Source: Moniliella sp. 'wahieum' (lineage: Eukaryota). From it: 64,000 nt of DNA. The notes beneath the pieces were generated by a model. That model was not told the DNA's origin and searched no databases. It saw only the letters and a program-made list of their open reading frames with translations. Position numbers and translations under genes: made by a program. Of this stretch, positions 1-64,000 are shown piece by piece; the stretch's first letter is position 1; every line of letters begins with the position of its first letter. The stretch is taken from assembly GCA_003971905.1 (NCBI GenBank), contig RSEE01000099.1:124001-188000 (forward strand), read 5' to 3'.

Positions 1-514
1 ACCGTCGCCCCGGTCGGGTCCGAGCCCAGCGTCGGTGGTCAAGTCGGGTGGGCCGGTGCTGGTGTGGTGGGACGAGGGCAAGGCGGCCACGACGCCAGGG
101 GAGATGAGGGCGTTGCTGGATGCGGTGGTGCGGCAGCAGGAGCAGGCCAAGCCTTCGGCGTGTGTGGTTATGTGATATGCCGTGCCCAGTGGGCGAGACG
201 AATCGCGTGGGACGAGCAGGGAGGCAGCGGGGTGGCAGGGATGGAGCGAAGAGAGAGTGCGCCATAGAAGTTAGCGGCAACGGCTGCCAGTCACGACATG
301 TGCACACCTACCTAGCAGGCGAGGTGTTCTGGGCGCTGTGAGATTGAGATGTGAGATGTTAGTTGCCGATGGCGGGGACTCAGTTTGTATAGGTCCCGCC
401 ACGTCACACGTGAACTCACGTCGCCGGCCAAATTTTGACAGCGGCGGCTCAGACGATGGATCAGATCTCGGTGTGTACCCACAGCACGCCCACCCGCCTC
501 CGCCCGCTCGGACC

Positions 515-570
515 GCCCCTCCGCCTCCTCCGCCTCCTCCGCCTCCTCCGCCTCCTCCGCCTCCTCCCCT
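515..570. repeat. (CCGCCTCCT)n low-complexity repeat upstream of the probable Mid1 start codon
   Basis: About 5 units of ccgcctcct are visible directly. They produce the poly-Pro/poly-Gly/RLL runs in overlapping ORFs. Confidence 0.9.
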
Positions 571-604
571 CCTGGCGCGCTCCCTGGGCATCGCATCTGC
601 GGGC

Positions 605-2586
605 ATGCAACGCGCCGCGCAGACGCCACGCCGCCTCTTGGACATGCGCGCTGCTCGCGCTGCTCGCGCCTCGGCGCCCTCCCGCCGCCGCTGTCACCAA
701 CCCGGCCGACGCCGCTGCCCGGCCCAGTCGGTCCTGGCCAACCCGGCGCTGTCGCCACCCGCCGTCGCGGCCCACCCCACCCCTGCATCGTCCGTGCGCT
801 CCTCGAGCGCACTCATGAGCTCCAGCTCCAGCTTGAGCACGACCACGACCACGTCGCTGTACCAGCTGCCGCTCCAGTCGCCCATCCCGTCGATTGCGCC
901 GTCGCCAGGCCAGAGCGTCGCGCTGAACGACTCGGTGCCTGTCCAGACTTCCATCCAGCTTGTCGGCGGACTGGACATGGACAGCGACTCGACGACCCAG
1001 AACAGTCTCGACACCGCCTTGTTCTTTGCCTTGGCTCCGCCAAGCTCAACAGGGCAGGTACCAGAGGCCTTCGTCACCCTCTCAGCCTGCTCGGGCCCCG
1101 AGATTTATCTCGACGATCCCGATGACGGCAATGTCGCCGACACCTTTCTCGCCTCGTCGTCAGCACCGACCCAGTTCGCCCATGCCCTCCCCGGGACAGA
1201 GCAAGTCCACCACCACCACCGCCTTGAATGGGTTTGCCTTCCACCGTTTGTCCGCCGGCTCGGCGTCGGCGGGGTGTACATTGGTGTCTACCCGCCCAAG
1301 AACACGATGGGCCAAACGGGCGAGAGACAGTTGAAGTGACCGCGTCCTATGTGCGCTCGCCTATGACGTTTGTTTTATGGCATGTAACCCCCGTCACGCC
1401 AATGGAAAGCGTACACGCTCGAGCTCGACGATACGGATATGGTCACTGCCATGCTCTCTGCCGCGCCGCGGCAGCACATGATCGGTACGGCGCCTAGCGC
1501 TGGCATCATGCTCAGTCGCACCTCTGATGCACCGAGCAAGTACTTTAACTCGTCCGCCTGTCCATCCGTACCGCCTTCTCGACTTTTACGACGCGCTGCC
1601 CGATGCCGGCAAAAACATTGTGACCAAGACACCAGTTGCGCAGCATCCCTACCGGCTACGGTCCCCAACGAACGCAATTCACCATCCAGCCCTTGGAGCC
1701 TGATACCAACTACACTGCCTGGCTCACCACCGACCCGGATTGGCCACCGCAACAGGCCAACCTGCAGTACGGACCGGCGATCAAGTTCAAGACCAAAAAC
1801 AACCCCAACTGCCAGCTGGTCAGTGGGCTGGATTTTGCCCCGACGTGGCGTACGCCACGGCAGTCGGACCGCAGTTTGACCTCGGCATGGCCTTGGGCCA
1901 CATTGAGCAACCGTGACGGTGTGCTAGCCAACTTCTCCAAAGCGGTATCGACGTTTTCCTGTGGACGGACCAAGGTCGGTACTCGTACATTGCCACTTGT
2001 CCCGACTGCATCGTTGCCTATCGCGTTGGCTGTGCGCGATGGCCATTCCACGCTGTGTCGACACGCCGCCCGGCTGGCCCCAGACCAACTGGACCGGCGT
2101 CGGGAGTGGGGCGCGTTCCCTTACAACAAACCGTTGTCCGCCAAGCGCCAACCGGCTCAATGCTTCGTTTGGGTTTGCCGGTCCATTTGGCGAGTTGCTG
2201 CCTTGCCTCGACATTTGCCATTTGGTCGCGATCAATTGCCCTCCGTGGTGAATTGGGTGGTCCGAATTGGGGCGTGACGGCGCAAGAGATTATGGCATTT
2301 GCCGATGCCGATCGCCAAATGGCTATGTCAAGCACGACTTGACCGACGAAGGCGCTGGGTCCGACGACCAGCTCTGGGGCGGCCTGCGCAACTATGTAGC
2401 CACCGACGACTTTGGCACATCCTACTGCAACGCCCTTGGCGTCGACTCGTACCTTCGCGAGTACATTACCAATTCCCTAGCCAACGTGGCTGCCTTGCCT
2501 GTGACCCCACTGCCCCCCACCACTCCCTCCTCTACCTCCTCCTTCTCCTCGCCACTGTGGGCACCGCACTTGACATGAGGGTATGA
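605..2586 (+). CDS. MID1: Mid1-family stretch-activated calcium channel subunit (Cch1 partner); frameshifted in this assembly
   Basis: Cys-rich C-terminal Mid1 motifs are spread over three frames: FKTKNNPNCQLVSGLDF, FSKAVSTFSCG, RWLCAMAIPRC, PFGELLPCLDICHLVAINCP, YCNALG. There is a hydrophobic N-terminal segment (CALLALLA) and a hydrophobic C-terminal tail (SLLYLLLLLATVG). Start and end are approximate. Confidence 0.85.
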
Positions 2587-2657
2587 CGAATGCATCCAAT
2601 AAGCACGCACACTAAGTAGAAAAAAAATACACACCATCCCCATGGCCAACATGCTTC

Positions 2658-5377
2658 TCATGAACTGGCTTGCTCTGGCATAAGCGAATGCGAAAAGTCT
2701 TCTTCGTCTTGCTCCACGTGCGACGGCATCACCCCCCGGCTCGCCGTTGGCTTGGACGAAATTCGTGGGTATCTGCGCTCGTTCTCTGACCTGGCTGCAC
2801 GCCCACTGCCCGCTGCCTTGTCAGCCTCTGCCAGCTTGGAGGCAGATAAAGAGGACATTGGTAGCGGTGTTAAGGGGCAGCAGCGGGCTTCGGCTGTCTC
2901 CTCCCGACGGCAGAGAGCGAGGTATCGCTTCGCCGGATCGTCGTCGGTCCGCGCGACGAGGTGGAAGCCACCACGTAGCGCAACCCCCCCGTTCGGCGAA
3001 GTTGGTCCAATTCGGTCTGCTGCGCCTCCAGTTCGGCTCGTAACTGTTGATTCTCCGCGACCAACTTGTCGTCCAAGGCATCCCGCATCCACGGGCGGTG
3101 CACCTGCCCCGTTGGCCTGGGCACAGGCGCGAGTCCAGGCCGAGCACGCGCCTGGACCGAGTCTAAGTTGGTTTGAATCAAGGCCAAGTCGGAGCAGAGC
3201 TCTTCGATCCGCGCCTGTTCTTGGTCCAGGCGCTGCTGGGTCTCGTCCAGCTCGGCTTGGGTCCGAGCCAAAGCGGTCTGGGTCGCACGCAACGTCTCCT
3301 CCCTCGTGGCCGCTGCGGACGTGAGCCGTTGTACCTCGTCTTTCATCTGAGCAGCGCGTTGCTCTGCCTGCTCCGCTCTTGCCTCGGCCTGGTCCACGCG
3401 AGCTTGGGTGCGTTGCGCACACGCCAACTGGCTCGCCATCTCGTCCCGCTCCAACTGCGCTTGCTCCCGCTCTTGCTGCGCACGGTGCATCTCATCCTTG
3501 ATCCTCACACGCGCTCCCTCAGCCAGCTCGGCCACCTCCAAGGCTCGACCAATCGCCATGCGAGCCGCATCCCGTTCGTCCCGGGCGCGTGTCAACTCCT
3601 CCAACCCCTGTTGACCTGCTGCATCCAACATGGGCTCAAAACTCAGCCGCTTCGTTACGCGCTTGCTCCCGTGCCACCAACAGGCGTCGCTCGGTGTCCA
3701 TCTCAGCATGAGCCAGCGCCTGGGCCAACGTATCCCCACGACCTACCTCCGCCTCCAACTGGTCCAACATGCCATCCTTCTCGGCCACCCACGTACCTTG
3801 CGCGTCCCGCACAGCCGACATGAGATGGCCCAACAACCCACGCATTTCCCGCACTTGCCCGCCCCTTCGTTCAGAGGAAAATGGAGGTGACCGTTCGCCT
3901 CCCCCACCTGGGCGGTCTGGGGCGGCGGCACTGGCTCCCTGCCCCATCTCCTCCGACCACGAGACAAGCGCTTGGTCCAACGCCTGCGCCATAGCCAGTA
4001 CCTCTTCCAGCGCCCCCTCACTTCCGTCCTGGCTGGCCGAGCCAAGACCCACACCAACACCGCGGCCAAGCCGCCTTGTGCGAAACCGATTTCCGTCCGA
4101 CCTGTCGCCGTAGGTCCGGGTCGCGCACGTCGCGTCCAACGGAGGTCTTGTTGGGACCTGGCGTACGCGGCGTTGCCGACGGCAAGGGCAACGGCAACGG
4201 CACCGCTGATGGTGATGGCGGTGGCGGTGACAGTGGTGGTGACAGTGGTGGTTCTCCCGTAGCACGATGGTGAAAGCAGAGGGCACAGGAGGCGGTAACG
4301 CAGGGCTAGCGATGGCAACCGGACTAACTGGTCGTCTGGATGCCCTAGCCAAGCTGGGTCGATGATGCAACGGAGACGAGCTGTAAGGCACTTGGTCTGC
4401 CGCATGGAGCGATACATCGCTTACCGATCCCGTCGAGTCACATGTGGGAGAAGCAGCTTGCGCAGCAGCCTGGGGCGAAGGCGGGGCGCGATTTCGGGCC
4501 CTACACTGGCATCGTGAGGTCGGTGGCCAGGAGAAGGCGAGTGAGGGACATACGTGTCGGTAGTTTGGTGGTCCGACTTGTCTCGTCGGGCGGGGGGATC
4601 TGAGATGGAGACGTGTCTCGATTGGCTGGCGAAGGGTAGCTCCGTCTTCGTGACGACGCAGACTTGAAAGAGGTACGCCAAGGCGGCTCGAGTTGGGTCC
4701 GCGCGCCTTTTCTTCGGAATTGGACGAGGCGGGCGAATGGCCTGCGAGACAGGGGCGCAAGAAGGAGCTGGAGGAAGGTGATGCGCGTGGTTTCCAAGAC
4801 AGTTCTTCAGTAGGACGACGTTGGGTCGTCTGTGCCGTTGCGGTAACGGGCGCAGGAGCGGGGGTAAAGAATGCAGACGAGTCGGGCAGGAACCTACTGG
4901 GCTTGGCCGTGGTGTGGAACGAGGAGGGGAAGAGGTGCCGGCCGGGTTTGCCCCGCTAGAAAGAGCGGTACCAGGCGATCGATCAAAGCTGAGTAGAAGG
5001 AAGATGCGCGAGGCGTCTCCTCCCGCCGAGCAGCTTCGAGGCCGCGCTGAAGCGACAAGGCCTCCCGCTTGAGCGTGTTGATCGACAGGCTGATTTCGTC
5101 GTCGTGTACACCGGGCGTGCTGGCAGGGCGTCGGGCGTGACGAAGGGCATGACTGAGGCTGCGGTCGATGGTGCGGTCGATGAGGAGGGTGGCCCTCATC
5201 TTCGTCGCCGCTACCGCTACCGAGGAGGGGGGAAGCATAGGCGGACTGAGAGGCCGGGCTGGTGCTGGCGCCGAGGGAGCTGAGCCGGTGGCCCTGGGCG
5301 TCGCGTGTGGCGAGGAGGCGGCGACGGGGGACACTGTCCAAGGCCGAACGCTTGCGCCGAGCAGGCGGCAGATCCAT
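2658..5377 (-). CDS. Hypothetical coiled-coil protein with a long low-complexity N-terminal part; frameshifted
   Basis: Heptad-rich E/Q/R/A/L stretch in ORFs 2870..3739 and 3636..4760 (e.g. LARTQAELDETQQRLDQEQARIEEL). Coding-like frames continue to the ATG at 5377 (MDLPPARRKRS). Family not recognised. Confidence 0.6.
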
Positions 5378-5734
5378 CCCAGCAGGCGGGGGCGAGGCAA
5401 GGGTGGTGGAGGGGGTGGAGGTGGTGGGTGGTGTGTTGATGGGCTCACTCGCCAAGGCGCTGGTCTGCTTTCCCGCGTTGGCAGCCGCGACGCGCAAACG
5501 AAGCTGAAATCGAAATCACGTGCACACCTTCCAGCTCCGCCTCCCACTCGCAACGCTCCCACTTCTCCAAAGCAGGCGTGCTTGTGGTAGTCCCCAGCTG
5601 CTGTCTGTCGAGGTGCCGTGGGCAGCGCTCGCTACTACTATACACCTCCATCTCTTCAATCATCAGCGCAGATATGGCACCAAAGGCCCGCGGTCAATAG
5701 CATTGATCGTTACGAGTCGTATAAGAAAAAGAGA

Positions 5735-6807
<1,073 letters not shown>

Positions 6808-6905
6808 GGTTGATTGTTGTTGTAGTAGTTGTCGTTCGAGACAAGGTAGTTGGAGTAGAGATGTGCTCTGGAGGTACCGTATCCTGCCTTACCCCGGATC
6901 CCCCT

Positions 6906-6913
6906 CTTAAATA
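6906..6913 (-). promoter_or_regulatory. Putative TATA box of GAPDH copy 1 (TATTTAAG)
   Basis: About 100 bp upstream of the ATG. It lies in a block (cccaggtaggtatttaagagggg) homologous to the copy 2 promoter. Confidence 0.55.
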
Positions 6914-8670
6914 CCTACCTGGGCCGCATGCTCGCTAGAGGTTCCCATGGTCCTGCACTGCTAGCCCTCTGAATATTAGGCTTAGGTGGAAGGAGAGCAA
7001 GTTGGGCTTCAACTGGTGCAAGTCCCCACCTACAGCACACGGCTGTAGTCACTTGTCATGGGACTTCGGCAGTGGGGAAGCCGGGTTGGGGTTTCTGTGC
7101 AAATCTACGGCTGCCGATGGCTTAGCACGTGTCAAACTATACCAGGAGATATGTACGATGCTGATGCACTGATGTCGATGATGTCGATGATGATCGATGA
7201 CATGTGCTGGGACGAACAAGGCGATACGATGGAGTCGAATGCTCGGATTGAAGATGCGCCCACTGTAAGGCAGTTGTTGGTTTGATTTGCTGCCCCTAAT
7301 TAGAAGCTGCGCGGCTGAAGCTTGAAGCATGAAGCTTTTTTAGTAGCTTGCGCAGGGCCTATTTAACTTAGCGTGTCTTGGGTTGCCTGTCTCGTGACCC
7401 GGCAGGTCAGCGTCAGCGCTCAGAGCCGCTCAGCGTAAGAATACTTGATAATAGTCGTCAGAATACATAGCCTGTGGTATTTGTATGTTCGGGTTAAGTT
7501 GATCGCCACTTCAGCCACTGCTCATATAGTGGTCCGAGAAGAGAGTTGTTTGTGTTGCACGTTGAGTGCACCACGCCCCCCCCAACGTCCAACCACGGTC
7601 TCAGTAGCACCAGTGGAGCAGCACTCTTAGGTCTTAACGGGAACTTGGTACCTAAGGCTTTAGGCCTTACGGGCCTTAGGACCCCGAGGCCTCAGCTTCA
7701 GCGCCGCATCATCGATCCGTTCTCAGTCGGACAGCAGCAAAACAGACTAATAAGTGGATGGGCTTGTTTTGAGATCTAAGACCTGTGGGCCGCTGGGCCT
7801 GGGGGCCTGAGCCTGAGGAAGGGCCCGAGTCAATACTGAGGGTACTGAGCACGTTGACCCTCTGTTTTGCATCGATGAACGAACGGGACGAACGTTATGA
7901 ACCCTTCTTCTCTCCTGTTGCTATTCGATTCTGGGTACGACCGACCCAAGCTCGCCGGTTTACCAGCTCCTGGGTACGCGCGGTTACCCGGTGTGTTGAA
8001 CCAACAGGCGACAGAGTAGGCTGATATCAGGCGTGAGCTACGTCACAGCGCCCGCACGGGGCAGTGTGCCATCCTATCGCCCGAATCAAATTCACCTCCG
8101 CGGCGCAGTGGCGGGATTGTGTGCCTGAGGCTGGCTGACGCGTGAAGCTGGCAGCTGGCAGCTGGAGGCCTGATCGACCTGATCGATGATATCGAACCTC
8201 GAAGCGCAGGCGCAGGCAATGCCCTGCCCAGCCGGCCTTGCCTTGCTCCTTCCTTGCCTTGCTCCTTGCCCCGCGCCCGGCGAGCCACACCACATGTTCT
8301 TACGGCCGCCGACAGGGACCTGGCAAGTGCGATGGACGAGATGGGCAAAGAAAGGTATTAGGTTGGGCCAATCATTAATCATTAATCAACCGCGCACACA
8401 GTTCCATTGCTATTGCACCATGTTCCACACCGGTCTAAGTCACGCGGCTAGCTTAAGACTTTGGGGCCTCTGTGGTCCGACGTCTGCCAAAAGCCCAGTA
8501 TTCTGTCATGAAACGTCTGAACCGGACAGTTTATCCATCGTACCTCCCGGTTGAGTTCAACAGCTGAACACGCCCACGTGTCCTGGGTCCCATTAACGTT
8601 AAACGTTTAACGTCTAACATCTGCTGACGCACGGGCCATTGATCCTTCGGAGGTATGGAGCCCAGGTAAG

Positions 8671-8678
8671 TATATTAA
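8671..8678 (+). promoter_or_regulatory. Putative TATA box of GAPDH copy 2 (TATATTAA)
   Basis: About 100 bp upstream of ATG 8774. Context cccaggtaagtatattaagggg is conserved with the copy 1 promoter. Confidence 0.55.
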
Positions 8679-8773
8679 GGGGGAGCTTGGGAGCGAGGGA
8701 GACGATTCCCCAGAGCACATCTCTACTCCAACTACCTTCGTCTCGAACGACAACTACTACTACAACAACAACC

Positions 8774-9852
<1,079 letters not shown>

Positions 9853-10547
9853 TTCCTTCTTTTTCTTATACGACTCGTAACGATCAATGCTATTGACCAC
9901 AGGTCCTGCCGTTCATACCATCTGTCTTCATAGAGCAGCTACAGTTGTGGAAACACAGTTCGCTAGAAAGGCTTAGACAGCTCATTACACACTTAGTCAG
10001 GTTTGTCGGGAACAGTCTCAATTCATCTATATGAACACAAGTCTCCAGTCCCAACCCTCCTGCCGGCGACCAGGTCGCATATGCCACACCATCGCATCGC
10101 CCCTCGGTTGACTGAAAATCACCTTTAGTACCTATACCTTCAGCCGTGCCCCCACGAAGCCAGACTGTGAAGTAATTTCCGCCCAGCCTCGAGCCTGAAG
10201 CTCAGACGACTTCATGCAAGCAAACTGCCAGGAGCGAGCTCCTAACGTTGAGTGAGTGATTAGGGACTTAGTGACATGCATACTAGACAAGCAAAGGCAA
10301 GCAAAGGGGGGCACGTGCGAGGCAAGGCTATAAATATGCTCCGCCAAGCCTCAGGTCTCAAGCCTCAAGCTTCAAGCCGCTCAGGCAGGCCCAATCTCAA
10401 AGATTAATACGGCCGGAACCACAGGGCTAGGACTCGAGCCAAAACTAAGGCCAGGACCAGGACTGGGGTAGGCTGGGGTGGGTCGGTAGGACTCTGGTCC
10501 AAGGACGACCACAGCCTGGGAACAGGGCGCAGGGAGGAGGTATGGCC

Positions 10548-10622
10548 AGGGGCAGGGATAGGGGGGGGGAAAAGGGGCAGGGAGGGGGCAGGGAGGGGGC
10601 AGGGAGGGGGCAGGGAGGGGGC
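10548..10622 (+). repeat. (GGGGGCAGGGA)n 11-bp G-rich tandem repeat
   Basis: About 4 perfect units plus degenerate flanks, with multiple runs of 3 or more G. Confidence 0.9.
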
Positions 10623-11033
10623 ATGGGCAGTAGTAAGATAGCAAAACGAAACAACACGCTGCAGTACAACATGGGACTCGGACCTTGACCCTTGATCTTG
10701 CCAACCATCCATCCTACCCAACGTACATGGCTAACTAGCCTTGAAGCTTGAACCTTGATCATGTCACGTTTTCCAGGGCAAGACTCAGTAGACTGGCAAC
10801 CTACAGTCGAACAGCCACCGCCACCGCCACTCGGACATCTACTCTTGGGGCGTCGTCGCCCCCACATGAGCGACAGGGGCAACACAAGCTCGCGGAGTAA
10901 GACGAGAGGGTAGAACAGAGCAGTCTCACGGGGGCAAGTCACCAAGGATACGGCCTGGCTCGGCGAGGCGAAAGGGGTAGGCAAGCGACCCACCACAGGT
11001 GCCGAACTGAGAACAACGACCCGGTCCATCATC

Positions 11034-12869
11034 CTACGCCACTAAGCCACTACGCCGCTCGACTGCGGACAACGGAAATCGGGGGAGGACGACTGGGCAA
11101 CCGCGTCGCAGGGCTATAGGCCAAGGCGCATAGGGGGTATTTCTTGGTGTGTAGAGCCAGGGCGCCAATGGCCAAAGGCATAGGAGGATCAGCGACCAAG
11201 TGGGAAGGGGGGAGCGAAACGGGGATAGACAGGCGGGATGCCAACTGGACCTCACCGCCCCGCCCCCCCTCCTCCCGCTGGACGTAGAACCATCCAGTGA
11301 TCCCGTATTTCCAACTGACGTTCCACGCTTGCCTGAGCGCGACACGTTGTTCCTTTTCCAAGCATTGAAAAACGGGTTGTGGTGCTCATGTATCGGATGC
11401 ACTGCTGTCGGTGACCAACTTGGACGAGGGGCGCCCGAAGGCCGGCGGTCCCCTGGTCCCAACAACGGCGTAGCAAGTGAGAAGGACAATGGGGCCGAAG
11501 AAGGTGTTCGAGCGGAGGGGGAACAAGGGGGCGCCTGGTTTAAAAAGTCCTTGAGGGACATGAGGTCTTGCGGCTGAGTTCGTCGGCGCGCCGGGGCAGG
11601 GGTAGCAAGGTCTGGTTCGCCAGGTGCCCCGAGTCCGAGGGAGGAAGCGGGTCCAGATCCTGCGCCAGGTCCGCATCGGGGCGGCGGAGCGTGGTGGTGG
11701 TGGCGGTATGAGTAAAGGTGTTGGTCTGGGAAGGGTAGTAGTGGTTTTCCCGATCGAAAAAGCGCGAGGTAGCACCCAAACAAGCCAAAATGCCCGCCAC
11801 CGGGAACACGTACATGAGCGATACCGATAGGTACGTGGCTACCTCGAGTTTCGACGTTGCGAGCACAGCCCAGTTGGCTGCGGTCAAGCCGGTAGGCACC
11901 CAGAACCCAAACGCGATGAAATGCAGGATGCGGACCAAGGTCCACCACAACCCCACCCTTCGCTGCGGCGCAGCGTACGCAACAGACGCGCATCCTCCAG
12001 CCGCGCGGTGGGTGTGGTGGGGGCGACCGAGGGCGCCAAGCGCAACACCGGATCGGGTCCAATTCCAATCAACCTTCGTATTTGAGCCAAAAGCCCATTC
12101 CCACGCGACGACCGCATGCGGAGCCATTGGCGGGACAGGCCCAGGTTGACATAGACCAGGGCAGCGACCGAGGTGGCGTAATGCGCATGGTCCCACCGCA
12201 GCCGTTCTATCGTGGCTCGCTGGCCCAGGATAAAGGTGGCAGTTTGACTCCAGGCAAGCTGGACACGCTCTTCGTTGTCGACGCGGTGGACGATGCGCAG
12301 GACGACGCAATAGCATGCGAGCGTGACACATTGCAATACCGACGGCGGGAGGATGACGAGGAACTGTTTTCGGCGACCAAACAGAGCCGAGGGCCAAAAC
12401 ATGGCCAGACGCATGATCAGCGCCCAGACGACGACCCAAGGCACAAGGAAGAGCATCAGGTCTTCCACCACATACAGCCCGTCGTAGGCACTGGCGGGGA
12501 TGCGCGCATTGACCATCTGGACCGTCCAGAACACTGTGTCAAAGACGGAGGCGACGAGGCCGAGCAGGATGGAGGCGGCGAGGAGCCAGACGATGGGCGA
12601 GTGGCGCTTGGCGCTTTCCAGTCCACCCTTGAGGAGGATGGTGGTGAGGAGCATAAACAGAACAGTGCAGAGGGAGGTGTAGAGGATGATGTAGGTGACC
12701 GCCAGACGCACGTCGGGCAGGCCCTTGACAGAGACGCAGCGGCCGCCCGTGCTTTGGTAGGCATAGGCAGCGCTGGCCAGGTCGATGTAGGCGCTGGTGG
12801 TGGGGTCGGAGGCGTTGAGGGAGGCGATGAAGGAGGATATTGACGTAGGTGTCGCCGCCAAAGGAGCAT
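11034..12869 (-). CDS. Uncharacterised seven-transmembrane membrane protein (GPCR-like topology) with a Ser/Pro-rich tail
   Basis: Seven hydrophobic segments across ORFs 11884..13236 and 11540..12439: LAVTYIILY.., IVWLLAASILLG.., LMLFLVPWVVVWALIMRL, FLVILPP.., SVAALVYVNLG, ILHFIAFGFWVP, LSVSLMYVFPVAGIL. An intron-like segment (GTATGG..CTAAC..CAG, 12890-12952) lies just upstream of ATG 12869. Confidence 0.7.
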
Positions 12870-13014
12870 GGAGGCAGGGGGATGCCGTCCTGCAGGTAGG
12901 TGTTGTTAGGGCCGTGGGAGGCGCGGCGGAGCAGCTGGTGCATGCTCCATACTGGCCAGCCGGGCGGGCTGGAGAGGCGAAGAGATGGCTGCGGTGGCGG
13001 GGGTGGGGGGGGGG

Positions 13015-13115
13015 TGGGATGGGATGGCGTGGGATGGGATGGAGTTGGATGGGATGGGATGGAGCTGGAGCGGACGGAGCGGATGGGATGGCGCTGGATC
13101 GGACGGAGCGGATGG
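13015..13115. repeat. (GGGAT)n-type pentanucleotide low-complexity repeat
   Basis: Directly visible gggatgggatggc..gggatgggatgg tract. Confidence 0.85.
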
Positions 13116-13799
13116 GAGCGGGGTGGGGCCGGGCCGGGAGGCTTGGCAGGCTCGCTGGCCTGCGCTGTGGTTCGACGCAGGGAACGCCACTGGCCTCGGA
13201 AATTTTCATTCGCACAGGCGGAGCCTTGCCAAGCACATGGCCGCCGCCGCACGGGGGCAGTGTGTGGCGGGGTGCTGGGTCGTTTCAGCGCGCCTGGCGC
13301 CTGTCTCGGTTCGTTTCGATTGGGCAGCGCAAGCGCGCAGGGGCACGCCAGGGTACGCTGGGGACGCGACGCACGCCGCTGGCTGGACGTGGCCGAGGAC
13401 GACGAGCGTGGAGGACCGCTGCCTGGCCGCTTCCACCCCCAGAGGGTGTGTCCGGGGACTGGTGCGGAGGCTGAGCCTCAGCGCTGATGCTGATCTGGTC
13501 TGAGCACCGAGTGTTCTGGTCCTGAATGTCTGGGGGGTCCCCCCCGGGTGGTGGCAACAGCGTCCGCTAATGAATAACCAGCCAGTCGCCGCCTGTCGCC
13601 GCCTGTCGCCGCCAGTCCCCGCCAGTGTCCGGCCCAACAGCTGACGATAGCAGCGCCGCCTGCAGCGCCTCGCCTGCCTCCCTGAGGCCTGACGCCTGCC
13701 TGACCCTGGCCGCCTTGACCGGTGACCTGCTCCAACGGCCGAACCACAGTATGACCGCCACCATCCGTCGCCCCAGTTGCAGATGGGACATGGGAGGCC

Positions 13800-14440
13800 A
13801 GATCCCAGAGCGCCTCAGCCGCTCAGCCTGCTCGCACTGAGCCTCGGCACTGCAACTTGAAAGACCAAGAAGGGTTTGCTTTCGTTCTACACAGAACGCA
13901 ATGGGGAATGCGTGATTTATCATCACGGTTCCTACCGATGGATTCCATGGTACCAACCGGCGCCCAGTTTCTCAGGCCCATGGCAAGCACCCTGCCCTCC
14001 ACGACGCGTGGTCGGTTGGCCGACGCCACTGGTCTTCGCCATCGAAGCCCACATGCTCAAAAGATATGCATATCAATGGGCCTCATGCGCATGGAGACGC
14101 CATTATGAGGGTGACCGTGCAGAGTACGAGGAATCCCCCCCCCCCCGTGGCCAGGCGGTAGTGCAACTGGGAGAAGGAATGCGAGGAAGCCCGCGGATCG
14201 AGGACCGATGATTAATGATTGACGATGGAACCCAAGGACTAAGTACCAGTGTTGCCAATCCATGATCAATTCGATCAATGGTCTCCAGGGGGACCGGTGA
14301 CTTCCAGGATACGTCACCACGTCACCGATGAGCCGCCGAGTGAGTCAGCGTTCAACTTGAACCCTCTCCCAGCTCCCAGCCCCCATCCAATATCCATCAT
14401 CGATCGCACTGACGATGCAATAACGTACCCAATAAGCTTT
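13800..14440 (-). mobile_element. Possible decayed Ty3/gypsy integrase fragment
   Basis: Colinear degenerate motifs in shifting frames: PWRPLIELIMDW (cf. PxRPWxxISMDF), MESIGRNRDDK (cf. PxSIVSDRDxK), SSCSAEAQCEQAERL (cf. STAYHPQTDGQxER). Matched by eye only. Confidence 0.35.
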
Positions 14441-16687
14441 TCTCCATAGGCAAGTATGTAGCGACATACTGCGGCAGGCAGACGGCGCGGTCTGTGAGCT
14501 ACCAGAAGCAGGAGAGCTCGATGAGCGAGAACAAAAAGGTAGCAAGTTGAGCGAACAGGTGGCGTCGGTGGTAACCGGCAACATGGTAACAGGTAACCGA
14601 TAACCGTTAAGGAGGAACAGAGGAATGCGCCAGTGGTGTCTACTACACGTGGGAGGTACGATCGGGACAAAGTGTGGAGGCACCATGTGAGAGCGCAGTG
14701 CAGTTCGAGGCTAGCCCAAACCTTTAACTAGGTGCCACTCACATCATAGCCACGGTGCAACGGCGCAACGGTGCAACACTTATACGTCCTCAGTCACCTT
14801 ACGAGCCTCACGCCCCTCTCTGCTTCCCTCGGCGTCCCAACCACAGCCGAACACTCAGCCAACTGCCGGCACTTCCCACAAGTCAACAAAGTCAACGTTC
14901 AACTAACCTTCAGTTCTACCCCTCTCCAGGTCTGCACAAAGCTTCAACCAACCTCCTCGTTCAACAAACTTCAACCGTTGAAGGTTCACCAGGTTCAACG
15001 TTCACCCCTGTTCACCGGTCACCCCTACTGTTCACCGCCTTCAAGCTTTAGCGCATTTAACGTCTTCACGTTCGACGTCTTCCCGTTCAAGCTTCAAGCT
15101 TTAAGCTTTATCGTTTAACGCCTCAAGACGTGGCGTGGCAAATCGTGTTGAACCCGCCACAGTACTCGATCATCGACCTGCCACAGCCAGATCTCCGCAG
15201 ACTCTCTGCTCTCGGTTTTCCCATGTGTGCACGCGTTCACGTTCTCAGATCTCATTAATCATTGCAGATCTCTTTCCAGCTTCGGTTTTATTTTCCCCGC
15301 CATGCACCCTATACCCTACCGTACCTACCATGCCCTGACTTCCACATTACATACTACACGTTGTGAGTGATCGATCTGATCTCAGATCTCATTAATCTCC
15401 CTACCCTACGCTCTTATCATATCTCACGCGTCACGCGAGGCAAGACGCTCGGTTGGGGGCTAGGATACATATACCTAGTTAGATCCCTATCCCCGCTCAG
15501 AATGAATGCGAATTGCCTCTATCCAAAGCCGAACGAGTTTGGACCGTCCAAACCAGCGCGGTTGTCCCTCGTTCCTTGGTGTGTTGAACATGTCCACACT
15601 TTATATAGCCTCGTTCGGTTACGTGCTGAGATTTGGAATCTGAGATCTGACACGTTGACCCTCAACGTCTCAACCTACGTCCAAAGTGTTCGACGTAACA
15701 CGTTCAACCGGCCATGGTGCATGGAGTTGGACGTTCAACATTCGAGCACATCTATGGCGAGAGCAAGTATAATCTTCAACAGTTTCCCCTTCGCCCATTC
15801 TTATATCTTGGGACTATTACGCATTAGGGATACCGGTAAGCGCGGGCTGTGAGGGAACCCTTACCCGGTACTGGTTACTGGTTACTGGCTGGTTATCGGT
15901 TACTAGTTACTGTGGGCTTACCGGATACCTCCTTCCAGGTCTTATTTACACAAGCGCACTTTGTGCGGACATACCTACGTCGTAGACTTGCTGACCTCGC
16001 AGTTTCCTTTCATCTTTAGCCCCATCACCGGCATCATCGTGTGTTGTAGCTATAACGCTGTACAGCCGATTTACCACGGTTACCACGGTTGTCGACCGGT
16101 TACGCAGTTACGGGCCATCACTCTGTTTCTCCTCTCCTCGGCTGGATTTTGAGCAAAGCAAATGCATCACAACCCATCGGGCAGGTTGATCATCGTGGGA
16201 ACAATCGCGCTCAGCATGGCCAATCTGGCGAATCTGGAGATGGAGTCAATACTGTCAGAATCTCAGAACAGGAAACCACACCGGCAGTACCCGGCCTTAG
16301 TCTCACGACCCCCACCCCACACTGATCATCGCGCCCGAGCCGAGCAGTTTTTGCCAAACAAGCCCCTCTCCACCTGCGCGCAGGTATCGGTAAGCTTATA
16401 CGGGCGCACCAGTTCGGGGTGGACGGGGTTGCTGTTGTCAAACTTGCGTGCCTTGGGGGACCTGGTGTCGAGGGAGCGGGAGGGAGCGGGGGTCGGGAGG
16501 CAGATGGGGGGTTGCCTGGTGGATCCCGGTGCAGCGCAACATTTTCGGCGGAACGCGGCCGAGGCGGAATTTCCGCCTTTTTCGTGCGGCTCTAACTGCC
16601 TGGAGGCGGCGGCCCTGAAGCAGGGCATGAAATGAAGCTCGGCGTGAAGCTACCGCCGCGCTCGCCCACGCCTGCCTGCCGTCTGCC

Positions 16688-18951
16688 ATGACCACCACGC
16701 AACAGCTGCTCGCCTCTGCGCTGCCCAGCCTCGACGCGCCCGTGTCCGAGTACCTTGCGGGGTACATTGACGATGTGGCCACCGACCTGGACCCCGGGCA
16801 GGACATGATTTCGGACATTGTGCGGCCCATGCTGGAATCCGCCACGCGCGGCACCCCCGTCAAGCCCCAGACGCTCGACACGCTCCTTGCCAAGCTCGCG
16901 AAGATTGTGGCGGACAAGATGCCCAAGGACGGCGAGGACGCCTCGGGCCTGGTGCGGCTGGAGCATGTGGTGGACATGCGCACCGGCCTGGGCGATTCCA
17001 AGACGGCGTTTGACACGACGGGCGGGGTGGACGTGAGTCTCGGTGGCAAGAAGGCTGGTCGGACGACGGTCGACGTGAAGAAGCTTGCCAAGCAAGAGGC
17101 CAAGACACGACAAAAGATTGCGAAGCGTGCCCAGCGTGACTTGTACGAGAGCAGCAAGTTGGTCCAGTCGGCCCAGGAGCAAACGTCGTACGAGGAAATG
17201 TTCCTCAAGGTCAACCCGCTCGAAGCACGACGCGGAGGTAGCAAGGACATCAACTTGCCCAACATTGATATCACCTTTGGCTCCAAACGCATTCTCTCTG
17301 GTGCCAACCTCAACCTGGCCCAGGGCAGGCGGTACGGGCTGTGTGGTGTGAATGGCATTGGAAAATCAACGCTGCTGCGCTTCATGGCACTGCGCGAGGT
17401 GCCCATTCCCACCAACGTCAGTCTCCTCTATGTCGAACAGGAGATTGTCGGGGACGAGACGACGGCACTCGAGTCGGTGCTCAAGGCGGATGTATGGCGG
17501 GACCGACTCATCTCGGAAGAAAAGCAGATCGAGGCGGAACTCAACAAGCTAGAGGCAGATGCGGCAGCGGCCGTTGCTGCGGCTGCCGGGGCTGGAGAAG
17601 GCACCGGATCCGCTGTTGACCTCCCCACCCGACAGAGGGAGATCAAGCGGGAACAACTGTCGTCTCGACTGGGGGAGGTGCAGGCGTCGTTGGTGGATAT
17701 GGAGGCTGAGACGGGCCCGGCGCGCGCTGCCAGCTTGCTGTATGGTCTTGGGTTTGACGAGTCGGACCAGTCGAGGCCGACGAGCTCCTTCTCGGGTGGA
17801 TGGAGAATGCGGTTGGCGCTGGCCCGGGCGCTTTTCTGCAAGCCGGACCTGCTCATGCTGGACGAACCGTCGAACATGCTGGACTTGAACGCGATTGCGT
17901 GGCTGGAAGATTACTTGGTCAACGAGTGGGACGGGACGTTGCTCGTCGTCTCGCACGACCGTGCGTTCCTCAACCGGGTCGCCACCGACATTATCCACCA
18001 ACACTCGGAGCGGCTGGATTACTACAAGGGCAACTTTGATCAGTTTTACGAAACGCGCGAAGAGCGGCGCAAGAACCCAGCGCGAGTATGAGGCCAACCA
18101 GGCCAAGCGCGCTCACCTGCAAGCGTTTATTGATCGCTGGCGTGTCAATGCCAACCGGGCTGCACAGGCCCAGAGTAAGATGAAGGAGTTGGAGAAGATG
18201 CCAATTATCGATCCCCCCGCAGAAAGGTGGTTACTTTCCGTCTGCCCGAGACGGAGAAACTGTCGCCTCCGCTTCTGCAGCTGGACAATGTCAGCTTTGG
18301 CTACACGCCCGACAAGCCCTTGTTGCACAACATCAACTTTGATGTGACCCAGCAATCGCGCATTGCCATCATTGGGTCCAACGGAAGCGGCAAATCGACA
18401 CTGATGAAGCTCCTGGTGGGCGATCTAACCCCGACCAAGGGCGACCAGAAGCGGAACAACAAGTTGCGCGTCGGCCTGTTCACCCAACACCACGTTGACC
18501 AGCTTGACCTGTCCATGTCGCCCGTCGGTTTCCTCATGTCGCAGCACCCTGGCCTGAGCGAACAAGAGTACCGGTCGCAGTTGGGCGCGTTTGGCATCAC
18601 TGGCATGACGGGTTTGCAGAAGATTGCGACGCTGTCGGGAGGACAAAAGTCGCGTGTTGCGTTTGCCCATTTGGCCATGTCGCGACCGCACGTGCTGTTG
18701 CTGGACGAGCCGACGAATCACTTGGACATTGATGGTCTCGATGCTCTCACGGCGCGATCAAGGTTTGGAACGGTGGAGTGATCGTCATCTCCCACGACGA
18801 GCGGTTCATCAACAACTGTCTCGACGAGCTCTGGGTGTGCAACAAGGGCAACGTTGAGAAGTTCTACGGAAGCGTAGATAAGTACAAGTCGCTCATCGTT
18901 AGCATGAACAACCAGAACCGTCGTGCTCCCGGCGCGCCTGGACCGCGCTAA
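16688..18951 (+). CDS. GCN20: ABC-F family translational regulator GCN20/ABCF3; frameshifted
   Basis: Two ABC cassettes and no TM domains: [40 protein letters not shown]; then [38 protein letters not shown]. There is a long N-terminal extension. Stop TAA at 18949-18951. Confidence 0.93.
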
Positions 18952-18990
18952 GTGTTCTGTGCAATCTATCTGCTGCTCTGGCTGGAAGAA

Positions 18991-21900
18991 TGTTGGTGGC
19001 ACGGCTTGGCGGGGTCTTGTAGCGTACTAAGTATACATTTTGGCATCTCGCGCAAGGTAGAGGGGATGATGGTGGCAGTGAATAGTTTGCACCCGCAGGG
19101 AGCCATCCTTTGTACTCAGAGGTAAAGTAGGGGGAAAAGAGAAGGACTCGCACAAAAATTGTATAATAGGTAAGATCCAGTATGTATCAAAACCCACTGA
19201 AGTCTGGCTGGATACTACCAGTGAACACTCCTCATCAAAGTAGTTGAATGAAGAAGTGAAGTCAAAGTACCAGTACCCGGGGCTTGGGTGCTCAGTAAAC
19301 CGAGAGCGAGGAAGAGCCTTTGTCAACCCTGTCAATCGGATTAGGCAGCGACCATCATGTCAGTTGTGTGAAGGGGTCTAAATGACTCTCTTCACCGCCG
19401 TGCTGGTGCTCTTCGTTCGTGCAGATGATGTTGAAGCTGAATGTCGAAGTGCTTTTATAGAAGAAGTTGTGGGCATGCTGGGAATGCTCTTGGACGTATG
19501 CTGGTGCCACCTGCTTGCCACAATGGATCGTAATCGGGGCTGCTCTCCTGGATACGAACTTATCTTTGTCCACTGGTTATACTTGAACCACGTGTTCATC
19601 GTTTTTCATCGCAAAATACAAGCAAGGCGCAGATGAATCTAGGTCGGCTTCCCGAGTGCTCAAACCAAAAAACCTTTCTTTATTCTTGATGTAGGTCTCA
19701 TAGCGGTACCTCGCCGCGGTCAGAGTCAAAACTGACACCACGTACCGCTCAAACTGCGACGGTTCTCACGGTCTCTCTGCAAAAAAGTCAGGGTCACACT
19801 ACTATCTTTGAGAAGACTGATCATATCCCAGCATCTCTCGCATGTAAACAATGCCGGTGCTTGCGGTGTAGCCAACATAAAACATGGGATTTTGAGCAAA
19901 GACCGAACGAGATAGTTGGGTCGCTGCTGAAAACGAGTTCCCGCATGAAGGAAATAGCAGGTGACCCGAAGACCGAGGTGCGAGAGTCAATCGCTCGATA
20001 GAATTCTGAACCGACCACGGCAGCATAAGATGACCATCTAACAAGAGGTGTTGCCCTTGGTCTCTCCCCTGCTTCTTCTGCTCCTCCCAGGGGTTGGCCA
20101 CCACTGACGCTTCCTTCATCCCATTCTTGGACAGTGGTAGTGTGCGTTGCTTGGCCATTTTGACTTTGGGCCACAAACAGGTACGGTATCTTCCCGAAAT
20201 GTCAACTTGATCTCGGGAGTGAACGCCGTTGGGGCCGTCATAACAACCCCCGTGGAACACCATGGCCGCGATCTTCGTAGTGTGGCTCAAGGGAGTTACT
20301 CACGGATCGAAGTTTGGCACGGGCAAGGACAGCATATTGGACCTGATGCACTCCGAGAAGGGCTTCTGGTGATGAGATGATGTCCTCCACCTATATGATT
20401 AGTAGTACTACTACTAATAGACAAGAGCACCAAATATACATAGTATGCTCCGAAAAAAGCCATTGCACAACAACGGCCGCGGCAACTACAACTCCCTTTT
20501 TTTTTCGTCTCTTCCCGCCTTTCCTGTCCAACCCCTACCAGTTTCCAGCCGATTGATTCAGTACAGGCAACCTCGTCTCCACTTAGCTCTGTCCCCTCAT
20601 CTTCCAGCCTCCCAGCTTTCCATCCGCGCAGTCGCATACTATAATAGGCTTCCTTCAGCCGCGTCGAGTCCCCGTACCAGCTGATCGCCTGGATTTTTCT
20701 CCAGCCACGTCGACAGCCGCGTTCAGTCCCAGTTCTGGCAGTGTTTGTCCTCCACTGCCTCTATCCGTCCCCAAAGGCCCATCAGAGCCTTCTCACATAC
20801 GTTTCTGCAGCCTCAGCCGGTGCGTACGGAGCCTTTTGCCACACGCGCACAGCCGTCTCCGCTTCACACCCAAAGGCCTCTCCTCGTCCCTAGCTTCGCT
20901 CGGATCCACCACAACTAGCCGAAGCCCGAAACTACCGGAGTCGTCCTTCCGTCTCCTACGGGATTGCACCCCACAAATCTGGGTGCAGCCCCTGCGGGGG
21001 GGGCGCCCGCGACATACAACAGAGCTTTTGAGGCTGAGAGAAAGAAATACTGTGCTTACAAGCTACGGCCCGGTCTGTCTCAGCCTGTCAATCAGACGAT
21101 CCAAGGTCATCTTTTCGCCTGCGTCCAGCATCCCATCGCCCAGGTTGTCCACCGTTCCAGCATGTAACGTAGGTTAACATTCCATCATATCCACTATGTG
21201 TGGCGTAGCACGCCCCGTTACGTAGTCAGAATCAGGAAAGTACGCGAGTCCGAAGCAGGAAACCAGGGCAGTCCGAAGCGTCAGGAAAGCATGGCTTCTG
21301 TGTACCCCAACAGAGAATCACAGGCGACCGCCGAGGGTATTGTACAGCAACTATAGAGAGCGCTTTGCGTCCTTGACATGTCGAACAGATGATAGAGAGC
21401 GAGTCCTGGGTTCTGGATGGATGGCAGACCCGTCTGTCTTGGCTGCTGCTTCGTCGGCTGGGTGCGGCTTCTTGGCCAGGATGGGCAACTAGACTCAGTC
21501 TGTTCCCTGTCGCCAAAACTGAGCCACAACCGTCCCATGGCCCAGCGGTGATCGCTAACCGTCGCAACCGCAGCAACCGCAACCACCGATGCATCGGTGT
21601 TGCTGGGGCACGTCCGAGACGCCATCCTGACGGTTTCAGGCCTGTGGGCGCTCAGTACGACGGGCTGCAGCCTGTTCATAAGCAGGGGGGGGGTCAAACT
21701 CTTGACGCGGTTTGAAGTGTTTGGTGTGAGCAACTGAGACTGTTGGGATCCCCTCTCCCGGCCTTCGGCAAACCAACGCACCCTTCGAATCCTCAGGAGG
21801 ACTCTTACTTGGCGTTTCCCTATCAAAAACGGGGGCCCCGTCCTCTGTTTTGTATAAGCAAATCTCTGGGTTCCACCACTTCACGTACGTGTCGAGGTGT

Positions 21901-23400
21901 ATTTGGACCAAGTCGACTTCACCGCTTTGATCGCCACATTCAGACCCAACGTTGGGGTGGACCTATCCGGATGGTCCCAACCCCTCCCTGCGCGTGGCTC
22001 TTGAGAATGCGACCGTTTCGTTTATTTTCTCACTGCCCCCTCACGAAGGGCATCCACCACGGCAGAGGCATCCCCCTGCCTCCCCCCATCGCCTGTGGAG
22101 AGCTGACCTACTACCATCTGTCCGCCAAAGATAACCCTCCATTCTCTAGCTCGTGCGCTGTTGTATTCCCGAGACATCCGCGTCCACAAGGAGCAGGCTG
22201 TGGACAACGAGGATGGGACGAGGCGTGGGAGGAAGGCGATGCGTACTGACTACTGTGAGAGATGGGATCCCTGGAGCAATCGGAAGATCAGGAACGGAGT
22301 GGGACCACACGGTTTGTGGGACTCGGCAATGCAGGAGTCGATCACTGTGTTGCGTCCCGGGGGATGGTACATGAGAGTACCCGACGCCTTTTTTGGAACG
22401 CTGGGAGAAGGAGCTGCTTCGGCTGCTGACTCAACTCGGGCACTGGAAGAATCAACCACTGAGAGTCTCTATGCTGATGTCGAGGAGCGGATCGGTTTAT
22501 GCGCAGCGTTTCTTTGTCCCAGCCTTAACAATGGTTGAGAGATAGAGATAGTTTTGGGGGCGATGCCCCTATGTGATGCCATCAATGCATGATAGGCATC
22601 CTTCCTCTTTCAGCCCGGACGCTCCCTCTGTGCTCCCCGGTACCCTCTTCGGCTATTATATATGGCCCAACCCTTATTCTCGTATAGCCTCCTGTACCTC
22701 TCCTCAGAACCACATCCTCTCCATTCTCCTCCTCCTTCAGCAAAGATGCGCTTAAACTGTAACTGGCAGTCGGGGCTAACGGAAAGTCGGAGGGAGGCCA
22801 TGAAAAGTCCTGTCAGAGACGGAAGGGAAATGGCAAGATCGTTCGTGAAGAGAGTGAACAATCCGGAGGTATCGGGCAGGGAACAAGAGCAAAAGGGAAG
22901 AGAAGAGCGGGATGCATGGGATTTCGATCAATAAGTGAGAGAGAGAGATGATACTTAGGGTCCTGTGCATGAGACGCACCAGCTATATTATACCGCACTC
23001 TGATCGGTGCGCTATACTGAAAAGCTACTACTACTTGAAAGCTTTTGAAGAGATGGCGCTGCGACCATGAAGTACTAAAAGCTAAAGAACATATTAGGGG
23101 CATCCAATGCACCACCAGAGGTACCACCCCGGCCCCCAATCCGCGGCACTTGAAGGGTTTGACGTGTCGGAAAACAGTGTCTCGCCTCGAGGCCGGAAGG
23201 GTGCCGACTGTCGCAAAATCCAACGTTTGGGCTATTACGCGTTATGCGTTACGAGCCGTGGGCTCGCAGCAGATATCCTGTCCCCTACTCCTGTTCATCT
23301 CGACCTTATCCGTCCAAAACACGGAGGACATTGATAAAAAGGACTGCCGGAACGGCGGAGATCGCTGTTGCCGCTCTTCCACTTTCCCCGCACCGCATGG
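18991..23400 (-). mobile_element. Highly degenerate Ty1/copia retrotransposon relic (RT-RNase H clear; integrase, protease and gag faint; upstream boundary uncertain)
   Basis: Minus-strand motifs occur in copia order: VIDSCIAESH (~22340, protease-like), LLGYTEA (~21300), YAAVVGS (~20020), CDPDFFA..RENRRSLSG (~19750-19800), GLSTREA, PITIHC, KHFDIQ, LTKALPRSRF (~19300). These are followed by GAGGAG|TGTT at 19227, resembling a PPT-LTR junction. Confidence 0.7.
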
Positions 23401-26400
23401 CTGCGCAGATCGCCTATCATGCATCACTGTCGCACCGTACGCTCACATGTTGTAGCCCTGTGTGACATGTGACTTGTGACCAAAAGGAAAGAGACCATCC
23501 ATCGCATTCACAGAGCATCCCAGCCTTGCCACCACACATCACCACCGGGGGTAAGTGAGATATACATATAGAATGGAATCAATCAATATACAAACCATAT
23601 CAATCGAGTACTTCGTTTTATAGTACTGTGAACGTCGAGTACTTATTAGTCAGGCTAGCCAACTAGTCACTAGTCACTGTAGTGGCAGGCCTCAGGCCCA
23701 GGATAAATCAGGACTTCGAAATCATTGTATCAGTATAGCTCTCGGATCTCAGAGCGCGCAGAATACGGCACAGTTATTGAGAACGAAGTTGAAGCTTGAA
23801 CTTGGAAATTGGACGTTGGACGTGTTGGTGTTACCACAACGGCCGTTCCCCCATCATTAATCATTGATCAGATCTTCCAAAACCCCAGCAGAGGTTCTGC
23901 GCGAAAAAGTGTTACCGTCTTTGCTTCCATCACAGCGTGTAACATGTAACTGACGTGTAATGCATCATGTAACCGAGATGTGCACTAACCAGTATTAGCG
24001 GGGGTATTTGCGTAAAGCGTACAATGCCTAAGGCCTAATGAAGCTTGAAGCTTGAAAAGCTTGAAAGAGGCCGGTCCGGGAACCGTACTACCATCATGCA
24101 TCATGCATGCAGTACAGTATTAAGGAAAGGTTAAAAGTCCTGTTTCGCCTCTGTTGTGACATGTTCTGCGTTATATGCCGCCTGACGCATGAGATCTTGG
24201 TGTGAGACCTGAGAAAGCAAAACCATTATCTTCGACGAGAGTTACGGTGCCAAAGGTCTCCCGAATATCGGCCCCTCAAAGGTCTAAGGCCTTTTTCATC
24301 GGCCTCATTGATCACTGGTAGACCGCGATACCCCGTGGGTCGATCTCACAGGGATTTCAGGTTTCAGGCCTCACTCGGGCCTCCTCAGGTGCGCACTCTC
24401 CACCATGTCGATGCAAGAAGACGAATGAAGGTGTGGAACGCGCGTAACGCGGGTGTTGTGCAATGGGAAACAGCTATGAAAAAGTCTTGTTACTGTTACC
24501 AGGTATACTTGAGTTACTATTAGTTACTAGTTACTAGTTCTTGTACAAAAGCTTTCTTTCGTGAAAACACATCGCGTCGCATCTCCAATCTATCTACCAT
24601 CTCAGATCTCTTAAATTTGTGATATCTTATCCCGCCATGCACGAATATGACATCACCATGTATGTCCAAACAAAACACGCCGAGAGTATCGCCGCCACCC
24701 GCGCCGCTCTCTCGTCGCTAGCCATGATGCATGATGCATGATGGCCAGCCGCAAAGGAGCCTCGTCTACTCGCCGTAGGCGTGAGCGCTCTCAGGCTGAG
24801 CAGGGGCTTCGCGCTTATAGCACACTCTGAAGACTACATAATAACTACTGACATGGAGACATGGGCTTGAAGTGAAGCTTGAAGCTTGAAGCGCGAAGAA
24901 GCTTTGATCATTCGTGGTTGTGACATGTGACACATGTGATGCATATGAAGACTGGCCACGTATTAAGCACTAACATGTAACAGCAGCTAGTGACGAAGCT
25001 AGTGACTTCTCACTTCTCACACTCTCACGTCGTGAGCAATGGATCACGATGATCGATGATCGCGATGAGCAATCGTTGTACGTTAATGATCTAAATGATC
25101 CGCGCGAAGCGCCAGCGATCTCGCTCACAGGCGAGGGCCCACGCTGAGGTTGCCGGTGACAATGTGACAATGTGACAGCAATACGCCAAGGGACGTGGTT
25201 GCGGGGCGGTCGAGACTATGGGCGGCGTGGGGGGGGTGGCGCGTCACACGCTCATGACGTCACCATGGATAGCCGTATGGGGGGAGTATATGTGACTTGA
25301 AGCTTGAAGCTTGACTACTAGGATCCTAGGATGATCGATGTGACTGGTCGATTAGTCCTGCACTACTCCATTGCTCGAGCGAAGTTTGACGGACGCTACA
25401 GGGAAGGCTACGAGAACTAAGGACCTAGTGATTGTGATGCATGCGAGCAGTGACTAGTGACTAGTGAGCCGCTTAGCGCTTAGCGGAGCACAGTGTGCAG
25501 TGAGCTATTAGGGATCAATGATGGATGTGATGCATGTGACTTGCGATGCAGTGACATCATGTGACGCGACGGGCGGCAAAAGTGACGCGTGTGACGCACG
25601 CAACGAGGCTTTCAGGCCTCTCTGGATCTGAGGCCCGAAGAGAGGCGAGCGGCAGTGGCATATCGTAGGGTATATCGTGGGTACCGTAGTGCAGCGTCCG
25701 TATCGCCGGAGTCATGTGTGTATGTGACGTAAGTGTTGGTGATCTCTTTCGCTGTATCGACACGGTGCCTCGCACCAGGTACCTTCTCGTACCCCTTTCC
25801 CCCGGATATGCTGCTGGGCGCTGTGGGACCACAGAGCCACAACAAGGCAAGATAGTCGACAGACAGCTGGACAGTTGGACGGCAAGCCAGATTGCGACAT
25901 GAAACGCAGGGCAGCGGTTAACGCGTCAATGGTACGGTGGGGCAAGGTGTGGGCGCCCTAGGGTGCCTCTGCTGGCGGGCGTTGTAGCCTGTGGCAGCTG
26001 GCAGTGGAGGCAGGCTGTATAGCCTATCAGCTTGCGGACGCTGAATACCGTTTGTGATGCGATCGCGAGTATGTGATCACCACGCCGGTGTAACGTGCAA
26101 CACAAACTATCGCTGGAGAGACCCAAGGGCAAAAAACAAGGGAGCGCCTACTCCTCGTCGGAGGGACGCTGTGGTCGCGACGCGTGACGTGAGGAGTAGG
26201 AACGATGCACAATGGACGAGGCGCGATGGCTCGATGGTCACTGGTCCGTGCTCGCCACTGCTGGCCATAGTGGTGTTGTAATGAGCCTGCCAGTGGATAC
26301 CAACGGATTGAGGAATGCGGCATTGGGGGCGTTTTTGCTCCGTAGTTAGTTGCACATCTGTTTTTTTGCCGTCTCGCACCGTCTCACATGCGGGGTCCAT

Positions 26401-26783
26401 ATGCCATGTCAATATGACCTCGCGCCGTCGTTGGATGGGCACAGAGGGTGGCGGTGGCAGGAGGCTAGAGGGGGCGAGAGACCACAGAGACACAGTGTCG
26501 CAGGCTGAGTGCTCCTGAATCAAGCTTCGCGCCAGCCTGCTGCGTGCTCGCAACGTCATCAGTATATACTCTGGTAATGCCCCCTCCTCCCGCCCCCGTC
26601 CACCTGTCATCTGTCTATCGATTGCCTCCATGGTCCCAATCACCCAACGTTACTACATTAATACTTACACCACGTATTGCCCGCCCCTCCCCCCCGCACA
26701 AGGGAATACCATTATTTCCCTCCTCTTTGCCCGGCCCGCCCTCTCCTCTCCTACCACCACCACCCGTGCGCACGCCGTCGCCC

Positions 26784-28513
26784 ATGCCCCCGCAGCCCCT
26801 CCCCCCCCGCAGCCCCGCCTCGGCCACCGTGGACCCGTCCACGATCGCAGCATTGGAGCAGCTACGTCGACGTAGCGACTCGTCCTACGAAGGTCGCCCA
26901 GCCTGCGACAATTGCCGCCGCCGGTGCGTTGCTGTGTCTTCCCTCTCGGCGCGCCCACTGCAGCGGCATCTATGTGCTGTACTAACTGTGACCCTTGCCT
27001 GCCTTCCCGCCATCCCCTCTCAACTAACCCAACCACAGCAAGACCAAGTGCGACCGTCAAGAGCCCAGGTGCGGACGCTGCGCTCGCCTGAACCGCCAAT
27101 GCACCACCGCCGACGTGCTGATGCGTCGGGGCCCTCCTCCAAGTATGTGCCTACTCGTCCCACGTCGATTTCATGTGTGGCCCATGTGACTTAACTGACC
27201 CAGGAGTCTCCTACTCCGCCTCCTCTTTGGCTCAACAGCAAGGAGCGGGCGGCATACCAAGCCGCCGGGATCCCAATCCCCTCCCTTAAGCATCGGCAGC
27301 GCACCCGCCGCCCAAAGCTCCGCAGTGGAACACACCTATTTTTTGCCCGCCATGGCCCGGATGGGCACAACCAGGTCCAGTACCAGCACCAGCTCCAACT
27401 GCAGTGCCAGCACCGTCAGTACCAGCGCTCCCTGCTCTTTGGGTAAGATGTTTGCCTCGTCCTTTCCCCCGACCACCAATACGACTTGGCTCTCAAGCTC
27501 GGGCCGGCCCCGCGTCTCGACCTACCCGAACAGGGTACCGGTGACCTGTTCCTTTCCCCCTGGACACCGCGGCATCGAGGCGCACCGGGTCAGGTACCAG
27601 GAGAGATGACGCGTAAACACACCGTCCCGCTCACTCCGCCTTCCAACCCGTTGGCCCTGACCCCGCCCGGTCCGACGCCCTATGGCATGTACCTGGGGGC
27701 CGAGCACGTGAACCCGACTCCCCCGGCCTACTCGATTCCCCATCGTGCAACCCAAGTCTCCCCTGACTCACAGTGGCTTCGCCCGTGCACGACGGACGTT
27801 CACCGCCGCTTCTATCCCGTCGAGGACCAGGGTTGGGCGAGAGGGGAGGGCACAGCAGTGCCTGCTCCCCCCACGACAGGAGACTGGTCCTTCTTACCCC
27901 CTTCTGAGCCGGGTATCTCCTCCTATGTCCCAACGCGCACCCCAAGCCACGACGTTGCACCAGCCTACCCATCCGCCTCGGTCGCACCCGCTCTTCCCTC
28001 AGCTTGGGGCGCGTCACCGCTCTCGCCTCCAGCCCATCCTAGTGCACCGCTGCGAACGACAGCGTCTTCATGTGGCTCAGGCGCTTCCCCGGGGCACAGG
28101 ACGTAGCCCTCTCGTCCACAGGCGTCAGCGTTGCCAGCACCGACTCGTTCGACCCACCTCCTGTTGGTCTGGGCGGGTGGCTACCGGGCTGGTCATGCCC
28201 GACAGCAGCATCGGCGCGGGGTACGCCACCTTCTATGCCCGGGACGAGGGTCCTGGTTCCCTGGTCCCGTTGTACCCCCCTTCACGCGGGAGAACGCCCT
28301 ACTGAGCTCTTCTTCTCCGCTTCCCCAGCGAAAGAGAGGGGTGGCAGTGTGCGGTACGGCGATTCGCACCTTGACTCTGGGCCCATGTCGTACCGCCCTG
28401 CTGACCCTTTTCGCATGGGCGGGTGGGACGAGGGGACGGTAGCCTCGGTTCCTGTCCCTCGTTCTGCACCTCGCCTTTCCCACGCCCCGAGGGGCTGGTT
28501 TGGCCTTCGATGA
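26784..28513 (+). CDS. Zn(II)2Cys6 (Gal4-type) transcription factor; introns 26924-27038 and about 27143-27238
   Basis: Spliced reading ACDNCRRR|KTKCDRQEPRCGRCARLNRQC followed by RRGPP. Canonical GT..CTAAC..AG introns. The remainder is Pro/Ser-rich and frameshifted. Confidence 0.88.
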
Positions 28514-29377
28514 GCACTAGCAAGGCTGAAACTACCCCCTGGCTTCGTAGCAGGGCGGGAACGAACTTAGCAAGGGATCATCTGCCTTTTTTTTTCCTCT
28601 CTTCGGTGGCCTCGGCACGGAACAGCCGTGGTTCTCGTTTGCTCTTCTGTATTTATCTCTCGATTATGGACTGTTGGTGCTATACGAAGTGGGAGGGGTG
28701 GGGGAGATGGGGGAGAGGGGAAGGTCGTACTTCCCCTTTTCCTCGCTCTCTCTCCATCTCTTTCTCTTTGTGTCATTGATCCTATCTTTTTCCGGATCTG
28801 TTCATACCTATCTTTTATTGCTTTTTTGTTGCCCGTTTCTCTCTTGTCTTCCCTGGCGTCCATTCACTCTCCAATAACTTAGCGCGGCCCTCGCTCTCCC
28901 TCTCTCTCGTATTGGGTCCTCTTTCTCTTCATCCTACTGGTCACCTCGCGGTTTCGTGTCCCCTGTCATCCTACTCTGGCGGTTTTGCCTCACCTCTTTT
29001 GTCCCCACCAAGTGTTTCGGGCCATTCTTGTCATCCCTGCTCCCCCGGTGTTTCGTTTTTGTTTTGTCATCCTTCCCGCCCTGGTCCCCCCCCTCGTCTC
29101 CGTGCCTTGTGGAACCATGCTTAACCCACGCTTCTCCTCTGCGGTTGTTATTACAGTTAACCCCTACCGCCTGCTTTGGTTCTTGCGTATATAGCGTGCA
29201 ATAAGGCGGGTGGGGGCCCCCATATGTGTATCACGCCAGGGTCCTCACACCTATTCGTACTCCCCCAGTCTGCCAGGATAGTAAAGTGATGGTATTAGAG
29301 GTATGATGCATGTTGGCGAGAGGGACGGGGGGAAGGAGGATGCCACGTCGGTGGCCTCTTCTACAGGAGGGGACCGG

Positions 29378-29453
29378 GTGTGTACATTATGGGAACGGAT
29401 GGCGGGCACCAGAGTCCTGATCTCCTGGCGATTCCCCTGATGGTTCCTTAAGC
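29378..29453 (+). repeat. Dispersed ~75-bp repeat, copy 1 (second copy at ~60603-60672)
   Basis: gtgtac..gggaacggatggcgggcaccagagtcctgatctcctggcgattcccctgatggttccttaag aligns by eye with gtgtacgggaccggctggcgagaaccagacgagggtccgatatcctggcgatccccctggttccttaac. Confidence 0.7.
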
Positions 29454-30199
29454 TGGGTTAGACCGGGCCGTAGGTCCGGCGGTCCTCTAGTAGTATGTAG
29501 TTAACAAAATCTGTGGTCATATAATAGCGAAGGTGTATGGGCCATTGCACCTCTCGTACCGCGTACATCCTCATAAGTGATGTGATTTCGTCGGAGACAT
29601 GTCTCGCTATCCTTACTGAGTACTGAGTACTGACTCTTGGGTTGAGTATGCTGAGTACTAAGATTACTGAGATATGAGAAGAGAACCGCGAGAGGATATA
29701 GAGTGTTCACTATATGATCATCGGAATTCTACAGTCCTTTTCATCAGGCCGTCGACCATAATATTTGATGGGTAGTCATTAACAAAGAGGACCATTACTT
29801 CTCAATAAGGCCTCGTTCAACGTATTCAACATTCATCGACATCGGTCGTCATCGAGAGTGTATCAGCAAGGTCATACAATACTTTCATCTGCAGTAGTCT
29901 CGTCAGGGTTTGCTGACAGGGGTTTTCCAGATCGAAACTGAGTGAGACCCACATCTCCAGTTCCACCTCCAGATTCACATTCACAACAGTAGATCATTGA
30001 AGTTCAGCGTTTTGCTCACTACGGTCCAGCGCGCGTTTGGCGCTCAGCCTGAGCGCCCTTTCCGATCTCAGCGCGCAATGCGCACACTATGATAGAGTGT
30101 GGCGGAGAGGAACAGGACAACCAACAACGTTGAAGTTCAACGTTCAACCGGCAACAGCCACAGTCGTTCCTTGACGCAACATTCCTTCTTTTCGTTGTC

Positions 30200-31182
30200 A
30201 CAGTAACTAGTAACGAGCCACATCCCACCCAAACATCCTGACCAAAACAACCGGAACTGTGACCGCCCACACTGACCAATAATTAATAAGGTGTGGAGAT
30301 GTCCTTGATCTTGACGCTTGAGGCTTTATGTAGCTTGTAGCTGATCAATGTGATCAATGTGCCTACTGATACTGATTGATGTTCGGTAGTATCATCGGTA
30401 TCGATTTCGGCCCTCTCAATCATCACAGTACAACCTGTGTTCTCCACGTGTCCGCCAAGAGACGCACATAGAACCCCAACATCAGCACCGCGGCCATTGC
30501 TATGATTCCGCCCTGGGACCGCAGAGGGACACGGTTCAAGTACGACTATTGAATACATATATCGCCGTGGCGAGGCTGTTCCAGGATCCGGACTGCTGAC
30601 GTCTCTCCAAGAGGGGGCGGATTCATTGCCCGGGAGCTCAGGGACGGTTTCGAAGCTCTTCATCACCACGTTGGTCGTTGCATTGTTGGCCACGGCACAC
30701 TCGAGGCTAAGGGGGAAGTTGGCGCCTCTTGGGGTGACGTGGGGGCGGCGAGCGCCTCATCCGTCGGATTCTTCCCCAGGGCCTGACGTGCCGGTGTAGG
30801 ACCCGAGCGAGAGTGGCGCGAGTGGCACGAGGAGCCCAAGCGGGTGACTTGGTGCAATTGACTCGGAGGCGGGGTGGGCGCCGGGATACAGTCGTCTGAA
30901 CTGACGACTGTGGACTCAGGAAGTCTGTCGATTGATTGAGGAAGCCAGTTATGCCGGATTTTCTGTTTGGGGGCGCTCTCCCTTCCTAACCCCCGCACGG
31001 CTGTCGATTGGCCTGCCAGGGCCAAAGCCCTTTTTGACAGCAACTGCTCATCTGGACTTCGACGCGGGTTTGAGCGACCAACACGGGCCCTTGCCATGCC
31101 GCACGGTCATGTGTAGGTGGCCTATAGGCCAAACACCTGCTCCGCCCCACGCGGCGACGGCCCTCTGTTTGCGCTCATAACG
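30200..31182 (-). mobile_element. Possible decayed copia 5' region (PBS-like site plus gag N-terminus)
   Basis: GTTATGAGCG at ~31172-31181 resembles the fungal copia half-tRNAiMet PBS GGTTATGAGCCC. Downstream VPELPGNESAPSW resembles the gag motif PxLxGxENYxxW. Confidence 0.3.
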
Positions 31183-31689
31183 GCCGTTTCTCCGCTGCTT
31201 TGGTGCTTAATTTGCTTCAGGTGACCGATGAGCTCGCGATGCTGTCGCCACTTGGGGCGCATGGCACGTGCTAGGGTTGGCCGGCCATCTGGGCGCAGCC
31301 ACGTGGCCAGACGAGGTGCGGCCAGATGCCTCGACGCGGTACGCGCTTCCCGCGACGCGCACCCGCAGCGGGCCTCTCTGCTGCCGCCCGCCCACACTCG
31401 CGCCCTGCCCCCGCCGCCCGCTGTGGCGCCGTGCCCCCCTGCCCCATCGGCCCCGAGCCACGTGGCGCCACTGTGAGAGTCTCCGCCGCACAGCGCCACT
31501 CAGCGCCTGCTGCATGCTGACCTAGCGGGACGGCCCAGGCCCAGTGTGCGGCCACCTGCCCGCCGAGTGCTGACGCGTGACGGCTGACAGCGCAGCCACG
31601 GCGTTGCACTGGCGCGGTGCGGGGGAGGCAGAGGACGCGGAGCACTGCGGAGCACGGCAGGAGGCAGCAGCCAAAGCACAGCACAGCGA

Positions 31690-31755
31690 AAGGCAAAGCA
31701 AAGCAAGGCAATGCAAAGTAATGCAAAGCAAAGCCAAGCAAAGCAAAGCAAAGCC
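31690..31755. repeat. (GCAAA)n pentanucleotide microsatellite just upstream of DED1
   Basis: Directly visible gcaaagcaaagcaaggcaatgcaaa.. tract. Confidence 0.85.
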
Positions 31756-31838
31756 GGCGGCCTAGGAAAAAAATATCCACACCAGCCGCCCCCTCGCCAC
31801 CCCCACCACTTCCTGGTATTTTCCCCCGTAACCTGCAC

Positions 31839-33862
<2,024 letters not shown>

Positions 33863-34487
33863 ACCAGGACACTACCCTCGTTGCCCGCATACTCCCCTAT
33901 GCCCTCTTTTGCCCTCTCTAATTACTGTGTCATCTTGCGCTGCCACATCTCTCCCACGGAGCACAGGTACCCGTCGTAGAGGGCCCTGACAGCGTCCTGG
34001 CTCAATCTCCAAAAAGTTCCTCCCTCGAGGACCCCCCCCCCTCCCCCTGTCGAAATCGACTGGACTGCGTCTCTGTCATATTCCCCTGCTCTTCTCGTAC
34101 CACTGGACAATGGTCGTTGTTTTATTGTGTGTTGGTACGACTGCTACGCCCCCTCCCCCTGCTCCCCCTCCCACCATCTGCCACTGGTCCCGTTGTCATG
34201 TGCATCAGCATAGCCCCTTGTGCGCCTCGGCGACGAATCGCAATCATCCTATCCGGCACTACTGGCCCCTCGCCGTCTTGGCTGCTGGATGCGCTGACTA
34301 GTGAGTGGCTATAGACCGAGCGGGGAGTGTTTTCTGTCCGTTCAATTTCACTAGTCACTCTGTGCTGCCGGGGTGGGCGGGTGACGTAAGGCGCGCCTGC
34401 GTGGGTGAGTCGGCTGCTCCACGGCGCCACATCGCCATTCCCCCACCTCCCCCACCGCCCCACCATCCCTCCCCGCTGCGCTGCGCC

Positions 34488-35705
34488 ATGCCCCTGCCCC
34501 ACCACGGCCCTCGGCCGTGCACAGCGTCTTCCCCTGGAAGTCCTTCATCGGCATCTTTGACCTGAAGCAGGGCAGCGCCGTGATCAGCCTGTTTGCGCTG
34601 TTCAACAAGATTGTGGGTGTGTTTGGCATGCTGGCGCTGCTGACGGGCGGGTCGTTTGCGCAGGTCAGCCTCTACCTTTACAGTCTGGCCACCATATTTT
34701 GTGTTTTGTGTGGGGCATGCGTGGGATCTCGGACGAAGATGCGCGGACGGTGATGCGTTACGCGCACTTTTTCGTCGCTGACCACCTCGTCTCGTCGCTC
34801 TGGACCATGTACTTTTCCCACCAAGTCTTCACTGCCCCGCACAATGGCGACCCCCCGGCCACGGGCAAGTACCAGGAACTCATGCACCTCATTGAGAAAC
34901 TCGAGCAAGAGTATGGCGAAACCCGCAACCACACCCAATCCCTCACTGGCCCCGCACGCGTCCAAGCCGCCCAGCAAGTATGGAACTTTGAAAAAACTTT
35001 GCCACCCTCGCCATCCTCTTGGGCTGGTTCCTCAAGGCACGTCTCTCTCCCCCTCCCCCCCTTCCCCAACATACTTTCCTCTTTTGTAATGTCCTGCTGC
35101 CCTGCTGCCCTGCTGCCCTGCTGCCCTACTACCCAACTAACCACCTGCTCCCCTCCAGATCTTTTCGCATTGACACTGTACTCGTACGCGCTCCACTTGC
35201 GCCACGGCACGTACGCCGCTCTACCCCTGGCCAAGTCGTCCTCATTGAACGTTGCCTCGCTCGGCCGGGGCCCCGTGCCGTTTCATCTGCACGACGTGAC
35301 GGACGAACCAGAGTCGTACGAGTACGACGGGGGCCACATGCGCTCTCGCCCCTCGCTTGCCGAAGCCGGCCCGAGCGCAGCCACCGAACCCGCCGCGACC
35401 TGGTGGCCCCCCGCAGGCATCGAGCTCAGCCCGATCGAGGCGCCCAAAGCTCAGCGTGGATCGCTGGATTTGGGACGCTTGGGCCAGCCTGCCCAGGCGG
35501 CTCAGGTGGCACAGGCGGCACAAGTGGGTCAAGTGGGCCAGGTGGGCCAGGTGGGACAAGACTTGCCCCTTCTTCTTCCTCGCGCCAGGGCAGCGCAACT
35601 TACCTCCCGCGTCCCGCGGGCGGCAGCCGTCGCAACTCCCATACGTACCAAGATTCGATGACGGTCGACTCGCCTTCGTCTGCCTATGACGCCCATTGCC
35701 AGTAG
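34488..35705 (+). CDS. KEI1: Inositol phosphorylceramide synthase regulatory subunit Kei1 (DUF1753); probable GC-AG intron 35037-35158
   Basis: Motifs SFIGIFDLKQGSAVISLFALFNKIVGVFGMLALLTGG, YAHFFVADHL, GWFLK|..FALTLYSYALHLRHGTY. Confidence 0.8.
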
Positions 35706-36544
35706 CGACAGATTGGTCAGGTAAAACGCGATGCAAGGGATGGAAGCAAGGAATTGATGTTGGATGTTGGATCTTGGATCTTGGCCCCACAACAAGATGA
35801 ACTCATCAAGATAGGATCGTAGACCCAAATGGCGCAGATTTATGACCATGCTGTTTGTCCCATGGCGCCCGCGCACATGGGCACCAAAACCCATGTCTGC
35901 TATACCATCTCCCCAGTCGCACACATCAAGCTTGCAAAGATATAGGGTCGTACTCTTGACGTCTCCAAACCACATCATCCATGACCTGAGTGTGTTTAAG
36001 AAAAGCCCTCTCGGCTGCGTTTGACACCTTGTAGGCCCTTAGTTACTATGTCGCTTTCTTTTGCTTCCCTGTCAATCCTCCGATTCGCTTCCCGTCCGAA
36101 ATACATCATTCAAATCTCATCAATCATTGATCGTCAGGCCCCGGTAAGAGCAAGCCAATCAAGTCCCCGGGGGTCGGGGGTGGGGGGCATTGTATGAGCA
36201 GGCACGCGGTTCTTTTGGCTGAGCACCTGGCAGGCTCAGCGCCGGTGCTAGATACGGATGCCGAATATTGAATGTGGATGCGTAAATTGGGTGGATGAGG
36301 AAGGGGGTAGGTGGGTGTGAGAGAGTGAGGAGCCTGATTGAGGCTGTGAGAGTTGAGATCTGAGAGCAACCAGAGGCCGAGAAGCCCTGGACCAGCCACA
36401 ACAGAACAAGAAGAGGAAAAAAGAAGACGAAACCAACACGCCAAATATATCCAGCCGTCCGTTCGATTTTTTGCGCGGAGTCAAAACCAAACAGTGGAGA
36501 AAATCGCTGTGGGGGCAGTGTCACGAACATGAACGTAACATCCC

Positions 36545-39500
36545 TATGAAGGGCCCTTGTAGTATGCCCATGGTACGTCTCGCTTAACGCCCTTTTTAGA
36601 ACAGATGAAAATTCACAGGAAAGATCGGCCATGGCCTTTGACAGCGACGATTCGATCGAGCCTCCCGAAAAAGACATGCGATCCGGGGATGGGAAGAAAA
36701 AGTAACCAAAGACAAAACGAACGAGGGGTAGGATGGAGAAACACCGTATCCGAAGCCTCCACCCACCCAACATGCCGAGGCACGTGCCCCCCCCCCTCTC
36801 CCGTCAAACCGAAATGAAGTTAAGAAGAAGACCCGCGCCGTTCTTTGAGTATCAATTCAAAGATTTTTTGCTCGTCGTACCCTGGGATGGAGGAAGGCAT
36901 CCGTTGCCGCACCAGGATGGGTTGCGGGGCATCGGGGGGAGCTGGGTGAGCCTGTGCAGGTTGTTGTCCAAACCCACGATGATTGCCGCTCGGCGTGTTC
37001 TGCGTGCTAGGCATCACCACCACATCGGCCGAGACGAGTTCCCAATTGGTACCGGCCAAGACCTGCATCAAGCGTCCATCGGTGGTGCGAACCTCAATCA
37101 GTTTCGGGCTAATGGCAACCAAATAGTCGCCTCGCTGCACCACCTCCTTAGGCCGGCCTTCCCAGCGAAATGCACGTTCCACCCGCGTAGGCGAACCGCG
37201 CGACTGTCCTGTTCCGACAAGACGTACACCCCATATTTTTCGTACAAGCAAAATGTCGCGTCGGGCGCGAGACGCGGTATTGCGAGGCACGGGGCGGGTA
37301 ACCGAAAAGAGACAAAGGACTTGACTGCCTTCCAGCTCGTTTCGTACCGCACTCGCTTTCGGCACTCGTCCCAGCCCATCCACCGCGACTGCTGAACCGT
37401 TGTGCATCTCGGGCCGCGCACCTTGCGCTCCGTCGATCAGGTCTTGATGCGCCTCGGCGTTCAATGCAAAGTCCGGCAACGGGATCGCTGGCTTCCTGTC
37501 GTCCAGGGGGTTGATAATGTCCACCCCACCCCTATGGATCACTGCCACGTCCGATCGGTACAGTTGGAACGTACGGGGGTTGTTCTTGGTCGAGTACAGA
37601 TGGTGTTCCGCATTGACGCGGAGGTTGGCGCAACGCCATTTGCCGGTCGGGATGAATTTGCGGAAACGAGAAGAATTGGAGGAATGGGCAGGCGAAGTGT
37701 CGGGAACGACGATGAGATGACGAAAGTCGGAGGGTTTGCGGTGCTGCTGGTATATCAAGACGGCCTGGCCCCCTACTTTGCCCATTCGCATCATCCCCAC
37801 GTCGTCCCGAGGATTTCGGCTGATGCATGCCTTGTCGGTTTCCATCCTTCTTGCATCTCTGGACAAGACTGCGTCCAATGGTACACCCACAACGTAGTGC
37901 CCAGCTGCAACACCAGCGTTCCAGTGTACTCGTCCCCCACCGTGGGTGCAAACAAGGCCATGTTGACAATGTTTTCCGTCCGCAGGACCAATACCAGCTC
38001 TTTCCCTCGCTCGCCGAGCCATACCCCCGATTTGGTCGCGACGGCAATCCAGTCTACCCCCTTGTTGGACTGAAAGACAAGCGCTTTGACGATTGACATG
38101 TCGGATTTAGGGACCGTCCGACCGGCAGAAGGTGGAGGTGTGATAGGATTAGTCGCCACGTTGAAGATTTGCTCGGTCAGCAGGTTGATCTGCATTGGCG
38201 CATATACCGACATCTGGATATTGCGTGTATCCACCTCCCTCCGCACCGTCTCTTCAATCGCATCTCGCCACGGGGCAGAGGTGGTGTAGAGATGTTTGAG
38301 GCCAGTGTAAATGTGTCCGACGCTAAAGGGATACAAAAACTTGTTCTTCCCACACGGAATGGCAGGCTCATCAAATCTTCCTATTTCCAGCGCTTCCAGA
38401 GGGATTGGCTATCGTAGCCCCAGCGAAAAAGCACGAGAGAGTCAGTACCGTCCCTTTTCCCCCAAATTATGTCTCCCAAACATCACACAAGAGGAAACCA
38501 CAACAAGAGAAGCACGTACTCTCCAACATAACTGAAGCGCTGGCATCGGCAGTAGCTTCTTGTCCAAGTTGGGATCCGATTCGGCCAAGGCACGATCCGC
38601 AACGTAGTACGGATCGTCAATTGCAGAGGTTCGCGTAGAATGGAGGATGAGGTGTTTCACCGATACCTTTACAGGTTTGAGCAGCAAGAGGAACGTGTCG
38701 GTGACCACAAGACGTAAAGGATCGGTTAATTGCGGCATAGCGTACACTACTGCCGCTTCGTCTTTTTCCCTGCCCAGGTTGACCTTGCGGCGGGGGGAAT
38801 CCAACGCCATGGCGGAAACCATGGTGGCGTCCCCAATGCCGACATTGAATTTCCAAAGGAGCGTTTGTTGGAGCTTCAACGCCTCGCTTCGTGACTTAAT
38901 GGGGTCCGTCCAGCGATTTAATGCACCGCCGATGGCCTTACACTTGCTCAAGGCACGCTGCAAGGATTCCTGTTCCTCCTTCATATCCACGTTGGTGGGC
39001 CCGTCGGCCGGACTAGTACTGACCTCTGTTGTCACGTCTAGAAGCTTTGTGATGAGCTCGTGGTAGACCTGAAAAACTATCGTTCGTCCCCGATCCAGAA
39101 CCGCTGCAACATCATTCTTGTGGGCCTGCGGTAACTTGGCAAGGTCACGGAAAAGTGCGTCAAAGTGAGGATCGCAAAGACAGTCCATCCTCAACTCGTC
39201 CGAAAACCACGTCATCCCGACGTAGTAGTTCTTCATCACGAGTAAGAACTTAGGATGATTCAAATGTTGCTCCATGAGATCGCCCACATGGGTAATGTAA
39301 CCGTCGCGCGCGTCCTCGATGCGGTTAAACAGTTTATCCAAAAACGGTTCGTGCAGTTTGACCAACATCTCTTCCGTCTCCTTGATCATCTGTTGGCACG
39401 CTTGCTCGTCCCGGCTCGGCGATGGCTTCAATCCGGTTTGCGCCTTAGCAGGAAAAAGCCGCGAGCCTCGTGTCGTTGTGGATGCCACACTGTCGGCCGT

Positions 39501-41313
39501 AGTGGTGCCGGTGATGGTGTTCTGTTCAGGGTTGGGGGGGTGTTGGGGGGTAAGACGCCACTCTGGAGCGAAGGCAAGAGGACGTCCCGTAGCAACCGCA
39601 TGCCAGCAACAAATCCGGCTTGGGCCAGGATAAGCTCTGTGAGCAGGTGTTGTCGTTTCTTTCTTTCTTCTGCATTTTGGTGAAGTCTGGTCGCTGCTCC
39701 TCGGGGAAATGACATTATTTCGCTCCACAAGGGTCGGTCAGCAGTGTTCAACTTGCACTCCAGCATACCTTCCACCGATGCGCCTATTCGCTTGTTCCGC
39801 GGCAGGGGTTTCAACATTGACAGAAATCTTTGTTTTTGATCTTCGTTGCTGTTGGATTGTGTGGCGGACGAAGGAGGGAGGGTGACATTCTGAGATGAAA
39901 TCGGGTAGGAGGACGAATTGGGGGCGGCACGTCGGGGTCCGGGAGGTGGCAGAGGGTTAGAAGTGCCGGGTACGGCAGAGGCGCGCGACGAGTCCCATTC
40001 TTAAACGCCAAACTAGTCCCGGAGGTGGGGAGTGACTTGGTTGTTTGGGTGCGATTTAAAAAATCTTCCATCCTGCCGGGAGGAAGGTTCAAGCGACCTT
40101 GGGTGGTTGCATCAGCTGATTGAGAGCCGAAAACCGATGGTGGTCGCATACCAGCTCGAGATGGCCGAGCCGGTAGAGTTGGGTTGCTGCTCTCTCTGCT
40201 TCTGTCCTGCCCGTCGAGCATGGAGGAAGACGGAGTAATGTTGTCCTCGTCGTCCTCAATTGTTTGAGCGAGGGGCCGGCGACCGCCTCCCGGAATAAAA
40301 ACAGTAGGAGAGGAGGAGGAAGGAAGGATGTGGGAACTTGCATCATGACAGAAGGGTTTGTGGCGAGGGTGGGATTGTCGTCGCATTCGGAAGGGAGACT
40401 GAGTGGACTGAGCGGCCGAGAGTTCTGCCGGGTGGCGGGCTGGGTGGCGGAATAACCATAAAATTGGTCTTGCTCGATTCCAGGGGTGGCAACGGTACTT
40501 CTGCTGCTGGCAGTGTCGGCTCTGGTCATGCTGGATGCCAAGGAAGACAGGCGTCGCGTGTGGGAGGAGGAGTTGCGTGGACGCGATGCAGTGCGCTCGC
40601 TTGATCGGTGCTTTAATGCGCCCAGGAATGGAGTTCCTCTCTTCGACACCGACAGGATCAGGATTGAGTACGCGAAGAGTGGCAGATGGGCCGGCACGGC
40701 AAGGACAAGTGGGGGAGTAGCAGCCTTGTAGATAAGAGGGGGGATAATAGGGGCGGCGAGAGTGGGATGTGAGACAGGTGGATGCATAGCAACGGGCCAA
40801 GGCGGGCATTATAGCGGTCGGCTGGGTGCCGCTTCGGGGGTGGTAGGATGGCGGGAGCTCCCAGAGATTCTGGTAGTCGTTGTGTGGGTCCGACAACTCG
40901 GCGAAGATGAGTCTCTCCTTGACGCTGGAGGCGGAGTGATCGCTGTAGGTGGAGATAAGAAAACCTGCGTCGGCGATTGCACAGAGACGCTCAGCAGCGT
41001 ACCCACGGGCGGCCTCGTTGACAGTGGCAGGATCGCGGGGATCCTCTGCGGAGGTTGCTTGTCCAACTTGGGGAGGACCGGCGGCGCGGGCGAGGCTGAA
41101 GGTAGCGCCGGGTGGGACGACGCAAAATAGGGCACTGATGCGTGGCTTGATGGCTGCGGCAAGAAGGTCGACGAGGCGCAGTGCCGTGATTGGCTGCGGG
41201 GCGGTGGTGGCGAGGATAATGGTGAGGTGGGAAAGGAGGCAGGGGTTGCTTTTGACAATGCCATCAGAGGCGGTATGGATGCTGGGGAGGTCGTCATCCT
41301 GGGAAGCAGGCAT
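36545..41313 (-). CDS. Divergent Rom2/Tus1-like RhoGEF-family protein (DH-PH-CNH architecture); frameshifted, 3' end uncertain
   Basis: DH-like helices RKKRQHLLTELI.., LHEPFLDKL, VGDLM, YHELITKLL, LQRALSKCKAIGGALN. PH-like LDSPRRK..TDTFLLLLKP. CNH-like beta-rich region IAVATKSGVW, FCLYEKYGVYV, YLVAISPKLIEVRTTDGRLMQVLAG. Confidence 0.7.
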
Positions 41314-43786
41314 GGCGGCGGCGGGGGGGTGGGGGCGAGGCGTGGAGGTGGAGGAGGTGGAGGAGAAGGAAGAGAGCAGACGGGTGGAGAGGTGATGTAC
41401 GGAGGGACTGGGATTGAGGCCTGAGGAGAGCATGAACGCTGCGGCTCGGATGGACTACGAATGGGCGCAGCAGCTACGTGCTAATACACCGTGGGTACAA
41501 AATATACAACACACACGCCATCACTCGCTGCTCCAGAACGGCGCGTCTGCTCTGCCCTGCTGCGCCGCTGTGGCGGAGAGTTGGGGCGGATCCAGAGGCA
41601 AGGGTTCGGATCCCTCACTGCGAACACAACCACTGGCGGGAGCGGCATATGGGGCTCTATCGTATATCATCCATCGTATGCCTGCCACATCTACACGTCG
41701 CGGCGGGTTTGTGTCGAGCCGTGCTGCCGCCTGAGGGCCTCTGCTCCCGAAAGGGGAATAGGCTTCTTCACGGTTTGCCCAGAAGCCTGTTTACATGGGC
41801 ATCTTCGCCATCAGTATATACTCCGGCGCGGTCTGATGGCCTCCCCCATATAGTTAGTACATACACAGCATTCAAGTCGGATAAAGCTGATCCGAGCGCC
41901 GCTTGCATCGGCTACAGCACATATATACCCTTTGTGGACCACGAGATCCCACACCCCGCTGCTATATTCTCTCAACATATAATAGCACCACACAACTTAA
42001 AAAGGGGGACGAAGAAAAACGCTGCGCCTGTTGTGTGCCACAGGCTGCCAGCTCGCGCCAACCCATTCAGGAACCTATGGGGTCGCTATTAGCAGGTCAG
42101 GACCCTCCCTGGTTTCCGCCATATGCTTCCAAACCGCGGAGGTAGCGCCAGCGCGCGAATAACGCTTGCATATTGAGCGATGAACGATGAACTCGATGAA
42201 GTTGAGCGTATACGTTGAACGTTCTCCGACGATGAGAGACTTTTTTTCAGCAGTTATTTTACTTCCGACGTGCCAACTGCTCAACGTATGCTCAACATGT
42301 TCAGCACTACTACTAAGTTAACGCGGTGGCTCTCGCATTGTAGTATGTATTAGTGTATCTCCCTCCTTTGCGCGGAAAAGGAGTAGAGACTGTGCGCTGC
42401 GCAGGTGCCAACTCATACGGGGGGGTTGTGGGAGGCTTTGTGCCGGAACGGGATCCCCTGGCGCCGGGAGGAACACATCGTGAGAGGCGCGTTGCGTCCC
42501 ACAGTGTGAGATCACCGTTCCCAGACACAAATGTCCGTCGCTGAGCCACAACTTAACTTCTCATTCTGTAACTACATATATCATTGACCGAGCTTAAGGA
42601 TGTATCGGACAAAAAAGAACCGCTGCGCCTAAACCGACCTGCTCATCAGTGTGTGTTGATTGTTATTGGCGCCAACCCGTTTAGGGAACAAGGGGGGAAT
42701 CGCCAGCAGATCAAGGCCCTCTGGTACCCACCATCCGTTCTCACATACTACCCACCGAGCGCGTGTAGATACGAATGAACGTGTTTGTTGAACGTTGGAC
42801 GTTGAGGGTTGACATCCGAGCGGTGAACCGTCTCCATGGAGACTGCCAGTAGTTAATTCCTTCTATAGTGCCCAAACATCTTGCTCGCTATCTTGGTGGC
42901 ATAGTATGCTCGCGTCGTCATCAGAACCAAAGGAAAGAATGGCTGCTCTTGGGTGCGTCACGCGGGAGTGAATGGCCTTGCTCCGTGCTCGACCCCCATT
43001 CTCAACGCCATAATACTTCCCCATACCTGACTCGAGTCTGGGGCTGAAGAAGTTGTGTGGCGTTTATATATGCAGTCCTGGCTACGGTGAGGTAAATGCT
43101 AAGCACACAAAGGAAAGTTGATGGGGGGGGAAAGACGTCCCAGCAAAGGCGCCCGGAGCAACGGACGCCTCTAGTATGAATTCAACAAGTTAATGCACAG
43201 GAAGCCAAAACCCCTCCCAGTTTGGACCGTAATAGGCAAGACGGGGAAAGGGCAAGAGACAAGTAGGCTGCCCCAGGGCCTAGGACCGTCGCTGGACAGT
43301 ACCAAAGCACTGGGGTGGACAACTCTTGAGGGGGGTAAACGGGTTCATGGTGTGGCGGGGACAGACTCCTCGAAAAAGAGGAGCTTTCTTGGTTTAAAGA
43401 AGCTTAGCCAACTTGCGCCAGTTGCACGGAAGTCATTCCGTCAACGATGAAACGGAAGATGCAAAAGCCGGAGGGCGACGGGAAAACGACGAAAACCAAG
43501 CCGGCAAAGGGATGGGTGGTGTTGTGGTCAAATGGGCAGACAGACAGACAGACAGACGTGTCAAAAAGATCAAGACAAGGCGAGAGCCGAGGTGTGCAGA
43601 GGTCCACATTCGAAGGACTTGCGAAGACTAGGACGAGGTGTGGAGGGATCCACATTCAGAGGAAGGCAGGCTTGAGCAAGCGGCCGCGGGTACAAGGAAA
43701 ATCAGAGTGGAGGGATCCACTTTCGGGAAAGGCGCGATTCGACGATCCGCCGGGGAGATAAGGCTCTGGGATTGCCAGCAGCCACA

Positions 43787-43952
43787 TGGGTTTTCGGGCC
43801 AAGCGTATGGCGCGCAGGCTGACCCGCAACCTAACATCGACGGGCGTGGCCCGGAAAAAGGGACTGGGTTTTCGGGCCAAGTGTATGGCGCACAGGCTGA
43901 CCGCAACCTAACATCGACGGGCGTGGCCCGGAACAAAGGGACTGGTTTTTCA
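43787..43952. repeat. 78-bp tandem repeat (two full units plus a partial third)
   Basis: Units start at 43787, 43865 and 43943: tgggttttcgggccaagYgtatggcgcRcaggctgacc(c)gcaacctaacatcgacgggcgtggcccggaa(c)aaagggac. Confidence 0.92.
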
Positions 43953-44971
43953 CGAACGTTCGTTGGCTTACCAGAAACCGGTAGATGACCCATGACCATG
44001 ATTAAAACACCACCTTCAACTTGATACCAACCGATTGGGGACAGAAGATCGGGAAGGGGTCGGGGATCGGGGATCGGGACGAGTAGCAACAGAGGACGAA
44101 AAGCTAGCGGATCAAGGAGGGCGCCAACGCTCCCGCTGACCACACGCCACACCGAACCCGTTTACCGAGATTGTGTGTCCGAACTTGCCTTCTTGCCGTC
44201 TTGACAGATCCAAACGCAAGCAGCGGCCCGACAAAGGGCTGGGGCTTTGCCAGTGGGAGCGCCGACGCGAGGGTTGGCCAAGCTCCAACGCCCAACTGAG
44301 CCGCTGCCTGGCCCGACCGCTTGACGCGGGGAGAGACGGCGCCCGCCGCTGCCGGCTGGCCGTGGGGGGGAGCGTGTGCATGGGGTCTGCTCCACACACG
44401 CTGCCCCATGGGCACCACAGCCAACCGATAACGACGGAGGGGGGCGCCGAGCTCTGGCGGTCGGTGGAAGGAGAGAGCATGGCGGTGGCTGGATGCACGC
44501 GATTTATAGCCCACTGCCCCGCCCCCCGCCCGCCCGCCCGCCGGCAGGGCGCCGGTGTGGCGCAGGCACTAGGCACAGCGCCTGTGTTCGACTTAGCCGA
44601 CCACCAGCGACGGGTGGGGTAGGGTTACGTTCCGCCGCGGAATCCCTTAGATCGTCCCAGAGCTGTCAATATTCACTGTCTACTCACGATCAGTCATCGA
44701 TCATCGACAACAATCATCAATCATCGACATCAATCATCAATCACTTGATCTGTTGCAACAGGTCGGATATTTCTTCTGTCCAAGGTACTCACTCACTCAT
44801 CTCGCTCCCATTTCCAATTTCTTCGTCCCGAGCATCTCGCTCTTCCCTGTTTCTTCCACTTCGCATCATGTCCTCTGCTCTTGCTTCTTCCCCACGAACA
44901 ATGCTACATCCCTTATTGGCCTAGTCCCGACTCTGGTCTCCCTCGCCTTAGCCCCGACTGGGACAGGCAGT

Positions 44972-46482
44972 CTAACACATAACAAGGTATGCATATAACT
45001 GTCTGCAGCACATAGAACGCCACTCGTCACGCGCGTCATGTCTGCTCGCAGCGCCGGTCGTCGCGTCGGTACTTTGCGTCTTTTGCCGGGCCAAGACCCG
45101 GTTGGCCGCCTGATAGATCTTGCGCTCATCAGCGTCCATCTGCTCCTTTTGCTGGGCGCTGCGCCACCGGTCCCACTCCTCCCGGTGGTCAATCCAGCGT
45201 TCTTGGATGTCCAGGGGGCCCATCGCCGTCGCACTGGCGGGCATGTTGGGCCCCAGCGCACGCGTCGTGCCCGTATCCGCCACCGTAAACAACGCAGCCG
45301 CCGAAGCGCCCTTGGCCGTCTTGGCCAGCTCCACATTGGGATCTTGCCCAAGCAGGCCACCGGCGGTAGCCAGCCGGCTGCCCGGCTCCATGCCTCTCCC
45401 ACACCCGCCTCGGGCCTGCCTCATGCAAATGGTGCGAATGGAGCTGGTAAATGTACCCACCTGCCTTATCTGCCATTTGAAGCAGATGAAACATGCTCTC
45501 CTTGTCCTCGACAGCCAGCGTCTCAAAGTTGACCAAGCCAAAGTCTTCAATCAGTTCGGCGGTGGCCGTGTTGAGGGCACGATAGCGCGCCGCATGCTTT
45601 TCTGCGCCCCGTACCAACGCCTCTGCACGTTCTCGCCCGAGCTTTTCGGCTACCGAGTTGGAAAATGGCAGCCTGCGAGCTTTCCCCTCGGCTTCTGTTG
45701 GCGAGCCGGGGCGTGAGAAGAGGGTGACCCTAGCCCACGTACTCCAACGTACGATCGGTCCCAGCGAAGCGGTAAGGTAGGACAAGTCTTGTACTTCGGA
45801 ATAAAAGTCCAAGTTAAAGTCTGGTGGGGCACGTCCCGGTCAGTCCTCCTGGCCACGGGAAGATGGGGGACAAAGCACTTACCCAACATCCGCCTGGTCG
45901 GCCAGCAGATCAATCTTACTGAGACATTGATGTGGGGCAGCTCTAGCATGAGCATCGCTCGTAAGGACAACAGTACAAGGGAAAGGTAGCGTGAGGCATC
46001 GGTGATGTGCGAGGCATCCACCAAGTGCAGTGCGACCAGTCTCCAGCCGACTTGGCTAGCCGGTCCAAGATTTTGCGCAAACTCGGGTGATTGGTCGAAA
46101 CTTCCACTTGTCCTGGTAGATCAAAAAGGACATACGCATTGTCCCCAGACCCGCCAGCTGCTCCTCGAGCCACTCAACGTTGTCGGCCAAGTACTCCATG
46201 CAGAACAGCATCGCGCCCTGTAATACTTGTTGGTCACCTTGCGCCCTAGCTTACAGGAACGGGGACATACATTGGGACCAAGACCTTCCTCTTTCATCAC
46301 GTCCTCGACGCTAATAAGTTGGCGCACGTCAATGTCGGCTTCGTACGGCAGGTTCTCGTTGGCGGGGTCGAGGTTGACGATCGAAGCAGGCCTGTTGAGC
46401 GCGTGCAGCAGCTGGCTCATGCCCGACACATACGTGGATTTTCCTGCGCCGGAGAGCCAATGACAAGCTGGCCAAAGGGCAT
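44972..46482 (-). CDS. GPN2: GPN-loop GTPase 2; introns including 46218-46270; frameshifted
   Basis: Motifs MPFGQLVIG..GAGKST, VNLDPAN, GLGPN|GAMLFCMEYL, FDLPGQVE, LELPHINV, DFYSEVQDLSYL, IEDFGLV. Confidence 0.9.
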
Positions 46483-47078
46483 CGTGCGTGGCGAAGGGGT
46501 GGTGGAGGTGGGTCTGGGCGGTGGGAGGCGTGGGAGGCACTTTACTGGTTGCCTGCGCGTTGCCTCGCCCTCTTTTTTGGGGGCGGAACGCCGCGGAAGC
46601 ACACCGCACTCGGCGCAGAATTGCAATGTTTCGGAATCCATTTTGGTCCAAGTGGGACGACGGGGCCGGCGGTCGCGACGGCGTGGGGCGTGACGCGCTG
46701 ACGCGTGTGGCCTCAGCCAGAGCGCGATGCCAGCATGCACCAGCACTTCTGCGGCGCAGTAGATCAGTAGATGTGGAGCATCAACGGCGCCTTCTTCTTC
46801 AGCAGCGGCGGTGACCGGGCGAGCGTAATGCCGACTTTGTCGGGCTCAGCAGGCTGCTCGGCGCGTGGAAGCTGGCCGGCTGGTGGTTGGGGCTGTGTAT
46901 ACGTTCCTGTGGACTAGCAGTAGTACTGTGCTTGCTGCTGTGAGGGCTCTGCTGACAGCATCTGCACACGGATATATGGATTGGCCCTTTTGACGGTGGG
47001 GAAAATCAGATCTACTTAGTCCCATGCCCACAACACCCGCTGCGCCTCCGCCGCGCCCCAAGCCACGCCCAGCGTCGA

Positions 47079-49548
47079 TCAAAAGTCGTACCCCGGCACG
47101 CGGAAGAGCTGGGCATAAGCAAAGTAGTTCTGCATCAGCCGCAGAATCGCCTTGGGGGGGTCGAGCGAGACGAGGGTGTAGGACACCTTGGCCAGGCCAT
47201 CCGTCTCGATCAACGAGAACAGTGCTTGCCCACGGCGCCCGGGTAGGAGCCCTCCGCGTACCAGCGGTGCTGGTACGCCGTCAGCTTCACTGCCAGCCAC
47301 ACTGCGCTCTTCACGTCCCGCTCCTTGGCAAACATCTCCAACAGCGCCAGATGCGCTTTGGCAGAGAAGCGGTACCCCTGGTTCTGCTGCACCGTCGCTG
47401 CCGATGGAAGGTTGCTTGTGCTTCCGCCCGCACCACCCAGACCGGCGGACCAGTGTCCAGGCGAGCCCACCCCATTCGGGGCCGAGCCCGACACATCCAA
47501 GCAGCGCAAGTAGGCATCCTTGGCCTCGGCGGGGTGGTGCAAGCGCAGCGCCAGGTCGCCCAGGATTTCCCACTCGAGCGAGGTCTTCACGTATGGCTTG
47601 CGCACATTCAGGTAATGTTCCAGCTCGGCACGCCAGATGGTGTAGACACGCAAGTCTTCGTACAACACCATAAACAGATTGTCCAGCCAACGTTCACACA
47701 GACGGCGGTTGCTCAGCGCGTACGCCTTGTCCCCTTCCTTGTCCCCGCCCAGGGTGCCCTCGTCGACAGAGGCATCCCCATTCGGGTGTGTAGAATCGTC
47801 TCCATCGTGCCGTGCCGCTCGGGCGCGAGAGTTCAGGCACATCAGCTTCAAATGATTCTTTTGGCACACGCGTCGGTGTCTCCACCGATTGTCGGTCGGT
47901 CTCGGTAGAGATTTTGATTTCGGGCACAGAAGGGTGGGGGGGCGAGGAGGTGGAACGATGCTCGTCTGCTTCTGTCTCTGTCTCCGTCTTTGCCTCTTCT
48001 TTCTCTTGCGTCTTGTCCTGTTCCGCCTCTCCGTCCTTGTCCTGGTCCTTGTCTTCATCTCCGACGGGAATGCGGCCATTGGGCGCCGGCGCCGGGTCGA
48101 CTGCATTAGTGGACCGAGACTCCTGCCCGGCTTTTTGCGCACGGTACTCTTCCTCCATAAAGAACACATTGCTACGGCGCTTCAGCAGCTCGTCCCACCC
48201 AATCTTGGACACCAGCTCGGTCAAAAGCGAGTAGGCCTGCGCAAACGTACCCCGCAACGCGGGGGCAGGTAGACGCAACAGCGCAACATCCGCTTCTCCC
48301 GCCGACGAAGGCGCACCGCCCGGCAGCGCTTGCAGCGCCGGGTTGGACGGGGTCTTCAGCGAGCAGCCCCGATTCGATGAGGGACGCCTTGATGGGCAAG
48401 TGGTGCGGGCGGCCGGAGGCATGCGATGCAAGTCCCGCTCATTAAAGGTGAACATGGGACAAGAGTTGAGCGTATACAGTGCATCTTCCCACCTACCCAG
48501 GTCGATAAAGCTTTGGGTCAGTTTGGCCCAGGTGAGGAACTCACTAGGAGCGCATTTGACCGCCGCCGTGGCCAGCTCACGTGCCCATTCCACCTCACCC
48601 CGGTTGCGGAGAAAGTCGGTTTGGACATGGAGCAGCGCATAGGACTCGGTGGACATGGTTGTCCCTTGGGTCTTAAGCGGAGCAAGAAGCGCTTCGTGCA
48701 TCACAGTGACCGCCTTGACCTCCTCGTTCATCGCCAGGTAGGCCTGAGCAACCAGCGCGGCACACTCGGGCTCCCTTGCATAGAGCTTCTCGAACAGATT
48801 CACCGCCAGCTCCATCCGGTTGGCATCACCAAAGTACTTGAGGATCCCCTGGGCGAGATGGTTCTTGACAACGGTGGCGACTTGGATCTCAGGGTCGCTG
48901 CCGAGTTGCCAGCCCTTGAAGAACAGGTTCTCGGCCGCCTGGAAGAAAACGGTTCTCAGCCTCGGGGGACGAGATGGGGTCGAGCTTGCGGTAGCCCGAG
49001 AGACGGTAGTTGGGGTCGTCGGCGTAGTGGATGCTGCGCAGGAGGGCCGAGAGGTAGACTTCCTGCCACACCTCGGGGAGGGGGTGGTGCTCGCCGCGGA
49101 GGTCGACGACGTAGGCCTGGACGCCGCCGGGGATGCGCACCTCGACGCGCACGTCGATGCGGGAAAAGGCGTTGAAGCAGCAGTAGGTGCCGCTGCGGAC
49201 GTGCCAGGGGGAGGAGAGCCAGGAGTTGGGCTGGCTCAGCTCGTAGTTGAGCGAGTTGATGTAGGCGGCGAGGGCGGCGGAGGAGGAGGCGTCGACGCCG
49301 GAGACGTAGTGGTACGAGCCGACCTGGAGAGGGGGAGGGGGGAGGTTAGGGTGCCCAGGACGCGCAACGGGACGGGTACATACATCCTTGGCCGAGCTGC
49401 GGCCGGTGGGGTCGGTGGTTTTGACGACCTGGCAGAGGTCGGGGGGGCCGAGTTCGCGGAAGGAGGCGAGGGTCTCGGTGCGGGCCAGCAGGCTCTCGCC
49501 GATCTCCGTCTCGAAGAACTCGGGCTGGGAGACAAACGCGTCGCCCAT
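47079..49548 (-). CDS. ChAPs-family exomer subunit (Bch1/Bud7/Chs6-like); intron ~49324-49383
   Basis: Motifs ESLLARTETLASFRELGPPDL, YHYVSGVDASSSAALAAY, YCCFNAFSRIDVRV, ALYTLNSCPMF, IGWDELLKRRSNVFFMEEEYR, RLCERWLDNLFMVLYEDL. Confidence 0.92.
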
Positions 49549-49862
49549 GCTGCCGGTGGTGGTGGAGAGCGGCGGCGGCGGCGGCGGCGGGCGCTACGTG
49601 GCAGGATGCCTTCCACGTCACAGCCGCCTGCCGTCTGCTGCGGAGCTGTGAGCCCCACCAGGCGGCTGCGCGCCTCGCCTTCGTTTCAAGGTTGCAGCTG
49701 CCAATCACATGTGATGTGGCATGCGCCTGTCACCTGTCGCATGTCCGTTCGGAGTGTTCCCAGCCACGCTTTCCCAGGCTGCTTCAAGTGGAAGCTTGGC
49801 GCTCGACGCTCGACGCTTGACGCTTGACGCCCTGACCACTGCCCACCCCCCACCCCCCACCC

Positions 49863-51024
49863 ATGCCCCCCGGCCCCGTCCTCACCCCCGATGGGCTCCA
49901 GATCCAGCTGTCCGCCATCGAGGTCATCATGGCCATGTGGCAGTCCGACGGCGAGCTGACGATGAACGACGAGGGCCAGCGCGCATTCGAGGCGCTCGTC
50001 GAGTACCTCGCCTTGCCCGTCAGCACCCTGGGCGGCGAGAACAGCCTCAAGGTCAAAGCCTCGCTTCCGGCCCACATCCGCCTCGGCCTTCTCATCGATC
50101 CCTTTGCTGGCAGTGCAGTCCCAGTCCCGGGCGCCCAGGCCAAGGGCAAGACACTTACCTTGGACGTCGCCCTGGCGCTGCGCAAGACCAGTGCCGAGCA
50201 AACCGAAAAAGATGCTCTGCGGCCGCACTTGTCTCTCCAGGCGCCCACATGGCTGACCTCGGCCCAGTATACCAAGCTCGTCGACGCGTGTCATCTGTCC
50301 CAGCAGACACCCAGCGCCGAGGACGACGACATTGTTACCTTCATTATGGATTTGATCGAGAAGGTGTCCGAGGAATGTGAGCGCCTGCCCCTCGACGTGG
50401 ACCCAAAGAGCACGGCAACGTTGGATCCAACAGCCGCCACCCACCTGGACACCCGGACCAAGCGCGTGTACCGCAGCTGGTCCTGTCTTCCCAGTTTGAA
50501 CACGCGTGAAAAGCGGCAGGATCTGGTCGACTATGCTGCCCTCCACATCCCCCCTCTGACAGGCTTTGTGATTGCGGGCAAACCTGCACTGGTGGTGCTT
50601 GAGTACCCGCTTTCCGACACGGCCACCCCGGAAGAACGGACAAAAGAGATCGAGACAGCCAAACAAGCCTTGCTCGGGTGAGTTGGGGGATCTGTCTCTC
50701 TGCCTGCTGACTGACTCTTGACCATCAAACTGACACTAACATCCCCTTCCGCACAGCTACTGGTCCGAAATCAAGCGCTTAAGTTGGAGCGATATCCAAC
50801 CTAGCCACAAGAAAGTGTCGGAAACCCTGGCTGAGCCCGACGTTGATCGATCTTTTACCTCCATGGACGACGTGACGGGCAAAGACGAGGTAGGGGGGCA
50901 AGAGGCGCTGCGTGGGACCTACAAGCACCGCAATGATTGGAGGTTGGTCGAGGCCTGGTTGCGCGACAAGAAAGGTGCCGGCGGGCGGTTGCGTGAGGCG
51001 TTGGGCGCCGATTGGACTTCATAG
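49863..51024 (+). CDS. RWD domain / DUF1115 (RWDD2-like) protein; intron 50678-50756
   Basis: N-terminal QIQLSAIEVIMAMW and LSLQAPTWL are RWD-like. C-terminal KRQDLVDYA..LTGFVIAGKPALVVLE..YWSEIKRLSW is DUF1115-like. Confidence 0.7.
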
Positions 51025-51104
51025 CCCACAATGCTACGAGTTGCTACAGCATCACACAACGCAAAGGAAAGCCAATGGATGGATGGAAAATGGGCATGTT
51101 AGGT

Positions 51105-51727
51105 TTACTTCTTGGACTTCTTGAACAGAGCTTCTGTCCTGGCCTTTTGGATCTCCCTTGCCAGGCGCGAAGCTTCGCCGGTAGCTTCGGCAAAGATTTC
51201 CGCGTCGCGCTGGGCCTCCGTACGCGCCCGCGCTTGCTCCTGCTTGATATTTTCGATCAACGCAGACGCCTCCTTGAGACGGCCAGCCAGCTTAAGCCGG
51301 TCGGCACGCAGCTGCGTCCGCTCAGTACGCACCTTCATCGCCACCCGCAACTGCTCCTGCTCCATCGCCGTCATGTCCATCTTGAGTTGACGCCGGTGGG
51401 CCTCCCGCTCGGCAGCGGTACCGACAAAGTCAAAGAAGCGGAAATACTTGCGCGCCGACAGCGGCCGGCACTGGACAGCTTGGATGCGGTCCCCAATCTG
51501 AAGTTCATTCAGCTCGTCGTGGACGAGAAACTTTTTGGTAACGGTGTGTTCCTGCGCGAGGGCGGGGGGGGGAAGGGTTAGCGAACCAAGGTAGAGCGCG
51601 CGACAGACGAGGCAGCGTAGCGTACCTTGGCGTACAGGGCGTGGAGCATCTTGCGCTCGACGGTCAGAGTGACCGTCTTGTCCATGAAGCCAGCCCGGGT
51701 GACGAAACCCTCCAGGATTTGGGGCAT
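51105..51727 (-). CDS. MRPS17: Mitochondrial ribosomal protein uS17m; intron 51552-51625
   Basis: Spliced MPQILEGFVTRAGFMDKTVTLTVERKMLHALYAK|EHTVTKKFLVHDELNELQIGDRIQAVQCRPLSARKYF matches the S17 family. A helical C-terminal extension follows. Confidence 0.9.
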
Positions 51728-52148
51728 GACGGGCGTGCACAAGCGAGAGGTAGCGAGCTCACAAGCCCGCTTTCCTGCCCTGGCCAACAAGCACGGAAGA
51801 ACAGATGGGGCAGGGCGGAATGTGGGTTTACTTCCGCCCCGGTAATGTCATGATGTATGACCGGTGACCCCGGTGACCGGTGACCGGTCAACCAGTCAAG
51901 CTTCAAGCTTCAAGTGACCCAACCAAAATTTCAGCTGGGTAAGCGGTGGATTTCGGCCCCACGACGTTCACCTTCGCCAGGCTATTTGTTGGATTCTCTC
52001 TTTCTCCCGGAAGAGGTCGGATATCATGTCAGTGCATCTATTTCGCTGCACTCGTGCAGAGCCAAGCGTTGCATCTCAAAGAGATGAGTCCACAGGGGGT
52101 CATCATTGATTGCAGAGTGCATATCAGAACAACACAAAAGAACAACTG

Positions 52149-52182
52149 AAAATAGAATAGAATAGAACAGAACAGAACAGAG
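52149..52182. repeat. (AATAG)n(AACAG)n compound microsatellite
   Basis: Directly visible. Confidence 0.85.
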
Positions 52183-52284
52183 GATGGGTGGGGGAGACGA
52201 TTTCAAGTGGCATACTAGTACTAGCAACCCGTATTCTACTTTCCCTCCAAGCCATTTTCTGATCTGGTCAGGTGGCGGGCATTA

Positions 52285-53219
52285 TTAGGCGGTTGGGGTG
52301 AGTGTCTCCTGGGCAGGCGACTCGACTTGTTGGTACGTTTTGGCCTCGGGTTCGTAGGTACGGTCATTGTAGATCGCCCGTTCGCGATGCGCTTGGAAAA
52401 AGGCGATCAAAAAGGGAACAAAGGCAGCGAGGCACCCCGGTCGCAGCCCACGACATCCACAGCGACTGACCAAAATGAATGTTGATGCCTGCTGTCCGAC
52501 CTTGGGCGCTATGCACCGTCTTCCGTGTTTCTGATACCACAGCGGTCCACATGCCGGCACCGACAGCGAGCACCGCCCCAGTGAGCAATGCCAGGGCCGA
52601 AGAGATGAGGTAGAATCCACTCTCGGACGCCAAGCCAGCAAGGAAGGTGACACCAGTCAAGATGGTTCCGACAAAGAGGAAGTAGAAGCCAACGCGGGAG
52701 TAGGTGTGGAGCCAATGCGTCTTCGACAGCTTGCCTGGTGTGGAAGAAGGGAGGCTCGAGGTTTCGTTGCCTGAGGAAGCGTCGGCAGTAGAGTGGCGAT
52801 CGGATCGAATTGGTGTCCAAAGGTGCGATGGGAGCAGGCACGCGTGCCTGTCGTTCCGTCGCCACCACAAACGGAGTAGAGACCCCAGTAATACTGCTTT
52901 CGCAATCCGTGGTTCTCCAGTAGCGGCTGGGAAAGATCGGTGGCAAAAGTAGACCCAAGACCTGCGTCGGCCGTATTGAGATGGCTTAGATCCAGATTGG
53001 CAATGTACAGGTTGCGGGCCACCATATTTTGCGTCAGCTGGCCCATGTTGACGAGCACCATGAGCGCAACGGAGGAGAAGAGGAGAAACTCGCCTGTGTG
53101 ATGGTCAGGGTCGGAAAAGTCAGTTTTTCTCCCCTCGCACCAAGGCAGGGCATAGGCCAGTTCCGGCGCAATCAACAGGGAGCTGTGGGCGTACCGATGG
53201 CAGTGCTGAGAACGGGCAT
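52285..53219 (-). CDS. SUR7/PalI-family tetraspan membrane protein; intron ~53094-53194
   Basis: N-terminal TM FLLFSSVALMVLV, loop motif YYWGLYSVCG..C..FGHQFDP, and further TMs GFYFLFVGTILTG, LISSALALL and FGQSLWMSWAA. Confidence 0.8.
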
Positions 53220-54427
53220 GGTCGATTGGAGAAGACGGATACCGCACGGTTCTCTGGAAACGGGTCTGGAGGGTGTGAAGGTGGCGGGGAGATGGAGAGG
53301 AAGAGAGAAGGTTGGAGCTGGTCAAAAAACAAACCAAGACGGACCCAATACAGGGAGGTAATACCAGAGTGTATTAGGGGAAAGCAAAAGCACAGCAAAA
53401 TCCAACTCGATCGATGCACCCGGGATCCAGAGCGCGCTGTGATCGATGATTGATGTTGTTGAGGAGGAGGATCGATGATGCCGATGACGGTAGATGGGCC
53501 GATGAAGCGGGGGTATAGAGCAGGGTAATGCCGGCAATGCAGGGCAACGCTTCCCATTGACGTCGACCAGCGACTGGCGGCCATCGGTGCTCTTTTGATC
53601 ATCGGTCATTAATTCAGTGATCATCGCCCCAGAAATGTGAGCAGGGGTATGGATCCGGCACGGAGGCACTCTGCTCATGATTGTCCCGAGCGTCAGAACT
53701 GCGTGCCGCTCTACGAGTGTGGCGGTGCGCGTGCTCCGAGCAGAGAGGCGGGCCAATGGCGGGATGGGAGGCAGAAGGGCGCACTCCGCCGTACAGTGCT
53801 GCCGCCCCGATCCAACCGGTAGCATCCCCTCCCCGCCACAGCGATCGACCAGCGCGGGGTACTATACAGGCACTGCAGCGTACTACTGGCCAAAGCCTAG
53901 TAACTACCCATCACAGTCGCCTAGTGCCTCAGTTCCATAGTGACCCAGTGGCCCGGTGATCCTCTCAGTGAGCCAAGTGAATATATAGGTTGCCACCCTC
54001 TCTTTCTCTTGAAGAACGCTGGTCGTCCGAAAGGAACGATATCCACTTCGCAGCGCCCTGCAGAAGCGCACGATCGCCCCTGAATTTCACACTGACTCCT
54101 GTAGCTTATTAGGGTCAGGACGTCGGCACTACGCAGTTTATGTGGGCCGTATATACAGGTCGTCTCGCGAGTCGATGGCCATCCTGTTGAACCAATGGTC
54201 TCGACCTTGGTCGACCTCTGCAGTTTGTGGTAACGCGTGATGCGGGGACGCCGAAAGCTGCATGTGACCCGTATGGCCCCTTTCGGTATTAGCAATCCGA
54301 ATCACTAGGAGCCTGGACGAGAAGGATGCGCGTTAGCTTACAAGCTCGTGAAGGCTGAAGCGCTGAAGCAGCATCATGCATCACGCATCCCGATGCATGA
54401 GGTTTGGATTGTCGCACGCGCCCACAC

Positions 54428-54638
54428 TGTCACAGGCCTAGCTAGCGATGCTGGCGATGGTCGATGGAGATGGCATTCAAGAGCTAAGGAGAGCTAGAGC
54501 TATGGGCCTTGATAGGCTCCTGGCCTGGAGGCCAGTGGAAACCCGTGGAAGGGTCGGAACTCACTGCCCCGGTGCACTGTGTGGATCGGGCCACGTGTCA
54601 CTGAAGGCCGATGGGCTCTAGACCACTGGTGGTCAACA
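54428..54638 (-). repeat. 3' LTR of the copia element (211 bp)
   Basis: Runs tgtcacagg...ggtcaaca and matches 59487-59697 base for base by eye. Confidence 0.97.
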
Positions 54639-57600
54639 CCCCCGCTGGCCAGAGGTCTCAGTGGCACGATGGAAGGTTGTAACGTCCTCAAGCTTGAGGC
54701 GAGGCAAGTTGGCCAGGAGTGAGACCTTAGTGGCTGGTTTGGTGAGGATGTCGGCCGGGTTCTCGTTTCCAGCAATGTGCGCGATTTTGACTTCGCCCGA
54801 GTCGACATGCTGGCGTACGTTGTGGTACCGGATGTTCAGCTCACGTAGTTTGCCCGTGCTGCCCACTTTTTCGGCCAAGGCAAGTGCCGCCATGTTGTCG
54901 CAGTACCAGTGTATGGGCTCGTCTGAGGTGATGGCACCGAGCTCCAGTAAGATGTTTTTAACGTAGTTCGCATCAATGAGGCCCTCATATCCCGCCGTAT
55001 ATTCGGCCGCAGCAGTGTTGGTGACGCTCTTGGGTTGACGCACGCTCCTCCAGGACACTGGAACCCCGTAGACGAAAAGCAGGCATCCCGACGTGGAACG
55101 CCATTGGTCAGGGTCTCCAGCCAGGTCGGCATCCGTGTATAGCGCGAGAGCGGGTGCGTCAGGCTCGGGTGTTAGTCGGAGACCGTAGCCCTTGGTACCG
55201 TAGAGGTAGCGGAGGAAGTTTGTTGCCGCAGCGCGGTGGGCCTTGGAGGGATCGGCAGTTGCTCGGCTTAGAGCTGAGATGCCGAACAGCGCATCAGGGC
55301 GGCACATGCGGGCAGCCCACAGCCCAGATCCTACTTTGGCTTGGTAGTCGCGTCTCTCGGCGGGCAGTGCGGGCGGTTCGGGGTCGGTGCGCGCGGGGAT
55401 CATCTTGCTGGGGTGGGGGAGGCCCATAACCAGGGGTGGCGGAACCTCATGTTTGGCAATGGATTCCTCAATGAATTTTGGCTGGCTAAGGTACAGTTTC
55501 CCGTTTATGGTGTCGTACTGGCAGCCAAGATGGTAGTGTAGGGGGCCGTTTCCCCGCACCTCGATATGGGTGTTGATCTCAGTGAGGAAGGAATCGTAGC
55601 GTGCGTGAGACGTGCAGGCGATGAGAAGATCGTCGGTGTGCACGGCAAGGAGGACCGTGTCGCCTTTACGGGGTCGGATGAACAAGCACGGCTCAGCCAG
55701 AGATTGTACAAAAACCCATGTCTCCGCGGAGCAAGTCACGGATGAATACCGCCCAGTTTGCGCCGGATTGGTGGAGGCCATATAGGCTTTTCCGGAGACG
55801 CCAGACCTTGCCTTTTTCCTCGGGAAAGAATGGGGGTGGGCGGAGGTACACTTTTTCCGTGAGGGGAGCGTTCAAATAGGCAGAGTGCACATCAGCAGTG
55901 AAGAGGTGGAGGCCGAACTTTCCAGCAAGGGCGATAAGGCTGAGGATGGCAGGAGTGCGCACGGCAGGGGCGAATGTTTGTCCCCATGTGTCAGCATCCT
56001 GCTGGTGGCCCCCGGCAACGAGACGGGCTCGGTAGCGTAGGAAATTTCCGTCCGCGTCCGTTTTGGTGTTGATGCGCCACAGACCAATCAGCAGCTGCGC
56101 GTCTGGAGGGGGCGTGACGACTTCGAATGTGCCGTAGCGGGCTAGGGTGTCGATTTCCGTGCGCATCGCCTCCAGCACTGGTTCGAATGAGGGGTTGATT
56201 GGAGGCCCTTCATTGTCTTGGGTGCAACAGGTACTCCGTCCTTGGTGAGCTGGATGCGCTCGTGCGGCCCTGGCTCGCTAAGGGCGATCATCGCCTTGTA
56301 TTCAGGCGGATGGAGACCGTCGCTGTACGCGGGCAGGGCAGTGTCGGGCAGTGGGAAGCGTAGGCCGATCGCAGGACTACGACTACCGTCAGGGAGGGGA
56401 ACCGGAGGCAGCGCGGCAGCGTGTGCGTGGAAGTCACCATCATGAGGGTCGTCCGCTACGGGGAGCTGTGCCCAGTCAAGGTCAAAACGGCGCTGGGGGT
56501 CCGGGCGGGGTACCGTCTGGTGGTGGGGGTGGTTGGATGGGTGTCGTTTTGTCTTGCGATGGTCGCGTCAGTATCAGTGTTGATTCTCGGTGGTGTGTTG
56601 GGATTTGCAACTTCAATTTTGTTCATTTTTTCTTCTCCCTTTTTGGTTTCAGTGTCAGTCATAGTTCTGTCAGGCAGGGGTTGAGCGGGGAAGCGAGATA
56701 CGTCAGGCGGAAAGCGGTCGGGGAAAACCTCGTGGTATTGGCGCTGGGTCCACTTGTATGGTTTTGCCCATTGGGATCGGAACGTGCCCATGGACGGGTC
56801 GTACACAGCCCAGCGCCAACCCTTTGTACCTCGACCTGCGTCGTACCCGACGAGCATGGCTTCGACAGCCCGCGGACTGAGCTTATGGTCACGTTGGTCC
56901 TGGGCCAGGTGAAGGTACGCCAAGGATCCGAAGGCGTGCATTGGCAGCGGTGGGGGTGACCCCTTGTACAGCTCAGCCCGAGATTGTGTGCCCTGGCTGG
57001 AGATGTCGGTGGCATGAGGTTGTGCGTCCAGCACCCTGCCAGCAAGGCATCCTGCCACCAGTTTGATGTCGGGAGGCCCGAGGCGATGATGAGTTGGCGC
57101 GCGCGTGTGGTGATTGCCTGGATGGCTCGCTCGGCCACCCCATTTGATTGACTTTGGCCTGGTATGGTGGTTTCCGTCGTGATACCTTCGGATTCAAGGA
57201 ACGGACGGAGTGCGCTGGTGAGCTCGGGGGCATTGTCTGTCTTCAAGATGCGAAGCAGACGGTCCTTTCCGATGCGTTGCTCGCGGGTGATGAGTTTTTT
57301 CAGCTCCGCCGTGGCTTGTCCTTTCGTCTTTAGGGGAACAGCGAAGGTGTAACGGCTCCAGTCATCAACCGCGACCAGGGCGTATCCATGTCCCATGCCA
57401 GTGATGCGAGGGAGGTCGACTACGTCGGCGTGCAGTACTTCGAAAGGACGTTCCGAAATGCGGCGGCCGTGGCGCGAAGGGTGGCTGGGCGCTTTGGCCA
57501 GAGCTTTTGTGCAGGTGGGACAATGCCAGAAGGGGCGGATGCGTCGGATTTGGGCAGGGCTGACGCGGAGGCTCGCTCGCGCGTTGGCGGTTAGTGTCGG

Positions 57601-58106
57601 GAGTAGGTCTAGCGCGGCGTGGTTGTACTGTTGGTGAACGTACATGACGTGCTCGATGGTGTTGGCTGCGGTGTGTTGGGTGGCGACGGCAGCTTTGGCC
57701 GCGTGTTCGTTTGTGGGTGTCGGTTTCGGGACGATGTTCAGCTTGTATGAGGAATCCGCGATTGGTGATATTTGCCATGCTTGTCATTTAACCAGATACC
57801 TTTTCGGTGGGGGGCGAACCAGGATGCGTGGCCTGCGTCACTTATTTGCGCTACGCTCGTGAGATTGCTTGCTATGCCGGGGACGTATAGACTGCCGGGT
57901 AGGTCTACATGGATACATTTGCCGTCGGTACACTTGATACCGATGCTACATGTTCCGCGTCCACTGGCTTTAATATGTTTTCCATCAGCGATTTCGATTG
58001 AGCGGTTGCTGGGCTTGAGGGTTTTGAATACCCTGAGATCCTTCCAGATGCTAGGATCCGCGCCCGAGTCGTGACGAGACTGGATGTCCTGGTTGCCCGC
58101 GAGTTC
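54633..58106 (-). CDS. pol: Copia pol: protease, integrase, reverse transcriptase, RNase H (several frame breaks)
   Basis: PR DSGA. IN H-H-CPTC with HADVV / KTDNAPE / NGVAER. RT RARLVAGG, DVHSAYLNA, KSLYGLHQSG, VHTDD. RH YTDADLAGD, AAEY, YCDN, ADILTKP. The stop codon falls in the first bases of the 3' LTR. Confidence 0.93.
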
Positions 58107-59339
58107 CTATTTGTCAGATAGGGCAAGGTCCACAGACAGGGTCTCCCCTTCGGAGACGTCGTCTTCGGTGGCAATGTGCGCTCGCGCGGAGCTGTTGCGG
58201 TGCCATTTGTTGTTCGAAGGAACCCCGGTGTGGCCGGACGGCTTTCTCGCAAGAGCACCCCCGCTACGGGGAGATGCACCGGCAGGAGGACCCCCGCTAT
58301 GCTGCTGGGATCCCGCGCTGTCGTGTTTGCCAGCGCCCGAGTTGGCGGTCCGGGGGTGACGGCCCCGGTACGGAATTCTGTACTCTGGGTCCGCTGGGAT
58401 TCTCTCCACGTCTTGCATTGTCTCCGCCAGAGTCATGTGCTCTAGGCGGCGACGGTCACCAGGGTCGCGGAGGGCCCCGACGAGGATACGGCGGAATTGC
58501 TCGTCCGACATCGGTGTGGTTGCGCTGATCCGGTTGCGGAGCGTCCCCATTTCAGATAGGAACTCGCTCCCGCTGCGCCGGTTTTGGTAGCAGTGGTGAA
58601 AGCGACTGGACAATTCATGATACGTCTTGCAGTCGACCGTACCGTATTTGTTTCGCAGGGCACGGAGCAAGTCAGCTGACGTGTCAACGTTGTCCTGTGC
58701 AATAATGGCAGATTGAACGTCGTTCGGGAGGTGGGACCACAGAAGGTTCTGGAGGCGTAGATCGAGGGACGAGTCGTAGTGTGGTGACGATGGACCGGAG
58801 CGAACGATGTCCTTCGCGGCGGGGTGGATGCGGTCCAGGATGTTGAGGATGGAGGGCTCCCAGAGCACATATTCGGTGGGGTCGCGGAAGGCGTCCTTGC
58901 GCGTCGCGTTGGTACGCTCGATCTCTTTTGACGCGCGTTTCTCAGCGTGGCGAAGCTCGGCCATGTCCTCACTCGCGGATGCAAGGGCCTCACGGGTGTT
59001 TTGCGGCTTCGTGAATTCAACGGCCAATACATATTTCTCCAACGCGAGGGTGAGCGTGTAGATCCAATTTTCCTTTCCGCCCGGTGTTTTCTTGCTCTTC
59101 GGTCCATACGCCGCCGTGTGTGCATCCGTAGCGAACGAGCGGCATGTGGAGCGGAGATTGTCAGCGCTGGTGGGCTTGAACGCGCGGGTGCTTGCGAGGA
59201 GGTTGTCTCTGACGTCGGTGAGGGCCTGTTGCCAGGTCGGGTCGGAGACAGGGGTGGTGGTCGGTTCGTCGATGTCCTGCGCCTCTTCGATGACAGAGAC
59301 TTCGGGAGGAGGGGTGTTTTCTTCCAGTTCGGGGGGCAT
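58107..59339 (-). CDS. gag: Copia gag
   Basis: Long ORF from MPPELEEN (ATG 59339) with YVLWEPSI, SADLLRALRNKYG and EFLSEM helical gag-like segments. Ends at TAG 58107-58109. Confidence 0.8.
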   Translation of the reverse strand: MPPELEENTPPPEVSVIEEAQDIDEPTTTPVSDPTWQQALTDVRDNLLASTRAFKPTSADNLRSTCRSFATDAHTAAYGPKSKKTPGGKENWIYTLTLALEKYVLAVEFTKPQNTREALASASEDMAELRHAEKRASKEIERTNATRKDAFRDPTEYVLWEPSILNILDRIHPAAKDIVRSGPSSPHYDSSLDLRLQNLLWSHLPNDVQSAIIAQDNVDTSADLLRALRNKYGTVDCKTYHELSSRFHHCYQNRRSGSEFLSEMGTLRNRISATTPMSDEQFRRILVGALRDPGDRRRLEHMTLAETMQDVERIPADPEYRIPYRGRHPRTANSGAGKHDSAGSQQHSGGPPAGASPRSGGALARKPSGHTGVPSNNKWHRNSSARAHIATEDDVSEGETLSVDLALSDK

Positions 59340-59486
59340 GGTGGCTGATTTTTCCTTTGTTTTTTTTTGAATTGGTTGGTGTGTGGTGCCGATGGTGGCG
59401 TTGGGGTGGTGGTGGTGACGGTGGGCGCCGATGGTGGTGCTGAGTATTGATCCTTTGCGCCAGTGGGGTGCTTCAGATTGTAGCTC

Positions 59487-59697
59487 TGTCACAGGCCTAG
59501 CTAGCGATGCTGGCGATGGTCGATGGAGATGGCATTCAAGAGCTAAGGAGAGCTAGAGCTATGGGCCTTGATAGGCTCCTGGCCTGGAGGCCAGTGGAAA
59601 CCCGTGGAAGGGTCGGAACTCACTGCCCCGGTGCACTGTGTGGATCGGGCCACGTGTCACTGAAGGCCGATGGGCTCTAGACCACTGGTGGTCAACA
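59487..59697 (-). repeat. 5' LTR of the copia element (211 bp)
   Basis: Identical to 54428-54638. Confidence 0.97.
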
Positions 59698-60602
59698 CAC
59701 ACCGCCCGCACTAGGCACTGGGCAGTCTGTTCTGCGTTGTTTTTTCCGCAACAGCGAACACCTTCACTGCCCCGTGTCTCGCGCACATTCAGGATGCAAC
59801 CTCATGCGGTAGAATCCAATCCAGCAGTCTACGTCTGTCCACCACTCTGCCAAGACGCCAACAACATTCAGTTGATTCGCACATCCCATCTGGGCCCTCG
59901 AGCGAGCCTCGACCATCGCGATTCACGCGTGCCATACAATCTACCCAGAGGCATTCCGACGCAGTGACGGTCAGGTGACCCGCTGGCTGTCCCACCGGTC
60001 ACGTGTAGATCTTTTTGAAGCCCCGATTTGTTTGCAATTTCAGGCGCCTTTTCACAGCGCTTTCACATCTCAACACAAGAAACGCTGCTATGTATGCCCA
60101 ACTCTCTCCCTCCACTTATTTTTAGTTGAACGCCGAGAGAGGACGCGTTACTAGTTACTGCCCGCCCTGCAAAGCTTCGCGAAAAGAATCCCTTTGTGTA
60201 TGCCCCTGCTCTTTCCCGTGGTCTTCTGTCGGAGGCAAGAGAGCAGAGTTGTTGTTAGCGTATTGCTCCACATGCGAGTCTACACATATAGATGCTAGAG
60301 AGACTGTGTATATTTCTTCCTCTCTCCAGGAACGAATATCGGAGGAGGAGAATTAAGTGCGCCGAGAAGTATACTTTGGCGAAAGTGTTGCCCTAATGGC
60401 ACAGCCATCTATTTACCAGTAGCAAACAGCAGTTACCCTCCGCAGCATCCGCAGCCGGGGCGGATCCCACAGCCGGTGGCTCTCTCTACACACACATAGG
60501 ACAGAGACAACGCGCGCTCTCTCTCTCTTTTACCGGTTATATAGTTCCTCGCTCGGATGTCAACATGTCAACCACGTTCATCCGTGTCCCACGCGCTTCC
60601 TA

Positions 60603-60672
60603 GTGTACGGGACCGGCTGGCGAGAACCAGACGAGGGTCCGATATCCTGGCGATCCCCCTGGTTCCTTAACC
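60603..60672 (+). repeat. Dispersed ~75-bp repeat, copy 2
   Basis: Aligns by eye with 29378-29453. Confidence 0.7.
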
Positions 60673-62873
60673 TTGGTGGCGCTTCCAAGTAACCCCTGCA
60701 AGATGAACGATTCGGTTTAGACGTAGCGTTCCCCTGTCCCAGCCTTCAGCTCTGTCAATGAAATGGACGCAATCTAGAAAGAAGAACTAACTGTACAGGT
60801 ATGGCACATGCCCTGTAGCGTATGATAGACACATCAATGAGATCTGAGACCTGGAGTCCTGATGGTCCTCGAGGGTGATGCAATCGCACTGGTGGTGGTA
60901 GTAGTCTAAGACAACATCAACGCCTACAGAGGACATCAAGCAGCGAGTCGCCACCAGGGGCTATGGCTGCGGAACAAGGAAAACCGAAGGGGAAAGCAAC
61001 GGAACTGTGCTATCGGGGCTATCGGGACTGAAGGCACCTTATGACCGAAGCACACGATCCACCCGCGGGTGTAGCTCAACAACTACATAATAGGCGCATG
61101 AGCACGAACCCACCGCGTTGATGACGCGATGACGTTGATGATGCCCCCCCGCATCGGAAAGTGCCGGGAAAAGGCAAGGGACATATATTTTTGGGGAATG
61201 CGCATCATGTGCATCATGATGCATGATGGATGATCCTGTCAAAGTAGGTATATATAGGTAGCCGGTGGCCTTTCTGCATACCTTTCGGAGAGCAACCATT
61301 GTGATCCTCTGACTCGAAAGGAACCCCCTGTTCCCTGTTGATACGCGGGCAACTGCATCTGCGGTCGGGCTAAGTGGGGCGAAAGCTCCAGACACAGCCT
61401 GTGAGAAAAACGCCGGATGCCAGGAATATGAAATGGTTACCCCACACTGAGATGGGGATGCGCTATCGGAACAAAGAGGCGGAGGTTGGGGCTGATGCAT
61501 GATGGCGTTGATGCCGATGAACGATTGGTGGCGGGATCAATTTTCGAAGCTGCTGGGCCCAAGGCTTTACCATCAGTAGGTCTGGTGCGGACGGGATTTG
61601 ATGTGAGGGAGATTCTGAGGCGTCTGAGCGCACCTGGGAAGAGCCCGAGATCTGATCTATGGATGGAACACTGAGTGTAGGACCGAGTACTGATTCATAT
61701 TGATGGACGGAAGGGCGCACGCCATACGTAGTGCTGATGAGCTGTTGCTGTCCGCTTCATGGCGTGCTGCGAACAAATAGGGTTGGCCGCATCCACCTCC
61801 CCAATCACAGGTCACCGATCAGCAATCAGTGCATCGATCATCGATCATCGATCAGCTATCCCTCTTCTCCGCTGCTTCTGCCTGCGCCGGCGTTTTCAGC
61901 ACTGGATATCTGACACCAACATGGCGTACACCCAGCCGTGACGGTGATGACCACGTTCGCAAGCCTTCTCTCCGCCTCGGCCTTCCTTCTCGCCGCGCGC
62001 GGGGGGCAGACTGAGATCTGAGATTGGGAAGATAAATTCTTGATCTAGATCCGTGCCCAGGCAGGGCACGCCAGCCCCCGCGGCTGGCCCGGAGTCAGAG
62101 GGAGTGCTGGTTCTGCGCCCGGCTTCAAGCTCCAAGCCTTGGCGCCTCGCTATCGGGCTGAGATGGCGGCATGTGCGGAGAGAGGACCTGCCGACCAGAG
62201 GCTGTCGGACATTATACCCTGCAAAGGCAATCTCGAGAACCCGTGCAAGCGCCAGTAGGCGATGCATGATGATGATGCAGAGCTGGTAGCCACCGCCGGA
62301 TGCCCGCCTCGGGCGAGTCTGCTGGTCAGACACGCCGTCTGCATTGAGGCGTGGAAAAAACATCTCGACTCGTCCCGTGTCTGCTTGCCTCGCGCCCCCG
62401 AGCTGCCGCCGCCCAGCGCAGCAAGCCTCTGCCCACGCACCCGGCTGCGAGCCCTCCATTCGCCCACCCCACCCGGTCCTTTCCATGATGCATGAGGTAT
62501 GAATCAGAGTATGAACAGGAAGATGATGTGCACGGTGCATGACGCTGACGACGGATGAAAAGCCAGTGACTAGTGACTAGTGACGCTTGAAGAGGGCGAG
62601 CGAGGAAGCTTGAAGTGCATGACGTGCGATGCCCCCCCGGCACGCGACCGTCTGCCCGGTTATTGGTCTGCACGTGTTTGGGGGATTATAGCATCCTCTT
62701 CCCTGCCAGCTCCCCTGTTACACTGGCAGCCAACCCGCGGCATCAGTACTAGTAGTAACCCCGTATATGTAACTCCTGTACCTCTCTCTCCATATATATA
62801 CCGCCACTTGCTCAGCACTCTCCCATCCCTCCTCTACCTTTCTTCCCCACCTTTCCTCTTCCTCCCTGACACG

Positions 62874-64000
62874 ATGGCTGTTACTACCAAGCCTGAAATC
62901 CCCGCCTGGGTGCCCGCGCCCCCGTCCAAGAAGAGTACGTTTTGGTCGTTGCCACCCTGTCTCTTCCCGTTTTTCCTTGCAGCATTCTTTTCCCTCGCTG
63001 ATGACAGAATACTGACTCTCGTTTTTGCTCTTTGCAGCTGACTTTGACTGGGCTCCCCTTGCTACTTTGGACCTGTCGAAGGTGACGGGGAGGACTACAC
63101 TCAAGTTCCTGACGATGTCGTCGAAGCAGTGGGCAAGGCGTTCCACGAGGATGGCTTTGTCTATGCTTTGAACCACGGTCTGGATTGGGACTATGTCAAG
63201 CGGCAGTTTGCCATTGGCCAATACGCCTTTGACGGTGTGCCTACCGAAGAAAAGAAGAAGCTCCAGGCGGACATTTTGCGCACGGGTAGCTTTACCGGGT
63301 ACAAGGCGCAAGGACATTGGAAGTTGGACCATGTCCCGGACCGCATTGAGCAGTTCAATGTGGTCAGCACCCGTTGGCAAAAGGACAAGATTGCCAGCTC
63401 CTTCCCGCCCCAGTTGGTCCATTTCTCGATGAGATTCACGAGTTTACGCTGCACAACCAGCGGATTTACCGACAGATTCTGAGTGTGCTCTCGCGCGTGC
63501 TCAAGCTGCCGGCGGACTACCTGTGGCGCCTAAGCCAGAACCCAGAGGAAAAGGGTGTGGACTTGTTGCGCTATGCGGCGTACTATGCCCCTTCCAAGGC
63601 GGATGACGGATCCCACGGCGTGCGGTTGCAAGGCCACACGGACTTCAATGCGGTCACCCTGCTCTGGTCGCAACCCATCACCTCGCTCGAAGTTCTCATG
63701 CCCGACAACAAGTGGCGCTTTGTGCGGCACATTGACAATGCCTTGGTGCTCAACCTGGGCGATGTGATGCACTTCCTCAGCGGTGGCTATTTGAAGCAGA
63801 CGATTCACCGTGTCGTTGCGCCGCCTGAGGACCAGGCTGATACGTGCGTCTGGGCACGTTTTACTTTGCTTTCCCCAATGCGGATGTGCCTCTGCTGCCG
63901 CTCACCGAGTCGCCGGTCGTGCGCGAGCATTACGGCAAGCGCCCCGTCGGCTTTTGGGAAAAGGAGATTGCGCGTGGCGGCCACGTCCCGACCGCTGGCG
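62874..64000 (+). CDS. 2-oxoglutarate/Fe(II)-dependent dioxygenase (IPNS/DIOX_N-like), truncated by the window end; intron 62935-63037
   Basis: Motifs WVPAPPSKK|TDFDWAPLATLDLSK, GFVYALNHG, iron ligands GHTDF and TIHRVV, TLLWSQP, LVLNLGD. Confidence 0.9.

Follow-up and report, generated by a model that had tools for sequence, protein, structure and literature searches.

Cut-and-paste transposases that seal the flanks of their donor site as hairpins, such as Transib/RAG1, hAT and MULE, leave footprints in which the target duplication is partly retained and to which end joining adds short palindromes copied from the flank (PMC5499845; PMC5873905, in the parts available). In the case of Ac/Ds, the palindromes are centred on one base and the footprints are varied, with 28 types in 128 clones (available parts of the same sources). 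The hairpin cut preferred by Pso2/Artemis lies 2 nt 3' of the apex, both in vitro and in budding yeast (PMC3299998, in part). The CMCT clade comprises EnSpm/CACTA, Mirage, Chapaev, Transib, Plavaka and ESTA, whose elements make 2-5 bp duplications and mostly begin with CA (PMC12730594, in part), and CNIRT6 and CNEST are fungal elements that we compare together with it (PMC12810828, in part).

Here we describe a pattern in the genome of Moniliella sp. 'wahieum', a smut-related fungus (assembly GCA_003971905.1), that shares features with these systems and departs from each of them. The window, by which we mean the whole stretch analysed, comprises 64,000 nucleotides (contig RSEE01000099.1, positions 124,001-188,000, forward strand). 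Between its genes lie short 7-base repeats in which a 4-bp palindrome stands between two copies of the same T-N-A. Heptamer arrays are also a feature of Ustilago intergenic DNA. An earlier note on this window had listed 24 places with such arrays, and the perfect form is present at 21 of them, those at 8594, 42789 and 23685 being degenerate. A palindromic 6-bp plus 1 unit accounts for 27 of the 53 exact period-7 doublets in the window, where counting predicts about 11%, and 25 of these 27 are bounded by A..T. With N left free, the TNA-palindrome-TNA 10-mer occurs 92 times in the window, against 6.4 +/- 2.6 expected from local order-2 Markov simulations, and the closure is specific: forms bounded by C, G or T are as frequent as chance predicts (observed/expected 31/28.4, 28/25.6 and 7/6.7). 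The 67 arrays with the same N on both sides use 14 of the 16 possible cores, and none lies in coding sequence according to our HMM gene calls, in agreement with the diversity of cores and the absence from genes noted earlier. Across the genome, a sample of twenty 10-kb stretches, drawn from 20 contigs, contains 159 units where 5.9 are expected, all 20 stretches being positive, and one 17-letter array word has 2,280 matches in the genome, the reversed control having none. The heptamer palindrome pattern is thus confirmed as real and genome-wide, with a density of about 0.6-0.8 elements per kb, which extrapolates to roughly 40,000-55,000 in the assembly. Two parts of the original description need correction: tandem arrays are not the usual form, 366 of 435 elements being single units, and the spacer is indeed one base per unit but is not free, being identical on both sides in 211 of 247 cases. 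Among the other genomes screened no look-alike window was found, and in 80 metagenome loci with a three-unit array (394 kb, out of at least 120 matches) other cores were no commoner than controls, numbering 15 where control centres gave 16-30.

The core palindrome is copied from the flank. The period of 7 most often extends by exactly 2 bases to one side (53 and 49 cases, against 28 with no extension; n=432), and P nucleotides complementary to the flank end are found in 123 of 182 genomic cases. The 7-nt product occurs 172 and 179 times against 3.0 expected (control centres at most 8), and it is accompanied by an 8-nt product (26 and 27 against 0.3; control centres at most 3) and a 9-nt product (22 and 13 against 0.1; control centres at most 4). 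All three carry 2 inverted (P) bases at one end, the other end being trimmed by 2, 1 or 0 bases. The target duplication is retained in whole or in part: duplications of 5, 6 and 7 nt all begin 2 nt before TNA, an offset that is not seen in those of 8-10 nt. The three products therefore point to a 7-bp duplication centred on TNA. In mixed-core triplets, both predicted flanks are present in 10 of 14. P bases on both sides are nearly absent (0, 0 and 2 cases, the latter two with identical overhangs). Plain 3-nt duplications of TNA are not enriched, and a 3-bp TNA target was rejected on this ground; a 5-bp duplication with a one-sided hairpin was discarded, since the A end seldom carries P bases (3/182). 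PIF/Harbinger or Tc4/Tc5-type elements make a 3-bp TNA duplication and leave footprints derived from the element ends. They were rejected because the core equals the flank and 3-nt duplications show no excess, and searches for PF13359, PF13358 and PF03184, the last with a silent control, gave no match. The earlier note's suggestion of transposon footprints at TNA sites is supported for a TNA-centred target, but the duplicated target is 7 bp and not 3.

The following sites in the window illustrate these products (strand given where assigned; C37 is the other haplotype copy compared with the window).

7160-7200: cluster with the 8-nt product at 7160-7174, the 9-nt product at 7177-7192 and a canonical unit at 7191-7200
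7316-7325: canonical unit with core AGCT, between divergent GAPDH copies
8372-8388: two-unit array with core TTAA
9926-9930, plus strand: scar-free site in the window haplotype, with a 7-nt product at the same place in C37
13681-13692, plus strand: founding 12-mer (5-nt duplication plus 2 inverted bases), absent in C37
14264-14279: 9-nt product, the whole 7-bp duplication plus 2 inverted bases
14892-15909: cluster of 10 arrays upstream of a Gcn20-like gene
15245-15261: mixed-core array within that cluster, whose two flanks match the two cores
23235-25482: long non-coding region with the densest cluster, comprising 20 arrays of many different cores, of which several differ from C37 by one unit
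24051-24066: 9-nt product within an array
29617-29633: two-unit array with core GTAC
30202-30213, plus strand: founding 12-mer, C37 having the short allele
41415-41426, minus strand: founding 12-mer in the opposite orientation, C37 having the short allele
44694-44703: canonical unit with core TCGA
51858-51912: cluster of CCGG-core units, with a 9-nt product at 51863-51878 and an AGCT array of two units that C37 largely lacks
60148-60159, minus strand: founding 12-mer, C37 having the short allele
61203-62583: cluster upstream of the last gene, a 9-nt product (61203-61218) and arrays at 61217, 61493, 61838, 62012, 62486 and 62567

Differences between the haplotype copies in the assembly follow the same rule. 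Among 70 clean 7-nt indels, 31 fit it with TNA and none with ANT, CNG or GNC in its place, while 39 have no exact fit. The inverted dinucleotide is present in 13 of the 15 polymorphic indels with 5-nt homology. Local alignments at 6 chosen sites polarised one event as an insertion by means of a third copy; a three-way alignment with the distant copy, printable at 6 sites, polarised none. Large haplotype insertions with readable ends are TG..CA elements with 5-bp duplications. The heptamer elements are a mutation product and not a motif, and the earlier idea of a sequence-independent process fails in that T-N-A is required.

It could be argued that these repeats are ordinary slippage microsatellites or artefacts of long-read assembly, a reading to which we give the least credence of all. 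Whole-unit tandem changes, seen at several arrays between alleles, do make up 21 of the 70 indels, and the assembly has many 1-3 nt indels, genes included. However, direct homology falls short of 7 nt in 14 of the rule-fitting indels, which cannot be tandem slippage; the founding event is not a pure tandem duplication. Moreover, coding DNA is avoided (2 elements in 264 kb) and about half of the elements are common to the haplotypes, 208 of 397 (52%) being intact in the other copy, against 55% for control 10-mers, unlike what base-calling errors would give. A cis-regulatory or chromatin signal of spaced TNA half-sites, kept by selection in promoters, is scarcely more probable. Consistent with such a signal, density is high 250-2000 nt upstream of genes (3.8-4.7 elements per 100 TNA), low within 250 nt of gene 3' ends (0.46 per 100 TNA) and zero in intron-like gaps (0/190 TNA) and LTR elements (0/429 TNA). 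Nevertheless, the core is dictated by the flank, and the elements are no better conserved than controls or neighbouring DNA, core positions changing at 5.0% against 3.8% in the flanks; the structural or chromatin signal offered in the earlier note is not supported on either count. Some scars may still have a secondary use.

Fold-back synthesis, in which a 5-nt 3' flap or frayed end folds back, pairing T with A around a single base, extends by 2 nt and is ligated or re-copied, was our initial reading. It resembles the 3'-flap alternative duplications (PMC12633238, in part) and short template switches (PMC5453318, in part), which likewise give a duplication with an inverted, locally templated spacer but, in the available parts of these sources, have no fixed target or lengths and do not predict a 7-bp frame. 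Self-extension of a 3' flap followed by ligation has been described (PMC12633238, in part), the main product is given exactly, and GNA and TNG loops are weakly enriched (12/90 and 12/74). This reading was downgraded because of the 8- and 9-nt products, which are anchored on the 7-bp frame: the enriched 6+2 and 7+2 products are not predicted, the predicted 4+1 and 6+3 products are not enriched (14/68 and 1/21), and closure by the stronger C.G and G.C pairs occurs only as often as chance predicts. The elements have no strand bias, and neighbouring scars within 5 kb share no orientation (101 the same, 132 different), unlike what a lagging-strand process would give. We now hold it to be highly improbable, as is, to a slightly lesser degree, a free or domesticated transposase-like nuclease that makes a 7-nt staggered break at TNA, forms hairpins at one or both ends and inserts nothing, the resident elements discussed below being mere relatives with the same target. 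Such a nuclease would suit the one-sidedness of the P bases and the very few resident copies beside so many scars. Against this, insertion followed by excision would naturally yield a 7-bp duplication whose exact edges carry hairpins, and elements with exactly this TNA-centred duplication exist. We know of no enzyme that makes a TNA-centred staggered break with a hairpin but without insertion.

In our view, the elements were probably left behind as excision footprints by a cut-and-paste DNA transposon that targets NN-TNA-NN and duplicates these 7 bp on insertion; the excision itself we infer from sequence. Among the options in the earlier note, this retains a generating process, and specifically hairpin-opening repair at transposon donor sites. 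With the target written y'x' TNA ab, insertion would duplicate these 7 bp, and upon excision each of the two flanks would close into a perfect hairpin where the duplication ends. A Pso2/Artemis-type nuclease may then open each hairpin 2 nt 3' of its tip, as the available part of PMC3299998 suggests, leaving 4-nt self-complementary 3' overhangs, of which end joining would fill one and trim the other, mostly to blunt. The main outcome would be y'x' TNA xy y'x' TNA ab or its mirror, which is the product observed; retention of 1 or 2 target bases would less often yield the 8- and 9-nt products, both observed. Repeated hits at one site and slippage would lengthen scars into arrays, and a hit resolved on the other side would introduce a new core, as in the mixed arrays observed. 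Frameshifts would purge scars from coding DNA, and the upstream enrichment probably reflects accessible chromatin.

Candidate resident transposons support this view. Facing end motifs with matching NN-TNA-NN duplications, judged on 7-8 end letters, delimit elements of 4.87-4.98 kb on C23, C29, C34 and C35 and a short pair of about 0.39 kb on C20. A shared internal word marks 5 copies, with TNA-centred flanks at both ends in 5/5. The elements start with CT and have a CACTG word two bases inside both ends, and four of the five distinct target words end in TG, which is narrower than the flank spectrum of the scars. No facing pair was found among the 100 listed of 217 matches in the nine-fold larger non-TNA class; by eye, no further pair was found in the WNTNANW, SSTNASS and SNTNANW/WNTNANS classes or among the 100 listed of 125 matches in the SNTNANS class. 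No inverted-repeat element with such a duplication was present in 1.03 Mb scanned. The Tnp2 transposase profile PF02992 has two matches in the genome, on C17 and at C34:514908, both outside the pairs found and one with a 351-aa open frame, which also suits the nuclease reading. Genome searches with PF10551, PF04434 and PF13960 gave no match, nor did PF05699, PF18758 and PF18759, whose controls were silent too; PF00867 is found at 12 places, which shows both that profile searches succeed in this genome and that it encodes the FEN1 family. It should be noted that no transposase is tied to the resident elements, that the resident copies number about six and the scars tens of thousands, that a single event was polarised, and that neither the near-absence of two-sided P bases nor the lack of enriched TNA duplications is predicted by the two-hairpin model alone.

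The resident elements resemble the CMCT clade in their CACTG word, in the PF02992 matches of the genome and in that the clade includes the hairpin-forming Transib/RAG1, but differ from its elements, as described in the available part of PMC12730594, in duplicating 7 bp (five pairs) and in beginning with CT. The elements depart from EnSpm/CACTA in the same features: termini of 5'-CA..TG-3' are the rule there, but here each end has two extra bases beyond the CACTG word, and the duplication exceeds 2-5 bp. The hAT7 families of rust fungi share the 7-bp duplication in basidiomycetes (PMC12730594, in part). The product here is not of the hAT type, hAT7 included, in that the added palindrome is even-centred, where a hAT palindrome has as its centre the complement of the base adjoining the element; the hAT dimerisation domain is PF05699, searched for above. 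Unlike the Ac/Ds footprints in the available parts of PMC5499845 and PMC5873905, the even-centred palindrome here lies at the exact edge of the duplication and one product dominates, and the density of the scars suffices to seed a repeat family throughout the genome. The Pso2/Artemis preference predicts exactly the 2 inverted bases seen here (PMC3299998, in part); it comes from work in vitro and in budding yeast, and the genome of this fungus has a single weak DRMBL match. We regard it as rather unlikely, though worth stating, that a RAG/Transib-like transposase, domesticated or present in one copy, serves as a hit-and-run mutator, of a lineage with a 7-bp target outside the described CMCT families. 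If true, it would have cut TNA in accessible upstream DNA tens of thousands of times, recently enough for haplotypes to differ, and promoters would have been rewritten by a self-amplifying palindrome grammar.

Footprints with P bases are already known, whereas the 7-bp target, the stereotypy and the density were not found described in a literature search made mostly outside subscription journals and supplements. If our reading holds, excision repair is a main source of non-coding sequence in this fungus and gives microsatellites an origin other than slippage. For a basidiomycete, the scars would offer a natural record, on a very large scale, of how hairpins are opened and mismatched 3' overhangs joined, including a sharp rule by which one overhang is kept whole and the other shortened by at least 2 bases. 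A transposon lineage with a 7-bp TNA-centred target would, if the link holds, widen the known range of the CMCT clade and may provide a tagging tool for these fungi.

The recurring element consists of T-N-A, a 4-bp palindromic core and the same T-N-A, either single or repeated with a period of 7 nt. The earlier note, which had read it as arrays of an A..T-bounded palindrome plus one spacer base, described the geometry well: a perfect element is present at 21 of the 24 places it listed, 27 of 53 exact period-7 doublets are of the palindrome-plus-one type (25 of them A..T-bounded), and the 10-mer TNA/4-bp palindrome/TNA occurs 92 times versus 6.4 expected, the three other closing pairs being at chance. 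The pattern itself thus stands, but tandem repetition is not its rule, since 366 of 435 elements are single units. In 211 of 247 cases the two flanking TNA share their N, so TNA is duplicated and not mirrored. The pattern, which is unlikely to be an assembly error, recurs in all 20 stretches sampled on other contigs (159 versus 5.9 expected). We found no description of it in the literature searched, and the grammar was lacking from 80 metagenome loci that contain a similar array.

The assembly (69.5 Mb, 223 contigs; window, G000:C99:124001-188000) contains several copies of the same regions, the copy on contig C37 being ~83-95% identical to the window, and the origin of the repeats can therefore be observed. 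Regions are present in up to three copies, the partners being ~96%, 89% and 70% identical, which suggests that the genome is hybrid or polyploid. The host is an Ustilaginomycotina fungus, as the best named relatives of its Gcn20-like protein are those of Tilletiaria (70%), Thecaphora, Malassezia and Pseudozyma. Statistics refer to 678 kb of non-redundant sequence (C99, parts of C124 and C5, and 19 stretches of other contigs), and comparisons between copies to 250 kb of pairwise alignment. Frameshifts of 1 nt are frequent in coding regions (most window genes) and this alignment contains 2,361 single-base indels, which suggest uncorrected long-read errors. Window positions 1-19048 are inverted relative to C37; a 4.2-kb inverted duplication (5692-9903) places two near-identical GAPDH genes head to head, likewise in C37; and a tandem duplication of ~86 nt (43780-43960) is single in C37. 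A telomere-like hexamer repeat is located at the start of contig C220 (L058:1-12).

Clean indels between haplotypes in non-coding DNA are more often of 7 nt (67) than of 6 nt (36) or 8 nt (23). Matching sites in different copies reveal how arrays appear: 31 of 70 clean 7-nt indels follow one exact rule, y'x' TNA -> y'x' TNA xy y'x' TNA (or the mirror image), xy being y'x' reverse-complemented. The centres ANT, CNG and GNC fit none of the 70, and several of the 39 without an exact fit are one substitution off. One event is polarised as an insertion by a third copy. Where the direct homology of an indel is exactly 5 nt (15 cases), 13 carry the inverted dinucleotide. Period-7 matches (n = 432) extend by exactly two bases on one side in 53 and 49 cases versus 28 with none, so the core is copied from the flank. 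A second hit on the same site from the other side would give a mixed-core triplet, and both predicted flanks are found in 10 of 14 such triplets.

Products were tallied by how many bases they retain of each possible hairpin overhang of a target y'x' TNA ab. Four bases of one overhang and none of the other were kept in 172 and 179 cases (two orientations; 3.0 expected), four and one in 26 and 27 (0.3 expected), four and two in 22 and 13 (0.1 expected), and four and three in none; control centres gave at most 8, 3 and 4 for the first three classes, respectively. The offset of TNA is 2 in 123 of 212 5-nt, 13 of 27 6-nt and 14 of 26 7-nt duplications, and in 0 of 6 longer ones. On the basis of these counts and this offset, the scar is a TNA-centred 7-bp duplication: one end carries two inverted bases, and the other has lost 2, 1 or 0 bases. 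An 8-nt and a 9-nt product each differ between haplotypes. Outside TNA the target shows mild preferences only; at N, G or C is favoured ~two-fold. The 678-kb sample also includes a long, TGA-centred array of a non-palindromic heptamer (>10 units), perhaps a plain 7-bp duplication that has expanded.

Coding DNA was called with a self-trained model that agreed with the manual and Pfam annotation of the window, missing one gene. Coding sequences, in which the earlier note had noticed no arrays, contain 2 in 264 kb; there are none at 190 TNA sites in intron-like gaps and none at 429 in four LTR elements. Per 100 TNA, 0.46 arrays lie within 250 nt of 3' ends versus 3.8-4.7 at 250-2000 nt upstream. 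Elements are intact in the other copy in 208 of 397 cases versus 55% for control 10-mers, and change rates between copies are 1.5% at TNA positions, 5.0% in cores and 3.8% in flanks, where the choice of elements perfect in one copy sets the neutral expectation at about half the flank rate. The scars are no more conserved than the DNA around them. Given this and the upstream bias, their distribution is consistent with insertion where DNA is accessible and with no strong selection acting on them. The LTR retrotransposon at 54428-59697 (RVT_2 and integrase matches, 5-bp duplication, no array inside) is absent from C37. A 1.4-kb TG..CA element with 5-bp duplications is haplotype-polymorphic (G000:C99:6056-7446 and 70288-71688, C37, C5).

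Transib, RAG1, hAT and MULE transposases are described as leaving hairpins on the flanking DNA, which the host opens and joins (in part of PMC5499845), and Pso2 and Artemis as cleaving 2 nt 3' of the hairpin apex (in part of PMC3299998). Excision of an element would likewise leave hairpins on both flanks of a 7-bp duplication; opening 2 nt 3' of the apex, presumably by such an enzyme, would give two 4-nt self-complementary overhangs, and filling one while trimming the other would produce what is seen, in either orientation. The scars have in fact no orientation bias, neither relative to transcription (89 versus 71) nor between neighbours, in agreement with either overhang being filled. The process resembles RAG/Transib-type donor-site repair; the scars differ from the varied Ac/Ds footprints centred on one base in the portion of PMC5873905 consulted. 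The hairpin model gives no reason for the constant loss of two or more bases on one side, or for the lack of enrichment of double-blunt joints.

Fold-back of a 3' flap (cf. PMC12633238, in part) or a short template switch (cf. PMC5453318, in part) would also yield the main product; however, they predict 4+1 and 6+3 variants, which are not enriched, and do not predict the 6+2 and 7+2 variants, which are. Slippage alone is unlikely, since 14 of the 31 rule-fitting indels cannot be tandem duplications. Selection for a motif, or for the structural or chromatin signal that the earlier note listed, is also unlikely, as the core comes from the flank and conservation does not exceed that of the surroundings. 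A nuclease that acts on its own, cutting but inserting nothing, is possible.

As a possible source of the excisions, resident elements were sought by a pattern search for end motifs that face each other and are flanked by matching NN-TNA-NN words; the target word of the first pair was given in advance, so that this pair is not independent evidence. The pairs found are:

C23, facing ends with matching NN-TNA-NN words, span 4,982 letters
C29, facing ends with matching NN-TNA-NN words, span 4,984 letters
C34, facing ends with matching NN-TNA-NN words, span 4,959 letters
C35, facing ends with matching NN-TNA-NN words, span 4,870 letters
C20, facing ends with matching NN-TNA-NN words, ends ~390 letters apart

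The same base follows the end motif at all ten ends, and a nine-fold larger non-TNA control class gave no facing pair in the 100 matches listed out of 217. An internal word is common to five element copies, the fifth being a ~5-kb copy on C11 (G000:C11:228234-233096) whose flanks are TNA-centred at both ends and differ from each other, as after recombination between two insertions. Relative to the target word, the C29 element runs the other way from those on C34 and C35, so there were at least three independent 5-kb insertions. The 7-bp duplication has the length known for hAT7 elements; CMCT elements, in the parts of PMC12730594, PMC12810828 and PMC6379663 consulted, have 2-5 bp duplications and CA termini, and the resident elements have neither. 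A PF02992 match (G000:C17:557095-557541, E 1e-12) that lies in an open frame of 351 aa, outside all the element pairs found, is a candidate autonomous or domesticated transposase. Several observations count against a link between these elements and the scars: four of five resident target words end in TG, both PF02992 matches lie outside the facing pairs, none of the other transposase families searched for gave a match, and no such element was present in the 1.03 Mb scanned. A low-copy element that is still moving, and that leaves one scar per move, could reconcile the few copies with the many scars.
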